IMG/VR virus record: IMGVR_UViG_3300008261_000059
Span: 1-64,000 of that record
Reading direction: 5' to 3' (one strand)
From: an uncultured virus (IMG/VR IMGVR_UViG_3300008261_000059)
Taxonomy: Duplodnaviria > Heunggongvirae > Uroviricota > Caudoviricetes
Length of the DNA stretch: 64,000 nt
Shown here: positions 1 through 64,000 of the stretch, in pieces
Numbering within the stretch: the first letter of the stretch is position 1
How the letters are laid out: every line of letters starts with the position of its first letter
Notes under the pieces: generated by a model
What the model was told of the DNA's origin: nothing
Seen by the model: only the letters and a program-made list of their open reading frames with translations
Databases searched by the model: none
Position numbers and translations under genes: made by a program

Positions 1-384
1 GGTATTGTAATCGTATGTGCCACCAACTCTGGCAACAAAGTATCCATCATCATCGATGAAATAAGAAATTCTTCGAAAATCAAACCTGAACTGTTGATAT
101 TTATCAGCAGGGTGATTGGTATATGTTTTTTCTTCTGTAGTTTCTTCGACGTAATCAATTCCCTCCAAAAAGTCGGGATACTGACTGCCATCTGTTCTAT
201 AAAAATCACCAACTACATTGGAATCAGTTGATCTTACTTGTGTATAATAAAGCATTCCACTAGAATCTCTGCGAAGAGCGTGAATATACCAATCATTTTC
301 TTTTTTTAGAGTAGAAGTATCATTGAATGAATTACTTCCACTCGAAGAAGAAGATGTCATACTTCCGCTTAAGAACATTGTCAT
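1..384 (-). CDS. Virion structural protein (partial, runs off window start)
   Basis: Open frame read manually: MTMFLSGSMTSSSS...WYIHALRRDSSGMLYYTQV...YQQFRFDFRRISYFIDDDGYFVARV; ATG overlaps the stop of the upstream ORF (ATGA). Confidence 0.65.
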   Translation of the reverse strand, partial: MTMFLSGSMTSSSSSGSNSFNDTSTLKKENDWYIHALRRDSSGMLYYTQVRSTDSNVVGDFYRTDGSQYPDFLEGIDYVEETTEEKTYTNHPADKYQQFRFDFRRISYFIDDDGYFVARVGGTYDYNT

Positions 385-830
385 ACAGAGACCCTCCAGT
401 AAGTACCTTCCCAGATCAATTCGACACTAGCACCAGAAACATCACATACAAGTGGGGCATCAATTAACCCAGAAGCATTTTTAAATTTCTGATTATTTTG
501 AGTGACTACTATAAGATTATTTATGCTCCAGAAAGATTTTGAATCAAACAGACTAATATAGTCACCTGTGTTGATAAGAGTTGGTAAAGTTACTGAATAT
601 TCGGCATTAGTAGTATCTGCATGATATTTTGTATTTGCCTTTAATGTTGTTGCTGATGAAATAAGTGTATATCTTGCTTTTGATACTTCAAAACCACCAG
701 TTGTCAAACCATCATGGACTCTTATTACACTTTTATCCGTATCAACGGTAACTTCAGCCAAAGCACCAGTAAACGAAGCATGTTCTTGCTCAGTACCTTT
801 TCTGAGTTGAACTCGTTTTGTATTTGACAT
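381..830 (-). CDS. Tail-associated protein with Mtd_N-like (major tropism determinant N-terminal) domain
   Basis: N-terminus RVQLRKGTEQEHASFTGALAEVTVDTDKSVIRVHDGLTTGG matches the Mtd_N pattern; late promoter ATAAATA at 853-859. Confidence 0.7.
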   Translation of the reverse strand: MSNTKRVQLRKGTEQEHASFTGALAEVTVDTDKSVIRVHDGLTTGGFEVSKARYTLISSATTLKANTKYHADTTNAEYSVTLPTLINTGDYISLFDSKSFWSINNLIVVTQNNQKFKNASGLIDAPLVCDVSGASVELIWEGTYWRVSV

Positions 831-852
831 TGATATAAAGATTGTATATCTT

Positions 853-859
853 TATTTAT
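853..859 (-). promoter_or_regulatory. T4-type late promoter (ATAAATA)
   Basis: tatttat on + strand, 23 nt upstream of the ATG at 830. Confidence 0.55.
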
Positions 860-3800
860 CAAATTATGTATATTCTTATTGGTTTTGGTGAATCAAATTC
901 AACATATCTATTTGTTGATATTCCATTAAATTGTGCTTGAGTAATTCCAACATAACCAGCACGTCCAAATGTTTCTTTAGATACACCAGATAGTCTAAAG
1001 AGTATTTGTGTTCTATCATAAGGAACAACTCTTGCGATACCTGCAGACTGGAATCCAAATATTCTTCCTGTTCCAAAATATGCTTCGGTATTCTTCTCGA
1101 CAGCATTTCCTGTGAACTTGAATAGATTTGTTGTTGGTGGTGAGAATGTAACTGATTCCGTCTTGCTGACAAATGCAAATAGTGAACCAGTACCAACATA
1201 AGTTGCTGGAAGTACGGATTCTTTTGCAGAACCAGTAATTTTGAATAGTCCACCAGTTGTACTGACAACTGCAGAAGATTCTGCAGCACCAATAAATCCG
1301 AATATACTTCCAGATCCAGCATAACTCTTACTCTTTCTTTCTTCGGCAGTTCCAACAAAGTCAAATAGTGTTGTTGAAATTGCTGGAGTGAAGGATACTC
1401 TTTCTGCACCACCACCAAAACCAAATAATGTTCCAGTAGTAGTCCAGTTTGTATTTCTTTCTGTTTTTGCTGCTCCACCAAACTTGAACAATGTAGTTGA
1501 AGTTGGGGGTACAACAGTAGAAGACTCCTGAGCACTGACAAAGATGACTTTGCCATTGATATCGAGAATTGAATCCCTGGTACGGAATCGAACAAGACCA
1601 GAACCAATATAAGATTCTGTATTCTTTTCTGCCGCAGATCCAGTAAACTTGAATAGTGTTGTTTTTGTCTCTGCAGAACTGGTTGTTTCTGTCTTGCTGA
1701 CAAACGTAAAGAGAGAACCAGTACCAATGTGAGTATAAAGATTGCGTACTATACCAGAACCAGTGATTCTGAATAGAGTCTTGAATTCTGGTAGTTTTCT
1801 GCCAATAGACTCTGCACCACCAGTAAATCCAAAGATGCGTCCAGAACCAACATAAGATTCTGTATTCTTCTCGATTGCAGAACCAAATATAGTTGTTTTT
1901 CCAGATCCAATATGCTTCAGTCTTGCAATTATATTTGCATTTCCAGAGAGTTTTGTCTCTGTTGAACCAGTATAAGATTCTACATTCTTCTCTACTGCAG
2001 ATCCAGTAAATCTGAATAGTGTTCCACTTACTGGTGGTCTGCTTGCCGCAACAGTTACTGAAGAATTTAAACCAAAGAGTGAACCAGTTCCGATATATGG
2101 TCTTGCTCTTGGTGTTTCAGCACTACCATTAATCGAAAGTTGTCCTTGACCAACGTGAACTGGTTTTGTTTGCGTTCTTGCATTTCCAGAAAGGGTAATG
2201 AAACCAGAACCAACTTCTCCGTAGATAAAGAATAGTGTGACAACACCAGTTGCTCTGAATAACGCACCATCAGTTTTTGGAACAACTGTGTTCCTTTCAA
2301 TTCCAGAGATATAACGTTGTTTTTCACGAGCATCAAGACCAGAAACTCTTTGTCTGAGATTGAATGTTCCTCCTCCAACTTCTGTTAGAGTGAATCCAAT
2401 TGCGGAAGAACCACCAAATCTGAATAGTGCTCCCTGTGGGAGCAGTGAACCAGAAACAACAGAAGTTGAACTGTCGAATGTAAAGAGTGAACCAGAACCA
2501 ACATAAGATTCTGTATTTCTCTCGTCTGCAGATCCAGTAAACTTGAAGAGACCTGTTGAAACCTTGGTTGCTGCAGAAGACTCGGTAGAACTGATGAAGG
2601 TAAAGAGTGAACCAGTACCAACATAAGATTCTGTATTCTTCTCAATTGCATTTCCTGCAAACTTGAAGAGACCTGTTGTTGATGGAGCATTTGATTTGAC
2701 TTCTGATGCACCAGTGAATGCAAAGATGCGTCCAGTACCAACATAAGATTCTGTATTCTTCTCAATTGCATTTCCTGCAAACTTGAAGAGTACTGTTGCA
2801 ACAAGAGAACTTGAGGTAGATTCTGCTGCTCCAGTAAACGCAAAGATACGACCAGAACCAATATGTGGTGCGGGAGTAATTGCTTGCGGAGAAGATCCAA
2901 AGAACTTGAAGAGACCTGTTGCTGATGGAGCATTGGACTTGACTTCTGTTTTGGTTCCAAATGCGAAGAGTGAACCAGAACCAACATAGGATTCTGTATT
3001 CTTGATATTTGTTGCTGCACCAAATAAGGTAATAGTACCAGAACCAATATGTGGTTCTTGAGTAATAGATTCTTGACCACCAACAATTGCAAAGAGAGAT
3101 CCAGAACCAACATGAACTAAACCAAAACCTATAGTTGCAGAACTAATTCTGGTTATTTGTAGGTTTCCACTACCATTATATCCAAATGATCTATATGCAG
3201 GTATTGGTGTCGAGAATACTTTTACTCGACCAGTACCAAAGTAGGATTCTGTATTTCTTTCTGTTGCAGTTCCAAATAATGTAATTCCACCAGAACCAAT
3301 ATGTGGTTCTTGAGTAATAGATTCTTGACCACCAACAATTGCAAACAGTGAACCAGAACCAACATGAGATAGAGATGCTTTTAACTGGGAAGAACCAAGG
3401 AACTTGAATAGTCCAGTTGTTTCTTGTGCAGATAGTCTTGTCTCTGAAGCACCAGTAAATGCATATAATGTTCCAGAACCAACATGAGATAGTGCTGCTT
3501 GTACTGATGCCTTATTATCACTAAATCTAAATCTTCCATATGGGAAGATATTTTCATTGTCAGTAATATAACCATAATTAACTTTTTGTTGACCATAATT
3601 AGTTGGTTCACTTATGAATCCATAATCATCTTCAGAAGTATAATTATCAGCAACAAATCCATAATCAAGTCCATCAATAGTTACTACAGAAGATTCGTTG
3701 TAGTCATAAGTGACTTTTTCTGCATGACCAACAAATCCAAATAGTGAACCAGAACCAATATAGGATTCTGCATTCTTCTGGACTGCAGAACCAAAGAATT

Positions 3801-5172
3801 TAAATAGACCTGTTGTTGATTTTACTAGTGCTCTTGCTTCTCCAGAACCAGTAAATGCATATAATGTTCCAGAACCAATATGTGGTGCAGGAACGATAGA
3901 TTGACCAGCAGAACCAGAAATCTTAATATCCGATTTTTTGATTTCTGTTTTTTCTGCAGTTGCTTTTGATATTGCTGTCCCAACAAATCCAAATAGTGAA
4001 CCAGAACCAATTTGTGATAAAGATGCTTTTGGTTCTGAGTTTCCAAATATAGTGAATTTTCCAACACCAATGTGTTTTGGTAAAATGAATAAACGAGCAT
4101 TTCCAAATATGGAAATTGTTCCAGTGGTAGTTTGATTTGGTGAGAATACAATTCCAGTATCGGAACTTAATTTTAACTTACCAAATGGTAATCTTGTATC
4201 ATTATCGGTAATATAACCATAATCAATCTTATTCCATGGTTTTTGTGGACTTGGTTCTTCACTTATTAGTCCAAAGTCATCTTCAGAAGTGTAATTATCG
4301 GTAACAAATCCATAATCAAGTCCTTCTGGTCTTATTACTGATGATTCATTATAGTCATAAGTTACTCTTTCTGCATGTCCAACGAATCCAAATAGGGAAC
4401 CAGAACCAACATAAGATTCTCCATTCTTTTCTGTAGCAGAACCAGAGAATCTAAAGATATTTGTTTCTGACTTCGTAATGATAACTCTTGATAGTCCAGC
4501 ACCAGTAAATGCAGAGAATAGTCCAGTGCTGGAATAATTTCCTCTTGAGAATGCATCAAAAGCACCACCAAAAACACGAATGCGGAGTTTTGCTTCTGGT
4601 GGTGTATTTGTTGTAGATTTTGCTGCTCCATTGAATCCAAACAAAGCACCAGAACCATACTGATACGCAGTTCTGGTGCTTTGAGAATATCCAAATGGTC
4701 GAATTCTTCCTGAACCAATATGTATTGGTAATACGTAAATTTTTGCCTTTCCACTGACAAGGAAAGTTAAACCACCAACACTATTCCTTACCAGACTTAC
4801 ATCTGCAAACTCTGTAGAAATAGATAATTTTCCAAATGGTGTCGATGCCGATATAATTGTAATTGTACCGTAATCGAAAATTTGAGAACGACTTACTATG
4901 GAATCAGTTACGTCACCAAAATCATCATAATATGAAACTAAATCCGAAATTAGACCATAATCTTCACTCTCAAATGAAACAATGGCAGATTCATTATATG
5001 AATATGCTCTTTGTTCTTCTAGTTCTTCTGAATGGGAAGAAATTTTAAAGTCTGGATCTCCTATAAAAGTAAAATCCGACAACAAAACTGAGGAGTAGTT
5101 GCTAATGATTTCATTAGCATAACGACTAATCCTATGGCTGTCAGATCCAGTTGTATAGGAGAATATGGCCAT
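859..5172 (-). CDS. Large repetitive virion structural protein (about 40-aa tandem repeats)
   Basis: 1437 aa with repeated unit EKNTESYVG(S/T)GSLFxF...TGLFKFxG; lies in the structural gene block. Confidence 0.75.
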   Translation of the reverse strand: MAIFSYTTGSDSHRISRYANEIISNYSSVLLSDFTFIGDPDFKISSHSEELEEQRAYSYNESAIVSFESEDYGLISDLVSYYDDFGDVTDSIVSRSQIFDYGTITIISASTPFGKLSISTEFADVSLVRNSVGGLTFLVSGKAKIYVLPIHIGSGRIRPFGYSQSTRTAYQYGSGALFGFNGAAKSTTNTPPEAKLRIRVFGGAFDAFSRGNYSSTGLFSAFTGAGLSRVIITKSETNIFRFSGSATEKNGESYVGSGSLFGFVGHAERVTYDYNESSVIRPEGLDYGFVTDNYTSEDDFGLISEEPSPQKPWNKIDYGYITDNDTRLPFGKLKLSSDTGIVFSPNQTTTGTISIFGNARLFILPKHIGVGKFTIFGNSEPKASLSQIGSGSLFGFVGTAISKATAEKTEIKKSDIKISGSAGQSIVPAPHIGSGTLYAFTGSGEARALVKSTTGLFKFFGSAVQKNAESYIGSGSLFGFVGHAEKVTYDYNESSVVTIDGLDYGFVADNYTSEDDYGFISEPTNYGQQKVNYGYITDNENIFPYGRFRFSDNKASVQAALSHVGSGTLYAFTGASETRLSAQETTGLFKFLGSSQLKASLSHVGSGSLFAIVGGQESITQEPHIGSGGITLFGTATERNTESYFGTGRVKVFSTPIPAYRSFGYNGSGNLQITRISSATIGFGLVHVGSGSLFAIVGGQESITQEPHIGSGTITLFGAATNIKNTESYVGSGSLFAFGTKTEVKSNAPSATGLFKFFGSSPQAITPAPHIGSGRIFAFTGAAESTSSSLVATVLFKFAGNAIEKNTESYVGTGRIFAFTGASEVKSNAPSTTGLFKFAGNAIEKNTESYVGTGSLFTFISSTESSAATKVSTGLFKFTGSADERNTESYVGSGSLFTFDSSTSVVSGSLLPQGALFRFGGSSAIGFTLTEVGGGTFNLRQRVSGLDAREKQRYISGIERNTVVPKTDGALFRATGVVTLFFIYGEVGSGFITLSGNARTQTKPVHVGQGQLSINGSAETPRARPYIGTGSLFGLNSSVTVAASRPPVSGTLFRFTGSAVEKNVESYTGSTETKLSGNANIIARLKHIGSGKTTIFGSAIEKNTESYVGSGRIFGFTGGAESIGRKLPEFKTLFRITGSGIVRNLYTHIGTGSLFTFVSKTETTSSAETKTTLFKFTGSAAEKNTESYIGSGLVRFRTRDSILDINGKVIFVSAQESSTVVPPTSTTLFKFGGAAKTERNTNWTTTGTLFGFGGGAERVSFTPAISTTLFDFVGTAEERKSKSYAGSGSIFGFIGAAESSAVVSTTGGLFKITGSAKESVLPATYVGTGSLFAFVSKTESVTFSPPTTNLFKFTGNAVEKNTEAYFGTGRIFGFQSAGIARVVPYDRTQILFRLSGVSKETFGRAGYVGITQAQFNGISTNRYVEFDSPKPIRIYII
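2612..2790. repeat. Intragenic 59-bp exact direct repeat, period 120 bp
   Basis: ccagtaccaacataagattctgtattcttctcaattgcatttcctgcaaacttgaagag at 2612-2670 and 2732-2790; a second exact pair lies at about 3038-3093 and 3290-3345. Confidence 0.9.
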
Positions 5173-6143
5173 CAGTTAATTTTAAACACCTCCATCTTCG
5201 TCCATGAACCATCAACAGTTCCTCTAACAGTTTGACTGGTTGGATTTGAAGTATAAACTGTAAAATCAATATAATCTGTTGTTCCGTTCATTGTGACAAT
5301 TCCACAGACAGTTTGACTATATGAAAAAGTTGTTATCCCAACTTGATGTAATGCAAATGTAGTTCCATTTTTTCTTAGTTGAATATTTGATTGATTATTT
5401 GTTACAGTTCCTGCTTGCCAGTTCATCATTGCATCAACACGATAAGTTCCTGCAACGGTTGGTGTGGTACGAGTTGTAATTCCACTGTACCAACCATTAC
5501 TATCACTTGTTGCAGTAAAAACAATTAAAGTGTCAACACCTGTAGTAACAGTTTGATCTGTTGTTCTTGCAAGTTTTACATAATAATTTCCAGGTGCATT
5601 GAGATTACCAGTGATTGTTGTGGCACCAGAAACACTTAACTGATTTGTAAAAGTAGTTCCAGTGACTGTTACACCAGTGCCAAGAGTTTCAAACTTTTTA
5701 GAGTTATCAAAATAAAGTTCTACAGAACCATTAGTATTAAATTTTGCTTTATTCTCAGTATATGAAAGATCGGTGATAATTAAACTATTATCACCAGCAA
5801 TATAAAGATCACCAGTTCCAGAATCTGCAATAGCACTTATGGATCCATTGTGTCCAATATACAAATCACCACTATTACCAAAATATCCAAACACATTGTC
5901 TGCAAAGTAAGCAGAAGTCCCAAAACTTACGGACCCAGTGAATGTAGAAAAACCAGTGACTTGCAGTTGAGTGACTGAACTGATACCACCTATGACACTT
6001 GTAGATACTCCAGAGGTTGCTGCATAACCAGCAGTAATAACATAAGTAGGAGTTCCCAACCCAACAACGTCTAGTGCAAGATTATTAATCTCAACACGTT
6101 GCTGTTCGAAGGTATAATTTGGACCGACATAACGTAATGTCAT
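5172..6143 (-). CDS. Tail fibre-like protein with C-terminal C1q/TNF-like beta-sandwich
   Basis: TFEQQRVEINNLA N-terminus; NGSVELYFDNSKKFETLGTGVTVTG cyanophage fibre repeat; C-terminal PTVAGTYRV...LRKNG...MNGTTDYIDF. Confidence 0.65.
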   Translation of the reverse strand: MTLRYVGPNYTFEQQRVEINNLALDVVGLGTPTYVITAGYAATSGVSTSVIGGISSVTQLQVTGFSTFTGSVSFGTSAYFADNVFGYFGNSGDLYIGHNGSISAIADSGTGDLYIAGDNSLIITDLSYTENKAKFNTNGSVELYFDNSKKFETLGTGVTVTGTTFTNQLSVSGATTITGNLNAPGNYYVKLARTTDQTVTTGVDTLIVFTATSDSNGWYSGITTRTTPTVAGTYRVDAMMNWQAGTVTNNQSNIQLRKNGTTFALHQVGITTFSYSQTVCGIVTMNGTTDYIDFTVYTSNPTSQTVRGTVDGSWTKMEVFKIN

Positions 6144-6159
6144 ATTAATCTCCTACCTT

Positions 6160-6195
6160 AAAAAAATAGGAGGGATTACTTTTGCAACCCCTCCA
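6160..6195 (-). terminator. Rho-independent terminator
   Basis: Minus strand GGAGGGGTTGC-AAAA-GTAATCCCTCC followed by TATTTTTTT, just after the stop of 6220..7599. Confidence 0.7.
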
Positions 6196-6219
6196 TAATA
6201 AAGATATAATTTTGAAAAA

Positions 6220-7599
6220 TCAGTCGAGGCTGATATTTAGAGTAACCTTAATTTGGTCTCCGTTGTTCTGAATGTTGTAAGGACCGTTTGTAAATCTTTC
6301 AGCAAACATGATGCTACTGTAAAGAGTAGCACTTCCAACACCAGCAAGTGCTGGAGTCGTTCTGAATACGTCTGTTCCAACAGTCTCAAAGATTGTATAT
6401 GTTGATGAAGCAGTTGTTGTATTTCCTGTTCCTGCTGCGATATAAATTACATCTCCAGGAACTAGTCCGTGACTTGGTGCAGTTACTTGGCTGCAGTTGA
6501 AGAATACAGTAGCACCAGTAGCAGCCTGAATGTTATTTACCAGGTTGTTGCTTAGGTAAACAATTCTTTCACGTTCATCAAAACCAGTTACTAAAGTTCC
6601 TTCTGGGAGTGCATTAACTTCCCCAACAACGTTTCCATGAGTGACTGCCATACCTACAGTGATGTTTTCTCCAACATTTTCTGTAAATGTAACGATTCCA
6701 GCTACTGTTGTTGTATTTCCTTTATCTAATACAATAGTATTTGTGCCAGCAACACCAACAACTCTTGCGTTTGGTGCGATTCCAGTACCAACTACTCTTT
6801 GGTTAGTGGTGATTCCAGTTGGAGCATCAACTTCAACTACAAATGAACCAGTTGAACCAACACCAGTTGGACTATATTTCTTATCAAATAAGGTAATATA
6901 GTTTCTACCAATGGTTCCTGTTGTTTGGGTTTTTGCTACTGCTACAGCAGTTGAAACAGTTGCAGCATCTTGAACCCCATGAATTTCAACAGGCATATTA
7001 TTTGCTCTTACCAAGTAGTAACCATACTGGTTATTGGCAGCAGAGCTGAATGTAAATGTTTGCTCTGGGTATGAAGCAGTAGTTGTTCCTCTACCAAATT
7101 CCAATGATTGGTTTAGGAAAGTTCCTGTATTTGGAACAGTAAGAACGATTGTATTTCCATCAATAGCAGCAACTGTAGCACGAGTTCCAACACCACCACC
7201 AGAAACGTAGTGACCAACTGCAATATTTGTTGTTGATGATACAGTAATTGTGTACTGGTTTACAGTTCCAGAACCGTTTGTGGTAACAATTGGAGTGGTG
7301 ATTGTTCTAACATTCCACAAGTTTCCATTTAGCAGAATGCCAAATTGTTCTGTATAGTCTTGATCAAATCTATTATTGATTACTCTTGGATATCCATTGG
7401 ATGGGTCAGTTCCATAACCAATGTTGCCAGAAGCATCATATGGTTCATAAAACTTATTTTGAGCAGGAACATCAGATTCCGCTGGGGTTGTGTCACTTGA
7501 ATATAATTTAAGAATTAAATTCCTTGGAATTTCGTGACTACTATTTACAAGATATCTTAGGGATTGAAGTTCGCCACAATCTGGAACTAATAGTGCCAT
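6220..7599 (-). CDS. Cyanophage virion structural protein
   Basis: MALLVPDCGELQSLRYL...LILKLY and C-terminal AERFTNGPYNIQNNGDQIKVTLNISLD; perfect late promoter upstream. Confidence 0.7.
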   Translation of the reverse strand: MALLVPDCGELQSLRYLVNSSHEIPRNLILKLYSSDTTPAESDVPAQNKFYEPYDASGNIGYGTDPSNGYPRVINNRFDQDYTEQFGILLNGNLWNVRTITTPIVTTNGSGTVNQYTITVSSTTNIAVGHYVSGGGVGTRATVAAIDGNTIVLTVPNTGTFLNQSLEFGRGTTTASYPEQTFTFSSAANNQYGYYLVRANNMPVEIHGVQDAATVSTAVAVAKTQTTGTIGRNYITLFDKKYSPTGVGSTGSFVVEVDAPTGITTNQRVVGTGIAPNARVVGVAGTNTIVLDKGNTTTVAGIVTFTENVGENITVGMAVTHGNVVGEVNALPEGTLVTGFDERERIVYLSNNLVNNIQAATGATVFFNCSQVTAPSHGLVPGDVIYIAAGTGNTTTASSTYTIFETVGTDVFRTTPALAGVGSATLYSSIMFAERFTNGPYNIQNNGDQIKVTLNISLD

Positions 7600-7640
7600 T
7601 GATAATGTCTCCTGACTCGTTATAAATTACTTTATATTCT

Positions 7641-7648
7641 TATTTATA
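7641..7648 (-). promoter_or_regulatory. T4-type late promoter TATAAATA
   Basis: tatttata on + strand is the exact T4 gp55 consensus. Confidence 0.75.
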
Positions 7649-7660
7649 TATTACTAAAAA

Positions 7661-8368
7661 TCAAATTTTTAGTTTCAAAAATACGGAACACCTTTGTATT
7701 CCGACACAACTCAATACTTCAAATCTTAAAACATCACCAAGTTCTAATGTTTTTGACCATGTTGTAAGATTATCGTCTTTATTTTTATTTTGATTATTTA
7801 GGATGGGGTATTCATTTCCCACAATAGAAGAAAAATTATTCGGAAAATTAGTATAAGATGATTTTTCAATGTCAAATGCTATTGTTCCTGTTGTTTCTGA
7901 TAATATTGTCCATGATTCTAAAGTCCCAGTCACATCTAAAGTTAAATATCCTTTATTTCCTGGAGCAATGTCCTGAGACCCATTATCAACCATAAAAACA
8001 ATGGTTCTTGTTAAATCTGCCGTTGTTTGTAGAGCTATTCCAGAAAAATTTGATCCAGATACTGGTGGATTTGTAAAATATAAAGTATTTCCAGATACTT
8101 GATAATCAACGATTGGTCTTAAAACTATTCCATTAATTGAAATTACTAATTGTTGCTCATTCGCTGGTGTATATGGTTGACCATTTACTGTCAATAAAAA
8201 AGATGTAGTAGACCCATTAAATTGTAATGATATATTATCCAATATCAAATTAGTATATTGAATACTTCTTAGAGGTGCCTCATAATTTACACCAATGTTA
8301 TATTGGTCCTCTTGGACCAAATTGACATTAAAATTAGGAGACGATACTACTACATCGTAGTTGCTCAT
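7661..8368 (-). CDS. Virion/baseplate-associated structural protein
   Basis: LDNISLQFNGSTTSF...QLVISINGIVLRP...FTNPP module shared with the gp7-like proteins in this window. Confidence 0.6.
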   Translation of the reverse strand: MSNYDVVVSSPNFNVNLVQEDQYNIGVNYEAPLRSIQYTNLILDNISLQFNGSTTSFLLTVNGQPYTPANEQQLVISINGIVLRPIVDYQVSGNTLYFTNPPVSGSNFSGIALQTTADLTRTIVFMVDNGSQDIAPGNKGYLTLDVTGTLESWTILSETTGTIAFDIEKSSYTNFPNNFSSIVGNEYPILNNQNKNKDDNLTTWSKTLELGDVLRFEVLSCVGIQRCSVFLKLKI

Positions 8369-8700
8369 ATACTAACTCCAGGAGTAACTAAAAGACTTCC
8401 TTGAACAACTCTTGTATTATAATTTGATGGAGATGTAATTACAACATCATAAACATATCTTCCACCTTCCATTAGTGAAGTTTCCGTTTTTGCCATTGAA
8501 ACCATTATTTTTCCCTGTGTTCTATCGGGAAAAGAAATAGTAAATGGATATGTTTTTGATGAATAAGGGCTCTTTTTGATATAACTTATTGCAGTATAGT
8601 TGAATAAGTTCAATCTTGAACCATTTTCATTATAAATCGTAAAGGTACTTTGAAAATCTGCACCTTGCTCTAAAACGAGATTTATAATCTTAGCAGACAT
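8365..8700 (-). CDS. Small structural protein (BppU-like Ig fold)
   Basis: INLVLEQGADF...GRYVYDVVI...RVVQGSLLVTPGV pattern common in T4-like cyanophages; late promoter at 8722-8728. Confidence 0.6.
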   Translation of the reverse strand: MSAKIINLVLEQGADFQSTFTIYNENGSRLNLFNYTAISYIKKSPYSSKTYPFTISFPDRTQGKIMVSMAKTETSLMEGGRYVYDVVITSPSNYNTRVVQGSLLVTPGVSI

Positions 8701-8716
8701 TGCAAGAAGTTACTTT

Positions 8717-8920
8717 TTAGTTATTTATCCTTTCTACCAATAATTTTAGGCAATCTTTTATTTCTTGGATATCTGATTTTATGTTATCCAATTCTTCCCG
8801 TTCTTGTATTTTTCTATTTTTTATTTTCATATACTCATTGTATTCGTGTTCATTGCAATTCAAAACTGCATTGGTCTCTTCATCTCTAAAGAGACCATTA
8901 CTATCTTTTATGGGTATCAT
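8717..8920 (-). CDS. Conserved small coiled-coil protein
   Basis: GLFRDEETNAVLN...ELDNIKSDIQEIKDCLKLL; overlaps the upstream stop. Confidence 0.65.
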   Translation of the reverse strand: MIPIKDSNGLFRDEETNAVLNCNEHEYNEYMKIKNRKIQEREELDNIKSDIQEIKDCLKLLVERINN

Positions 8921-11900
8921 AATACTGCGATTGCTCTTAGATCTTTAATTTTTGGTACAACTGATTGATTTTTTCCTGCCATGATAATTTTTATTTGGAA
9001 CCCATTGAATAATGGTAGGTCTTTAGCAGTATATTCATAACTTCTATATTCCGATTCGGAAGAAGAAGGTAAAACATTAATATCTGGAGTACCATCATTA
9101 TTTTTTGGATCAATCACATTGCCATTTAAATCTACATTTCTGAAACCAGGGAACAATTCAAATAGTTGTTGGTCATCTGGAGTGTCAGATCTCAACAATC
9201 GATACATTACTATAATTTCATTTGAAACATCTCTATAAGCATCAAAGTAAACTTTGAGACTATCTGCACCTTTTTGCAATCTAATTACTTTGGAGATATA
9301 AATTGCAGAAGTTGGATCATCATAAAGACTATTAACTCTAGGATCAGTTACATAATTTGCAACTGGTCTATCAAGTCTATTCATTGTTGTAATAATATTA
9401 ACTCTATCCAAGTCTATAATTGGTGAAACTTTAGTATCACTAGTGGAAAGAGTCATTTCCATAACAAAGGACTTATATCCAAGATAGCTCTGAAGATTTG
9501 CAACTTCGTTGACCCTTGATGCAATAATTCTTGGATTATCAAAGTAATTATTTGAATTCAATGATATTGATTCAAATTCTCTGGCACTAAATGGTAGTTC
9601 AGTCCCATTTACACTCTTTCCAGTCACTGTTCTAATTTTTGCATCAAGTGATGTTGTTTCTGGAAGAAGTGATTGAATATTTGGTCTTAAACTATCAAAT
9701 TGTATATTTTGAGATGCCTTTGGTCCAGAAATAGTATTTGCTCCAGATGAACCAACATTTAAATCATATGTTCCACCTGTCTTTGTTTCACTAAAGAATA
9801 ATTGTGGTGGACCAAATCTTCTATCTTTTCCTTTCTCATCAGTTTTTACTTTAATATGATAACTATCTAGAGTGATTGGATATTTATTGGTATCTACATC
9901 CGCAAATGAGTGTGTTCGATTTATTCTTCTCAAAGAAATACCATTAAACTCATATTTAAATACTGGGGAGCCAGAGAAGTGGTACGGTATAACTGTGACA
10001 TTAAAAACACCAGGATTGTCGATATCAATTCCTCTAGTTATACCAGTAAGAGTATTTGCATCAGAGTCATATCCAGTGTATCTGATTATTTCATTATTTA
10101 CCTTGATATATCCTGGATTGTCCGATGATATCCCAATATTTTCAAAACTAGTAAAGATTCCAACAGAAGATACTTGGATACTTCCAGTTGCAGCCTGATT
10201 GAAGTCACTTACTAATTTTTGTGGAGGTACATCTGATTCAATTCCATAAAGAGTAACCAGGTTAGTATCAGAATACATTCCATGATTGTTGTGATTTACT
10301 TTGAAATGTAATCCATCAGTTAAAAGTTCAGAGTAATTTACGAGTCCATTTGAAATCGTTGATATTCCATTGCTTGGATTTACATAAGAAATCTCATTAG
10401 CAACGTTCGATGTATTGATTTCATCTTGAACTTGATCTATAATCAATGAATTGAATGATGAAATGATTCCAACTAAATTCGGAATTGTCAATACCAAATT
10501 TCTACCAAATCCACCAGTTTGACTGCTTGGAACAGTTAATGTATCACCAATAGCATAACCTGTTCCACCAATAGATACTGTTGCTGCAATTGCAACTCCA
10601 GATTGGATAGTTAAATTAACTTTAGCACCAGAACCTCTACCCGATAATGTGGTTAATGGAAGATTATTGTATACTGTATTTTCGGTATATCCAACTCCAG
10701 GATTCGTTATGCTGAGGTTTGAGTTAATTCCTACAGCACCTACAATACTTGACAACTTTCCAGAGAAATTAGGATAGTTGGATTGCAATATTGTTGTTCC
10801 AGGTACTAAATTGGTAATATCGTAAGTAGATAATGTTCCCGAAAGACCGACTAGAATTTTCTTAGAATATGCAACTATTGGATTTGGTCTTAGAGAAGCA
10901 ATTTGTCTATTTCCTACACCTAAATCGGGGTTGTAGAATCGGAAACTTCCAGTGGTTGAAGTAAATTCTGCTCTATGTAGAATGAATTTTAGATCTTCCA
11001 ATTGCGATGGTTCCCATGTAGCACCATTTTGCGATTTAAACAATGAACCAAGAGTTGGTTGTTGGGAAACGATGATTTTTTCTGCTTCTGGTTTATTGAT
11101 TGTCGATACATCAACTTCAGTCATTCTTGAAATCCAAACATTATATGAGTTTGAATTGGAAATCAATACGATAGCATAATCATTGCCACTTTCTAAGAAT
11201 ACGGGAGCAGGGAAAGTAAATGTTGTTGAGACAGAAGCATCTTCAGAAATTGTAATTTGATCTGGATTTAAAACAACTTCACCAAATGGAAGAATTTCCT
11301 GTGATGGTAAACCAAGATATGATGTTCTTAATTGTAAAGTTATAGGAATATTTGCTTCATCTTTAGTTCTGAAGAAAATTTCACATTTGGTTATGAATAC
11401 ACCATTGTTATCATTTACTTCAAATGTTTGGGCAAGTGGGTCTACCCATCTTCTCTGAATTACTCTAGTTGATATTACTGATCTATTTGTAAGAGTTGTA
11501 TTTGCAACAAGTCTGTCTTCAGTTTCTGTTAAAGTTCTAGAATCTGTTCTAATATTTCTTTCAATATCAGCATTTCTTACTCTTAAAGTCAAACTTTCTA
11601 CATTATCTACTGTTCCACTAGAAGTAAAGTTTGCTTCAGCAATACTATCAACGGAACCACCAATAGTGGAATTGGTTGAACTTGTGGTCAATGATAATGT
11701 TTTTGTTCCAGATTCAAATGTTGGATTTGATGGAATGGTTGGATCTGGAATGAATAAAGCTCCAATAAATGTTCCAGAGGAATCGGTAACAAGTCTAATG
11801 TCTGTTACTGTTGCAATCGCATTGCTCAATGCTCCAACTAGTTGCATTGAAGGTGCAACAGATCCAAAGAATCTTGAATCTGCTTGGTTTTCCAAACTAG

Positions 11901-14900
11901 CAGTATCAACATTTAAAATAGTTGTTGTTGATGAATATGAACCAGACAATGAACTTGTTGGATTATATGGATTTTCCTTATAGAATTCTGTTGGTTGATT
12001 GTAAGGTCCATATTTGTGATTTTGCTTAGCAAGTCTAAATGTAATTGCACGATTTACTCCAGTGACTGGCATAAATCCAGTTATAGTTTCACCTTCAATA
12101 AAGGTTCCGCTAGTCATTCTAACTTCAAGAAGTTTAGGGACCATGAATGTGGTCATGTCCCTATTGTCAAAGAATGCGTAGAATCTTGTTGATGGTTTTA
12201 ATCTTCTTGCTAAAATTTCAATATTTCTAGACCTCATTAAGGTTAGGATTGCTCTAGATACAACTCTGTCCCCAAGACTAGTTGTATCAAATCTTTCACT
12301 GACTCCAAATTGTATACCCTGCCTAGTTTGTTCTGTTCTTGTTGTTACTGTATTATTTCTAAATTGAGTTAAGGAATCTTGGAAAATATCAGTAGTTGTA
12401 ATTACATCCCCAGAAGATACTGTTGTTGAAGATAATAAAGTTGATGGATTTTGTATCTGTGTGATTACAGGACCTTCAACGGTTGAAGTTCCTGTCCAGT
12501 TTGTTTCCCATGCATTCCAATTAATTGGAGATAGACCAGTATTGGTATCAACTCCAAGCATTTGAATTGCTGTATTATAATTTCCCTCTACATCCTGAGT
12601 TCTTTCAGTTTTTCTTGTTTCTATCCAAGTGTCTGTAGATGGATTCAATTCAATAGTTCCAATCCAACTTGGGGTATTAAATGGATTTACATTTTCTGTT
12701 CTAGTTGCAAATCTATTTTCTGTATAAACTACATCAGTATAATCTAAACAAACAATATCACCGATACGTTTTACATTTTTGGAACCAAGATCATTAGCAA
12801 ATCTTAAATCCACATTTGGATTAGATGTTGTTCCAATACCAATGACTGCCTCAGACCCAAGTATTAAATCAACGGAAGTTGTATAATGTTGGGGTCTTAG
12901 AACACCGAGTGCTGTGTCTACACTTGCTTTATATGATTGATTTGCAATGTCTCCACCATTATATGATTTAAAATTATCTACAAAAAATCCAGATTTGAAT
13001 TTATCAAGACCAGTTTGTGGGTCTCTGATAGAAAGATTTTTAGTATCTGTTTCTAGTAGAGACAGTGAACTATAATATTCTACGTTTGATAATCTATTTT
13101 CAAGTCTTGAGATATCTTTCATTGTATATCTCTTGTGACTGGAAAGAGAAACTCTAACATCTTTCATATCATAAAGATATGGTGGATAGTAGAAAGTTGC
13201 AATCTCTAATGCAGAATCTAAATTGTTTGGTGCCTTTGGGGAATTTGATGGAACACCATTATTAATAATAAATGTTCCTTCTTTAGTTAGGAACAGTTTA
13301 TCTATTCTTGGTAGATAATAATTGTAAGAAAGATTTATTGTCTTATCTTTAGTGAAAATATGATTTGATGCATTTGCATTTAATGAGAATCTTCTAGATG
13401 AATATTCAAAAGGAGATTTTGTAGCAGTTGAAGCATCAAATTGCGAAACTCTTGGTCTTAAATCAATAATATCAGTGTTTCTGTATCCATCGATAATTGG
13501 TACGTCTTTACTGTATCTATCTTTATCAAATGAATCTGCAGAAACAAAATCACCAGGGTCAGAAGAATTAATTGTATAGTTATTAAATATAACTTTTATT
13601 TTTTTAGTAGGCGATGAAACTTCTTTTTTTCTAATTATTCTTGAATAATCGTAGTATTCTGGTCTTTGACCATTATCCAAGATATAATTATCTTTAATAT
13701 TTTTATCACCAATGGAAACAGCATTAATAGTACCAGAGATATTGGTCTCTGAAGATGTTACTCTTTCACCTAATGAAAATCTATTTTCATTTAAGTAAAC
13801 AATCTCAATGCTGTTTACTCCATCATTTCCAACATAAGCAGCAACAGCACCACTGGTACTTCCAATTATTCTTTCACCTTTTATGAAGTTATTTAAACTT
13901 GAATTTAAAGATGTGAAATAGATTCTTGGAAGTGATGGTTCTGATGTTGTTGAAGATTCATAAATTCCAAGAATGTTAACAACATCTGGAACATTTAAAG
14001 ATATTGCTTTATCTTGAACTCTAAGACCATATGGTTTTCTGTAAGTAAGACCATCATTTAATGTAGTTTTTCCAATTCCAGACGAAATTAACGATGAACC
14101 ATCAATAATTATGCTTGAGCATCTGTTGAATAGTTTTTTCTTTAGTTTTGTATTTACTTTTTTATATGTTACGGTTAATATTGCTTGTCCATTTTGACTT
14201 AGATTAACTAAGCTAACAGTTCTTCCAGAAACATAGACTTTTTGATTATCCAGAGATTCTATATTTCCATTTGAAACATATGAAAGACTGTAATCTTCTT
14301 CGTCAAATGGTTCTAAAGTTAGGTCAACGTTTGTTTCCAGATTACCATTAAATGAATTGCTGACTACTGTAATGACATATGATTTTCTTATAGAAATATC
14401 TGATGAACTTAAGTCTAAATTGGAAATATTATTATTGCCAAGTTTAGCATACAAGAATGCATTAGATGTATTTAAAACATCTAATGTCACTTTTTTGAAG
14501 TCATTGGCAGTAATTACAGTAGAAGGTAATGTTCCATCAGAAACACCAGGAACTGTATTGGTTGGTACTAAAATTAGTTTTTTCTCTGAAGTATCAATAC
14601 TTACAACTTCATTGTAGGTTGGTACAACATTTCCTTGCTTTGTATAAGAAACAATATCACCAGTTTTTATACCAACATAAAAATTGTTAGTTGAAGTTGT
14701 TACTGTACTGATTCCTGATGCCCCACTAGTGATAGTATATTGAACACCAGATTCTGTTAGGGATATTTTTTTGTTTAAAATTGGATCAGCAGTAAAAGAA
14801 CCAATTCCAGCAGCAGTGTTTATACCAACAATTTGATGAACATCTGTTAGATTATAATCCCTAACTCTTGTTATGACTCTTCCATCTTCTATGCCGTCAA

Positions 14901-16467
14901 TTATTAAACCTTCATCTTGCTTGAAAGAACCAGAAACTTGATATAATTTAACTATATTTGAATTGATTACATCAGAAACAACATATCCACTAGAAGAGCT
15001 ATACTTTCCTTCAATAAATGTGGATGCACTTAAAGTTATTGAAGCACTTAATTCTATAACTGTATATGTTTGAATATCATAAAGTGAACAATCAAATTCA
15101 CTTAATGTATTTGCATATCCAGCATTTCTTAGTTTTAAATCATAAACTCTTGCTACACCAATTTTTTCTCCAGACGCAAGACCAGGAGTTTGTGTTCTTC
15201 CAGAATAAAGAGAAATTTGAGATGTAGACCCAAAACCAACAGGAAGAGAACCAAAAACATTATTTACTAAAATTTGTCTACCAACACTGAATGGTATGGA
15301 TTGATTGACTACTTTTTCTGTAGTTCTTGGTTTTTGAAAATCTACAATAGTAGTATCAATAGTTTCAATGTCGTATCCTCTTACAACTGCCTTTCCTGGT
15401 GAAACTAATATACAACCTACAGAATCATTTGGTACATTGCCTTGCTTTGTTTGTTGATTTTCTACAAACAAACCGTTGTTGCCAATTTGATCATTTAAAG
15501 ATTCTTTTAGTGAAATATTAAATGGTCTTACATAATAATCACCAGACTCATCATAAGTTCTTCTTGCCAGTTCATCCTTAATTAAATCATAATTAGTAGT
15601 TTTGACAAATTTTTGTAGGACACCTTTTTCTGCACGTAGTAATTCTACAAAATTTTCATCATTAAAATCACTTAACTCTTTCTTAATTAAAGTTACATCA
15701 AACTTTAATCTATCTGCACCAGGTGCAGAAAAGTTAGAAAATCCTTGAGCATTATCAAACAAATCATTATACGAGTTTGATGCTACTGCTAATTCTTCAT
15801 TAATAAGTAATCCAACTCTATACGAAGGTGAGTTTGAGTATTGGTCTAATATTACAGTTTGTGGTTCTACAGTCACAAAGAAACCACGAATAAAATATAC
15901 ACCAGATGCTATTTTTGCTGCGGAACCAATAGCAGTTGAATTTGAGATAATTGAAGTAGCAAAAGAAGAACCACCTCTAATAGCAGAAATTCCATAAGTT
16001 ATATCATTAACTGCTAGTAAATTTTCACCATCAATAAATGTATTGGTTGAAAAATTAGTGTCACTTGAACTTTGGTACTTAATATAAAGAGTATAGTTTT
16101 TTCTATCTGAAGTTGAATTTGAAATATAATTTTCTACTTTTGCAGTTACACCACTAGATTCACCTTTAATTAATTTTCCAACTAAACTACTAATGTACAA
16201 AGATACTGGTATCCCAAGATGAGTTTCGTCAATCTGGACGCAAGTATAATTTGAATCATAAGAAATTTGTCCAGGAATAACCATTGCACCTTCTTTGAAG
16301 AAGTGCTGTCCAAACTTCTCAATTTGATTTTGGAGAATTGTCTGTAGTGTAGTTAATTCTCTTGCTTGTATTGGAGTTGCTGGTTTAAATAGAACTCTTT
16401 GATAATTTTTCTTTGGATCAAAATCATCAAAGTATGGAGATACATTTAAATTAGTATTCTGAGGCAT
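8917..16467 (-). CDS. DUF4815 / VrlC-like large baseplate-tail structural protein
   Basis: MPQNTNLNVSPYFDDFD...RVLFKP..IQARELTTLQTILQNQIEKFG; APGADRLK; DPLAQTF; LGSLFKSQNGATW. Confidence 0.85.
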   Translation of the reverse strand: MPQNTNLNVSPYFDDFDPKKNYQRVLFKPATPIQARELTTLQTILQNQIEKFGQHFFKEGAMVIPGQISYDSNYTCVQIDETHLGIPVSLYISSLVGKLIKGESSGVTAKVENYISNSTSDRKNYTLYIKYQSSSDTNFSTNTFIDGENLLAVNDITYGISAIRGGSSFATSIISNSTAIGSAAKIASGVYFIRGFFVTVEPQTVILDQYSNSPSYRVGLLINEELAVASNSYNDLFDNAQGFSNFSAPGADRLKFDVTLIKKELSDFNDENFVELLRAEKGVLQKFVKTTNYDLIKDELARRTYDESGDYYVRPFNISLKESLNDQIGNNGLFVENQQTKQGNVPNDSVGCILVSPGKAVVRGYDIETIDTTIVDFQKPRTTEKVVNQSIPFSVGRQILVNNVFGSLPVGFGSTSQISLYSGRTQTPGLASGEKIGVARVYDLKLRNAGYANTLSEFDCSLYDIQTYTVIELSASITLSASTFIEGKYSSSSGYVVSDVINSNIVKLYQVSGSFKQDEGLIIDGIEDGRVITRVRDYNLTDVHQIVGINTAAGIGSFTADPILNKKISLTESGVQYTITSGASGISTVTTSTNNFYVGIKTGDIVSYTKQGNVVPTYNEVVSIDTSEKKLILVPTNTVPGVSDGTLPSTVITANDFKKVTLDVLNTSNAFLYAKLGNNNISNLDLSSSDISIRKSYVITVVSNSFNGNLETNVDLTLEPFDEEDYSLSYVSNGNIESLDNQKVYVSGRTVSLVNLSQNGQAILTVTYKKVNTKLKKKLFNRCSSIIIDGSSLISSGIGKTTLNDGLTYRKPYGLRVQDKAISLNVPDVVNILGIYESSTTSEPSLPRIYFTSLNSSLNNFIKGERIIGSTSGAVAAYVGNDGVNSIEIVYLNENRFSLGERVTSSETNISGTINAVSIGDKNIKDNYILDNGQRPEYYDYSRIIRKKEVSSPTKKIKVIFNNYTINSSDPGDFVSADSFDKDRYSKDVPIIDGYRNTDIIDLRPRVSQFDASTATKSPFEYSSRRFSLNANASNHIFTKDKTINLSYNYYLPRIDKLFLTKEGTFIINNGVPSNSPKAPNNLDSALEIATFYYPPYLYDMKDVRVSLSSHKRYTMKDISRLENRLSNVEYYSSLSLLETDTKNLSIRDPQTGLDKFKSGFFVDNFKSYNGGDIANQSYKASVDTALGVLRPQHYTTSVDLILGSEAVIGIGTTSNPNVDLRFANDLGSKNVKRIGDIVCLDYTDVVYTENRFATRTENVNPFNTPSWIGTIELNPSTDTWIETRKTERTQDVEGNYNTAIQMLGVDTNTGLSPINWNAWETNWTGTSTVEGPVITQIQNPSTLLSSTTVSSGDVITTTDIFQDSLTQFRNNTVTTRTEQTRQGIQFGVSERFDTTSLGDRVVSRAILTLMRSRNIEILARRLKPSTRFYAFFDNRDMTTFMVPKLLEVRMTSGTFIEGETITGFMPVTGVNRAITFRLAKQNHKYGPYNQPTEFYKENPYNPTSSLSGSYSSTTTILNVDTASLENQADSRFFGSVAPSMQLVGALSNAIATVTDIRLVTDSSGTFIGALFIPDPTIPSNPTFESGTKTLSLTTSSTNSTIGGSVDSIAEANFTSSGTVDNVESLTLRVRNADIERNIRTDSRTLTETEDRLVANTTLTNRSVISTRVIQRRWVDPLAQTFEVNDNNGVFITKCEIFFRTKDEANIPITLQLRTSYLGLPSQEILPFGEVVLNPDQITISEDASVSTTFTFPAPVFLESGNDYAIVLISNSNSYNVWISRMTEVDVSTINKPEAEKIIVSQQPTLGSLFKSQNGATWEPSQLEDLKFILHRAEFTSTTGSFRFYNPDLGVGNRQIASLRPNPIVAYSKKILVGLSGTLSTYDITNLVPGTTILQSNYPNFSGKLSSIVGAVGINSNLSITNPGVGYTENTVYNNLPLTTLSGRGSGAKVNLTIQSGVAIAATVSIGGTGYAIGDTLTVPSSQTGGFGRNLVLTIPNLVGIISSFNSLIIDQVQDEINTSNVANEISYVNPSNGISTISNGLVNYSELLTDGLHFKVNHNNHGMYSDTNLVTLYGIESDVPPQKLVSDFNQAATGSIQVSSVGIFTSFENIGISSDNPGYIKVNNEIIRYTGYDSDANTLTGITRGIDIDNPGVFNVTVIPYHFSGSPVFKYEFNGISLRRINRTHSFADVDTNKYPITLDSYHIKVKTDEKGKDRRFGPPQLFFSETKTGGTYDLNVGSSGANTISGPKASQNIQFDSLRPNIQSLLPETTSLDAKIRTVTGKSVNGTELPFSAREFESISLNSNNYFDNPRIIASRVNEVANLQSYLGYKSFVMEMTLSTSDTKVSPIIDLDRVNIITTMNRLDRPVANYVTDPRVNSLYDDPTSAIYISKVIRLQKGADSLKVYFDAYRDVSNEIIVMYRLLRSDTPDDQQLFELFPGFRNVDLNGNVIDPKNNDGTPDINVLPSSSESEYRSYEYTAKDLPLFNGFQIKIIMAGKNQSVVPKIKDLRAIAVL

Positions 16468-16473
16468 TTTTCT

Positions 16474-18039
16474 TTAGAACTCCAATACGATTTTAATATC
16501 TTCTTTTTGGCTTGCTGATCTTGGAATTGCCTTTCTGTTATCGATATAAATTATATCACCAGATTTTTTGTTATATTCTGCCGATGATATTCCAGCAACA
16601 AAATTGCTTCCCAACTGGTATGTCCTACTATTTATTACTGTACTAATACCCGTAAAGTTTCTATCAATTGATAATGCTGGACCAACAATATTAGGACAAT
16701 TTATTGTATACGAACCACCAGCAATAGCAGATGAGGTAAATCCATAAATTCTGTATCCAACACCAACTGTAGCAAGACCAACTGGTTGATAATATTTTAA
16801 AACACCAGTTACATTATCCCAAGAAGCAACAAATCCAATTGCTGTCATACCTGTACCAATTGTTTGCCTAATTACAGAGTCTACTGGATATGTAGTTTGA
16901 GTTGTTAATCCAGAAAGTTTTATAGAATTTAAAGCACTTACCTGCCCTAAACTCAATCTTTCTGTATCACTACCAAAAATTGTTGGATTTTTTATAATTC
17001 CGATTCTGGCAAAATCGTTTCCAAGAATAATATCTGGATTTTGTTCATCGGTTAGATATCTGGAATAAACCAACACTCGATATGCACCAAGTTCTCTGTA
17101 AATATTATATCCATGTCCTCCTTTTGGTGGAATAATAACATCAAATGTCGCAATTCTTCCATCATTTGACAATTCTGATGGAATTCCAGGAGCACCAGGT
17201 TGGAATTTGATAATACCTTTTGTGTAACCAGATCCACCATCTGTAACAAAGACTTCAGACACTTTTCCAAAAGAATCTACTGTTATTGTTGCCTTTCCTC
17301 CAACTCCATCACCAAGAATTGGAATATTTGTAAATGATTTTGAAATGGGTTGATAATTTATTCCTCTATCTGTGATAGTAACAATCTCAACTTTACCATT
17401 AACTGCATTATTTTTTGTTGCAATAGTCTCACCAACTTCTCCCCAACTTTCTGGGACTGGAATGAATTCAATAGAATCAAATTTCACAATTTCAGATGGT
17501 TTAATTGTGAATAGATATTTCCAAATATACCCATCACCACTTGTTCCTGCTGGTCTTGCCTCTAAGTCAATAAATGTTGGTTGGTCAAATGATGGTCTTC
17601 CATTTGGGTTTTCTGGATCAGTTCCATTTTGAAGACAAATATAAACTCTAAAATCTTCATTAATTACATAAAAATTTGATTCGTATAAACTTGGTTGATT
17701 CGTTACTGGAGTTTTCTTATAAATTGAATAATCATGTCTGTACATTTCATAAGTTGTTCCAGAAGTCCACTGGACTTTTCTAATCATCCTCCTTACATCT
17801 TCATTTGTAATTTTTTTCATAGCAATGATGGTTTCTTTGACCTGATTTTCTTCGTCAAATCCGTCCAATGGAGTCAATCCATCACCCCAAATAGCAGATC
17901 CACCTGCCTGTGGATTTAAACTATTTGGTTGACCAATAAAGGTATAATAATTATTTGCAGTATTACCAACTGAAACTAGACTTTTTACAAAGGTTTCAGC
18001 ATTCATCACCCTAAATTGTTCAGTTATGATAGCAGGCAT
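16474..18039 (-). CDS. gp8: Baseplate wedge subunit gp8
   Basis: MPAIITEQFRVMNA, WTSGTTYEMYRHDY, VYICLQNG, DGYIWKYLFTI, QKEDIKIVLEF; start taken at MPAII (track extends to 18048); CTAAATA at 18061-18067. Confidence 0.85.
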   Translation of the reverse strand: MPAIITEQFRVMNAETFVKSLVSVGNTANNYYTFIGQPNSLNPQAGGSAIWGDGLTPLDGFDEENQVKETIIAMKKITNEDVRRMIRKVQWTSGTTYEMYRHDYSIYKKTPVTNQPSLYESNFYVINEDFRVYICLQNGTDPENPNGRPSFDQPTFIDLEARPAGTSGDGYIWKYLFTIKPSEIVKFDSIEFIPVPESWGEVGETIATKNNAVNGKVEIVTITDRGINYQPISKSFTNIPILGDGVGGKATITVDSFGKVSEVFVTDGGSGYTKGIIKFQPGAPGIPSELSNDGRIATFDVIIPPKGGHGYNIYRELGAYRVLVYSRYLTDEQNPDIILGNDFARIGIIKNPTIFGSDTERLSLGQVSALNSIKLSGLTTQTTYPVDSVIRQTIGTGMTAIGFVASWDNVTGVLKYYQPVGLATVGVGYRIYGFTSSAIAGGSYTINCPNIVGPALSIDRNFTGISTVINSRTYQLGSNFVAGISSAEYNKKSGDIIYIDNRKAIPRSASQKEDIKIVLEF

Positions 18040-18069
18040 TTTATACAACCGTTTTTTCTTTATTTAGTT

Positions 18070-21000
18070 CTATTTTAGACCACGAGTTCTATATACGTCT
18101 GGAGCATCATTAGTGTTAGTATCTACTTGGATTGGAATGTTTCCTGGTCCAGTTGTAAAGTAGCATCTTACTGTAACTATTCCAGAAACAGCAGGTGAAA
18201 CTGTGCCAACTCTATAAACACCATCAAGATACGAAGTTGCAGTTCCAACTCTTGATGCTGGATAATTATTCATTCCCCCCATTGAAGTAGTAATTCCAGT
18301 TAATGCATGACCAACTGTAGAATTGCTATTGTAAATTACAAAATAATCATTTACTTCTAATTGACTATTTGTTACTCCAAATGTATTCAGTGAGGAATAA
18401 CCAATACCCAAAGTTACATTATCATATTGCTCACTCTTCAGTACAAAATCAATATGAGTAGCACCAACACCAACATAAGTAATTACACCAAAATCACCTT
18501 TAGATTTGATTGAATATATCTTTTCACTAACTGCATCATCACCTTCAAGAAGAACTGGTGGTGGAGTTGATTGCGAATAACCAAATCCAGGATTTACAAC
18601 TCGAATTGAAGACACAGCACCATTTGATACTGTGGAAACTCCTGTTGCTCTGTTGTAAATTGGTTCAGCATACATTGTGGTTCCAGAAGTTCCAACGAGT
18701 AAATATCTACCCTCTTCAGCAATAATTGGTCCAATTGGTCTTATTTCTGGAGGTAATGGAGCAGGTATAAATGCAAGATCTTTTACTACATTGTTCTGGT
18801 TTGTTAACCTTTGTGTCCAATATTGTAAATCCAAGGAGAATAGTAATTGATTTGTGCCAGTTAAAGCAACATATACACCATACTCGTATTTTATATTAAT
18901 TAGGTCATCTGATATATTTGGAATTATTCTTTCCCAACCAGTATTTCCAGTTGTAGAAACAAAAATTGTTGCATTTTGTCCAACAGCAACAAATTGAGTT
19001 CCTGTCCATATAACTTTTTCAAAATTTCTGGTTGTTGGTAAAGAAACAATTCTGTCCCAAATATTTCCATTAGTAGAATGAATAATTGTTCCACTATCAC
19101 CAACGACAACAAATCTTGCGTCATTGTTGGCAACACCATTTAAATTAGTAAACACTGGTGGATTTTTCTTAAAGAATGCAGTTGTTCCAATTCCTACACC
19201 AGTAAATAGACCAATTCCATCACCAACTGCAACAGCAGTCCTTCTCAATGAGGAATAACTAATATCATTAAATGTATTGTAATAACTACTAAAATTGATG
19301 ATAGGATCTGGAAGACCAACGACAACCTGCTCTTCAAGTAATTTTATTTCTGTCCATGCAGATAAAGTTGTATTAATACCAACTGATGTTGCAATCTTTG
19401 CAAATTCACCAACAACATAATAACGATTAGGTTCTGCAACAGATACGGAGTTGAAAGATATTGTCTGTCCATAACCTATGGATGATTGGGACCATTCTAT
19501 TCCATTTGTAGATATTGCAACTATTCCACTTGAACCAACAGAAACAATTGGATTTCCTATTACAACTTTATTTAAAGTATAAGAAGAAGATATTCCATTG
19601 TTTGACCCTTTCCAGTTATAAATTGGGTCTTTTCTTTGTATGAATGCTGAAGATATTGCAACAATTGGATTTGTTAATGTATTATAACCAGTTCCTGCAT
19701 ACGAAATAGATAGACTCGAAATTGTTGACGCAGAAGAAACAATAGCAGTAGATATTGCTGGTTGAATATCATTTACATCTACAATAATAACATCTCTTAA
19801 GTTTTCACTCAGTAAATCAACCTCACTGAAAAGTGGGAATGCATTATTAACGTATATCTTTTCATCTTCGGAGAAAACATTTGCAATTAACTTTGTATTT
19901 GGGGTTATTCTTGATTTTAAGTCTGGTCTGGATTTGGAATATAAGACACCATTGATAATTCTATCTACAGTTTGCTTTGCCCATCTCAATGGCCTTTCTT
20001 TTGTTACATCGGTGTTTATGCCAATGCTATCATATGTAAATGTATCTAAAGCATCAGAGGATACAATCTTTTTGACAATTCTTTCAAATTGTGGTCTATC
20101 TCCAGGGTCTAAAATATTTTCTCCAATTTGTATGGTATCACCTTCTTTTATTGTTTTTGGTGGGTCAATTTGTTCAACATCTAAGTCAGATCCTCTAAAG
20201 AATAGTATGGTGCATTTTGAATTTTCTTTTGGTGCTTCAGTAAAAGTAAGTCTAGATCCGTTAAATGTGTATGATTTTATTGGTTCCTGCAATACATCAT
20301 TTATAAACACAAATAGATTATTTTCAATCTGAACATCTGTGCTAGGGTCAGATTTTAGACTCAATACTTCTGTTGTTCCTCCTTGAGATATGGTCAGTGT
20401 GAATTTTTTCTTTGAACCAGTAAAGTATTTTGCTATGTCATCAAATTGTATAAATTGACCTGGATAGAAACCACTAAACTTATCTGTCAGTGTTTCCTCT
20501 ACTGTAATTCTAAACTCACTAAATCCAATTCCAATTGATGGATTTGTTGTTACACCAACTACTTTTAATACATCACCTACCTTATAATATAATCCTGGTT
20601 CTTCAATATCAAATCCAATTACATTTCCTTGATTTCCTACAATAACTGAAGCCTTTGCACCAAATCCATTTCCTGTGGACCCAGAAATATACTCTAAAGG
20701 CAAATCACTATAACTTGATGGAATTCCAATTAATACTCTTGGAACTGGTGATGTTGTATATCCAGTTCCTGGATTGACAATGGAAATTGATGTAATAGTT
20801 CCTCCAGTTCCTATTATTGCAACTAAAGAAGCACCAGTACCGACATTTGATAAAATTTCAATTTTTGGTGGAGTCCTATACCCACTACCGAAACCTTTTA
20901 TAGTTACTGCTGATATTGTTCCTGCAGCAGAAACTGTTACTGTTGCACCAGCACCAACTAATGGTTGATAACCATATCCAGTAGTAATCCCAGTTCTAAC

Positions 21001-22794
21001 AATTTTACCTGCGCCTGGTGTTCCAGTTAAGAATTTAATTCTATTTTTTGCTGGATTGTCAATAACAAAATCAGTATTTGATATCTGTGGAATATTATTA
21101 ATTAGTACAATTGGATTATTATTAACATCAATTGAACTTGTTAAAACTGTGTTGGTATTTGTATAAATTCCTACAATATCTTGATCATAATTCTGGAGGA
21201 AAAATTCTGTTGAAGAAGCACCAACAAATTTTGTCGATATGTCATCGAAAATCACATTTTTATCATTTGGAGTTCCTGGGTCAAACTTTCTTGTGAATGC
21301 TCTTCCAGAAAAACTAGACGTTATTTTAAGTCCTTCATATCCAGATGGTCCATATGGTGGTGTAGTGAAATGAATTTCATCTTTAGATATATTAAAATCA
21401 CCTCTAAGGATAGTAACAGCAGCACCAACTGTATGATAACCAACCCTAGAACCCAAGTACCCTCTTGTTACATTGAAGGCATTTGTAGAACCTATTCCGA
21501 TGGTATTAATTTTTAAATACTCAGAATCAATTTGGATTGTATCTAATGATGTGATTGATGAGATTCCCGAAAGATAGATTATGTCTGTGGTGACACCAAC
21601 TATTGAAACTAAAGATACAGATAAATCTCTCTTATATAAAGGACTTTGAATAATATTATCTACTGATATAATTGCACTAGCATTTGGATTATTAAATGTA
21701 AATGACTGATATCCTGTCCCATAAGAAATGATATCCAATTCATTTGATGTAGATAGTCCAGATACTTTATAATTATCATTGTCTATCTTAGAGACATACA
21801 ATGTTGATGGTAATTTATCTGTTCCTAAAACCTTCGGAGTTAAATATAAATCATCAGCAGGAGTTACACCACCAACTGAAGAACCTAAAATTTTGATTTT
21901 ATCTGTTAATGCATATCCAACACCACCATTTGCCACAGTGATGGAAGACACATCACCAAAAGAATTTCTAGATACATTAAATCTAGCACCAGAACCAAAT
22001 CCAATTATTGTTGAACTTGGGAGATTTGAATATGAACTTCCTGCTTGACCAACAATCCTAGTGTTAGCAACAGAGGAAACAGTAAATGATAAATCATTTG
22101 TCGGACTTGTTCCATTCATAAAGGTTCCAGAAATTGAAACCGTATCACCAACTGCATATCCTCTTCCACCTTCTCTCAAAACTAAAGATGTAGAAATAGG
22201 ATATCCAGTAGATGAGTTGTAAACAATGAAGACATTGAACTTTGCTCCAGTTCCAACCCCACTTGTTGAGTATGCTGGGAATGGGTCAAAAAATCCGTAG
22301 AATCTATTTTGATTGAGGGAAAAATCTGGAGTTATTGAAGCAGATGTTCCAACAATAGCAGTTGAGATAGCAACATTGTATCCATTCTCAAAAATTGAAG
22401 TCCCATTTCCACCTTCAACCTGCATGATGATTGAAGATTCCGTAGATGCTACAGACAAATATGGAGCAGTATCTGGTCCTTTTCTGACTATCAATGAACT
22501 TTCAACATATGATGTAGTCGCAATTCCAACTTGTGTCCCCAAATCTTCAGTTGTTGGAAAATATCCAGATCCAGAATTTAAAATAGCAACTCTTCTAATT
22601 GAACCATCAACAATTACTGGATAAAATAAACCTTCAACAAGAGGCACTTTTGTTCCAGATATTTCTATTTTTGGTGGGTCAGTTGATGCATAACCAGCAC
22701 CACCATTTAAAACATCTATAGATGAAACACCATACTCTGAATTAAAGTTAGGTCTTAAAACAGCACCTGAACCTGGAACTTCTCTTGTTGACAT
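18070..22794 (-). CDS. Baseplate wedge gp7-like protein (C-terminal part) with beta-propeller repeats
   Basis: IxIxNxGxGY repeats; FDDISTKF and FDDIAKYFTG..LFVFINDVLQEP modules; VVVGDSGTIIHSTNGNIW propeller repeats; lies directly upstream of gp8. Confidence 0.7.
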   Translation of the reverse strand: MSTREVPGSGAVLRPNFNSEYGVSSIDVLNGGAGYASTDPPKIEISGTKVPLVEGLFYPVIVDGSIRRVAILNSGSGYFPTTEDLGTQVGIATTSYVESSLIVRKGPDTAPYLSVASTESSIIMQVEGGNGTSIFENGYNVAISTAIVGTSASITPDFSLNQNRFYGFFDPFPAYSTSGVGTGAKFNVFIVYNSSTGYPISTSLVLREGGRGYAVGDTVSISGTFMNGTSPTNDLSFTVSSVANTRIVGQAGSSYSNLPSSTIIGFGSGARFNVSRNSFGDVSSITVANGGVGYALTDKIKILGSSVGGVTPADDLYLTPKVLGTDKLPSTLYVSKIDNDNYKVSGLSTSNELDIISYGTGYQSFTFNNPNASAIISVDNIIQSPLYKRDLSVSLVSIVGVTTDIIYLSGISSITSLDTIQIDSEYLKINTIGIGSTNAFNVTRGYLGSRVGYHTVGAAVTILRGDFNISKDEIHFTTPPYGPSGYEGLKITSSFSGRAFTRKFDPGTPNDKNVIFDDISTKFVGASSTEFFLQNYDQDIVGIYTNTNTVLTSSIDVNNNPIVLINNIPQISNTDFVIDNPAKNRIKFLTGTPGAGKIVRTGITTGYGYQPLVGAGATVTVSAAGTISAVTIKGFGSGYRTPPKIEILSNVGTGASLVAIIGTGGTITSISIVNPGTGYTTSPVPRVLIGIPSSYSDLPLEYISGSTGNGFGAKASVIVGNQGNVIGFDIEEPGLYYKVGDVLKVVGVTTNPSIGIGFSEFRITVEETLTDKFSGFYPGQFIQFDDIAKYFTGSKKKFTLTISQGGTTEVLSLKSDPSTDVQIENNLFVFINDVLQEPIKSYTFNGSRLTFTEAPKENSKCTILFFRGSDLDVEQIDPPKTIKEGDTIQIGENILDPGDRPQFERIVKKIVSSDALDTFTYDSIGINTDVTKERPLRWAKQTVDRIINGVLYSKSRPDLKSRITPNTKLIANVFSEDEKIYVNNAFPLFSEVDLLSENLRDVIIVDVNDIQPAISTAIVSSASTISSLSISYAGTGYNTLTNPIVAISSAFIQRKDPIYNWKGSNNGISSSYTLNKVVIGNPIVSVGSSGIVAISTNGIEWSQSSIGYGQTISFNSVSVAEPNRYYVVGEFAKIATSVGINTTLSAWTEIKLLEEQVVVGLPDPIINFSSYYNTFNDISYSSLRRTAVAVGDGIGLFTGVGIGTTAFFKKNPPVFTNLNGVANNDARFVVVGDSGTIIHSTNGNIWDRIVSLPTTRNFEKVIWTGTQFVAVGQNATIFVSTTGNTGWERIIPNISDDLINIKYEYGVYVALTGTNQLLFSLDLQYWTQRLTNQNNVVKDLAFIPAPLPPEIRPIGPIIAEEGRYLLVGTSGTTMYAEPIYNRATGVSTVSNGAVSSIRVVNPGFGYSQSTPPPVLLEGDDAVSEKIYSIKSKGDFGVITYVGVGATHIDFVLKSEQYDNVTLGIGYSSLNTFGVTNSQLEVNDYFVIYNSNSTVGHALTGITTSMGGMNNYPASRVGTATSYLDGVYRVGTVSPAVSGIVTVRCYFTTGPGNIPIQVDTNTNDAPDVYRTRGLK

Positions 22795-22799
22795 ATTTT

Positions 22800-23030
22800 T
22801 TACTTATTATAAACACCACGGGGGAATAATTGTCCTTTTGCTGGTCTTCTTCCTGTAAGATAACCAGGGGTAGATATGTCCTCATCTCTCAATGGAAGAT
22901 TACCAATAGAAATTGTTCCATTTGTCTCTGGAATTACAAATGGAGTTGTTGCCGAATCAAATGTATATTCAACATTTGCATCTGTTCCAGAAACTTGAGG
23001 ATCTAGTGAAATGAAAGTGAATTCAGGCAT
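22800..23030 (-). CDS. Small structural/fibre-associated protein
   Basis: C-terminal PGYLTGRRPAKGQLFPRGVYNK; translationally coupled to the upstream gene. Confidence 0.6.
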   Translation of the reverse strand: MPEFTFISLDPQVSGTDANVEYTFDSATTPFVIPETNGTISIGNLPLRDEDISTPGYLTGRRPAKGQLFPRGVYNK

Positions 23031-24913
23031 CAGACTACCCTCGCACAGAATAAAATACCAGTTGTCCTTACTGTCTGAATATAAGAACCATTAATTACCT
23101 TATAAACTTCAGATGGACTTACTGTAACAGTATCATTTTGTTGAATATTTACACCTGGTAAGTTGTAAGAAAATTCAATTAAAACAAAATCATCAGGGAT
23201 ATAATATGGAACTGGAACTAATTGTCCATTTATTGGTATTCCTTTAATTACAGCATTAAAATCTGCATTAGATGCTATTTGTCTGTTGCCATTATACCCA
23301 CCAGCACCTCTTTCTGGTGATTGAGATGCACTTCTATAATAGATTCTTTTACTTGAATTATTCGTAGAATAATAATATTCATTAGGATTATATGCAGCAG
23401 TAGAAACATACACATCCTCAGTATAAATGTTTGCATAATTAGAAGATGAATTTAGTGTGCTATATCCAAATTCTGCTGCTCTCTTTGACTGCCCACTGGC
23501 ATAGTCTGTGTCTATATTTCCTGCAGTCCAAGTTCTAAAGGTTATACTTGGTCTAAAATTTCCTGACCCAGATGGACCTGGAAGAACTTGAGTAAAACCA
23601 CTTATGAATAACTCATCCAAGTCCCATAAGTTTGGATTTTCAAAATTATGTAAAATAAAAGTCCCGTAAGTATTATCTGAAATTTTTTGACTAGAAAGAG
23701 TTGGTGCTTTATAAGATAATACTGAGAATGATGGGTCAAGACCTGAACGATAAATGTTTAAATCTAATTTATACCCAGTATTTGAACCAGTAATTATTTT
23801 ATTTCCACTATTTCCATTTTGAGATGAATATCTTCTCAAGTTATTAAGATTTTCAAAAGTACTATAGAAATCTGTTGGTCTTGTTTGGTTATCAAGTTTT
23901 TCTGATCCAACCCATCTTCTAGAATATGACATTCCACCAAAAGTCAAAGATCCAGCAGCATATGGATGGAATCCACTTCCTGCACCTAAAATTAAATTAT
24001 AATCATCATAAATTAAAAACATCCTATATGTTGTTCCATATTTTTTATTTGGATTTATTGGTTGTTTTAATATAGCACCACTATTGTATCCACTTGATGA
24101 AAGTTGCTTATAGTAAAATGAACTTGTTGTTCCATATCCAATTGGATTTACATCTCCAGTATTTGCTGGGAGAACAACAATGGTGCCTCCATTTATACCA
24201 GAACTAGTATTATCTTCAATATAATACGTTCCTGCCTGACCAGGAAGAGGTGACCAAGTTAAACTAAAACCATTATTAATATTATATGGTGCATTAAACG
24301 CAAGAGAATGTATAGCATAAGCATAACCAGGAGTAGTTGTTTTTGCAATTCCTAGAGTATAACCATAACTATTAGTAAGTGTTAAAGTATCTCCTTCTCT
24401 AATGGTTATGGTTGTATTGGCACCACCAACCGTACCATTTCTATCTTGTCCATTTATAATAAAATTATTACTAGAAATATTGGAAAATGTACATGCATAT
24501 GATACGTTTCCAGTTACAGTTGCTGCTATTGCTACTTTAACTTGGAAATTAACAGCTCCATTTGCTGCACCACCAATATCTGCTGCAGGTACTGTTACTA
24601 TTTCTCCCCCAGTATATCCATATCCTGGTCTATTTACATTGATATTGATAATTATTCCAGAACTTCTATAAACATCTAATGTGAGACCAGTTCCTATTCC
24701 AGATTCCGATGTTGTGGGAACATCAAAGTAATCATCATTGGTTGTACCAACAGTTCCACCAATACCAGCAGTAAATGTTGTAACTCCAACAACAAGACCA
24801 CTATCAGTCCCGCCATGAAGATCCAACCAATCAAAAGCACTTTCTAGTTGATCGATTAAACTACTGGATGCCCATCCAGGATTTACAGAAATTGTTGTAG
24901 TTGTAATTGCCAT
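23030..24913 (-). CDS. Virion structural protein (fibre/receptor-binding associated)
   Basis: 627 aa, G/T/N-rich; C-terminal PVPYYIPDDFVLI...GILFCARVV; in the cassette between the gp7-like genes. Confidence 0.6.
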   Translation of the reverse strand: MAITTTTISVNPGWASSSLIDQLESAFDWLDLHGGTDSGLVVGVTTFTAGIGGTVGTTNDDYFDVPTTSESGIGTGLTLDVYRSSGIIININVNRPGYGYTGGEIVTVPAADIGGAANGAVNFQVKVAIAATVTGNVSYACTFSNISSNNFIINGQDRNGTVGGANTTITIREGDTLTLTNSYGYTLGIAKTTTPGYAYAIHSLAFNAPYNINNGFSLTWSPLPGQAGTYYIEDNTSSGINGGTIVVLPANTGDVNPIGYGTTSSFYYKQLSSSGYNSGAILKQPINPNKKYGTTYRMFLIYDDYNLILGAGSGFHPYAAGSLTFGGMSYSRRWVGSEKLDNQTRPTDFYSTFENLNNLRRYSSQNGNSGNKIITGSNTGYKLDLNIYRSGLDPSFSVLSYKAPTLSSQKISDNTYGTFILHNFENPNLWDLDELFISGFTQVLPGPSGSGNFRPSITFRTWTAGNIDTDYASGQSKRAAEFGYSTLNSSSNYANIYTEDVYVSTAAYNPNEYYYSTNNSSKRIYYRSASQSPERGAGGYNGNRQIASNADFNAVIKGIPINGQLVPVPYYIPDDFVLIEFSYNLPGVNIQQNDTVTVSPSEVYKVINGSYIQTVRTTGILFCARVV

Positions 24914-24919
24914 TTAAAC

Positions 24920-27033
24920 TTATGCCTCCAGTTGAAGAATGGTTAAATCTGCTGTAATGGATTGGGTAGTTCCCGATAAATTTTTAATTGATGCGTAAAT
25001 TGATTTGAATCCAGCAATATTTGTATTGCCAATACCGTTATTAGCAATTGATGTTGTTACACCAGTAACTACAACTCTTGATTGTAATGAACCACCAGAT
25101 GAGGTTACAGTAACAACTCCAGCAGAAACTGGTGAGACATCTAATCCTGAACCAAAATTAATTGTTCCTGCAGTACCTACTATTGCATTATCATCTTTAA
25201 TTTCAATACCAGTTCCAGATGCTATAACACCAAACAATGCACTTCCATCAAGAGCAGGAAGTGCTCCCACCAAAGATCCCGAATTAAGATTGGTTAGATT
25301 TGCTCCAGAACCAGAGAATGATGCTGCTGTAATAAAACCAACAGTGTTAATATTAATTGTTGTTGAAACTGCACTAGATATTCCAGCAGTAGTTGCATAT
25401 CCAGCAGTTCCTGATGCCGTAGATACTCCAGCAGTTATTGCATAATTAGAAGTTACAGATACTGTCGATATTCCAGCAGTTGCTGAATAAGTTGCAACAC
25501 CAGCAACATTTGCATATGTTGCAAGTCCACTTCCAGATACTGTAGCAATACCAGAAGCAAATGAAACACTTAGATTAGAACCAAAGTTAATTGTTCCTGC
25601 AGTTCCAACTGGAGTTGCATCGTCTTCAATAATAACTCCACTACCACTACCAACAACTCCAATCAGTGCAGAACCGTCAATTGCAGGTAATGTTCCAGTT
25701 AGTTGTCCAGCATTCAGTGTTCCATAGAAACTTGTAGCAGATACGATACCAGCAACTGTGAGTGCTTCTGTAACTACTGTAGTCTTAATACCAACGTTTC
25801 CAGATGAATTGGCATAGAGTTTAATATTGCCTTCACCATCGGAAAGAACAACATTATTTGAAGATGTTCTGATATCTAAACTAGTATTATTTCCATCATA
25901 AGAACCTAAGATTACATTATAATTTCCAGTTGTTATTTCTTTTCCTGCTCTATCACCAATCCAAGTTTTGCAAAAGTATGTATTCCCGCACTATTTGTTA
26001 CCCAAGAAGAATCTGAATTAACATCAATTCTAACTGCACCAGATGAGGTTGAAATGCTAACATTAGAACCAGCAATAAGTGATGTTACAATATTTGTTAG
26101 ATTACTTCCAGATCCACTAAAACTTGTTGCTGTAACAATACCACTTACTCTTAAATTATTTGCTGTTACAATTCCAGAAACTCCAAGGTCACCAGTTACA
26201 TTGACTCCATTAGCAAGAGTTTGTAGTTTTCTACTACCATTATAGTATAAAAGGGCACCTTCACCAGCAACAGCAGCAAAAACGTTGTTGACTCCATCAC
26301 CAATTCTAATTGATGAGGATGTATCAATTCTCAAATCAACTGCATCATAATAAATTGAAGCATCAATTTGACCACCAGAACCCATTAAAAGTCTTCTTCC
26401 ATCGTTCATCTGTATTCCACCAGATGAACCAGTAATACTTAATATTCCATTATTTAAATGTAATGCTGATATTGGTGCATTTGTGTTTATACCAACTCTT
26501 GATGATGTTACAATACCACTAGCAACTGTTGTCCACTGAGTTGAAACAGCACTTTGAGCAGTTGAATTTATTGTTACTGTTCCCCCAGTTCTTGCTACAG
26601 AGACATTAGAACCAGCAAGAATACTTGTAATAACTCCAGTTAGATTAACTCCAGATCCATTATAAGAATTTGCTGTTACAACACCAACTGTAATATCTGG
26701 GATTGATGAAAAATTTCCAGCAAAAAGAGCAACGGTTGCAATCCCAGCATTTGTTGCGTAAGAAGATAATGAAGAAAGACCAGAAATGACAGAATAAGAT
26801 GAGATTCCTGCAGTTACTGCAAAAGTTGCAATCCCAGCAGTAGATGCATAACCAGATAATGTAGATATACCAGCAGTTCTTGCAAAACCAATAGAATTGG
26901 TTATTGTAGTTCCATTTCCAATGGCATTATAAATTTCATTAAAATTACTATTAATTTTAATGGCACCCTGTAATATGGAATCTCCAGTACCATCATTTGG
27001 AGCGGAACCTGTATTTATTCCTAATTTCGCCAT
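24920..27033 (-). pseudogene. Tail fibre-like gene interrupted by a -1 frameshift near 25966
   Basis: ORF MAKLGINTGSAPNDGTGD (gp9/gp10-like N-terminus) stops at 25933, but the -1 frame is open from about 25990 to 24920 and reads as fibre sequence (IGDRAGKEITTGNY...LPAIDGSALIG...LTILQLEA). Confidence 0.7.
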
Positions 27034-27054
27034 TATACACTAGATGTTTATTTT

Positions 27055-27061
27055 TATTTAT
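27055..27061 (-). promoter_or_regulatory. T4-type late promoter (ATAAATA)
   Basis: tatttat 22 nt upstream of the ATG at 27033. Confidence 0.55.
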
Positions 27062-27064
27062 CGT

Positions 27065-30000
27065 TTAATTGGAAGACATCTTTATGGTGCTTGAATCAAA
27101 ACTAACAATAGGACTATCAAAATATGATGAAATACCAGGATAACTAAATCCAGCATCAAAAATTGTATTTACTCCAACGTTGGCAGTACCATCTGCCTTA
27201 ACAACACTGTAGAAAAGTTTTTGTCCAGATTGGAAATTATTATTTCTTAACTTAAATTTATTGTTGGATAAATCAATTATAGAAGAATCATTTCCTTGGA
27301 ATTCTCTATAGAATAGTGGTGTACCTCTATTTTTTAATTTAAAAGTTGTCAATCCAACTATTTGTCCACCAGTTGTAGTTGTAAAACCAGTAAATTGTCC
27401 ACTAATATCATCAATAGGGACAACTTTATTTGTTTTACTCAAAATATATGATTTTAAACTTACCCCTGTTGGGAAAAAGACTCTTTCTATAGACCCATCT
27501 GGAAGAAGTTCATCTTCAGTCACCATACTAAAATTATAACGATTATACATCGATTCAACACTATCAACATTGATTAAAACGTTTAGTGATGAATCACCAA
27601 CTCCAACTTTCATATTGTTGGATGCTTTTCCTATAATGTCTAAATCGGAGAACTCCTTAAATCCTGCAGGGTGAACTAATGACCTAATAGGTTCTTTCCA
27701 ATCTGTGTATGGAATTTGTGATTTAATCGAATAAGAGAATTTTTGATAGTAATCATTGTCTGAAATTCTCTGTTGAAAATCATTCAGATAACCAATTTTA
27801 TCTGTAAAATCATTAATTTTATCTCTAGTTACATTAAGAGATGAAATTAAATTAAATTGATTTACATTTTCGACTATTCCATTTAGCAATGACCTAGTTC
27901 CAAGTAATCTATTCCCTACTTCTAATTCACCTTTTGAATCAATAAGTCTTAATTGATTTATGTCATTATCCCATCCACTTTCCATGACAACTGCAGAAAA
28001 TACTGCAATACCATTAGAATCATATCCAACAACGTTTTCTCCAGAATAGTAACCCAAATCATCAATCAATTTCATTTCAAATTTTGCCATAACATTTTCG
28101 TTTATGACATAACCATAATTATTATCTGTAGTATATTCACCGAGATTATTTGATATCCCGTTCATACTATAGGTTATGGTAAAGTTTGTAGTGCTTATAC
28201 CAGTAATAGTAAAGAATTTATAACTATGATTTGCAGAATTATAGTTATTCTTTTGATTTCCATCTGTTATTCTGCAGTTTTCTACAAAAATCTTATCTCC
28301 GACTTTGAATGGGAATACTGTTTCTTGATTTCCATATTGATTTGCAATTAATGGGTATAATTGATTATCACTATTGACAAGTTCTAATGTAACTTCATTA
28401 GTTGATGGATTGTAAACAATATCATCAATATCATAACCATTAGAGTTTCTAGTTGGGATGACGGATAGAGGGGCACTCATATTGGTGACATTCTCTAAAA
28501 TATCCACAGAAGTGACTGTACCACCCTGTATATTTGCTTTTAATTTAATGTTGTCATTACCTACTACTTTAAGTACTGGAGCAGTGTTATATCCCTTTCC
28601 TCCAGTAGTAATGCCAATATAATCGACTCTTGATATATTTTTTATTTGACATACTGTTGGAACACTCAATACGGGTTTTAAAGTTGGATCGGTAGGATAA
28701 TCAAATCCATCTTTAATTCTTTCAATATAATCAATTTTTCCAATGGAATTAGAGAATGCCTTTAGAATTGCATCCTTTCCTGATACTGAAGTTATTGAAG
28801 AAATTCTAGGAACTTTTTTGTATCCTTTTCCTCCAAAATTTAATTTTATATTTGATATTGGACCACTTGTATTTTTAGAATCTGTATCATAGAATATAGT
28901 GGTTATGCCAGAATTTGCATTGTATGAAAAGTATTCTGGTTTTTGATTTAAAATAAATTTAAATGAAGTGCTTCCAGTAGAAACTACAGAATAACTTTGA
29001 TTATAGATACTTGGATTTAATGATATTTTATTGTAACCAATTACTTCTTTATCAATTGAGATTTGATACTTTTCAAGAACACTAGGTGATAGTGGTATTA
29101 AATTATAAAATAGAGTATTTGTGATACTCTTATCTGTTGTATCTATTCTCAACTTAGCACCAGAAACTCCAGCATCAATTGCATTTCTAGTGTATTTGTA
29201 TGATTCAACCTCAATTAAGATATTGCCATCTTTGTATAATTTAAGATCCATTCCACTTAAAGAAGAATCGGATAAATCAAATTCAATAATATTACCTTTT
29301 GTTGATGCTAATGGTGGATTTACAAGAGCAATTGATTGTACTCCACTTCCTTGAGATGTTAATGATATGCTCACTCCAGATTTTGAACTATCATAGTAAT
29401 TTGATAATTTGATATAATCTGGTTTTTGCTTAATTATGTAATATGTCTCATTAGTCTGCAATCCACCAATTGTTGTATTCCCATCATTATAATATACAAT
29501 TTTATCTCCAGTAACATAATTATTTCCTGGCAAATATATTTCAGAAGTTTCTGTGCTAATTGCTACAGAAGTATTGAAAGACTTAACTTCTGTTGTAATT
29601 TTCCTGATATTTGTATCATATCTAAGTTTAAATGTGTCAACCAATCTTGGTAGAAGGTTAAACGTAATTTCATCAGAATTTCCTAGTCCATGAGTTTCTG
29701 TTGTTTCTACATTCAAACTGAAATTTTCTACCTTTCCAATGACTTTTTCATATGTTGTTGTCAACGAATGTGCAAGTCCAGTTACAGAAATATCGTCAAA
29801 GAAATATAATGAACTTAATGATGATCCAATTCCAGTTGAAGTGGTATAACCAACAGTAGATAAACCAATATAATCTTGACCTCTATTTACAATGTAAATA
29901 TTCTGATTATCTTGTAAAGTAAATGCATCTGCCTGAGTGATTGTATTTGAAACAATCATTCCAGTTCCAGCAAATCCAACATTATACTTTACTAATTGTC

Positions 30001-33000
30001 CAGTATAAAAATTGTGATTTTTGATATAAATTGATCTATCAGGAACATTTAGATTTGTTTGGTCTGATAAAGTATAATTTTCTCCTGTCGAACCAAATCC
30101 AACAAAAGTTTTTGGACTAAAATATACAACATCGTTTTTCTTTATTGGATATTTTTGGTCAGCAACAGAGAATGTAAACTTTCTTGGTAGTAATTTTACC
30201 GAATCAATGCCTACTGTATGGACACCAGCATTTTGTAATCTATTTACAGTCAGTTCTGATTTCTCTACTGAAATATTAGTTATCTTCAATATTTCAGATC
30301 CAATAGAAACAAAGTCATCAACTTCAAATCCCGAAACATCATTGACTATAATGGAAGTAGTTTCTCCACTGACAACTAAGATTGGAATATTAGTAGACAA
30401 ACCAACTGTTTTTTGAGAAACAAAAATATCTTTTATTCCTTCAAAATATGAATAATTTGAATTTGAAATTGCAGATATTGTAATTTTATCTCCAGTTATT
30501 AGTTGATGTGGTTCTTGTGTAACACCAACAACATTATTTCCGTAAGTATAAAAACTCACATCTAAGGAAGTTTTTATACCAACAACTATGCTTTTTATTG
30601 GTTTTCCTTTGATTCTAGATACAGCAGCAGATGCTCCAGATCCACTAGTATTACGATTGTCAAATACTACGTTATCACCAACCTTATATCCACTTCCATC
30701 AGAGTATATCTGAACTCCATCTATAGATGAGGAAAGTGTTTTTGTTACAGTAAATTCTTGTTTGTATTTTTTATCTGTATTGCTAATTAAATCATAGTTA
30801 GAATTTCCAGAATTGATATAATATGGTCCAATGTTTCTGATTAGATTTAAACTTTCCAAATCAATATCTTGATTGAATATTGAAGCATAATTTTCAGGAA
30901 TTACATAATCTCTGAAATAATTTCCAATCATGTATGGAAATTCTGGTATTGAAATAGCACTATTATCAATGGTTGCAAAATATGCATAAATTCCATCTGG
31001 ATAATCTGGAGTTTTGCAGAATCTTCCATTATGTTCATCCAAATCACCAATTGCCCTGTCATAATAAAAATCTTGAGTAAAGAAACCATCAGGTAGGTTT
31101 GGTCTGATATTTTTATCTGGTTCTACTCTTTTTGTATAACTAGACCTTATTTTTCTGATTTCGGAACCAACTTGTCCGTATGGTCCATAAATTGGATTTC
31201 CATCATATGCCCATCCAATGATTGGTGAATGGATATTGTTTGGTGTTTCCCTATTAGAACTATCGAGATGGTCTTTAATGGACTTTCTAAGAAGTCTTGG
31301 TGGATAGAAATTTACTACTTGCAATCCAAGGTCTTTGTTTTTACTTGGAACAATAAATGCCTGATCCTGTATTTCGAGTAACTTCTTATTTTTTTCTACC
31401 TGGTTTATTTTCCACTCAAATACATCACCAATGAATTTGGCATCAGAACCTCTTCTTTTGATTGTAATTGATGTGGTATCTTTGTCATATCCAATACCAC
31501 CATTTGCAATATTTACTGCAACAAGTCTGCCATTTTCTATGACAGGTCTTATATCTGCAAAACTTCCTTTTCCATTCACAATAATATCAATTCCTTTATC
31601 ATAACCAGAACCATAACTCAAGAATTGAATGTCAACTATAGTTCCATTCAAAACTATTGGTTTTAAAAGTGCTTCTGATATAATTGGTTTTACTCTAATA
31701 TCTGGTCTTCTATGGAAGTTTACTATATTGGAAACTCCATATCCGACACCACTATCCTCTATGAAAATGCTATCAATTGAACCCAAAACAATAGGTTCAA
31801 ATTGTGGTTCAATTATACTTGTTGCTCCTATTCCAGATAAAGTCTCAACAACAAGTCTAATTGGTGGATAAGAAAATGTATGAGTGCCAGTTCCTAAAGA
31901 ATTGAACCTTATATATCTTTTATTTTCATAATTAACATCATAAAATTGTGTGCCAACACCAATAGTAGACAACTTAAATTTATTATTGTCAACTACTGTC
32001 ACTACATATTCTGAAGATGTCGATAAACCACTTATAGATGTTCCTGTTGTTGAATATCTTAGAATATCTTTATCTTTAAGACCATGATTTTTAGCAAATA
32101 CATAGTGATCAAATGTATTCACACCATTTGCTTTTTCATCAAATGCCAATATTGATGGAATCTTAATGATTCTGTTTGAATAACCAGATCCAGAATTTTT
32201 TACACGAATTTCGGTAATAGTATTTTTTGATTTTAATGTTATGAAAGAGTGGAATCCAGAACTAATACCAACTAAATTTACCTCATTAGTTTTTCTATAT
32301 GCATCTTCCAACCTTTCATATAATCTAATCTGGGTAGGACTTATTACTCCAGCATAATAATTTGAATTTGTTTTTAATGGGAAAATTTCAGCATTAAAGT
32401 TGGCATTATATGAGATTTCCTCTCCATCATCAAAATTATGATTTTGGGAAAAGATAATAGTATTTGTTGTTGGATTTACTCCAGAACCATCACCCTTGAA
32501 ACCTGCATTAATTTTGGATTTTACTAGATTTGGTTCTACTACTGCTCCAGAACCATTTCCACCAACTAAAGTGATTTTTGGTTTTATTTGGTAACCTACA
32601 CCTGGAGTTACAATTTTTACTTCAGAAAGACCACCAACAATATTAGCATATCCTTTAGCATTTCTTCCAGAAACATCAGTTATTTCTATTTCTGGGGGAT
32701 TGATTATATCGTAACCTTTACCTGGATTAGTTACTGTTATGCCGTCTAATTTACCATAGTAAATATTCTCATCAAATAGAGTTGGTGAATAAATTTCAAC
32801 ACCGTTGATTAAAATACCTACTTGTCTGTTATTTGTTGTTCTATCTGCAACCTGCTTTAGTGTACTATCACCTTTTACATAATTAAATTTTTTGAATAAT
32901 TTTTGATTTTCTACTACTTTATTTTCGTAATCTAATTTTACAAAAGAATCAGATACTATATTTCTGTCAAATTTGATATAAACACTCGAATATAAATCAC

Positions 33001-34915
33001 TTTTACTTAAGGATAGTTTAATTTTTTTACTATCTTTGTTGTCACCTATTGTTGTAACATGATAAATTCCAGTTTTTATGCCAGAATCGCTTTGTGGAAA
33101 ATAATAAATTTTTTCTCCAGTATAAAAATTGTGAACAATGTCAGTTTCTAGAATATCTGTCTTTCCAACACCAGAAGTTGTTGATGTTTTTACAGTTTGA
33201 TTTTTTGCATAAAGTGGATAATTAGATATGCCAGATGCTGCAACATAAAATGATTTGTATGAATCATCAATATAAGTATTTTGTACTGCAACTGGAAAAG
33301 AATTTACTGATGGTGTGTGATTTACATCACTAGAACCAAGTAAAATTACTTCTTTTAATAATGTCTTTTTAGTTGCATCTAGATTAGATGACAATTCAAT
33401 TGTATTTTCAGAAATTATATTTACTATTTCTGCATCTATTTCTGGATCGTTAGATATATCAAGATTTACTAATTTAACTTTTTGTCCAATATAAAGTCTG
33501 ACATTATCATAAAATGAAACAGTATAGACTTTTCCACTAGTGTCCCCAGATTTAATTATGGATTTAATTTTGTGATTTGTAGATACATTATACAACCAAC
33601 TATAAAATTCTGGTTTATCACTTAGTTCTGCGCCAAATGAAGACAAAGATATCTTATCATTTACCAATAGATTAGAAGTACTTTGGTAATTTACTTCTCC
33701 TATTACATTAATTAATCTAAATTCTATTTTTTGATTATCTTTATCGTAAGTATAAACAAAATTAGTTTCAAAAACTTCATCACTATACTCTAAACCAACA
33801 ATTAACCCAGTAACTCCCAAAAACTGAGTATTTGTTTTACTTGTATATGTAAGTCTAACAGTAGTATTAGCAGTATTTTTTCCTTTTACTAGAATAGTTC
33901 CTGATTTTGGAAATCCTACTGTGGAATCAACATAAATCGTGCTTGAAAATGCATCAACTTTCTTTGTAATATTTGTTTTTTTAGTACTGACAAAATTAGA
34001 AATAAAAGAAGTACTATCTAAATAAATCTCATAAAGATTTTTTTCATCTACAGGTCTAAATTCAATTGAGTAAATTGAAGCACTTGAAGAACCAACTTCT
34101 CCATTATCTTGGAATAATGATGCTCTATCTGGACCACTAATTAGGAGTGGATCTGAACCACTTACTTTTTCAACAAGAATATTTTTTGTTACAAAGAAAT
34201 TATCATCAGATGGCCTTAAAATATAATCTTGTGGTTTGATTACACTGATATCAGCATTAAAAAGAATTTTAAAAAGTATTTTATATGAAGTATCTGTTCC
34301 TTTTGTTGTATAGAAATCAATAGCTCTTGATAAAATATTTTTTATCTTTACTTGAGGAATAAAATTTCTGTTCTCAAATCCTGGCAAAAATTGTGCTTTG
34401 AATTTTGTAAATAATTCTTGATAGAATAAAAGGTTTAAATTACTAACTACACTACCACTAGCATGTTCTTCTGACTGAGTTGTAGTAAAATTAAGAGAAT
34501 TTGAACTGCTTAATGTGTTTAATTGATCAATTCCAGAAAATCCACGAGAGCATCCAGTAAATGATGTGGCAGTTTTCCCAGTATATGTAATTATTTCATT
34601 ATTGATTTTTAACAGACCGTATGATTTTGGAAATCCTACAGTATGATTGACTGTAATTGTATCATCAAAAGTTAAAAGACTTTCAGTTAATTGGCATGGA
34701 ACAAATAAAGTAAAGAATAATTCGTTATTATATGTTCTTATATCTTTATATCTGTCAAGATTTGCTGCAATATCTGTTATCCCTGTTGGATATTCTTGTG
34801 AGATATAGTACTGATTTAAAAATTCTTTGAACAAAGGAGAATCTTCGTTCAAAAAAGAAGGAACTTGTGACTCAATAATATCTTGAATCCTTACTCTATC
34901 GTTAATATCTGCCAT
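27065..34915 (-). CDS. Baseplate wedge initiator gp7-like protein (N-terminal part) with YHYH-like domain
   Basis: IIESQVPSF..FKEFLNQYY, DFYTTKGTDTSYKILFKILF, HSPIIGWAYDGNPIYGPYG..GDLDEHNGRFCKTPDYPDG, QRISDNDYYQKFSYSIKS..VHPAGFKEF; follows gp6. Confidence 0.75.
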   Translation of the reverse strand: MADINDRVRIQDIIESQVPSFLNEDSPLFKEFLNQYYISQEYPTGITDIAANLDRYKDIRTYNNELFFTLFVPCQLTESLLTFDDTITVNHTVGFPKSYGLLKINNEIITYTGKTATSFTGCSRGFSGIDQLNTLSSSNSLNFTTTQSEEHASGSVVSNLNLLFYQELFTKFKAQFLPGFENRNFIPQVKIKNILSRAIDFYTTKGTDTSYKILFKILFNADISVIKPQDYILRPSDDNFFVTKNILVEKVSGSDPLLISGPDRASLFQDNGEVGSSSASIYSIEFRPVDEKNLYEIYLDSTSFISNFVSTKKTNITKKVDAFSSTIYVDSTVGFPKSGTILVKGKNTANTTVRLTYTSKTNTQFLGVTGLIVGLEYSDEVFETNFVYTYDKDNQKIEFRLINVIGEVNYQSTSNLLVNDKISLSSFGAELSDKPEFYSWLYNVSTNHKIKSIIKSGDTSGKVYTVSFYDNVRLYIGQKVKLVNLDISNDPEIDAEIVNIISENTIELSSNLDATKKTLLKEVILLGSSDVNHTPSVNSFPVAVQNTYIDDSYKSFYVAASGISNYPLYAKNQTVKTSTTSGVGKTDILETDIVHNFYTGEKIYYFPQSDSGIKTGIYHVTTIGDNKDSKKIKLSLSKSDLYSSVYIKFDRNIVSDSFVKLDYENKVVENQKLFKKFNYVKGDSTLKQVADRTTNNRQVGILINGVEIYSPTLFDENIYYGKLDGITVTNPGKGYDIINPPEIEITDVSGRNAKGYANIVGGLSEVKIVTPGVGYQIKPKITLVGGNGSGAVVEPNLVKSKINAGFKGDGSGVNPTTNTIIFSQNHNFDDGEEISYNANFNAEIFPLKTNSNYYAGVISPTQIRLYERLEDAYRKTNEVNLVGISSGFHSFITLKSKNTITEIRVKNSGSGYSNRIIKIPSILAFDEKANGVNTFDHYVFAKNHGLKDKDILRYSTTGTSISGLSTSSEYVVTVVDNNKFKLSTIGVGTQFYDVNYENKRYIRFNSLGTGTHTFSYPPIRLVVETLSGIGATSIIEPQFEPIVLGSIDSIFIEDSGVGYGVSNIVNFHRRPDIRVKPIISEALLKPIVLNGTIVDIQFLSYGSGYDKGIDIIVNGKGSFADIRPVIENGRLVAVNIANGGIGYDKDTTSITIKRRGSDAKFIGDVFEWKINQVEKNKKLLEIQDQAFIVPSKNKDLGLQVVNFYPPRLLRKSIKDHLDSSNRETPNNIHSPIIGWAYDGNPIYGPYGQVGSEIRKIRSSYTKRVEPDKNIRPNLPDGFFTQDFYYDRAIGDLDEHNGRFCKTPDYPDGIYAYFATIDNSAISIPEFPYMIGNYFRDYVIPENYASIFNQDIDLESLNLIRNIGPYYINSGNSNYDLISNTDKKYKQEFTVTKTLSSSIDGVQIYSDGSGYKVGDNVVFDNRNTSGSGASAAVSRIKGKPIKSIVVGIKTSLDVSFYTYGNNVVGVTQEPHQLITGDKITISAISNSNYSYFEGIKDIFVSQKTVGLSTNIPILVVSGETTSIIVNDVSGFEVDDFVSIGSEILKITNISVEKSELTVNRLQNAGVHTVGIDSVKLLPRKFTFSVADQKYPIKKNDVVYFSPKTFVGFGSTGENYTLSDQTNLNVPDRSIYIKNHNFYTGQLVKYNVGFAGTGMIVSNTITQADAFTLQDNQNIYIVNRGQDYIGLSTVGYTTSTGIGSSLSSLYFFDDISVTGLAHSLTTTYEKVIGKVENFSLNVETTETHGLGNSDEITFNLLPRLVDTFKLRYDTNIRKITTEVKSFNTSVAISTETSEIYLPGNNYVTGDKIVYYNDGNTTIGGLQTNETYYIIKQKPDYIKLSNYYDSSKSGVSISLTSQGSGVQSIALVNPPLASTKGNIIEFDLSDSSLSGMDLKLYKDGNILIEVESYKYTRNAIDAGVSGAKLRIDTTDKSITNTLFYNLIPLSPSVLEKYQISIDKEVIGYNKISLNPSIYNQSYSVVSTGSTSFKFILNQKPEYFSYNANSGITTIFYDTDSKNTSGPISNIKLNFGGKGYKKVPRISSITSVSGKDAILKAFSNSIGKIDYIERIKDGFDYPTDPTLKPVLSVPTVCQIKNISRVDYIGITTGGKGYNTAPVLKVVGNDNIKLKANIQGGTVTSVDILENVTNMSAPLSVIPTRNSNGYDIDDIVYNPSTNEVTLELVNSDNQLYPLIANQYGNQETVFPFKVGDKIFVENCRITDGNQKNNYNSANHSYKFFTITGISTTNFTITYSMNGISNNLGEYTTDNNYGYVINENVMAKFEMKLIDDLGYYSGENVVGYDSNGIAVFSAVVMESGWDNDINQLRLIDSKGELEVGNRLLGTRSLLNGIVENVNQFNLISSLNVTRDKINDFTDKIGYLNDFQQRISDNDYYQKFSYSIKSQIPYTDWKEPIRSLVHPAGFKEFSDLDIIGKASNNMKVGVGDSSLNVLINVDSVESMYNRYNFSMVTEDELLPDGSIERVFFPTGVSLKSYILSKTNKVVPIDDISGQFTGFTTTTGGQIVGLTTFKLKNRGTPLFYREFQGNDSSIIDLSNNKFKLRNNNFQSGQKLFYSVVKADGTANVGVNTIFDAGFSYPGISSYFDSPIVSFDSSTIKMSSN

Positions 34916-34916
34916 T

Positions 34917-36803
34917 TTATCTAGTATATGCTCCGTTTGAATAACTTGAAGTTACAATATATTCAGTTGCAGAAGTATTTTCTCCTGAACTAATTCTATC
35001 TTCAATCATATTGACTACAAGATTATCAATGCTTAATTCTAAGTATATATCTTGCAATGCAATCACATCATTTGATTCTGGTATTGCTTGGACTTCAATA
35101 CCATTTGGTTTCAAGGAACTAGTAATATTAACTGTATCTAAGTATACTTCACCTTTCTTATAATAAACAACTCCTGCATTATTTTTTACAATAAAGGGGA
35201 TATTATCTTTTAGTGTAAAATAGAAAATAGTTCCACTTGTTTCATCAATTGGAACATCACTCATGTATACAGTTCCTTCCACATCTTTAATTGTGAAACC
35301 AGAAGATTTTATATTATATCCTCTATTGTCTAAAGGATTATTTTTCTTAATATGAAAAGCATTACCAAAACAAAGTTCATAAGTAGCAAATTGATTAAAT
35401 GCTGGCTGCAAATCTCTTCGCATTTTAACTTTTGTGATGTTAGAAGTAATTGAAGAACTTATATCATCAATCAATGCATTTACTTTACTGTATTTAAATC
35501 TCCCACCAAAATTATTTAAATCATAAGATTTACCGTAAGCAGTAAGAGTTTCAATAACTTTATTTCTAAGTATTGAGGTATCTGCAACTGAACTCTTGTC
35601 ATAATATACACTTGTATTAAGTTCTACATACAAATATTTCAAGTCAACTAATTCTGGTTTGATACCAGCAATTGAATATTGCTTTAATTGCTTCTTAATT
35701 TCTTCTTTTGAGATTCTTGATAAGAATTTTCCTTGTCTTGGTTTTACTGATATAAAAACTTTTCCGTATTGTGGTGGATCCAATTCATCACCACCATAAG
35801 CAGTTACAGATTCAACATTGGGGAATATAAAAGGAATTAATCCTTTGTAATCATTTGCAGTAACTGCTCTATACTGAGATGAATAGACTCTTGGTGCAAG
35901 ATATTTAATCGAGTCAATTTTTTCAATATCATCACCGTTTTCAGATGGTAATGTTGTAGTGAGTGGTGATATTCCTGATGTAATTCTATTTTGATTATTA
36001 TCTTCTAAAATTCCAGAGAAGTTAAAGTTAGCACATCCGTTTCCTGCTTTTCCATTTGTCAGAATATAACTTACAAAAATAGAACTTCCAGATGCTGGTC
36101 TTTTGCCGAATACATTATCTCCAAATAATAATTCGTATTTTTCATCTTCAACCTCTTGAACTAAAAATATTTTAGAATTAGCATCAATGTTTAGGATATT
36201 TGAGTATTGATTATATTCTTCATTTGCTAAGTCAGTTACAAATACACGAATACTTGTAGTGTCAACAGATGGATTTGGAATAACAAATTTTTGATCTGGC
36301 TGTGAACTATCTACAATAAAACTTTTTGTTAAAAATGTTCCTTCCCATAATTCAATATCTGTAAAGTATGCGTACCCTGCTGCATCTACTGTTACAGTAA
36401 TGTCTTCTGGGATTGAAAATACATAATTTCCACTTTCAATCGCACCTAAACCAATTACTCCTGCTTTGAGTGTAACTGATTTTACATCTAAAAATCCAGA
36501 GGTATTTACAGAAAAACTAACTCTTGCTTTTGATGCTCTTCTTGACCTTGGAACATATCCAATATTACGTGCCAAAGAAACAACATTCTCACGTAAAGTC
36601 GCACTATCAAGAAACGACTCATTCACCGTCATATTCGTATTGAATGACGTAATATAAGAATTATATGCTAAGACATCAATCAATACAGAAAAATTAGAAC
36701 CCTCGAAGTCAAAATCTGTAAAATTACTATTTGCTCTTAGATAATCTTTGATTTGTGTTCTTAGATCCTGAAAATCTAAGTTTGTGAATTGATTGAATGA
36801 CAT
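34917..36803 (-). CDS. gp6: Baseplate wedge subunit gp6
   Basis: LDFQDLRTQIKDYLR..FTDFDFEGSNFSVLIDVLAYN, FLDSATLRENVVSLARNIGYVPRS, QYRAVTANDY, PPQYGKVFISVKP. Confidence 0.92.
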   Translation of the reverse strand: MSFNQFTNLDFQDLRTQIKDYLRANSNFTDFDFEGSNFSVLIDVLAYNSYITSFNTNMTVNESFLDSATLRENVVSLARNIGYVPRSRRASKARVSFSVNTSGFLDVKSVTLKAGVIGLGAIESGNYVFSIPEDITVTVDAAGYAYFTDIELWEGTFLTKSFIVDSSQPDQKFVIPNPSVDTTSIRVFVTDLANEEYNQYSNILNIDANSKIFLVQEVEDEKYELLFGDNVFGKRPASGSSIFVSYILTNGKAGNGCANFNFSGILEDNNQNRITSGISPLTTTLPSENGDDIEKIDSIKYLAPRVYSSQYRAVTANDYKGLIPFIFPNVESVTAYGGDELDPPQYGKVFISVKPRQGKFLSRISKEEIKKQLKQYSIAGIKPELVDLKYLYVELNTSVYYDKSSVADTSILRNKVIETLTAYGKSYDLNNFGGRFKYSKVNALIDDISSSITSNITKVKMRRDLQPAFNQFATYELCFGNAFHIKKNNPLDNRGYNIKSSGFTIKDVEGTVYMSDVPIDETSGTIFYFTLKDNIPFIVKNNAGVVYYKKGEVYLDTVNITSSLKPNGIEVQAIPESNDVIALQDIYLELSIDNLVVNMIEDRISSGENTSATEYIVTSSYSNGAYTR

Positions 36804-37204
36804 TATATTCTAGTTGGTAGTAAAAGAAACTCTATGTTTTGCTTGGGAAATCCTAGACCAACAATATCATATTCAACTTCAACATTTATTTGATTATCAT
36901 CTGGTAGAGGTATTACTTTGATATCTCTTAATACAATTCTTGGTTCAAAGTTTTTTAACACACTCATGATTTCTTCCCTCATAATGATTGCGATTTCTTC
37001 GTCAACCATCTCAAATAAATTTCTTGTTACGGAAGTTCCGAGTAAAGGGTTAAAATACCTCTCACCAAGAATTGTTCTAACCAAGTTTGTAACAGATTTC
37101 TTGATAGCATCTTCATTTTTGATGACTAAAATATCATTAGTTACAGGATGCTTAGCAAAAGATAAACTAATATCTTTAAATGCTCTAGAAATCCTTGTGG
37201 CCAT
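36803..37204 (-). CDS. gp25: Baseplate wedge subunit gp25
   Basis: FKDISLSF..HPVTND..NEDAIKKSVTNLVRT..GERYFNP..G..FEPRI. Confidence 0.92.
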   Translation of the reverse strand: MATRISRAFKDISLSFAKHPVTNDILVIKNEDAIKKSVTNLVRTILGERYFNPLLGTSVTRNLFEMVDEEIAIIMREEIMSVLKNFEPRIVLRDIKVIPLPDDNQINVEVEYDIVGLGFPKQNIEFLLLPTRI

Positions 37205-37240
37205 TAAGATTAAAGTGTATTTAATATATCTATAACACTT

Positions 37241-37483
37241 TTAGATCACTTTTTTACCATATGAAGGTTCAGTTCCATATTCCCAATCATCATAATCTTC
37301 GTCATTTCTAATCTTTTCATGCAATTCAGTTTGCTTCTTTAAATCATGCTTCATCATATCATCATGCATGATTTCTGAAATGACTCTTGGTTGCACTGAT
37401 TCTTGGTAATCTGTAACTAAATGTGTAGTGCCCCACATTTGATACATGTAGTTTTTGTCTCTATCAACTGGTAAGTTAGACAT
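37241..37483 (-). CDS. Conserved cyanophage hypothetical protein
   Basis: MWGTTHLVTDY...HEKIRNDEDYDDWEYGTEPSYG; AGGAG ribosome-binding site; late promoter at 37550-37556. Confidence 0.7.
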   Translation of the reverse strand: MSNLPVDRDKNYMYQMWGTTHLVTDYQESVQPRVISEIMHDDMMKHDLKKQTELHEKIRNDEDYDDWEYGTEPSYGKKVI

Positions 37484-37552
37484 GTTAGCTCCTGTTTTTT
37501 AATAAAAACAGAACTTTTTTTTGTAGGAGGTTGCTATCTCCTCTAAAACTAT

Positions 37553-37894
37553 TTAACGCAGTACATGTCTTAGGGTATAATTTTCTGAATTTAGATATTT
37601 CAACATCTCTAATGCGATTAATTTTGGATTTCCTGGTCCACAAGTATAAACATCAACGGCAATACAACCTTCTTCTGGCCATGTATGGCAAGAAACATGA
37701 CTTTCTGACAGTGCCATTACGATTGTAACACCTTGAGGTACAAAACAATGCTGATAAATGTTTAGAATCGTCATTCCAGCACGTTTAACCCCACTTTCCA
37801 TTGCTTCCTGAATGGATATTCCATCGTTAAGTAAGTCAAACTTAACGTCGTAGACCTCCAACAGGAGGTGATTCCCCATCGAAAACTTCTCCAA
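37553..37894 (-). CDS. speD: S-adenosylmethionine decarboxylase proenzyme
   Basis: GNHLLLEVY, FVPQGVT, self-cleavage motif LSESHVSCHTWPE, AVDVYTCG. Confidence 0.92.
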   Translation of the reverse strand: MEKFSMGNHLLLEVYDVKFDLLNDGISIQEAMESGVKRAGMTILNIYQHCFVPQGVTIVMALSESHVSCHTWPEEGCIAVDVYTCGPGNPKLIALEMLKYLNSENYTLRHVLR

Positions 37895-37929
37895 CTCGCA
37901 TAAACCTCCAATTTTCCCCGAAGAACTAT

Positions 37930-38529
37930 TTATTTGACGTAAATGCCACGTCTTCCATACGTATTATACTCAGAATCCTTGATAAAACTAGGATTTTCAC
38001 AAAAATTATCATCCCAAATTGGAATTGCGACCTCATTTTCATACCTAAAATCAGGATTTTGTCTTACATGCACTTCAATTAGGTTACCATCAATGAATTC
38101 ACAGTTAATCCAGTCATAATTTCCCTTTAAATTCTCTAAAACTGAAGGGAAACTCACTTCTCTATCGATTTTTTCCCATTTTTGCCACTTGTAAAGAGGG
38201 TCATTGTCATCTTTGGTGCCTCTTACAACCAATTTTGCCTCTTGATAGTGAAAATCGACACTTAAGTGCTCTCCTTTAAACACCTCACACCAAAAATTAG
38301 ACGGATAGAAGTGATCTGTAGAGTCTTCTATCCATATAATCTCAGCAAATCGACCCATTCCAAGGAAATTGATGGATGGTCGAACAATATAAAAGTCGGA
38401 TTTAGGTACTTTTGCTCCAACTGGACCACAGTTGTACCCTAAAATCCGACTTAATTGTAATTTATTGTATATCCACAGATCGTCATGATGAATTGCATTC
38501 CACTCATCATTAACGTCTAGGTGATACAT
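37930..38529 (-). CDS. Conserved phage protein, possible truncated ATP-grasp fold
   Basis: YIVRPSINFLGMGRFA, FWCEVFKGEHLSVDF, INCEFIDGNLIEVHVRQNPDF. Confidence 0.55.
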   Translation of the reverse strand: MYHLDVNDEWNAIHHDDLWIYNKLQLSRILGYNCGPVGAKVPKSDFYIVRPSINFLGMGRFAEIIWIEDSTDHFYPSNFWCEVFKGEHLSVDFHYQEAKLVVRGTKDDNDPLYKWQKWEKIDREVSFPSVLENLKGNYDWINCEFIDGNLIEVHVRQNPDFRYENEVAIPIWDDNFCENPSFIKDSEYNTYGRRGIYVK

Positions 38530-38675
38530 TACCCTTTTCCTTGTCCACGATACTTTTTACGTGCCTTATTACGACTCGTAGCACTATATTTAGTATTGCG
38601 ACCTGCACCTTGAAGAGTTAGCTTGGGTTTTGATTCGACTTTAGCACCACCTTTTGCACTTTTCTTCACTGCCAT
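38529..38675 (-). CDS. Small basic protein (48 aa)
   Basis: Read manually: MAVKKSAKGGAKVESKPKLTLQGAGRNTKYSATSRNKARKKYRGQGKG; its stop overlaps the next ATG. Confidence 0.7.
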   Translation of the reverse strand: MAVKKSAKGGAKVESKPKLTLQGAGRNTKYSATSRNKARKKYRGQGKG

Positions 38676-38734
38676 TGTAAAAATCTCCTAGTTGGTTTTC
38701 GTTTACGGTTTTTTTAACGGGTTTTTTAAGACTT

Positions 38735-38777
38735 AAAAATGCCCTTGAAGGACTCCTAAAAATCTTTCAAGGGCATT
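38735..38777 (-). terminator. Rho-independent terminator
   Basis: 12-bp inverted repeat aatgcccttgaa/ttcaagggcatt followed by a T-run on the minus strand. Confidence 0.65.
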
Positions 38778-38827
38778 CTATCAAAAGTTTCTTAGAACGT
38801 CAAGAAGACACTCTCAGAAGGGGTACA

Positions 38828-39457
38828 TCAGATGATTCGAGTCTTCTCGTGACCAACACGAATCAGAGGATTACACCAAATCTCAAATCCTGCTTCCTTC
38901 GCATCAAGACAGAAGGAAACATCCTCTCCACACATATCTTGAACTTCTCCAGATTCAAACTGTTGCATCTTAGGTGCAAACCAAGGATACTCAAGAGATT
39001 CAAAGACACCTTTCTTAATCAACACCCAACCAAATCCAGTGTAATCAACTGTAAATGGTCCAGCAGCAATATCTTTATCCATTGCTACAAGACGATAGAA
39101 CTTCTCAGTGTCAAACACAATGTCGTTATCAATCCAGAGTTGATAATCATATTCAAGTTTACCATCCCAAGGTTGCTGCCTAGGTCCTCTGAGAACATTT
39201 GCTCCAAGTACTTTGCATCGTGCAAAGTTTACCATTGAACTATAGTCCTGTGAAATCTGAATACTCGCACCTGCTTGTACCAAATCAAAACACAATTGAA
39301 CAAATGCCTTCAGAAAAATATATGAACAACCTCTACCTGGTAGACAAAAGACAATGGATTTTCCTTTTACCATTTCTTTTGCTTCTTCTAAATTAAATTC
39401 ATCAACAACTTTCTTAGTCGTCGGTGCGCTTGCTTTAATCGTAAATCCTTTTGCCAT
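38828..39457 (-). CDS. GT-A fold (glycosyltransferase family 2-like) conserved cyanophage protein
   Basis: SSMVNFARCK, YDYQLWIDNDIVF (DxD), VDYTGFGWVLIKKGVFE, GEDVSFC, VGHEK. Confidence 0.75.
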   Translation of the reverse strand: MAKGFTIKASAPTTKKVVDEFNLEEAKEMVKGKSIVFCLPGRGCSYIFLKAFVQLCFDLVQAGASIQISQDYSSMVNFARCKVLGANVLRGPRQQPWDGKLEYDYQLWIDNDIVFDTEKFYRLVAMDKDIAAGPFTVDYTGFGWVLIKKGVFESLEYPWFAPKMQQFESGEVQDMCGEDVSFCLDAKEAGFEIWCNPLIRVGHEKTRII

Positions 39458-39480
39458 AAAAAAATAATTTCGACGTTTAC

Positions 39481-39509
39481 ATTATACCACTACAAATCAA
39501 TCATTGCAA
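39481..39509 (-). promoter_or_regulatory. Sigma70-type promoter
   Basis: TTGCAA-N17-TATAAT with an extended TG, upstream of the ATG at 39457. Confidence 0.7.
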
Positions 39510-39668
39510 TGGGTCTTCCCTATTATTTAGAATTACTTTGATATCCTCATTATTTCCACCAGAAGTCCATACAAGTCCTCTGACTTGATTCAAAGTCACC
39601 TCTAAATCTTCTGGATTTACTTTTTCTACAATCGTAACTCCATTTACTTCAATATTATACGTAGTCAT
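39501..39668 (-). CDS. Hypothetical protein (55 aa)
   Basis: Read manually: MTTYNIEVNGVTIVEKVNPEDLEVTLNQVRGLVWTSGGNNEDIKVILNNREDPLQ. Confidence 0.55.
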   Translation of the reverse strand: MTTYNIEVNGVTIVEKVNPEDLEVTLNQVRGLVWTSGGNNEDIKVILNNREDPLQ

Positions 39669-39807
39669 CAGTTTCTTCTACTTTGAAGAGCAACTCTTCA
39701 AGTTCTTCCCTGAGAATTTCATTTGAATTTGCTGTCTTGTCCGTTTCGAGTCGGAATTGTATGCATTCAATCAACAACTCTCTCTCATAGTCTGTAACTT
39801 CTAACAT
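39655..39807 (-). CDS. Hypothetical acidic protein
   Basis: MLEVTDYERELLIECIQFRLE...; AGAGG upstream of this ATG; the track's extension to 39966 is doubtful. Confidence 0.5.
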   Translation of the reverse strand: MLEVTDYERELLIECIQFRLETDKTANSNEILREELEELLFKVEETDDYV

Positions 39808-40017
39808 ATCCTCTATAAGTTCTCCGAGGGTCACTCCGAGGTATTCTAACTCTTCCCTATGGGTGGTTCTCGTACTTAGAGAATTTTTTTTTCTCAAAGA
39901 CAAACTCAATGGCAAAATCATACTTTTATAGATTAGGGTAGTTATGCGTTTTTCTTTTTGGGGCATCGGTTCTTAATACTTTACACCATCAATCGCAACA
40001 TACTGTCCATAAGAATC

Positions 40018-40258
40018 AAACAACACTGTTTAATTAGAATAGACGAAGCACCACGAATAAGAACAAAACAGTGCTGTTTAATTATAATAAAATAGTATTA
40101 CCCAGGTATAGGATAAACGAAACCTCCGATTATTCTGTAAGAACAGTGCTGTTTAATTAGAATTAATAACTATACCCCAGGTATCATAATACTCGAAGAC
40201 CACCGAGTTGTCAATGCATAAGGACTAAACATAAAGGACGAAACAGTGCTGTTTAATT
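40018..40258. repeat. Four iteron-like palindromic repeats AAACAGTGCTGTTT-AATT
   Basis: Copies at 40018 (variant), 40066, 40141 and 40241. Confidence 0.85.
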
Positions 40259-40293
40259 CTTATAATTAAACTGTATGGGAGGTATATAATACC

Positions 40294-40355
40294 TGTGGAA
40301 AACTCTTATACTTTTTCCACAACCCTGTGGAAAACTATGTGGAAACTGTGGAAAA
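40294..40355. promoter_or_regulatory. DnaA-box-like cluster 1
   Basis: TTTTCCACA or TGTGGAAAA at 40294, 40313, 40326 and 40347, plus a one-mismatch copy at 40338. Confidence 0.65.
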
Positions 40356-40430
40356 CTTTATATCGAACCCCTGTGTAATACTTATAAACATCTAGGAGAT
40401 ATAACGAATTCCCTCTCCTCCCGCCCTATA

Positions 40431-40489
40431 AATCTAGCACGAACTGCATAAGACTCATAAGACGAATGGACAGTGCTCAAAGTGTCCTT
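40431..40489 (-). promoter_or_regulatory. Early-type promoter with palindromic element (no downstream ORF)
   Basis: atggaca-N10-tgtcctt at 40466-40489; -10 TGcTAGATT 29 bp away. Confidence 0.55.
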
Positions 40490-40672
40490 GGACGAATAAA
40501 TCTCATAAGTCTTCCGAGTCTCATGGACGAACAAATAAAAATCCTCCGAGTCTCATAAGACGTATGAGTTCTCAGAGTCTTATAAGGTATTATAATACAC
40601 GAACCCCTTGACATCACTGTAAAGTTGTGCTGGGAATTATCGTGTGCCAGTTCTCAGAGTGGATTTTTGCCC

Positions 40673-40701
40673 TTGACTTTTCTAGGGTTTTATGATACAA
40701 T
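40673..40701 (+). promoter_or_regulatory. Sigma70-type promoter on + strand
   Basis: TTGACT-N17-TACAAT with an extended TG. Confidence 0.7.
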
Positions 40702-40806
40702 GCACGCTTAGACGGCAATAAGATCACATAATAACTCACATTTATCAGAGTATTAAATCACATAATAACTCAGATTAAATCAGAGAAGAAAGGGTATTTA
40801 TATAAG

Positions 40807-40828
40807 TTTTCCACACCCTTGTGGAAAA
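40807..40828. promoter_or_regulatory. DnaA-box-like cluster 2 (inverted pair)
   Basis: TTTTCCACA-ccct-TGTGGAAAA. Confidence 0.6.
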
Positions 40829-41032
40829 AGAACAACACACAAACATATGTTTTTTAATACATTTTTTTTAATTATCTTTTATTACACAATTACATAAAAA
40901 TACATTATTTAACTTTATTCATCATGTTTTCTACTGTATAACTCATACCAATCAACATATAAGACATACACATTGATAAGGTAATAGAGTTAAAAATGTT
41001 TGGTAGAATAGGTATTGATTGCTTCATAGGTA

Positions 41033-41329
41033 TTAGTAAGAAGCAGGTTCAAGAGTAATGTTTTCTTTTCTTGAGAGTTTATCTACTTGATAAGAGATTT
41101 CATCATTCATACACTTATACACAGTCTCATAGATTACATCATAACAATCTAGATTAGAAAGAACTTGTTCTGCTAGTTCATCATTATATGGATAAACAAT
41201 TTGATTTGTAACTGGATCATAATGTTCTAATTCTTTTACATCATCCTTTGTATAAAGAAGATAAAAGACTTGTTCATTCGGATCACGTTTTTCTAATGAG
41301 TGAATAACGTCTTTAACTGTTTGTTTCAT
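41033..41329 (-). CDS. Hypothetical early protein
   Basis: Track ORF; ATGA-coupled to its neighbour; resembles 54530..54811. Confidence 0.6.
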   Translation of the reverse strand: MKQTVKDVIHSLEKRDPNEQVFYLLYTKDDVKELEHYDPVTNQIVYPYNDELAEQVLSNLDCYDVIYETVYKCMNDEISYQVDKLSRKENITLEPASY

Positions 41330-41520
41330 TTGATTAGGGCAATCAGTTCTTTTTGAATGTTTTGAATTTCTACTTCATCATCTACATCTTGCAAATCAAC
41401 AGGTGCAAATTCAGAAAGATTTACAGTGTTATCATTGTAGATAGGAGCATAATACAACTCTTTCGAATCTTCGTCAAGAGTGTAAAGTGCTGCGTGGTCT
41501 TGCTTTTGAAGAATAATCAT
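41326..41520 (-). CDS. Hypothetical early protein
   Basis: Track ORF; ATGA-coupled at both ends. Confidence 0.6.
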   Translation of the reverse strand: MIILQKQDHAALYTLDEDSKELYYAPIYNDNTVNLSEFAPVDLQDVDDEVEIQNIQKELIALIK

Positions 41521-41600
41521 TTGAGGGAATTAAGAATAATGAGAAGTTCGTTTCCTGTTTGTGCTTTGGACAGGAGATTGATCTTTTCTTTGCGTTTCAT
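41517..41600 (-). CDS. 27-aa peptide with TGxELL motif
   Basis: MKRKEKINLLSKAQTGNELLIILNSLK, read manually; coupled to the next gene. Confidence 0.5.
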   Translation of the reverse strand: MKRKEKINLLSKAQTGNELLIILNSLK

Positions 41601-41601
41601 A

Positions 41602-41745
41602 TCAGTTACTCATTACCTTATTGAACAGTGAATCATAATCATCTTGATTGATGTGGTCAGGAATACCTACATCATAGAAGAATTGAATCATAGATTGAAG
41701 AACTTCTAATTCTTCAGGAGTGAATCGGAAAATCATTTCTTCCAT
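41602..41745 (-). CDS. Small acidic early protein
   Basis: MEEMIFRFTPEELEVLQSMIQFFYDVG..., read manually. Confidence 0.5.
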   Translation of the reverse strand: MEEMIFRFTPEELEVLQSMIQFFYDVGIPDHINQDDYDSLFNKVMSN

Positions 41746-42123
41746 TTGATTTCTTGTGCTTTGAGGTACTTGTATTCTCGAATAAAAACTTTAATTGCCC
41801 AGATTGCAGTTGCGGTTTTACCAATCAACAGAATCCAACCTAATGTCATCATTGCTCTTTTTGCTCTACAAGTTTAGCAGGTGAACCACAAGACCGATAG
41901 AAATCAACCATTGCTTGTGCTTCTCTTACATTCGGGAATGATTGAAACCTCCACTCACAATCGTTGTAAGGCACTTGATAAGTAATCTTCACTTGATTAT
42001 ACATTTCAATCATTCCTCAATGAAACAAATTTGACTTTGTTCTGCTGCTAACTCTTGCTCCTCATTCACAGTTGCAAATGCAGGAGAAGTTAAAAGAAAG
42101 AAAAGAAGAATATATTTCATCAA

Positions 42124-42285
42124 TCAACCATTGATGAGTTGTTGGACTTGATTGAAATCCTTACATTGTGCTGCTTTAATTGCATTTGTGATGCTATAAG
42201 TCACAAAACCACAACGGTGTTCTGCATTACACACAGCATAACCAATTTGTTTGGTCTGAATGTCAAAAACAGTTTTAATCAGCAT
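42124..42285 (-). CDS. Small early protein
   Basis: MLIKTVFDIQTKQIGYAVCNAEHRCGF..., read manually. Confidence 0.5.
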   Translation of the reverse strand: MLIKTVFDIQTKQIGYAVCNAEHRCGFVTYSITNAIKAAQCKDFNQVQQLING

Positions 42286-42324
42286 TGCTTGTTTGTGTTT
42301 ATGTGGGACAGATAGAATTAAGAA

Positions 42325-42489
42325 TCAGTCTGCGTATTGTGCATAAACAATCGCAATCTCGGCATTTTCTTCATCATTGAAAGAAATGCCACACATATCA
42401 AGCATCCAATCATAAACCATTTCCCAATCTGCTTCCATCTCAGAAATGAAAGAAGGCAGAGATTGAATTGCTTCGGAAAAAGTCATCAT
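42325..42489 (-). CDS. Small acidic early protein
   Basis: MMTFSEAIQSLPSFISEMEADWEMVYDW..., read manually. Confidence 0.5.
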   Translation of the reverse strand: MMTFSEAIQSLPSFISEMEADWEMVYDWMLDMCGISFNDEENAEIAIVYAQYAD

Positions 42490-42527
42490 TGATTGTTTTG
42501 TTTGTTTGTTGAAAAGAGAATTAAGAT

Positions 42528-42701
42528 TCAGATGCGGGCAAGAGCATCTTTCTTTTGCTTCGGATTGGAAACTTGCTTACACCAAGAAGACTTGCGATAA
42601 GAACCAACTTGAGAAGGAAGTTTTTGCTTACCCTGAACTTCATTCACAAGAGTAATGAAGTTCATGAAGAATTGCTTTTCCATCCGTTGAGCAGCAGTCA
42701 T
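42528..42701 (-). CDS. Small basic early protein
   Basis: MTAAQRMEKQFFMNFITLVNEVQGKQKLPSQ..., first ORF after the promoter at 42764-42821. Confidence 0.55.
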   Translation of the reverse strand: MTAAQRMEKQFFMNFITLVNEVQGKQKLPSQVGSYRKSSWCKQVSNPKQKKDALARI

Positions 42702-42763
42702 CTGAATTCAAATAAAGAATTGGACTTAGGTGGGACAGGCACCCCTGCTCCCTCCACCCTCTT

Positions 42764-42821
42764 AATATAGCACCTTTTGGGGTCTGTGCTCTTTTAGTGT
42801 GCCAGTGCTACAGGTGGCACA
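42764..42821 (-). promoter_or_regulatory. Early promoter with palindromic element
   Basis: tgtgcca-N10-tggcaca at 42798-42821; -10 TGcTATATT 28 bp away. Confidence 0.8.
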
Positions 42822-42866
42822 GGGTATCATTGGACTCAGATGAGTTGATGATACCTTAGAGGTCAG

Positions 42867-43094
42867 TCATTTCGCATTACTGAAACCTTGAGCAATTCCA
42901 GTTACAAATGCAGCACCAATACTCATCCAAAAATCAGGACTTTGCACACACTCAGAAACTGCTTGTGCCCAATCTTGAGGAGTAGAGTTCATCAGCATTT
43001 TCTTCTGTTCAGGAGTCAGATTAGAAACAGTTTCACTCCAGGCAGTTTCAATCTCTTGCTCAAACACTTGACTGAAAGAAGACAAATCACTCAT
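42867..43094 (-). CDS. Hypothetical protein
   Basis: Track ORF downstream of a consensus promoter. Confidence 0.6.
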   Translation of the reverse strand: MSDLSSFSQVFEQEIETAWSETVSNLTPEQKKMLMNSTPQDWAQAVSECVQSPDFWMSIGAAFVTGIAQGFSNAK

Positions 43095-43109
43095 CTCTGA
43101 ACTCCGTTC

Positions 43110-43138
43110 ATCATAGCACCAATCCCGATGCTTGTCAA
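43110..43138 (-). promoter_or_regulatory. Consensus sigma70 promoter (no palindrome)
   Basis: TTGACA-N17-TATGAT with an extended TG. Confidence 0.75.
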
Positions 43139-43197
43139 GGGGTCTACGGTTCTTCTACCTATCAGCATCCCTGATGGGTATGCTGGGGAAAACAAGA

Positions 43198-43353
43198 CTA
43201 CATCTCATTCACCATAAAATCAATTTGATTCTGATAGTAATTGATGTCTTCAGTAATAGATTCAATCACCTGAACTTGATGTTTAGGTACATTGTCCCTT
43301 TCTTTCTGAAGTTCTTGAATCCGTTGCATCAACAGTTTAACTTGGTCTTCCAT
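43198..43353 (-). CDS. Small coiled-coil protein
   Basis: MEDQVKLLMQRIQELQKERDN..., read manually. Confidence 0.5.
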   Translation of the reverse strand: MEDQVKLLMQRIQELQKERDNVPKHQVQVIESITEDINYYQNQIDFMVNEM

Positions 43354-43358
43354 TGTTA

Positions 43359-43646
43359 TTACAGTTGCACAAGGACTTTCATCATTGCAGAAACTTCTGC
43401 TTTAGTATTCCATCCAATCACATCTTCAGTCATATTTCCATTCGGTCGGAAGATTGCAACCTCATAAGTATTGTCAGTCACATTACCATACAATCCACTT
43501 CCAGGAAGTCCAGCAACAACAGAAATACTCCAATCATTTCTGAACTTATACCTTCCCTGAATTGCACCAGGAATAGAATGTGCTTCAAACTCAAGTTGCT
43601 CAAACATTGTATCAAACAAATTGTTGGGACAGTGCATACTTAACAA
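43359..43646 (-). CDS. Conserved phage hypothetical protein (start probably near 43607)
   Basis: KFRNDWSISVV...GLYG...TYEVAIF...DVIGW pattern seen in many phage proteins. Confidence 0.6.
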   Translation of the reverse strand: MLSMHCPNNLFDTMFEQLEFEAHSIPGAIQGRYKFRNDWSISVVAGLPGSGLYGNVTDNTYEVAIFRPNGNMTEDVIGWNTKAEVSAMMKVLVQL

Positions 43647-43944
43647 TCTCTGTGCGATTGTCTTTGTACTCTAGAAGAAGGTCAATGATGGGTTTAGTGT
43701 CCTCTGGATTTTGAAGTTCAGGGTCACACTCATCATTGGCAAGTGCAGTAAAAATACTTGCAATCTCAAAGTCTGATTCAAACAGAAGTTCCCGATGCTC
43801 GTCAATTTGTAGATAATCATCTACAGCATTACCAGTCAATTTCAATGGAACATCAGGACCAATCAAACCCAAAGTGGCAAGTCGTTCCAATGCACCAACA
43901 ACCCACATAATTTTGCACTCACCAATCGACAGTTCTGTGTTCAT
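43612..43944 (-). CDS. Hypothetical acidic protein
   Basis: Track ORF on the coding strand. Confidence 0.6.
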   Translation of the reverse strand: MNTELSIGECKIMWVVGALERLATLGLIGPDVPLKLTGNAVDDYLQIDEHRELLFESDFEIASIFTALANDECDPELQNPEDTKPIIDLLLEYKDNRTEIVKYALSQQFV

Positions 43945-43985
43945 TGTATTAAGAATAAAGGGAAGAAAGGGAAAGGGTGTTTAAC

Positions 43986-44660
43986 TCACACCCCACAGAG
44001 TTGCTTAGTCACAGAACCAGATGCTTGACGGTTCAGAGAAACACCAGCACCAACGTTAGAACCAGCATAAGCACCAGCACCGTTAGCACCATTCATCTTC
44101 TTGGCACGTCCGAATCGCATCGTGGAGAGTTTGCTCTTCACTGCATCAGCATCATCATGCACTCGGTTCTCTGCTACTTTCATTTCACGCAGACGTTCTG
44201 CAACCTTATCAGCAAATGCTTTACGGAAGTTCAACTTGAAACTGCGAGAAACAGTTTTACCAGTAATGTCTGCCATAACCTTCTCTGCTTTATGTGCAAC
44301 ATCTGCCTCTTTCTCCATCACCTGAACCAGGTAATCATAATAGAGACGCACTTGGATTTGTTGTGCTTCACTACCAATCACCTGCAGAGATTTGGTATCT
44401 CCATTCTTCAGGTATGCCATTGCATCATAGAACTTTGCAATCGCATTAGCAATCGTAGTCAGAGCAACATTGGTTTTCTTGAAAGAGATAAAAGACTCAT
44501 CAAGAACTTGAGTTTCAGTTGCCTCACTGATGGTTACACCATACTGCTTGCACAGTTTGTCAATCATCTTAGCAGCAGCATCTGCCTCACCCTCAAAAGA
44601 AGTTCCATTCTGAAGTTTCAGGATGGATTGAATCTTTGCGATGACTTGAGTGCGGTCCAT
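43986..44660 (-). CDS. DUF2786-domain protein
   Basis: MDRTQVIAKIQSILKL..TSFEGEADAAAKMIDKLCKQYGV; later RSFKLNFRKAFADKVAERL; start placed downstream of the promoter. Confidence 0.7.
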   Translation of the reverse strand: MDRTQVIAKIQSILKLQNGTSFEGEADAAAKMIDKLCKQYGVTISEATETQVLDESFISFKKTNVALTTIANAIAKFYDAMAYLKNGDTKSLQVIGSEAQQIQVRLYYDYLVQVMEKEADVAHKAEKVMADITGKTVSRSFKLNFRKAFADKVAERLREMKVAENRVHDDADAVKSKLSTMRFGRAKKMNGANGAGAYAGSNVGAGVSLNRQASGSVTKQLCGV

Positions 44661-44711
44661 TGTAAAGAATTGAGATTGGGACTCGGGTGGGACTGCTCCC
44701 TCCACCCTCTT

Positions 44712-44769
44712 AATCTACCAGAAAAAAGTGCCAGTGCCCGTTTAGTGTGCCACCAGTACAAGTGGCACA
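44712..44769 (-). promoter_or_regulatory. Early promoter with palindromic element
   Basis: tgtgccac-cagtacaa-gtggcaca at 44746-44769; -10 TGgTAGATT 28 bp away. Confidence 0.8.
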
Positions 44770-44935
44770 GGGTATCACTGGACTCACCGAGTTGTGCTGA
44801 TAATGTCAGCAACAGTGTAAAGTGTGTTTGCAGTCAGATTCCTCACACCAGGAGAGAAAATAAATGCAACCGCAAAGATAAGAATTATAGTTCGCATCTT
44901 ATCTGGTGCTTTGAAAGTTAATGTCTTAGTTCGCA

Positions 44936-45139
44936 TCAGGCACAGATGGAATAGAGTTTGTTGAACTCATATTCTCCATCTTCACCCTCAACTGCCTGAT
45001 AAACAAATACAGTTTCACCAGACAGTTCAACACTCCAATCAAGAGCATCTTCTTTGGCATTGTCTACATCTTGATACCACTCGGCATCAATAAGGTCAAA
45101 AGAGACAGGGCAAGAAAGAAACATTGGAGTCAAAAACAA
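44936..45139 (-). CDS. Small acidic protein
   Basis: Track ORF (AKEDALDWSVELSGETVFVY); start uncertain. Confidence 0.55.
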   Translation of the reverse strand: MFLTPMFLSCPVSFDLIDAEWYQDVDNAKEDALDWSVELSGETVFVYQAVEGEDGEYEFNKLYSICA

Positions 45140-45218
45140 ATGAATTAAGTTGATGGTGCAAGTGTGATATGCCTCATCAGGACATAACAGGGACTTGCAC
45201 TCTATCGTTTCTATTTAA

Positions 45219-45416
45219 TCAGACTGCAGCAAGGTAAGCAGCAATCTCATCATCATTCTCGGGACAATCAGCAATGCCCAGTTGATCACAAACTTGCTCA
45301 CGAGTGAGTTCAGTTTGGTCAGGAACAATCACATCAAGAATGTTCAGAAGTTGAGTTCCAGTAGCACCCTTGCGGAGCATACCGAGCATCACATCTTTGG
45401 AGAAAGAAACAGTCAT
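45219..45416 (-). CDS. Early protein with TGxQLL motif
   Basis: MTVSFSKDVMLGMLRKGATGTQLLNILDVI...; start placed downstream of the promoter. Confidence 0.6.
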   Translation of the reverse strand: MTVSFSKDVMLGMLRKGATGTQLLNILDVIVPDQTELTREQVCDQLGIADCPENDDEIAAYLAAV

Positions 45417-45479
45417 TTGAGTTGGAGTTAGTTTGACGTTTGTGGGGTGGGTTGGTTGCCCTTCCCTCACCACCCCTAT

Positions 45480-45537
45480 ACAATACCACATTTTGGGCAC
45501 TGTGCTCATTTACTGTGCCACCAGTACAAGTGGCACA
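45480..45537 (-). promoter_or_regulatory. Early promoter with palindromic element
   Basis: Perfect palindrome arms at 45514-45537; -10 TGgTATTGT 28 bp away. Confidence 0.8.
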
Positions 45538-45986
45538 TCGCATAATTGGACTCGGTGGGACTGGATTTTGCTAGGAAGCACCAACCCCCCTGAGTCCTAT
45601 GCGGGACACATAATGAGACCGAGAAGAGTTTTTGTTTCTTCTCTGATTCCACCTGCAACCCAGGCACCCCCCACCGCAGGATGCAGTCCCATTGCAGTCT
45701 CGTGTGAAACTGTTGATTTGGGATTTTTCTGCAATCTGGGGTCAAGGTGCCCTAGGTCATGGACCACAATCTCATCGACGGTCCATCTGAAACTGTTGAG
45801 AATCAGGCAGATTCCAGCAGTTCAGGATAATAGTCTTTAACTTCTGTAATCAATTCTTCCTCAGTATAATCAGTAAGATTTTCTACGAGAGTATCATAAA
45901 CAAAACGTTCCATTGTTTTGTAGTCCATGCTATCCAGCATTTGCTGAGCATAAGCATCAATCAGGTCTTCTTTATTCATGATAAGT

Positions 45987-46199
45987 TCAGTGAGATTCAG
46001 AAATTACAAGGTAATCAAGTGAATTGACACACCAACCAGTTTGGTCGGAAATCAAATCAGAAAGTTCATCTTCATTATCAACCTCGAAGACTTCACCAAT
46101 CACAGATTTAGCAACTGCGACTTGCTCATCATAAGGAAGTTCCCCAGATGAATCTTCAAAGTCAAACTCAATGTCAGTTAGTTTCAGAAGCATTGTCAA
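45987..46199 (-). CDS. Small acidic protein
   Basis: TDIEFDFED...EDELSDLISDQTGWCVNSLDY. Confidence 0.6.
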   Translation of the reverse strand: MTMLLKLTDIEFDFEDSSGELPYDEQVAVAKSVIGEVFEVDNEDELSDLISDQTGWCVNSLDYLVISESH

Positions 46200-46444
46200 A
46201 CCTCAGCAAAAGGATTAGCAAGTTGCGGAATCGTATTGAAATCTACAACTTCATAAGGAATGGTGTGATTAAGATACTCTTCAATCTCAAGATTCATCTC
46301 AATTCGATTGAGAAACTTCTTGGATTGACTTTGACCCATAAAAGTCAAAGTTTTTAGAAACCACTCTTCGGATACATTGCCCATCGGAGTTTTGATGGGG
46401 TAGAAATCCACCACCATGTTGCCATCTTTAGATTGGAGTTTCAT
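46196..46444 (-). CDS. Cyanophage hypothetical protein
   Basis: MKLQSKDGNMVVDFYPIKT. Confidence 0.6.
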   Translation of the reverse strand: MKLQSKDGNMVVDFYPIKTPMGNVSEEWFLKTLTFMGQSQSKKFLNRIEMNLEIEEYLNHTIPYEVVDFNTIPQLANPFAEV

Positions 46445-46488
46445 TGAGTGATTAGAATGAAGTGAATTGGAGTTAAGAAACTAACGTG

Positions 46489-46896
46489 TCAGAATTGTGT
46501 ATCGAACACAAACCCATCTTCATAAACGCAATCAAGATTATCGAAACTTGATTCCCAATCAATTTCCAGAAAACCAGGCATTTCCGTAGTATAACAGTCA
46601 TTCACAAAGTTCTCTACATATTCACCTTTAGAACTCCAAGCACCACGGTAAGAATCTTGGAAACCAGGAAGTTGGTCGAGACCAAAATACTCAACAAAAG
46701 CATCTACTGCTTCATAATTGTATTCTTCTCCAAGTTGACAATAATCTTCGTAAAACTTTACGAGATTATCTTCACCGTGCTCTCCAATGAACTCATAAAT
46801 GTCCTCATCGGAAAAGTTATTATCAACCAGTTCTTTGATAAACTCAACAGTCGATTCTTTGAGATTCACTTCGATTGCAGGCATTGGGTTTCTCAA
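46489..46896 (-). CDS. ArdA-like antirestriction (DNA-mimic) protein
   Basis: Very acidic; EAVDAF..FQDSYRGAWSS..EYVE..MPGFLEIDWE..DNL..DGFVF resembles the ArdA C-terminal half. Confidence 0.55.
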   Translation of the reverse strand: MRNPMPAIEVNLKESTVEFIKELVDNNFSDEDIYEFIGEHGEDNLVKFYEDYCQLGEEYNYEAVDAFVEYFGLDQLPGFQDSYRGAWSSKGEYVENFVNDCYTTEMPGFLEIDWESSFDNLDCVYEDGFVFDTQF

Positions 46897-46912
46897 CCTC
46901 GATTACTTTGTA

Positions 46913-46972
46913 ATCATAGCACCCCCAGCAGGGGTTTGGACGGTGTAATGTGCCACCTCTACAAGTGGCACA
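46913..46972 (-). promoter_or_regulatory. Early promoter with palindromic element
   Basis: Palindrome at 46949-46972; -10 TGcTATGAT 30 bp away. Confidence 0.8.
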
Positions 46973-47150
46973 GTCTCACTCAAGACTCACTCATCATACC
47001 AGTATTCATAATCTTTCACAATGTCATCAGGATGATGATACTTTTCAGTCATACGGTCAATGAAATCTTGGACCTCACCATCATCTAAATCAGCATTGAA
47101 ATAAATCGTGAGGTTGACAGATTTATATTGAGTCACAGTCGTTTGTTCCA

Positions 47151-47561
47151 TCAAAGTTGTTCTTGAATCAGTTTAGAAAGTTCATTGAAAGTATAACCTG
47201 AATCGTTCAGGTCCGCAAGTCCTTCGTGATAGAACCAACTATCTTCATCATCTTCTTCAACATCAATTTTTACCACAGGACAATTTTCAGTGAATCCTGC
47301 CCAATCCATTACAGATTCGGGCACAAACTCACTTTGGTCTTCAAAATACCAATAGTCTTTAGGTTGAAGATTAGTTTCTTCAATGCCCCTAAACTCCCAT
47401 TCAGTATTGTGTTCTTGTGCATAAAGGTCACACAGAACACCAAGACAACAATAACCACTCACAGTGCGGAGTTTTTCACTGCCCTGCTCGTATTTACCAG
47501 AACGCAGAGCATCAATCCACTTTTGCTTAACTTCAGGATTCATTGCCGTTGACATCATCAA
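47151..47561 (-). CDS. Conserved phage protein (CCLGVLC motif)
   Basis: MNPEVKQKWIDALRSGKYEQG..L...YCCLGVLCDL...LNDSGYTFNELSKLI. Confidence 0.7.
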   Translation of the reverse strand: MMMSTAMNPEVKQKWIDALRSGKYEQGSEKLRTVSGYCCLGVLCDLYAQEHNTEWEFRGIEETNLQPKDYWYFEDQSEFVPESVMDWAGFTENCPVVKIDVEEDDEDSWFYHEGLADLNDSGYTFNELSKLIQEQL

Positions 47562-47727
47562 ACCAAGTGTCGAGTGAGTTAAAAATTTCAGTTACAATAG
47601 TATCAGTAATAGAATCAATGTGTGGTTCAGGATTGTGCTTAAACGCACGGTTGTATCCGAACCTAACACCTTCCTCTATTGCCATTTCCAATACATTACG
47701 GAATCTAGGTTTCATAACACCTCCCAA
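47533..47727 (-). CDS. Hypothetical protein
   Basis: MKPRFRNVLEMAIEEGVRFGYNRAFKH. Confidence 0.6.
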   Translation of the reverse strand: MGGVMKPRFRNVLEMAIEEGVRFGYNRAFKHNPEPHIDSITDTIVTEIFNSLDTWFDDVNGNES

Positions 47728-47915
47728 TCACATTCCCAAGAGTCATTGACATTTACCCAAAAGAAGTATTTTTGATTCTCTGATGCGAGAAACAACATAC
47801 CATCACCCTTGTCTTGCTCTACAATACAAGTTGGGTTGTTATCCATAAAATTGCAAAGTCTATTCTTTGCTTTCTTGGATTTAGGTCTAACAATTACTTT
47901 GCGTGGATGTGACAT
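47712..47915 (-). CDS. Hypothetical protein
   Basis: VRPKSKKAKNRLCNFMD...FLASENQKYFFWV. Confidence 0.6.
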   Translation of the reverse strand: MSHPRKVIVRPKSKKAKNRLCNFMDNNPTCIVEQDKGDGMLFLASENQKYFFWVNVNDSWECDWEVL

Positions 47916-48142
47916 TAGTTCACAGTAAGAACAAGTTTAGCAACACGTTTCTCTCCAGCAACTTCCTGCAACTTATCATAAACTTTTTGGAACTGAACTC
48001 CCAAGTTCATATAATAAGCAGAAAGTTGATAATTCTCTGCAAGATAAAGAGCATTTTCTTTCTCTTCAAGTGCAGAGATAATGTCTAGCAACTCACCAGA
48101 AGTAAATGAAATTGAAGTCATTTTGCAGAGTTCGGAAAACAA
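47915..48142 (-). CDS. Hypothetical protein
   Basis: Track ORF in a coupled gene run; start probably at MTSISF. Confidence 0.55.
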   Translation of the reverse strand: MFSELCKMTSISFTSGELLDIISALEEKENALYLAENYQLSAYYMNLGVQFQKVYDKLQEVAGEKRVAKLVLTVN

Positions 48143-48354
48143 ATACCATCAACATTAGTGGAAATAGTTGTCTCTAAGACAACATCAAAATCTTCAGTCA
48201 TTTTGACATAATTCCAGAGAGTGTCAGTCTCATCTTCCACATTTTCCTGATAACAGTGAATGAAACCTTCCGAGTCTTGTTTTACATAACAACCATCATA
48301 GTCTTCATTATCAAAGACATAACCAGATGCAATTAGTGCTTCAATGAAAGTCAT
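48118..48354 (-). CDS. Hypothetical acidic protein
   Basis: Track ORF; ATGA-coupled. Confidence 0.55.
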   Translation of the reverse strand: MTFIEALIASGYVFDNEDYDGCYVKQDSEGFIHCYQENVEDETDTLWNYVKMTEDFDVVLETTISTNVDGICFPNSAK

Positions 48355-48578
48355 TTGATGTCGAAGATGTCGAATAGTTCTCGTTGAGTTTTAGTGAAGA
48401 GTGTATCTTCAGGGGGATACTCATAGAGTTCCAACTCAAACTCTTTGTAGAAATACATAATGTCCCGAAGAGCAGTAAGTTGCTTCTCGGTCAAGATTTC
48501 TTCAATAGTCAGCACAGTGTCAAGCATAGTTTCAGTAATCAGTTCCGTCATTTTCACACTCTTGAATCCAATAAGCAT
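48351..48578 (-). CDS. Hypothetical acidic protein
   Basis: Track ORF; start probably at MTELITE. Confidence 0.55.
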   Translation of the reverse strand: MLIGFKSVKMTELITETMLDTVLTIEEILTEKQLTALRDIMYFYKEFELELYEYPPEDTLFTKTQRELFDIFDIK

Positions 48579-48719
48579 AGCACGGAAAGTTCAGAGGATG
48601 GTCTACATTCCGTTTGTACCAATCGTATGCAAGACGCAAACGATTTTCAGGCACCTGCAAATAAGGAATGTTTGTCAGATGCGGGGTGTAAGTCATTGGA
48701 CTTCCTCAACCATGAATCC

Positions 48720-48779
48720 ATAATACCCCAGAATCCCCCGTACCGCAACCGCATCTGTGCCACCCCTACAAGTGGCACA
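48720..48779 (-). promoter_or_regulatory. Early promoter with palindromic element
   Basis: Palindrome at 48756-48779; -10 TATTAT 30 bp away. Confidence 0.75.
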
Positions 48780-48785
48780 CCAGCA

Positions 48786-49604
48786 TCAATAAATGGCAAT
48801 CAGTTCTTTAACTTTTCCCCTTGATTCGGAACTAGCACCAACACTCCTATTCACATCAACTTCAATTATCTTTCTTGCATCACAGTAAAGTTCTCTTGCT
48901 CTCTCTACATCATGATTGCTGATGATTACTTTTGCTCCTTGACTTTTGAGATACTTTGCAAGTTCAACCAATCGTATTTGGTCTGAATCAGTAAATCCCT
49001 CGGTATGATAATCTGTAAAATTAGATGTTTCACTCAATGGAATGTAAGGTGGGTCAAAATAAACAACAGTTTTCTCATTGATGTTTTGATACAACTTCAT
49101 TTCAGAGAAATCAAGAGAGTGCATGTATAATTGATTCTTCTCTCTCATTGTGTTGGTGAAGTTAATCATTTCAGTTCTTGGGAAAGTCACACTCTTATAC
49201 TTTCCAAAGGGAACATTATACTTACCTTGTTTGTTGTATCGAGTCAATCCATTGAAACTATGTTTGTTGAGATAGACAAATAATGCAGACTTTTCTCTGC
49301 TATCTGCAGTTTCATTGAACAGTTCTCGATTTCTATAGAAAACTACTTCATCATTTCCATCAATAAAGTAAGATTCACAATAGTCAATGAAGTCATTGCC
49401 TTCTGAAATCAAATACTGATAAGTCCGAATCAAATCATTGTTTGCGTCATTGATAACAATGACTGGGCAATCCACAATGTTCAGTGATACACTTGCTGCA
49501 CCACTGAACGGTTCAATAAATTGAGTTGGATACCCAATAATAGGAATAAGTTGGGGCAGGAGTCTAAACTTACCACCTGCCCACTTTAGAAAAGGTTTAT
49601 TCAT
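48786..49604 (-). CDS. dam: DNA adenine methyltransferase, Dam/D12 class
   Basis: KPFLKWAGGK, motif I FIEPFSGAASV, INDAN, YLNKHSFNGLTRYNKQGKYNVPFGKY, catalytic YFDPPY, FTDY, IISN. Confidence 0.92.
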   Translation of the reverse strand: MNKPFLKWAGGKFRLLPQLIPIIGYPTQFIEPFSGAASVSLNIVDCPVIVINDANNDLIRTYQYLISEGNDFIDYCESYFIDGNDEVVFYRNRELFNETADSREKSALFVYLNKHSFNGLTRYNKQGKYNVPFGKYKSVTFPRTEMINFTNTMREKNQLYMHSLDFSEMKLYQNINEKTVVYFDPPYIPLSETSNFTDYHTEGFTDSDQIRLVELAKYLKSQGAKVIISNHDVERARELYCDARKIIEVDVNRSVGASSESRGKVKELIAIY

Positions 49605-49606
49605 TT

Positions 49607-50254
49607 TTATCCAGAGATACTTCTACCAAAATCAGCACGCAAATAAAATGCCATACCCTTATCATTAAGGGTTACACCTGTAAAATCACAAGGAGTATAA
49701 CCACCTTTTTTCCGTTGAGATGCTTTTGTACGAATTTGCATCAACATGTTGGGTCCATTTATAGTGTGAGTTGGTTTACCTTTATTTGGACCCTTCTCAT
49801 TTACAAACCCAAGTTCATCCAATTCCACACCACGTTCGTATGCAAGTCTGATATTATCGCAAATAAAATTATAATCCTCACGAAGTTTATGATAATGCTC
49901 TGGGTCAACTTCTTCATTGAGAAGTGTAGTCCCCAAATACTCATTTTCCTTCGAAAATGAAATGTAAATAACTTGCTTCAGTTTTTCTCCAACTTTACTT
50001 TCTTCAAAAGAAACTTTATCTTCGATGATTTCAGAAAGACAATGTTTCATTTGAGTTATAGCAATCGTTTCACCAACAGTAAAAGTTTTTAGTTCACCGT
50101 CAATCATATCAGTGAGTTCGGAATTGTTTTCCATTCCCAACGCATTTTGGATAATTTGACCACGAGAACCTTTATTCTTTGTTGGTTTGCCAAACCCCTT
50201 AAAGTCAGTGACTTTTAGTTTAGCAACAACTTGAACAGTGGAGAGTTTTTGCAT
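49607..50254 (-). CDS. MutH/Sau3AI-family endonuclease
   Basis: NKGSRGQIIQNALG, D..DGELKT, FEESKVGEKL, LREDYNFI, LMQIRTKA and AFYLRADF align with MutH motifs; start MQKLST lies downstream of the promoter. Confidence 0.8.
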   Translation of the reverse strand: MQKLSTVQVVAKLKVTDFKGFGKPTKNKGSRGQIIQNALGMENNSELTDMIDGELKTFTVGETIAITQMKHCLSEIIEDKVSFEESKVGEKLKQVIYISFSKENEYLGTTLLNEEVDPEHYHKLREDYNFICDNIRLAYERGVELDELGFVNEKGPNKGKPTHTINGPNMLMQIRTKASQRKKGGYTPCDFTGVTLNDKGMAFYLRADFGRSISG

Positions 50255-50274
50255 GTCTCTTTGTGTATGAATAC

Positions 50275-50333
50275 ACTGTAACCGATTCCCAGGCAAAAGT
50301 CAAGGGGGTTGTGCCACCAGTTCAACTGGCACA
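50275..50333 (-). promoter_or_regulatory. Early promoter with palindromic element driving mutH-like/dam
   Basis: tgtgcca-N10-tggcaca at 50310-50333; TTGACT-N17-TACAGT. Confidence 0.8.
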
Positions 50334-50347
50334 TGGACTCCCAAGAC

Positions 50348-50512
50348 TCAACTGAGATTGCTTATGTATTTCTTCAGAAGATGTTTACCCTTATCAACAT
50401 CAAATCTACGTTCAAACAGTTCCATAAGTTCTAACACTAGGTCAGCATATACAACTGGAACTCGAATATGTTTAGTTTCACCTGATTTGGGAAACTTTTT
50501 ACTAAAAGGCAT
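50348..50512 (-). CDS. Small protein, possible ribbon-helix-helix DNA-binding
   Basis: MPFSKKFPKSGETKHIRVPVVYADLVLELMELFERR..., read manually. Confidence 0.5.
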   Translation of the reverse strand: MPFSKKFPKSGETKHIRVPVVYADLVLELMELFERRFDVDKGKHLLKKYISNLS

Positions 50513-50544
50513 TACAATCTATGCGTGACACATAGAGATTTATA

Positions 50545-50832
50545 TTACTTCTTGTCTTTAATTCCGTATTCTTGCTTGATTTCTTGTCTAATATCATTTC
50601 TCAATCTATCAACATGCTTCACATACTCTTTATGTTCATCTTCTTCACGTTTTTGCTCTGCATCATGCTCTTTCTTTTCTTGTTCTTGCTCCCTCTGCTT
50701 CATAAATCTTTTCTTTCTGTTTTCAATATCATCAGACTGCCTTTGTCTTGCTGCTGCAACTTTTGAAGCATAAACCTTTCTGTATGATTTTGCTTCTTCT
50801 AGTTGTTGGAGAAATTGGGCAAAGGTTTTCAT
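50545..50832 (-). CDS. Probable internal head protein with capsid-targeting-like N-terminus
   Basis: MKTFAQFLQQLEEAK resembles the T4 internal-protein targeting peptide; late promoter CTAAATA at 50859-50865. Confidence 0.55.
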   Translation of the reverse strand: MKTFAQFLQQLEEAKSYRKVYASKVAAARQRQSDDIENRKKRFMKQREQEQEKKEHDAEQKREEDEHKEYVKHVDRLRNDIRQEIKQEYGIKDKK

Positions 50833-50861
50833 TGAAAAAAAAAAAGAAAATCTATGGGTAT

Positions 50862-52100
50862 TTAGGCAGCAACAACCTCACCTTTCACAAATACAGTGTC
50901 AATGACACTCTGAAGTTGCCGAGCAATCCTATCTCCATAGTTGTTATTCACAGGAATAGTGATAGTACCAAAGGGTTTCTTGTAGAAAGCAAACTCACCT
51001 GCTTTCATCTTACCCTCTGCGATTGCTTGACGGTCATCACGGTGCATACGGATAACCCTTCCGATTGTTTGGCACATTTCAATCATAGGAAGATTACGCA
51101 GCATAATGCAATGAGTCAAACCTTGAACGTTGATACCTTCAGACAGAATGCTGTAGTGAAATACAATGAACTTCTTGTCTGGGTCAGCACCAAAATCACT
51201 CATCTTCTCAAAGAATACTTCACGAGACACTTTGGTTTTGTCGATGTAAGCACCATGCTTGGAAGTGATATGCATAATCGTGTAACCCATATCATTGAGT
51301 TGTTGAAGCAAATCACTTTCAGTGAACATTGCCCAAATTACTTTGGTGCTCGGTGCAGCAACAAGAACTTTAGGTGCATCACAATCAGAAATACCAGACA
51401 GGATACCTACAATGTTCTCTGCATCTACAAAAGGTGCATTTTCCTTTGTGCGAATCGTTTGTGCTTCATAAGGCACAACCCGAGGAGGAATAATACTGCC
51501 TGCTTCAATCAATTCTTTAGCAGGAATACTGATGATATTATTACCATAAACATCAGTATTGTTCATAGACTCCATACTGTTATTGAACTTCGGAGTTGCA
51601 GTGAAGAAATAAGCATTATCTGCAACTGCTGAAGTGTGAGCAATGCCCACAAAGTTAGATGGTTTCACACAGTGGTGTGCTTCATCAAAATACACCACAT
51701 CAATGTTAATTTCTGCTTCATTCACCCGACCAATGGAATTGTAAGTGGTGAAAATGAATTGATGCTTGCCACTTCCGATTGCTGTGTCATTGTATTCTGC
51801 AATGACTGCTGGACGTGTAGAGGATTGATGATGAGTTTCACCACTGTGAACGTGCATATAAGCAATGTTTTGCTCTTTGAGATATTGTTCAAACTCCGAA
51901 CAGAGTTGATTTGCAAGCAGGATTCGAGGTGCAACAACAACAAACGTCATCGGTTCTTTTGCGTTAAGAACACGTTGACGGGCATCTTCCATCATCACAA
52001 CAGTCTTCCCACCACCAGTAGGAATATACACTGAACCCCTGATTGCTTTCTGCACAGCATCAAGAGCACGTTGTTGATAAGGAAGAAGAGTCAGCATCAA
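50862..52100 (-). CDS. SF2 (DEAD/DEAH-box, ResIII-like) helicase
   Basis: LLPYQQRA, IPTGGGKT, VVAPRILLANQ, FTTYNS, FDEAHH, FTATP, ILSEGINV, QTIGRVIR. Confidence 0.9.
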   Translation of the reverse strand: MMLTLLPYQQRALDAVQKAIRGSVYIPTGGGKTVVMMEDARQRVLNAKEPMTFVVVAPRILLANQLCSEFEQYLKEQNIAYMHVHSGETHHQSSTRPAVIAEYNDTAIGSGKHQFIFTTYNSIGRVNEAEINIDVVYFDEAHHCVKPSNFVGIAHTSAVADNAYFFTATPKFNNSMESMNNTDVYGNNIISIPAKELIEAGSIIPPRVVPYEAQTIRTKENAPFVDAENIVGILSGISDCDAPKVLVAAPSTKVIWAMFTESDLLQQLNDMGYTIMHITSKHGAYIDKTKVSREVFFEKMSDFGADPDKKFIVFHYSILSEGINVQGLTHCIMLRNLPMIEMCQTIGRVIRMHRDDRQAIAEGKMKAGEFAFYKKPFGTITIPVNNNYGDRIARQLQSVIDTVFVKGEVVAA

Positions 52101-52122
52101 TCAATCACGTTTGTATTCATAC

Positions 52123-52181
52123 AGTATAGCACCCCTCCCGTGGAATCGGGAAGAGTGCTGGACAGTTCCACAAGTGGCATG
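52123..52181 (-). promoter_or_regulatory. Early promoter with palindromic element
   Basis: ctggaca-N10-tggcatg at 52158-52181; -10 TGcTATACT 29 bp away. Confidence 0.75.
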
Positions 52182-52187
52182 AGTCTA

Positions 52188-52532
52188 CTAAGACTCCAAC
52201 CATTCATAAAACTCAGAAATAGTCGGGAGTTCTTCCCCCTTCTCCATTGCAATTTGACACATTAAATCATACATCTCAATCTCTGCTTCATCAAGTTGTT
52301 GATAAAACTCTTCATTATCTTGTTCTGGTTCATGATAATGATGAACTTCTACAACTTGAGATTCTTGTCGAGAAATTGGTACTTGATTATAGGTGGCAAC
52401 TCTTTTGCCACCTGTCATACTCAATGCTGCAGTTTGAGCATCAACATAGTTGAAACTCCCAGGAACTTTAACAGTCTCATAAATTCCAGTTTGAGTAACA
52501 ATCTGTATCTCCCATTCCCAATCTGACATCAA
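52188..52532 (-). CDS. Hypothetical protein
   Basis: Track ORF on the coding strand. Confidence 0.6.
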   Translation of the reverse strand: MMSDWEWEIQIVTQTGIYETVKVPGSFNYVDAQTAALSMTGGKRVATYNQVPISRQESQVVEVHHYHEPEQDNEEFYQQLDEAEIEMYDLMCQIAMEKGEELPTISEFYEWLES

Positions 52533-52711
52533 ATAAACTCCGCAAGGTAATAATCAACAGTTACTTCGAGTTCTGCTGCTTTCCTTTCAATTTCCATTGC
52601 ATACTCATCTGCAAACTCATCGGAGTTATCATTACAAAAGAGGTCAAGAGTAGATTCATGCATCGTGTTTATCTTCCGAATTAAGTGAATGAAGGCAATA
52701 ATTAAATCCAA
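52529..52711 (-). CDS. Small acidic cyanophage protein
   Basis: C-terminal EIERKAAELEVTVDYYLAEFI; true start probably at MHESTL. Confidence 0.6.
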   Translation of the reverse strand: MDLIIAFIHLIRKINTMHESTLDLFCNDNSDEFADEYAMEIERKAAELEVTVDYYLAEFI

Positions 52712-52753
52712 GGGATAACCCCAACAAAACCAAGTAGACTAAAAAATAAGTCA

Positions 52754-53134
52754 TCAGAACTCAATGGGTTCCAGTGTCGGTTTGGCAAATCCTAACTCAC
52801 TTGGACAAACCTTTACAAACTCATCAGTTCCAGGAACTTGCTTATAGCAGTTCAAAGAACCCTCAAGTTTCTTATTGAGTTCAGGATTGACTTTATCAAC
52901 GTCCACAGACTCATTATATTCATCTGCAGGAGTGCTGTCAACACTCTCAAAGATAATCAGGTTGATACAAGCATCCTTTGCATCTTTGAGAGTCTTAGAA
53001 ACGTGCTGGGGAGTGTCTACAACATCAGCAACAATCCACTTCGATGCAGATGCTTTACGAATGAATCCAACTGTATTAGAATCCTTCTGAACTTCGTAGA
53101 TACCAGCAGACAGACGGGGAAAGGTGATGGTCAT
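52754..53134 (-). CDS. Hypothetical protein
   Basis: Track ORF MTITFPRLSAGIYEV. Confidence 0.6.
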   Translation of the reverse strand: MTITFPRLSAGIYEVQKDSNTVGFIRKASASKWIVADVVDTPQHVSKTLKDAKDACINLIIFESVDSTPADEYNESVDVDKVNPELNKKLEGSLNCYKQVPGTDEFVKVCPSELGFAKPTLEPIEF

Positions 53135-53166
53135 AATGAAGTATGATTGATTAAGTTAAGTGTGAA

Positions 53167-53415
53167 TCAGTAGCAGTATTCAGGAAGAATACAGAAAGAA
53201 GCACAGAACTTACGAACCCAGTTCAAGGTATCAGCATAGCAACGGGGTTCAGATACTATTGTGCTCACATTCTTACGAGGATTGTAAGCAACAGCAACAT
53301 ACTTATAGCAATCAGGAGATTCCTCAATCTCTTGAATCCACATCTGATTCACATTACCATCGTGCCAATCCCAACGAGATGTGGTGTAGTTAAAGACGGT
53401 ATTGAGGTCTACCAA
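53167..53415 (-). CDS. Hypothetical early protein
   Basis: TTG start with GGAG ribosome-binding site, immediately after the promoter. Confidence 0.6.
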   Translation of the reverse strand: MVDLNTVFNYTTSRWDWHDGNVNQMWIQEIEESPDCYKYVAVAYNPRKNVSTIVSEPRCYADTLNWVRKFCASFCILPEYCY

Positions 53416-53441
53416 GTGGTCTCCTTTGCTTGTGTCCCTGT

Positions 53442-53500
53442 ATTATAGGGCATCGGGGGGTGCCACGGGACTTTACAGTGCCACCTCTACAAGTGGCACA
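53442..53500 (-). promoter_or_regulatory. Early promoter with palindromic element
   Basis: Palindrome at 53477-53500; -10 TATAAT 29 bp away. Confidence 0.8.
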
Positions 53501-53730
53501 TCAGTATCATAAACCGATTCCCTTGATGTCACATATTCCAGTTGATTCCACTGATTGTGATAGCACAGAACAAGAAGGTGGTCTTTCTTATGGAATGAAC
53601 CTCTATTGCAGACCTTATCTTTAACTGCAATTTCTATAGAAATATATTCCTCATCTTTGAAATATACCCATCCTTCCATATGTTTCCATTTTACATAATC
53701 ATTAACTTTGGGATTGTAATGAAATGGCAT
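53473..53730 (-). CDS. Conserved cyanophage hypothetical protein
   Basis: YNPKVNDYVKW..EGWVYF..EYISIEIAVKDK..HLLVLCY..WNQLEYV. Confidence 0.65.
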   Translation of the reverse strand: MPFHYNPKVNDYVKWKHMEGWVYFKDEEYISIEIAVKDKVCNRGSFHKKDHLLVLCYHNQWNQLEYVTSRESVYDTDVPLVEVAL

Positions 53731-53764
53731 TTGGCAATTAAGTAATCTCTTTTAATTTATACAG

Positions 53765-53971
53765 TCATTTGACATTACAATCTGGATGCCAACCTGCTTG
53801 ACGTTCGCACCAAGTTTCAAGAGAATTGCTCGGAGGATGCTTTAGTCTTTCAATTCCTGCTTTTTTATCGTAAGCATCAAACATCTTTTGGTCACGTTTA
53901 ATTAGAAATGCATTCCAACCAAGAATAGCAATGAAAGCAAGAAAGATGTAAGTGGTAGTTTTAGAGTTCAT
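53765..53971 (-). CDS. Small membrane protein
   Basis: N-terminal hydrophobic segment; C-terminal WHPDC. Confidence 0.6.
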   Translation of the reverse strand: MNSKTTTYIFLAFIAILGWNAFLIKRDQKMFDAYDKKAGIERLKHPPSNSLETWCERQAGWHPDCNVK

Positions 53972-54372
53972 TTGTAGAGATAACCTCCTGCCCAGTCGGC
54001 ACGTTGATACATTTCTTGACGAGACTTCTCATCAACAAGATTAAACCTTACACCGTTCTTTGCAGGTGTTTTCCAAGATGCAGACTTATACACATCACCA
54101 GTGTTCAAGTCAACAAATGCGTGAGCACTACGTTGAGGAGTATGCATCACAATTCTTGCATACTTTCTTCCTTTCTCATAAGTGAAAGTATAGATTCCTT
54201 CACCTTCACAGAGTTTATCGATTTGCTCTTGATGCCACTCTTTAGTTTCTGGGTCATCAAGAAACTTTCGGTGACTTTCAATCGCATAATTTTGATAATT
54301 AGTGCGAAGAACATCGCAGTATTGTTGAATCAAATCAAGGATTTGTTCTTGCACTAGAGTTGTGTTGTTCAT
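53968..54372 (-). CDS. Conserved T4-like phage protein
   Basis: GRKYARIV, SAHAFVDLNTGDVYKSASWKTPAKNGVRFNL, ADWAGGYLYK. Confidence 0.75.
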   Translation of the reverse strand: MNNTTLVQEQILDLIQQYCDVLRTNYQNYAIESHRKFLDDPETKEWHQEQIDKLCEGEGIYTFTYEKGRKYARIVMHTPQRSAHAFVDLNTGDVYKSASWKTPAKNGVRFNLVDEKSRQEMYQRADWAGGYLYK

Positions 54373-54529
54373 CCGTTGTTTAACTCGTTTGTAATGACTT
54401 CAATTCTTTTGATTTTATCAGTGAGTGATTTGATTTTAGCAACTACAAAATCATAATCATCTTGTGTCTTGCCCATCAATGCCTCATCAATTCTTTCAAA
54501 GGCAGCAGCAGTTTGAATTGTTAGTTTCA

Positions 54530-54811
54530 TCAATCAGTAAGTCCCACTTCTTCGTAAATTGACATACCTTTACGCATACGAATGTAGTCATCAATCATCT
54601 CACCGACTTGTTCGTAAATGTAGGAAGAACCACCTACATCACACAGCACATCTTCACTGAGAACTTTAGAGAAACGCACTTCATTATCGTTAGCATCAAA
54701 CTCAAAAACATCCTCTTGAGTATATACAAACGCAGCACAACCTGCGTCTTCACCTTGTTGTTCAATCAGTAGGTTGATTGAATCACGGAGTTGGGAAAGG
54801 GTGCGATACAT
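54530..54811 (-). CDS. Hypothetical acidic protein
   Basis: RTLSQLRDSINLLIEQQGEDAGCAAFVYTQEDV. Confidence 0.6.
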   Translation of the reverse strand: MYRTLSQLRDSINLLIEQQGEDAGCAAFVYTQEDVFEFDANDNEVRFSKVLSEDVLCDVGGSSYIYEQVGEMIDDYIRMRKGMSIYEEVGLTD

Positions 54812-54986
54812 AATCAGAAAGAAATGTAAGGGTGCTCTGGGTCAAGAACTTGAGTAGTTTCATTGGAGAAATGAAAACCATTCATCGGACAAAACTCATC
54901 ATTGCCAATATCATAGATTGCCACATCCATCTTCAACTGCTCCAGAGTTAGAGTCTGAAGAATCTCCAGAAGATTTTGATAAGTCA

Positions 54987-55109
54987 TCAGATTACTTTAA
55001 GTTTGCGTTTGATGTGTTGAAGTGCTTGTTTTCTTGCTTTAAGTTTGCCTTTGCAAGAACCTTTGGTGTTTTTACGTTTTCCTGAATTGTGTTGCCAATT
55101 CGGTGTCAT
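54987..55109 (-). CDS. Small basic early protein (40 aa)
   Basis: MTPNWQHNSGKRKNTKG...ARKQALQHIKRKLKVI; GGAGG ribosome-binding site after the promoter. Confidence 0.6.
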   Translation of the reverse strand: MTPNWQHNSGKRKNTKGSCKGKLKARKQALQHIKRKLKVI

Positions 55110-55132
55110 TCCTCCCCTTTGCTTGTCTCCAT

Positions 55133-55191
55133 AGTATAACACCCCTCCAGGGGTTTGGAGAGGTGTTAGGGACAGTGCTACAAGTGGCACA
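55133..55191 (-). promoter_or_regulatory. Early promoter with palindromic element
   Basis: agggaca-N10-tggcaca at 55168-55191; -10 TGtTATACT 29 bp away. Confidence 0.75.
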
Positions 55192-55352
55192 CTGACTATT
55201 TTTTGAGAGTCTTTGTTTCTAATCCTTTGACAACCATTCCTTTCTTAATCATTTTCATCATTGCTTCTTGTGCCGATTCAAGTTGAAAATAACAAGCAAA
55301 CTTGGTCTCACCCATAAACTCATACTCTACAGTATAGAATTCATTATCAAGT

Positions 55353-55829
55353 TTAGGCATAGCAATACTCTTTCCATTCTGGAACGTTTGCTCTATCCAA
55401 TGAGAAAAGCATCTTATTGAATGGTTTTCTTGGAACAGATTGAAGAACTAAATTAGTATCTTCTAGAAGTTTATCACTCTTTCTAGTGTTGCAAGGCATA
55501 CAAGCAACAACGAGATTTTCCCAAGTATCTTGACCACCACGAGAACGTGGAATGATGTGGTCAATGGTTAGTTCCTTTGTTGAACCACAATACTGACATT
55601 TATGACCATCACGTTTATAAATCATTGTTCTTGATGGTTTATTTTGGGAGAGTTTCTCGTATGGCAACTTAATATAATTAACCAAACGGATGACTCTTTT
55701 ACCGAGTGCCTGTGCTTTATTTTTCATAAGCAGCACAATTGCTCTCTTCCAATTAGTGAAGTTAATTGGTTCATAAGATGCGTTTAGAACAAGTATTGTT
55801 TGATTTGGTTCAATTTTTAAGTAGTCCAT
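55353..55829 (-). CDS. HNH endonuclease (McrA-like, cyanobacterial type)
   Basis: LVLNASYEP, IYKRDGHKCQYCG, LTIDHIIPRSRGGQDTWENLVVACMPCNTRK. Confidence 0.9.
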   Translation of the reverse strand: MDYLKIEPNQTILVLNASYEPINFTNWKRAIVLLMKNKAQALGKRVIRLVNYIKLPYEKLSQNKPSRTMIYKRDGHKCQYCGSTKELTIDHIIPRSRGGQDTWENLVVACMPCNTRKSDKLLEDTNLVLQSVPRKPFNKMLFSLDRANVPEWKEYCYA

Positions 55830-55878
55830 CGACCGTTTTGTGAGTTTGTAATTGGGGAGATTCTACCTCCCTTTATAT

Positions 55879-56649
55879 CTAGATGTCAAAGAATAAATCT
55901 GGATTGCATCCAGTGTTTTGACCAGGATAACCACCAGGATTACAAATCACTCGGCAACCTTCAATCATATAATCAAAAGCATTGTGAGTATGACCGTGAA
56001 CCCAGTATTTGATTTGTGGATGATTTAGAATAAGAGTATCAAGATTACTACAATAAGCACCATTTGCATTCTTTTTGTATTCCTGCGGAATAGATTGATA
56101 ACTCGGTGCGTGGTGACTGATGACAAATACGTTTTCATTCAGTGTTTGTAGTTGATTCAACAGATACTTCTTACTATCCTTGTGAAAGTTGAGAGTATCA
56201 GTTGGATTCAGTTTCCGATACTTCGGAGTGATACGAATAACTTTATAGTCATTCATACACTGTGCTGCTTCCATCATCTCTAGAGCATTTTCATCTCTAA
56301 AGTCTGTCCACAGAGTGAAACCTATAAAGTTCCAGTCTTCAATTTTAACTGTATCATTGTCAAGGATTTGGAAATTATGAGGAAGATGCTCTTTTATCTT
56401 TCTCTTTGCACCTTCATAGTTGTATCCATAGTATTCATGATTTCCAAATACATAAAGAACTTTATCATAGTTCTTACTGCAATCATTCAGGAATCTGTCA
56501 TAGACTGCGTGGATATAACCATCAGTCTTGAAATGCTTGGCATTGAGAATGTCTCCAGCAAGAACTAGAACATCACCTTCACCAACAGGATATACCTGAC
56601 AGGCAGTAAAATGCTCCAGGTGCAAATCACTTAAAACTTTGAGTTTCAT
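55879..56649 (-). CDS. Calcineurin-like metallophosphoesterase
   Basis: SDLHLE, LAGDI, GNHEYY, TLWTD, SHHAP, HGHTH, CNP.GY. Confidence 0.9.
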   Translation of the reverse strand: MKLKVLSDLHLEHFTACQVYPVGEGDVLVLAGDILNAKHFKTDGYIHAVYDRFLNDCSKNYDKVLYVFGNHEYYGYNYEGAKRKIKEHLPHNFQILDNDTVKIEDWNFIGFTLWTDFRDENALEMMEAAQCMNDYKVIRITPKYRKLNPTDTLNFHKDSKKYLLNQLQTLNENVFVISHHAPSYQSIPQEYKKNANGAYCSNLDTLILNHPQIKYWVHGHTHNAFDYMIEGCRVICNPGGYPGQNTGCNPDLFFDI

Positions 56650-56664
56650 AATGAGTAGGAATAA

Positions 56665-56738
56665 CGTTTCAGGAGGGACTCGAACCCCCGACCAACTGCT
56701 TAGAAGGCAGATGCTCTATCCAACTGAGCTACTGAAAC
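56665..56738 (-). tRNA. tRNA-Arg (anticodon UCU)
   Basis: GTTTCAG/CTGAAAC acceptor stem, TAGCTCAGTTGGATAGAGC D-arm, anticodon loop CT-TCT-AA, GGTTCGAGTCCC T-arm; no encoded CCA. Confidence 0.95.
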
Positions 56739-56822
56739 AAATGCCCTCCTGTTTGTGCATTATTAAGAGGCATGGAGGGGGTGGGACTTATTCAAAGTTT
56801 GGACCTTTGATGCCCGTAAGAA

Positions 56823-57074
56823 TTAACCGTTGAGGACTTGAGATTCAGAATCCTCTGGGTCAAGTTTATTTAGCACAAACTGAATCGGGTTCAATTTCTT
56901 TTGGATTTCACTTTCAATTTCACGGAAAGTGCCAACCAGTGCCTCAAGAAGTTCAGAACCAGTCAAATCTTCATAGTCGCAGTCATCAAAGACGTTTTCT
57001 TGAAAATACTCAACAAGTTGGTCTTGAAGATTTTCAACCATTTGACGAGATGCAGACTTGTTGCGACGTGCCAT
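56823..57074 (-). CDS. Hypothetical protein with TGSELL motif
   Basis: Track ORF. Confidence 0.6.
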   Translation of the reverse strand: MARRNKSASRQMVENLQDQLVEYFQENVFDDCDYEDLTGSELLEALVGTFREIESEIQKKLNPIQFVLNKLDPEDSESQVLNG

Positions 57075-57113
57075 AATAAAAGTTAGTTGGTTAAGAAATT
57101 AACGAATCAAAAA

Positions 57114-57338
57114 TCAGACGTAAGTTACAGTACCATCAGCATCAGTGAGGGAAACATAACCATCATCTTCAGAATCCACAGGTTCAGAATAGTTCTCAAG
57201 CACAGTGGAATCATAATTATCCAGTGCTTCAAGAAGTTCAGCACCAGTTTCTGCTTTAGTCAGATTGGCAATCAGTTGAGCACCAGCAGGGTTGGTATCA
57301 ACGATTTCAGAAGCAAGTGCAATCAGTTTAGCAGACAT
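57114..57338 (-). CDS. Acidic protein with TGAELL motif
   Basis: LIANLTKAETGAELLEALDNY. Confidence 0.65.
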   Translation of the reverse strand: MSAKLIALASEIVDTNPAGAQLIANLTKAETGAELLEALDNYDSTVLENYSEPVDSEDDGYVSLTDADGTVTYV

Positions 57339-57570
57339 TTAATAAAAAGTCAAGTGAACAAAAAGTGAGTAACTTTAGGGCAAACTCATTCCCCAAAGTC
57401 AAGCACCTACAGGATGCTCAACCTCGATTTCATCTTCGTCACCGAGACCAAGTTGAAGATTTACATAATCTTCATAATCAACATGGAGAAACTTTTTAGC
57501 AAAGTCCTCGTAATCATCGTGAAGAATACAAGTGTCAATCATCTTGAAACCTCCTTGACTTGATGAATAC

Positions 57571-57629
57571 ATCATAGCAGATGCAGGGTCGTTTGTAAAG
57601 TGTTATGTGCCAGAAGGATTAGTGGCACA
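57571..57629 (-). promoter_or_regulatory. Early promoter with palindromic element
   Basis: tgtgcca-N10-tggcaca at 57606-57629; TTTACA-N17-TATGAT. Confidence 0.8.
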
Positions 57630-57809
57630 AGTGGTATCAAACATCATACCATTTCATTTCATTGAAGTGTTCTTGATAGAAGAACTCATCAATTTTGTTA
57701 TCAACAATACTCAAGAGTTGATTGTAATGTTTCATCCCTTGAGTGCAAACAAGTTCAAGAACATCAAAGTTCTTTTGACAATAACCGTAGGTGTCAAGTT
57801 TAAGCATCA

Positions 57810-58040
57810 TCAATAAGACTCGATTTCGGCAAGTTTCTTTTGTTGACGCAGTTCTTTTACAATCATTTGGAGTTCAGAAATGTCTTCATTCAGAATAGTA
57901 AGGTCATCATACATCATTTCTGCTTGATAAGCACTCCTGCACTTTTTGTATTGCTTGGAAAGTTTATCGAACTTTTTCTTTGCTTCCTTGAGGTCTTTTT
58001 CATACTCGGGAAGTGTTTTTTCGAATTGTTGATAATTCAT
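57810..58040 (-). CDS. Coiled-coil hypothetical protein
   Basis: Track ORF. Confidence 0.6.
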   Translation of the reverse strand: MNYQQFEKTLPEYEKDLKEAKKKFDKLSKQYKKCRSAYQAEMMYDDLTILNEDISELQMIVKELRQQKKLAEIESY

Positions 58041-58185
58041 TTGAGATAAGGACTAGACCAGTAAGAACGAAAAACGGAATAAACGATAACAACAGTGCTG
58101 ATAACACCAACCAAACCGATAAAGGTAATGGCATCACTTGTAACTGCGTAAGTTTCGGGCATAACCTCGACTTGTTTACCTTGTA

Positions 58186-58244
58186 ATCATAGCACCTTTG
58201 AGGTGCGGAATCAAGTGAAAATGGACAGTCCAAAAACCGTCCAT
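58186..58244 (-). promoter_or_regulatory. Early promoter with variant palindrome
   Basis: atggaca-N10-cgtccat at 58221-58244; TTGATT-N17-TATGAT. Confidence 0.7.
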
Positions 58245-58264
58245 CGTTATACATATGTATTCAA

Positions 58265-58555
58265 TCAACCAACCACTTTTTGGTAGGTAATCCGAATATC
58301 TTGTGCGAAATCATCTCGTTTCTGTTGCGTAGTAAGGTTTGCAACTACGAATCGAATAGTTGCATAAACACCCACAACTTGCATCAGGGAATTGAAAACA
58401 GGGATGCTATCAACAATCTCTACAAGTCCATGAAGAAGAACTTGAGAGACAATAACTACAGCAAAGATGCCAGCAGTCAGTCCAACTTTCTTTAGCACAT
58501 CATCAGTCACATTTTCAGTGTAGAAGTCTTTAACAGTGGAAAAATCAAATTGCAT
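58265..58555 (-). CDS. CAAD/CurT (thylakoid curvature)-like membrane protein
   Basis: Two hydrophobic helices with VDSIPVFNSLMQVVGVYATIRFV..L.....RDDF....QKVVG, matching the CAAD pattern. Confidence 0.65.
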   Translation of the reverse strand: MQFDFSTVKDFYTENVTDDVLKKVGLTAGIFAVVIVSQVLLHGLVEIVDSIPVFNSLMQVVGVYATIRFVVANLTTQQKRDDFAQDIRITYQKVVG

Positions 58556-58739
58556 TGTTTTGGAAAATAAATTACTTGTCAAAAATTTCTAGGAACTTAT
58601 CAATCTCTTCAATCTTTGCAGTATAGTCTGCAACTAGGTCTGCGTGGGGATAATTATAGTATTCTGGTCGTTTCATGCAATCGAGCAAATGTTGCTTAAC
58701 TGCCTTTCTGATTTCACATTCAATTTGTATTCCAGACAT

Positions 58740-59045
58740 TTATTCTTCAGTAGGTACTGGTGGAGGAGGAGGTACTGGGGCAATAGGTTTTTGAACAACT
58801 ACTGGTTTTTGTTCAATCTGAGTAGGTGCTACCTGATTGTTGGGAACTACAATTTCCGAAGTTTCAGCAGGAGCAGGGATTGATGTTTGTTCAATTTTCT
58901 GTTCAAGTTGCTCAATCTTTTGGTCCAGAACACTTGGAGGAACTTCCGAATTTGATTGTGCTAATTTCCAACCAGCAGTCGCAGCACCAAAAATACTAGC
59001 AAGTGCTGCAACTACAGAAATAGTAGATTGAAACTTACTCACCAT
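58740..59045 (-). CDS. Membrane-anchored proline-rich protein
   Basis: N-terminal hydrophobic helix, coiled coil, PVPPPPPVP tail. Confidence 0.6.
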   Translation of the reverse strand: MVSKFQSTISVVAALASIFGAATAGWKLAQSNSEVPPSVLDQKIEQLEQKIEQTSIPAPAETSEIVVPNNQVAPTQIEQKPVVVQKPIAPVPPPPPVPTEE

Positions 59046-59302
59046 TCACCTCGTTGAATCAGAATCTTTTTGATTTCGTTAAAAATAAACTTCTTAAGTT
59101 TTGCATCATCAGTTGCTACATAAGCACTATGTAAACGATGCAGGTACTCCTCTTGAGTGCTGAGTTTGACTACCTTTACATTAGTCACACCAAGGTCACG
59201 CATCGGAGAACCTGCTTTTACTTTAGCACGTCCGAAGTTTCCAGATACAACACCTTGAGTGCGGAGTTTGGGTTTGATTTTGGAGAGATTTGAGTCCGTC
59301 AT
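59039..59302 (-). CDS. Conserved cyanophage hypothetical protein
   Basis: SNLSKIKPKLRTQGVVSGNFGRAKVKAGS. Confidence 0.65.
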   Translation of the reverse strand: MTDSNLSKIKPKLRTQGVVSGNFGRAKVKAGSPMRDLGVTNVKVVKLSTQEEYLHRLHSAYVATDDAKLKKFIFNEIKKILIQRGEW

Positions 59303-59324
59303 TACCCTTTTTGAGGATGCTCTT

Positions 59325-59383
59325 ATTATAGGGCAAAACCGACCCCGTGGGAGGGGTGCTGTGCCAGTTCCATAAGTGTCAGT
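59325..59383 (-). promoter_or_regulatory. Early promoter with palindromic element
   Basis: tgtgcca-N10-tgtcagt at 59360-59383; -10 TATAAT 29 bp away. Confidence 0.7.
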
Positions 59384-59990
59384 CGGTGGTCAAATGACGG
59401 TACTGTAATTTATCCATATAATGATAAATTGTATTATCATTATAAAACTCATAGAACCTTTGTGGGTTCCTTTCTCTCATCTTTGTCAACATATTCACCC
59501 ATTGATAATCACAATCAATTTCATATCCAATGTGTCTCTCATTCATTTTTATTTCTCTCGTCTAGATAATCAAATAATGGTGAATACAGAACAAAAAAGA
59601 ACCAAGCAAAAGAAGCAGAGATGATTAGAAGGTAAATCATCACCAAGGACCAACGTTTTTATAATACTCTGGATTTTCTGCTTTCATCATCTTCAGCAGG
59701 ACACGATTTAGAAAAGGATAATGTGGTTCCCAAACTGAGAGTGAACCTGCATCTGCACAAGACCGAATTGCCTTATATGCGGAATCATATTCTTCTTGAG
59801 TCAGTTCAATGCTAATCATCGTTTCAACAAAGCAAGTTGACGTTCAAACTCAAACTTCATTGGAAGAAGATGAGATACAAAAAAATGCTCGTATTCATTT
59901 CCTTCAACAATCTTTGATAGATTGTTAATCTGAATAAGAGCAAGATTGAACTTAATTTGTTTATCCATTAGTGAGTTGTTTCATACCCCT

Positions 59991-60049
59991 ATTATAGGGC
60001 ATCCAAGTCCCCACCGTGCCTATCAGTGGACAGTTCAAATGCTGGTTCA
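59991..60049 (-). promoter_or_regulatory. Early promoter with degenerate palindrome
   Basis: gtggaca-N10-tggttca at 60026-60049; -10 TATAAT 29 bp away. Confidence 0.65.
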
Positions 60050-60198
60050 ACATACCCAATCTTTACATCTGCAAAGAAATTGTTTAGGATTTCATCGCAG
60101 AGTTGGTATTTCCTACTACTCAATGAAACAGAGTTCATCTGATATTGACGCACTGCATCATAGATTACTTTTTTGTGTTCTTTAGAGAGTTCATTCAT
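59992..60198 (-). CDS. Hypothetical protein
   Basis: MNELSKEHKKVIYDAVRQYQ; its 3' end runs through the promoter. Confidence 0.5.
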   Translation of the reverse strand: MNELSKEHKKVIYDAVRQYQMNSVSLSSRKYQLCDEILNNFFADVKIGYVEPAFELSTDRHGGDLDAL

Positions 60199-60487
60199 CG
60201 CACTTGCTCTTTTCGTTGTGTATAAGTCAAATCAAACAAAGTAGTCAGAATATCAACACAATCATTATATAATTGTATGTCTTGAATGTTATTATGTTGA
60301 TATTTGCGAACAGCAGCAACAACTATTTCCAATTGTTCTTTACTGAGATTGTTCATTTTTCAGTTTATCAAGATGGTCGGTAATTGCTTTAGTAAAATCT
60401 TCTTCAGTCCAATCATTTAAGATACTTTCAGTTGGGTCATTCTCATCCCAACTGATTGTAAATGTTCCATCATCTTCTTCTTTACAT

Positions 60488-60706
60488 TCAATCATTTTCT
60501 GTCTCCCAAGGTGCTTTACGATTCATAATCTCTCTAAATCTTTCTACTGCTTTTGGGTCTGGTGGTTTATTGATTGCTTCTACAAGAGCATCATATGCTT
60601 CTTTGCTTACATACATCTTTTGTGGTTTCATACCAAGATGCTTGAGACACTTTCGTTCGTATCTCCACTCTTTATACCTATACCACAATGACCATAGAAA
60701 ATTCAT
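60488..60706 (-). CDS. Protein with DUF1778/TacA-like C-terminal segment
   Basis: VSKEAYDALVEAINKPPDP..VERFREIMNRKAPWE. Confidence 0.5.
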   Translation of the reverse strand: MNFLWSLWYRYKEWRYERKCLKHLGMKPQKMYVSKEAYDALVEAINKPPDPKAVERFREIMNRKAPWETEND

Positions 60707-60951
60707 CTTTTAAGTACCTCAGAATAATATGGGTCTCTTCCTGATAGATTATATGGGTCAAAACCTGGTTGAGACATTATATATTCATCTGTCATTTGCA
60801 TAAATCCACTTGATAGTTCTTCAAAAAACATAAGTCTATCAATATTATCATCCAAATTCAAACGAGCGTCAATACAATTCTTCCAAGACCAATAGATATC
60901 ATCAATCCACTGTTTCATCTGAGTAATTAACATAGAGATTGTCACCACCAA
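60703..60951 (-). CDS. Hypothetical protein
   Basis: Track ORF; start probably at MKQWID. Confidence 0.5.
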   Translation of the reverse strand: MVVTISMLITQMKQWIDDIYWSWKNCIDARLNLDDNIDRLMFFEELSSGFMQMTDEYIMSQPGFDPYNLSGRDPYYSEVLKR

Positions 60952-61087
60952 TGTTTAGATGAAAAATTTGCCCGTTGTTGAGATAGATTCCCAACCATAC
61001 CGCACGACCTTCTTCCATTGTTTCATAATGGACCATCTTCACATCTTCCAGAACAATCTCATCTGGATTCTTTACAAAACGACTCAT
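60902..61087 (-). CDS. Hypothetical protein
   Basis: NPDEIVLEDVKMVHYETME..VWLGIY. Confidence 0.55.
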   Translation of the reverse strand: MSRFVKNPDEIVLEDVKMVHYETMEEGRAVWLGIYLNNGQIFHLNIGGDNLYVNYSDETVD

Positions 61088-61422
61088 CGCATTACCTCTG
61101 TTGCACTTGCATCACCGTAGTTCAGATAACCAAAACGTTCCATAACATAACCCTCAAAGTCAGTAGCATCAGATTCGGCAACATAATGCCCACCATTGTT
61201 ATCACTCTCAGTATAGTTTCCAAGATAGTCATTGAAAACCATAAAGATTGCTGCTGCCTTTGCCCTTTCAGCATCGGTAGTAATCACGAGAGGATAAGTA
61301 ATAATCTTTGTGATACACTCAAACAGTTCTTCACGAGTGTAAGAAAATGCTTTTGCTTCTGGATTAAGGTCGTAAGTCATCAGGATACAAGAACGAGGAT
61401 TAGAACAATAACAAAACCCCAA
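61084..61422 (-). CDS. Hypothetical protein
   Basis: Track ORF; start probably at MTYDLNP. Confidence 0.55.
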   Translation of the reverse strand: MGFCYCSNPRSCILMTYDLNPEAKAFSYTREELFECITKIITYPLVITTDAERAKAAAIFMVFNDYLGNYTESDNNGGHYVAESDATDFEGYVMERFGYLNYGDASATEVMR

Positions 61423-61504
61423 GGAATATTCAAACTAATGACTTCTCCCTTGTCGTTTCTGTCGGCATATGGAACAAAAAACTTGATAATATCAAGTGTG
61501 TTCA

Positions 61505-61744
61505 TCAACCAACTCCATATGCTTCAAGAATCCCACGAGCAAGAGCAATTGCCAAATCCTTCTGTGCGATACTCATATCTTCACGAGCACCACCAGAACA
61601 AGAAGTAATGAAAATACCAGCATTATCTACCGTGAGTTCTACTCGTTCAGTTTCATTCTCATCAGCAGGATTAGTCCAAGTAAAGACATCAATCTTACTG
61701 CGGAGCACATCAGTTCCAGGCAGTAAAGTGTAGAAGTTAGACAT
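61505..61744 (-). CDS. Hypothetical early protein
   Basis: First ORF after the promoter at 61768-61826. Confidence 0.6.
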   Translation of the reverse strand: MSNFYTLLPGTDVLRSKIDVFTWTNPADENETERVELTVDNAGIFITSCSGGAREDMSIAQKDLAIALARGILEAYGVG

Positions 61745-61767
61745 TAGAGTTCTGTGTGTATGAGTGT

Positions 61768-61826
61768 ATTATAAGGCATCAAGGTCGGTTCTGGTGTGTC
61801 CTTGTGACGGTTGTTCAGGTGTCACA
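61768..61826 (-). promoter_or_regulatory. Early promoter with palindromic element
   Basis: cttgtgac...gtcacaag inverted repeat (core 61803-61826); -10 TATAAT 29 bp away. Confidence 0.75.
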
Positions 61827-62179
61827 AGACTTCTCAACACCTTACGAAGAAACTGAATAGAACCATAAAACTCTTGACCATCTTGCCCACCAATCACAAT
61901 CCAATCAACCTCTTCTAATGCAAGTCGGATTTTCTCATTTGTGGTGAGTTCCTCAAATGATTTCTTTGCAAGTTCCTCTCTTTCTTTCCATTCAATAGCA
62001 GCAAGTTGTTGTAGAGCATCACCATTTTCATCCATCAGTTTTTCTACTGCTTCCCATGCTTTGTTTTCTGCTTCTCTTTGAGCAGCAATCTCAAGCATTT
62101 CTTCGTGTGTAGGATGGTCAGTCATTTTGTTCTGCCTCGTATGATTGTTGAAATTCAAGTTGTCGTTCAAGTGCTTCAA
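61769..62179 (-). CDS. Hypothetical protein
   Basis: Track ORF; start probably at MTDHPT. Confidence 0.55.
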   Translation of the reverse strand: MKHLNDNLNFNNHTRQNKMTDHPTHEEMLEIAAQREAENKAWEAVEKLMDENGDALQQLAAIEWKEREELAKKSFEELTTNEKIRLALEEVDWIVIGGQDGQEFYGSIQFLRKVLRSLVTPEQPSQGHTRTDLDAL

Positions 62180-62384
62180 TACGATTTGTAAGGTCAGTCA
62201 ATACAGAAATCAGAGAACGATAATCAATCGTTTCAGTATCATTTCCATACTCCATATCTGTGTAATTGGAATAAAGGAGTTGGTTTGCCATATCGTTGCT
62301 ATTCATTATAAAATACGAATCCAGTTGCTGTCTGTTCATCGTAGTAATAATACTCTTGAAAGACTCCATTTGTAAAGTCTTCAA
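62118..62384 (-). CDS. Hypothetical protein
   Basis: C-terminal coiled coil; true start probably near MNSNDM. Confidence 0.5.
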   Translation of the reverse strand: MKTLQMESFKSIITTMNRQQLDSYFIMNSNDMANQLLYSNYTDMEYGNDTETIDYRSLISVLTDLTNRIEALERQLEFQQSYEAEQND

Positions 62385-62598
62385 GTGTTTCTAATTCATC
62401 ACTACCTGTTGAGTGATAGCAGTCTTCTACAAAGTTTTCAAATGACCCAACAGGACCACAGAACCTATCGGGAAACTTTTCTATGCTTTTATCAGGGAAC
62501 AGTTCATAGTATGTGTCTAATACTTCCTGCCCGTATTCTTCTAGGATTTCTTCAAGAGTCATACATTCCACTCTCTTGCTTCCCAATCCATCAGACAC
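62299..62598 (-). CDS. Acidic protein, distant ArdA-like
   Basis: EYGQEVLDTYYELF...FPDRFCG...FENFVEDCY...GFVF parallels 46489..46896. Confidence 0.45.
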   Translation of the reverse strand: MSDGLGSKRVECMTLEEILEEYGQEVLDTYYELFPDKSIEKFPDRFCGPVGSFENFVEDCYHSTGSDELETLEDFTNGVFQEYYYYDEQTATGFVFYNE

Positions 62599-62753
62599 AT
62601 ATTAGTTTGTTGCTTGTCTGTGTAGTTATCATAAGCATATTGTCGGCACTCTTCTTCTGTGCCCTCAAATAGCATTTCATAAAGTTTATGGTCTCCATCA
62701 TAGGTAAACTTATAAAGTCCCCACTCATCATAGCAGTCAGGAAAGAAAGGCAT
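62559..62753 (-). CDS. Small acidic protein
   Basis: Track ORF; coupled to its neighbour. Confidence 0.55.
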   Translation of the reverse strand: MPFFPDCYDEWGLYKFTYDGDHKLYEMLFEGTEEECRQYAYDNYTDKQQTNMCLMDWEAREWNV

Positions 62754-62998
62754 TAGAGTTCCTCCACCTCCAATTCAACAGCAAGGTTCAGTATAGCATC
62801 CTTTACCCAGTTCTGTCCTTTGATGAAATAATGTTTTTCCATACTCAACTCTCGCTCAGGGTCTGGTTCAATATTGAGACCTTCTACTGCTTCACGAAGA
62901 GCAGCAGCAACGGCAGAATTATCATAATAATATGGACCTGGACCCAACTTACTATAATACTCATTCATTACTTGTTGTGCTCTGGTTTTTCTACTCAT
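62753..62998 (-). CDS. Hypothetical protein
   Basis: RAQQVMNEY...AVAAALREAV...ILNLAVELE. Confidence 0.6.
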   Translation of the reverse strand: MSRKTRAQQVMNEYYSKLGPGPYYYDNSAVAAALREAVEGLNIEPDPERELSMEKHYFIKGQNWVKDAILNLAVELEVEEL

Positions 62999-63846
62999 CG
63001 TAGTTTCTCCCTAATCATTCGGATACACTGATTCCATTTATAACTGTTAGTGTCGTGTTCTGTTGGCAACCACAAACTAATTTCATCTACCAAAGTCTCA
63101 ATAGAAGTTTCCATATCCCAATCACTATGAGTTGTGAATACATCTTCCCACCAATCATAAATCAAATCAGTAAGATTTTGTGGTTTATTTTTTTCTCTCC
63201 ATTCTTTGATAAGGTCAAGAGAGTTCTTGAAGTTCTTATCATTATCTTCCTCATCAATCAGTTTTTGAGTTTCTTTCCAGTTTTCTGTTTGTTGTGCTTT
63301 TATAAATGCCTCCCTCATTCCTTTTTCGGTTTCTTCAGGTGTTTGTGGTTTCAACCAATCTAATGGGTCTGTATCTGGATGTTCTTCACACCACTTCACA
63401 CTCTCCTTCACAACTCTTTCTACATCCTTATGAAGTCGTTCTCCCCGTTCTTGTGCGGTTTCTTGATACTCTCCTACCTTATAATCTTTCTGTGCGGACT
63501 TATATCCATTCGCAAAGTGCATCCAAGTTGAACTTTTACGAATAGGGTCAGTATCTGGATAATAGGTATAAAGTCTCTTGAATGCTTCTTCTACTGGTGA
63601 TTTTGTTTTTTCCAGTTCCTCCAAGAATGAGAGTTTGGATTGAAGCACTTTGATTTGTGCTTTTACTTCTTCAATTTCAGTCATAGGAGTTTCGTATTGT
63701 ACGGGTTCGTCAGTCATTTTAACTTCCTTTACAGCATTATCTACAAGTTGTTGTGCTATTCTAGCACATTCTTCTTGTTCTTTCTTTCCAAGAGGTCCAT
63801 AAACTTGTTCCATTAGTTGTTGAAAATCCTTTTCAATACCAAACAT
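62995..63846 (-). CDS. Hypothetical modular protein
   Basis: 283-aa track ORF on the coding strand. Confidence 0.6.
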   Translation of the reverse strand: MFGIEKDFQQLMEQVYGPLGKKEQEECARIAQQLVDNAVKEVKMTDEPVQYETPMTEIEEVKAQIKVLQSKLSFLEELEKTKSPVEEAFKRLYTYYPDTDPIRKSSTWMHFANGYKSAQKDYKVGEYQETAQERGERLHKDVERVVKESVKWCEEHPDTDPLDWLKPQTPEETEKGMREAFIKAQQTENWKETQKLIDEEDNDKNFKNSLDLIKEWREKNKPQNLTDLIYDWWEDVFTTHSDWDMETSIETLVDEISLWLPTEHDTNSYKWNQCIRMIREKLR

Positions 63847-64000
63847 TACAGGTTCTCCAATTCATCACATACATCAAGTATAGCACGAGCATCAAGCAGG
63901 AAATCCTCACCTTCAAGGCAGTTATAGTATTGGAGTTCAAATACTAACTCACGAAGAACATTAGCAACCGCATCATTATTGAGTTTTTGGATGATAAAAT
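63846..64000 (-). CDS. Hypothetical protein (partial, start outside window)
   Basis: ...VANVLRELVFELQYYNCLEGEDFLLDARAILDVCDELENL*; stop overlaps the next ATG. Confidence 0.55.
   Translation of the reverse strand, partial: FIIQKLNNDAVANVLRELVFELQYYNCLEGEDFLLDARAILDVCDELENL

Follow-up and report, generated by a model that had tools for sequence, protein, structure and literature searches.

A GATC-depleted block beside the baseplate genes of a T4-like cyanomyovirus

Introduction

Avoidance of restriction sites (palindromes) is usually treated as a property of the whole phage genome. In some phages, however, the location of a site decides the outcome of restriction, as described in PMC12455610 and PMC10644984. 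For T5 and BF23, PMC10644984 reports that restriction-modification acts only on sites in the pre-early, first-step-transfer region. Experiments have established this location logic for the first-step-transfer region of T5 and the leading region of T7-like phages.

Here, a phage genome is described in which two avoidance regimes adjoin and the difference between them is actively maintained. The window, the whole stretch of DNA that was analyzed, comprises positions 1-64,000 of IMG/VR record IMGVR_UViG_3300008261_000059 (G000), which is 77,719 bp in full.

Results

The record and its two blocks

The sequence of G000 places it among the T4-like cyanomyoviruses (Kyanoviridae). Pfam domains of the T4-type baseplate proteins gp6, gp25, gp8 and gp9/10 are encoded, the best tblastn matches of gp6 are Synechococcus myoviruses (61-63%), and the record is syntenic with complete genomes of 247-251 kb. 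The record is part of a phage genome of about 210-250 kb. IMG/VR found no end repeats in G000 and the related records. The sequencing runs that contain G000 sequence carry the labels freshwater or lake metagenome. The features of the window are as follows.

1-41583, minus strand: block A, late structural module (Pfam gp6, gp25, gp8, gp9/10, DUF4815, YHYH, AdoMet_dc)
34917-37204, minus strand: baseplate wedge genes gp6 (34917-36803) and gp25 (36803-37204) (Pfam)
41580-41583: last GATC before the desert (exact search)
41584-64000, minus strand: block B, the part of the GATC desert within the window (GATC count, nulls, sigma70-like motifs, palindrome depletion)
45284-45287: sole GATC in this part of the desert (exact search)
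46489-46896, minus strand: candidate anti-restriction protein resembling ArdA (135 aa), within the desert (phrog_36653)
48786-49604, minus strand: Dam-family N6-adenine DNA methyltransferase, 272 aa, within the desert (Pfam MethyltransfD12, TIGR00571)
49607-50296, minus strand: predicted MutH/Sau3AI-fold protein, 229 aa, immediately preceding dam on the coding strand (AlphaFold2, Foldseek)
50862-52100, minus strand: superfamily-2 helicase, 412 aa (Pfam ResIII, DEAD, Helicase_C)
55353-55829, minus strand: HNH endonuclease, inside the desert
55879-56649, minus strand: metallophosphoesterase, inside the desert
56664-56739, minus strand: tRNA-Arg(TCT), inside the desert

Block A carries baseplate and tail-fibre genes, speD and giant ORFs of 1437, 2516, 1574 and 2616 aa. 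Block B reaches the end of the record at 77719 (36.1 kb overall) and consists chiefly of small minus-strand ORFs without known function, in addition to the Dam, MutH-fold and ArdA-like proteins and the helicase. The gp6/gp25 genes served as the anchor for orienting the two blocks in relatives, and the helicase was the anchor with which 49 related loci were fetched. The junction between the blocks is not an assembly artefact, since the independent contigs G001 and G006 also have it. Furthermore, an RNA-library contig of 8,728 nt covers 39965-48692 across the junction with zero differences.

GATC is nearly absent from block B

An exact search of the window found 74 GATC sites, 73 in block A and one in 41584-64000. 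The first-pass annotation had described a near-total GATC desert in the latter region, with a single site at 45284 and none in the last 18.7 kb. The exact search agrees, with zero sites in 45288-64000, and every site that had been listed (230, 414, 1313, 1637, 1904, 2000, 2531, 2894, 41580 and 45284) is present. The desert also extends past the window to the end of the record, where one further GATC is found at 67644, giving 2 sites in block B in full (41584-77719). The site at 41580 ends a dense run of four GATC (40722, 41215, 41281 and 41580), and the edge of the desert is abrupt.

The number of sites expected in 41584-64000 was 78, 96 and 102 under Markov models of order 0, 1 and 2, respectively, so that the rough earlier figure of 60-80 was a fair one. 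For block B in full, the 2 observed sites compare with 124-151 expected under the Markov nulls of order 0-2 and with 94-101 expected from synonymous-codon shuffles (300 replicates, minimum 74), which were run both pooled and per gene. Block A has 73 sites, whereas 127-161 (Markov) and 138-141 (codon shuffle) are expected. The observed to expected ratio is 0.01-0.02 in block B versus 0.45-0.53 in the linked block A. Measured against composition- and codon-aware expectation, GATC avoidance therefore holds in block B and, more weakly, in block A. Overlooked sites and codon usage had both been named as possible sources of error; the exact count and the two kinds of null leave the desert standing.

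Palindromes as a class are lower in block B

The tetramers AGCT (11 and 7), CCGG (0 and 0), GCGC (3 and 3) and GGCC (5 and 5) are scarce in both halves, as had been reported. However, the further claim that the regional contrast is specific to GATC was not borne out. Although GATC shows the largest contrast, the observed to null ratio in block B is equal to or lower than that in block A for 16 of 16 palindromic tetramers. The median log2 B/A of G000 4-mers was -0.54 for palindromes versus 0.00 for non-palindromes (Mann-Whitney p=1e-7), and the shift persisted when GATC was excluded (p=4.5e-7). In relatives, the palindromic median was -0.49 (G002), -0.95 (G007), -0.88 (G014) and -0.48 (G006), and a control split within the structural DNA of G011 gave no palindrome contrast (p=0.2). 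Palindromic 6-mers had ratios of 0.47-0.68 in block B and 0.83-0.92 elsewhere, and RGCY words are likewise more depleted in B than in A. The words with the strongest contrast are GATC, AGCC/GGCT, CCGG, AGCT and GTAC. The bias toward palindromes points to restriction-type selection at the DNA level. On a log scale, the B/A multiplier is about 5-fold for GATC versus about 1.3-1.7-fold for AGCT and GTAC. A multiplier that varies by motif does not fit one uniform cost per cut, and an extra factor specific to GATC is left over.

Depletion is ongoing and follows location

G000 was aligned to its nearest relative, G006, over 16.2 kb of block B (88.6% identity) and 39.6 kb of block A (91.5% identity). 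In block B, the two genomes share no GATC and have 1 and 3 private sites, versus about 28 per genome under neutrality; the site at 45284 is the single G000-private one. In block A, 39 sites are shared, and 24 and 26 are private. The private fraction of 0.39 in block A compares with a control-word median of 0.31, thus GATC there turned over at the control-word rate. The few private sites in B, together with control-like turnover in A, indicate that the selection is region-specific and ongoing.

Depletion is predicted by location, and not by whether a gene is shared with phages that do not avoid GATC. Genes of block B have GATC at 0/33 when shared with non-avoiding phages and at 2/99 when unshared, and outside block B the corresponding values are 57/138 and 15/18. 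The same pattern was found in G002 and G003.

The contrast recurs in relatives

Related records were retained if gp25 was present and at least 3 block B genes were matched, which gave 16 records; G008, having no gp25, was left out. In 15 of the 16, the GATC ratio is lower in the B-like span, and in 12 the difference is significant. G007, one of these records, has a desert of 43.5 kb with 6 GATC. Among cultured phages, the contrast takes in other words: AGCT is at 6/39 versus 261/359 in S-SSM7 and at 7/47 versus 150/408 in Syn9, AGCC is at 9/32 versus 284/325 in S-SCSM2R, and S-PM2 has a palindrome contrast with p=3e-4. In cultured phages too, the top-contrast words are of the restriction type. 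GATC is uniform in S-CAM7 (737/1050), with no regional contrast.

Desert edges are abrupt and differently placed among the relatives. The first 13.6 kb of G008 are free of GATC, with normal density after that, and the first 10.5 kb of G010 are free of it as well. In both, B-like genes such as the helicase are at normal density adjoining the GATC-free stretches, a patchiness that resembles recombination patches. In G011, GATC is purged genome-wide (20/241), and G012 is also purged throughout its structural DNA (37/250). Outside block B of G001, the GATC ratio is even over 80 kb, at about 0.3-0.7 per 5 kb, and no patches are seen. The 49 helicase-centred loci range in GATC ratio from 0.00 to 0.59, even where helicase identity is 85-95%.

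Promoter motifs

Promoter motifs were scored as simple matches to consensus sequences. Ten sigma70-like motifs lie on the minus (coding) strand of block B and none on its plus strand; block A has one on the coding strand. Late-type ATAAATA motifs number 2 on the coding strand of B versus 11 in A, where all are on the minus strand. By these motifs, block B looks like an early block. However, sigma70-like motifs also cluster in other places, for example at 88-100 kb of G002, where the GATC ratio is 0.66, the genome background. Early-type promoters alone do not, therefore, predict a desert.

Candidate anti-restriction genes of block B

The product of 48786-49604 scored 185.1 bits against PF02086 (MethyltransfD12; cut-off 22) and 239.2 bits against TIGR00571 dam (cut-off 114.85), which clearly identifies it as a D12-class Dam-family methyltransferase, with GATC as its predicted specificity. 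The adjacent 229-aa ORF had no Pfam match, and no match to sequences of solved structures was obtained by single sequence or profile. It matched the NCBIfam MutH model with E=1.1e-7 but at 31.2 bits, under the cut-off of 243. The AlphaFold2 model (pLDDT 81.6) has a MutH-type fold: each of the top 10 Foldseek chains is a MutH or a Sau3AI (best E=1.3e-7, probability 1.0, TM 0.52). Residues D63, D66 and K70 are conserved in all of 20 homologues and E68 in nearly all; they may correspond to the catalytic D...E-x-K residues of MutH.

The 135-aa ORF matched phrog_36653, "anti-restriction protein" (E=9.6e-21), and its homologues are so labelled in P-TIM68, S-PM2 and S-TIM5. The ORF itself has no Pfam ArdA match at E<=0.01, but ArdA was matched by 14 of 22 aligned homologues (best E=1.3e-7). 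In structure comparison, ArdA 2W82 was the only chain with Z of at least 2 (Z 5.0, rmsd 3.8 A, 112 aligned). The Dam methyltransferase and the ArdA-like protein are thus candidate anti-restriction functions encoded by block B.

The first-pass annotation had linked the desert to the MutH-like/dam pair. All 4 helicase-centred loci with both genes, which represent only about 3 independent lineages, have GATC ratios of 0.08 or less, versus a median of 0.35 in the 43 loci without the MutH-like gene. S-RIM8 has the identical neighbour trio of methylase, MutH-like gene and helicase. However, 7 of those 43 loci are at 0.09 or less, neither gene is found within the 88-kb contig of G007 despite its desert, and the complete genome G002 has the gradient with the MutH-like gene absent. 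Conversely, both genes are present in S-CAM7, which has no desert. Since relatives without the module share the gradient, that link fails the test that had been set for it, and a causal role of the pair is not supported; among these records, deserts occur without the pair and the pair occurs without a desert.

Discussion

The desert suggests that the phage pays a far higher price for DNA cuts in block B than for those in other parts of its genome. Our leading explanation, a tentative one with slightly less than an even chance, is that stronger anti-restriction selection acts on an early-type block encoding candidate anti-restriction functions. Phage DNA would be selected against short palindromic restriction-type sites (GATC, RGCY words, CCGG, GTAC and others), with each site penalized several-fold more in a single contiguous stretch (about 36-45 kb) located upstream of the baseplate operon. 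This stretch of small accessory genes and early-type promoters would have to remain uncut and open to transcription during the first minutes of infection to yield takeover and anti-restriction products. Later, cuts or nicks elsewhere may more often be tolerated, the sites being methylated, the enzyme inhibited or cohesive ends religated. We know of no mechanism by which a T4-like genome would survive if a double-strand cut fell outside the early genes. Restriction enzymes as the agent, expression of block B first and the reason why its cuts cost more are what we infer. The proposal that selection against GATC acts on the module expressed first is accordingly kept in part: the selection is region-specific and ongoing and block B is early-looking by its motifs, but causation by the MutH-like/dam pair is not retained.

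The possibility was considered that the genome is a mosaic, block B stemming from a pool of modules exchanged among phages and hosts under heavier or more diverse restriction, or from a lineage purged genome-wide, and the rest having been refreshed repeatedly by recombination with unpurged relatives. The contrast would then stem from history and recombination and not from unequal costs of cuts. Among distant relatives, modules have indeed been exchanged: G003 is closer to G000 in A (61% vs 59%), whereas the match of G002, G007 and G009 is much closer in B (70-78%) than in A (41-58%). The abrupt, patchy deserts of the otherwise unpurged G008 and G010, the existence of G011 and G012, and the spread of ratios among loci even at 85-95% helicase identity also agree with a mosaic. 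However, new GATC is suppressed only in B although both blocks are similarly diverged from G006, and random mosaics should often reverse the direction that is nearly constant among the 16 records. Moreover, outside B the accessory genes show no stronger depletion than core genes, inside B purging is complete in the widely shared genes, and the ratio in G001 is even outside B. We consider this account rather unlikely. The earlier suggestion that the two halves have different evolutionary histories was right about exchange, but separate histories cannot explain the contrast, because the two blocks diverged together between G000 and G006 and because depletion is predicted by location and not by sharing with non-avoiding phages.

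T4-like phages package DNA by a headful mechanism that leaves circularly permuted ends, so that entry of block B into the cell first is a priori unlikely in such a phage. Were B nevertheless at a leading end, as in T5- or T7-like phages, it would be exposed to restriction before protection is made. The published precedent (PMC12455610 and PMC10644984), the breaks of the complete-genome contigs G003 beside the junction and G002 inside B, and the lack of end repeats in the IMG/VR records are in line with such entry, but the T4-type baseplate genes of G000 and the deposition of S-PM2, Syn9 and S-SCSM2R as circular records make it improbable. Self-inflicted selection, in which the phage's own MutH-like nuclease and Dam would nick or cut unmethylated phage GATC early, so that early-transcribed DNA must lack the site, draws on the adjoining genes, the low ratios of the loci with both and the neighbourhood preserved in S-RIM8. 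It is quite improbable given G007, G002, S-CAM7 and the low-ratio loci without the MutH-like gene, and it leaves the parallel contrast for other palindromes and RGCY unaccounted for. The reading without any site selection, by which the desert is a by-product of composition, codon or amino-acid usage, RNA-level constraint on early transcripts, or assembly, can point to the higher G+C of block B (0.381 vs 0.333) and its different kinds of protein. However, the nulls still expect 94-151 GATC, RNA-level or compositional causes do not predict palindrome specificity, and the junction recurs in independent contigs and runs; this reading is already largely refuted by the nulls and the palindrome bias, and we regard it as extremely improbable.

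If stronger anti-restriction selection on block B is the cause, a location logic of the T5/T7 type would operate in a T4-like phage, for which no ordered entry of the DNA is expected. The MutH-like/Dam pair resembles MutH/Sau3AI and Dam in its modelled fold and in the adjoining Dam-family methylase, but the similarity of the 229-aa sequence is far below the family cut-off, and in this clade the pairing does not track the desert (G007, S-CAM7). As in general phage palindrome avoidance, G000 is short of Type II-type sites (GATC, AGCT/GGCC within RGCY, CCGG, GTAC) and codon usage does not account for the depletion; unlike whole-genome avoidance, it is nearly complete in one 36-kb block and partial in the linked rest. 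As in T5, most of the genome admits the sites and a block of small genes excludes them; in T5 these are early host-takeover and anti-defence genes, and in G000 the block is early-type by its motifs and has candidate anti-restriction genes. Unlike T5, which has two-step injection and a fixed terminal repeat, G000 has T4-type baseplate genes and no terminal repeat was detected. The T7-type leading region, where the position of a motif and not its number is decisive, would be similar; this critical region varies strongly and carries anti-defence genes, of which block B has candidates. It differs in the virus family, in its Type I motif and in the slow, directional entry of the DNA, whereas G000 has 4-bp and degenerate palindromic sites and belongs to a myovirus with a genome of about 250 kb.

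Distribution of GATC

An exact search found 74 GATC sites in the window, 73 of them at or before position 41580 and one at 45284, with none in the last 18.7 kb. The counts, positions and rough expectation reported in the first-pass annotation were all correct. The window makes up the first 64 kb of a linear-class record of 77,719 bp (G000, CheckV completeness estimate 37%), and the desert persists through the remainder of that record, interrupted by one additional site at 67644. The GATC-poor block B (41584-77719, 36.1 kb) therefore holds two sites, as compared to 124-151 expected from Markov models of order 0-2 and 94-101 from synonymous-codon shuffles (minimum 74 in 300 replicates), which preserve every protein sequence and the codon usage. 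Block A (1-41583) has 73 sites, against 127-161 (Markov) and 138-141 (codon shuffles), and is depleted of GATC by about half. Codon usage or composition as the cause was ruled out by the Markov nulls together with the codon shuffles. Avoidance is normally scored per genome; with an approximately 30-fold concentration of the signal in a single block, whole-genome scores understate it, and the position of the signal carries information of its own.

The two blocks carry the following features.

Block A: gp6, gp25, gp8 and gp9/10, T4-type baseplate genes (Pfam)
Block A: giant ORFs of 1437-2616 aa and speD, alongside the baseplate genes
381-830, minus strand: 149-aa ORF beginning with an Mtd_N domain (Major tropism determinant, N-terminal; E=1e-12), adjoining giant tail-fibre-like genes
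Block B, minus strand: about 100 small ORFs
46489-46896, minus strand, block B: 135-aa ArdA-like ORF
48786-49604, minus strand, block B: Dam-family methylase, a recognisable family
49607-50296, minus strand, block B: 229-aa MutH-like ORF
Block B, recognisable families: helicase; HNH endonuclease; phosphoesterase; CAAD protein; peptide deformylase; 2OG-Fe(II) oxygenases
Block B: tRNA-Arg

The ORF at 381-830 may encode a receptor-binding module. Among cultured phages, the nearest relatives are Synechococcus myoviruses with genomes of 216-244 kb (gp6 identity 61-63%). The window is also syntenic with two complete uncultured genomes, G002 and G003 (247 and 251 kb). All 20 runs containing positions 37000-46999, from 13 studies, were labelled freshwater, lake water or aquatic metagenomes, whereas the hosts of the closest cultured relatives are marine Synechococcus.

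Avoidance of other words

The contrast had been thought specific to GATC. This did not hold, since all 16 palindromic tetramers had an equal or lower observed/null ratio in block B than in block A.

Table. Observed/null ratios of palindromic tetramers in the two blocks
Tetramer; block A; block B
CATG; 1.1; 0.5
TTAA; 0.85; 0.56
AATT; 0.98; 0.73
TCGA; 0.65; 0.47
GTAC; 0.53; 0.35

The median log2(B/A) was -0.54 for palindromes and 0.00 for non-palindromes (p=1e-7; p=4.5e-7 with GATC excluded), and palindromic 6-mers in the record gave 0.68 in B and 0.84 in A. AGCT (11 in A, 7 in B) and CCGG (0 and 0) are purged from both halves. The absence of CCGG from 77.7 kb compares with codon-shuffle expectations of 31 (A) and 20-29 (B), and the word is also absent or nearly so in the cultured phages S-PM2, Syn9 and S-SSM7. 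The palindrome bias points to selection on the DNA itself, of the restriction type, rather than to effects on RNA or codons.

Furthermore, depletion of the non-palindromic pair AGCC/GGCT, which together with AGCT and GGCC makes up RGCY, was far stronger in B. For the window, RGCY words numbered 28 in block A against about 110 expected, and 16 in block B against about 145. They were avoided jointly, and more so in the B-like block, in G000, in the related records G002, G003, G006, G007 and G014, and in the cultured phages S-SSM7, Syn9, S-SCSM2R and S-PM2, and AGCC/GGCT were among the top-contrast words in every genome examined. We take the RGCY set to be the CviJI recognition site. The joint avoidance suggests pressure from a degenerate RGCY specificity.

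Recurrence in related phages

The same phage from another sample (G001), in which the structural side is extended by 39 kb, had GATC at about 0.3-0.7 of expectation per 5-kb window over the first 80 kb and then zero. In the nearest distinct relative (G006) the boundary lies as in G000. The B-like DNA of G007, another related record, spans 43.5 kb and had 6 GATC, and the remaining DNA stood at 0.47 of expectation; neither a Dam nor a MutH-like gene was found in its 88 kb. G002, which lacks the MutH-like gene, and G003 showed a gradient in the same direction.

For a uniform comparison, the B-like span was defined as the stretch with hits to block B proteins of the window, at most 50 kb upstream of gp25. 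In 15 of 16 records this span had a lower GATC ratio than the remaining sequence, significantly so in 12 (one-sided binomial), G008 being left out for want of gp25 and the close kin G000 and G006 not being independent. S-CAM7, S-SCSM2R and G012 had the same direction, not significantly. The exception was G011 (75.7 kb), which has only 1.6 kb of B-like span and whose whole genome, including the structural genes, is purged of GATC (20/241 observed/expected). AGCT (138/177) and CCGG (43/63) are not avoided in G011. Related phages thus differ in avoidance profile, presumably owing to different hosts.

Excess depletion of the palindrome class in B-like DNA was also seen in G002, G006, G007, G014 and the first 10.5 kb of G010, while a control split within the structural DNA of G011 gave no such excess. 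That stretch of G010 (156 kb) is nearly without palindromic tetramers (GATC 0/38, AGCT 0/21, ACGT 1/14, CATG 3/35, TCGA 3/19, CTAG 3/14), and the adjoining DNA has normal densities.

The cultured phages show little GATC avoidance, and no GATC desert was found in S-CAM7, S-SSM7 or S-SCSM2R. The motifs that cultured phages do avoid are most purged in their B-like regions: AGCT in S-SSM7 (6/39 vs. 261/359 elsewhere) and in Syn9 (7/47 vs. 150/408), AGCC in S-SCSM2R (9/32 vs. 284/325), and palindromes as a class in S-PM2 (p=3e-4 for the B-like contrast). S-CAM7 showed no regional word contrast.

Selection and ancestry

The possibility was considered, as raised in the first-pass annotation, that the two halves have different evolutionary histories. 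Modular exchange does occur among more distant relatives, and probably accounts for the sharp, displaced boundaries as well as for isolated patches lacking GATC in two related records, G008 and G010. In the alignment of G000 with G006, nucleotide identity was 91.5% in A and 88.6% in B; the blocks diverged to a similar degree and therefore travelled together. In A the two genomes have 39 GATC in common and 24 and 26 of their own, giving a private fraction of 0.39 as compared to 0.31 for control words. In B they have no common site and 1 and 3 private ones, whereas a neutral word with equal expected frequency should show about 28 private sites per genome, about half of them gains. From this contrast in turnover it follows that new GATC have been removed from B, and not from the linked A, in both lineages since their split. 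Differing ancestry preserved purely as a relic could not have kept new sites out of B in both lineages.

Gene pedigree was evaluated as well. Inside B, genes in common with three non-avoiding cultured phages had 0/33 GATC and unshared genes 2/99; outside B, accessory genes (15/18) were no more purged than core genes (57/138), and G002 and G003 gave like results. Location, not gene pedigree, determines depletion. Gene flow limited to core genes was rejected at the gene level, as the ratios of shared and unshared genes are equal within each region. Functional conservation of GATC in A was likewise rejected: a related locus (L016) retains 8 of 18 sites at 87% nucleotide identity, near the neutral 0.87^4, and has gained 9. 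The sharp two-regime pattern is real, statistically overwhelming and actively maintained.

The MutH-like, Dam and ArdA-like proteins

The 229-aa ORF adjoining dam has the MutH/Sau3AI fold; the best 10 Foldseek chains were all MutH or Sau3AI (best E=1.3e-7). Its sequence similarity is well under family cut-offs, and searches of solved-structure sequences with the single sequence or a profile gave no match. The 135-aa ORF belongs to a PHROG labelled 'anti-restriction protein', and several cyanophage homologues are annotated likewise. Pfam ArdA is matched by 14 of its 22 homologues, the window copy having no Pfam hit. In structure comparison ArdA was the sole solved chain with a Z of at least 2 (Z 5.0); Foldseek gave no match at E<=0.001, and sequence searches of solved structures returned nothing or chance-level rows only.

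The MutH-like/dam pair was considered as a cause of the desert. Four helicase-centred loci carry both genes, and all four had a GATC ratio of 0.08 or less; the median among 43 loci without the MutH-like gene was 0.35. The pair is associated with low GATC, the four loci representing only about three lineages. However, 7 of the 43 loci are deserts (ratios <=0.09), G007 has a desert without either gene and G002 a gradient without the MutH-like gene, while S-CAM7 has both genes and no desert, its GATC (737/1050) being spread evenly. The pair is neither necessary nor sufficient for the desert. We do not read it as the cause; it is better seen as a second response to the GATC-directed pressure behind the desert, or as a passenger that GATC-poor DNA can tolerate.

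In the related loci L097 and L101 and in G006, dam and the helicase have 95% protein identity to those of the window, whereas the MutH-like proteins between them have only 54-55%; judged from these identities, the MutH-like gene alone looks to have been replaced as an allele or cassette in close relatives. The methylase, MutH-like and helicase genes are also adjacent in S-RIM8 A.HR1 (31993-34793, compared with 48786-52100 of the window), in the opposite order relative to transcription. The MutH-like homologue of G003 (239723-240343) has one in-frame TAG and may be a pseudogene or reflect a sequencing error. In one metatranscriptomic library a dam contig (48844-49446) had a word depth of about 1029, as compared to about 33 for the adjacent 8.7-kb contig. 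At most this hints at high dam RNA, contig depth being a poor measure of expression that may sum relatives.

Discussion

Promoter motifs were scored with what we take to be the consensus sequences, sigma70-like TTGAC[AT]-N16-18-TAnnnT and late-type ATAAATA. On the coding strand block B has 10 sigma70-like motifs and block A has 1; the other strand of B has 0. The late-type motifs, 11 in A and 2 in B, were likewise confined to the coding strand. The sigma70-like motifs also cluster in unpurged DNA. A promoter and terminator scan of the boundary (37000-47000) gave 31 and 6 candidates, which does not exceed the level in shuffles (27.8 and 5.7), with no clear boundary element. Block B contains dam and the ArdA-like gene. 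The favoured explanation is that cuts in a presumably early block with candidate anti-restriction genes would be far costlier than elsewhere. For GATC the B/A multiplier greatly exceeds those of AGCT and GTAC, which implies a further, GATC-specific factor. We know of no mechanism that would let a T4-like genome survive cuts beyond its early genes.

That phages avoid restriction sites, and that the location of a site matters, is already known. Two experimental precedents come closest: T5 and BF23 are reported to be restricted only when sites fall in the first-step-transfer region (PMC10644984), and in Autographiviridae the leading region is reported to determine sensitivity to a Type I system (PMC12455610). 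In the limited literature searched, region-specific avoidance of GATC or palindromes was not found for cyanophages or T4-like phages, nor was its clade-wide recurrence or a recurrence with other motifs in cultured model phages.

A tentative and somewhat doubtful proposal is that T4-like cyanophages have, upstream of the baseplate operon, a restriction-proofed, first-needed block some 40 kb long, a functional counterpart of the T5 first-step-transfer region without stepwise injection. Cuts outside the block would be largely survivable because early products (Dam, the ArdA-like protein and others) would neutralise or repair restriction after entry. If the proposal is true, the strength of restriction avoidance would chart in what order the parts of a phage genome are needed, and the block's many small ORFs of unassigned function would form a reservoir of anti-defence genes. 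Moreover, motif deserts could then locate early or anti-defence regions in uncultured phages and help to predict which restriction systems truly limit a phage, and site position would matter in phage engineering. The contrast has the same direction in S-PM2, S-SSM7, Syn9 and S-SCSM2R, with other restriction-type words, and the idea can therefore be tested at the bench. In T5 and T7, ordered entry explains the positional effect, whereas such entry is not expected for a headful-packaging T4-like phage such as this one.
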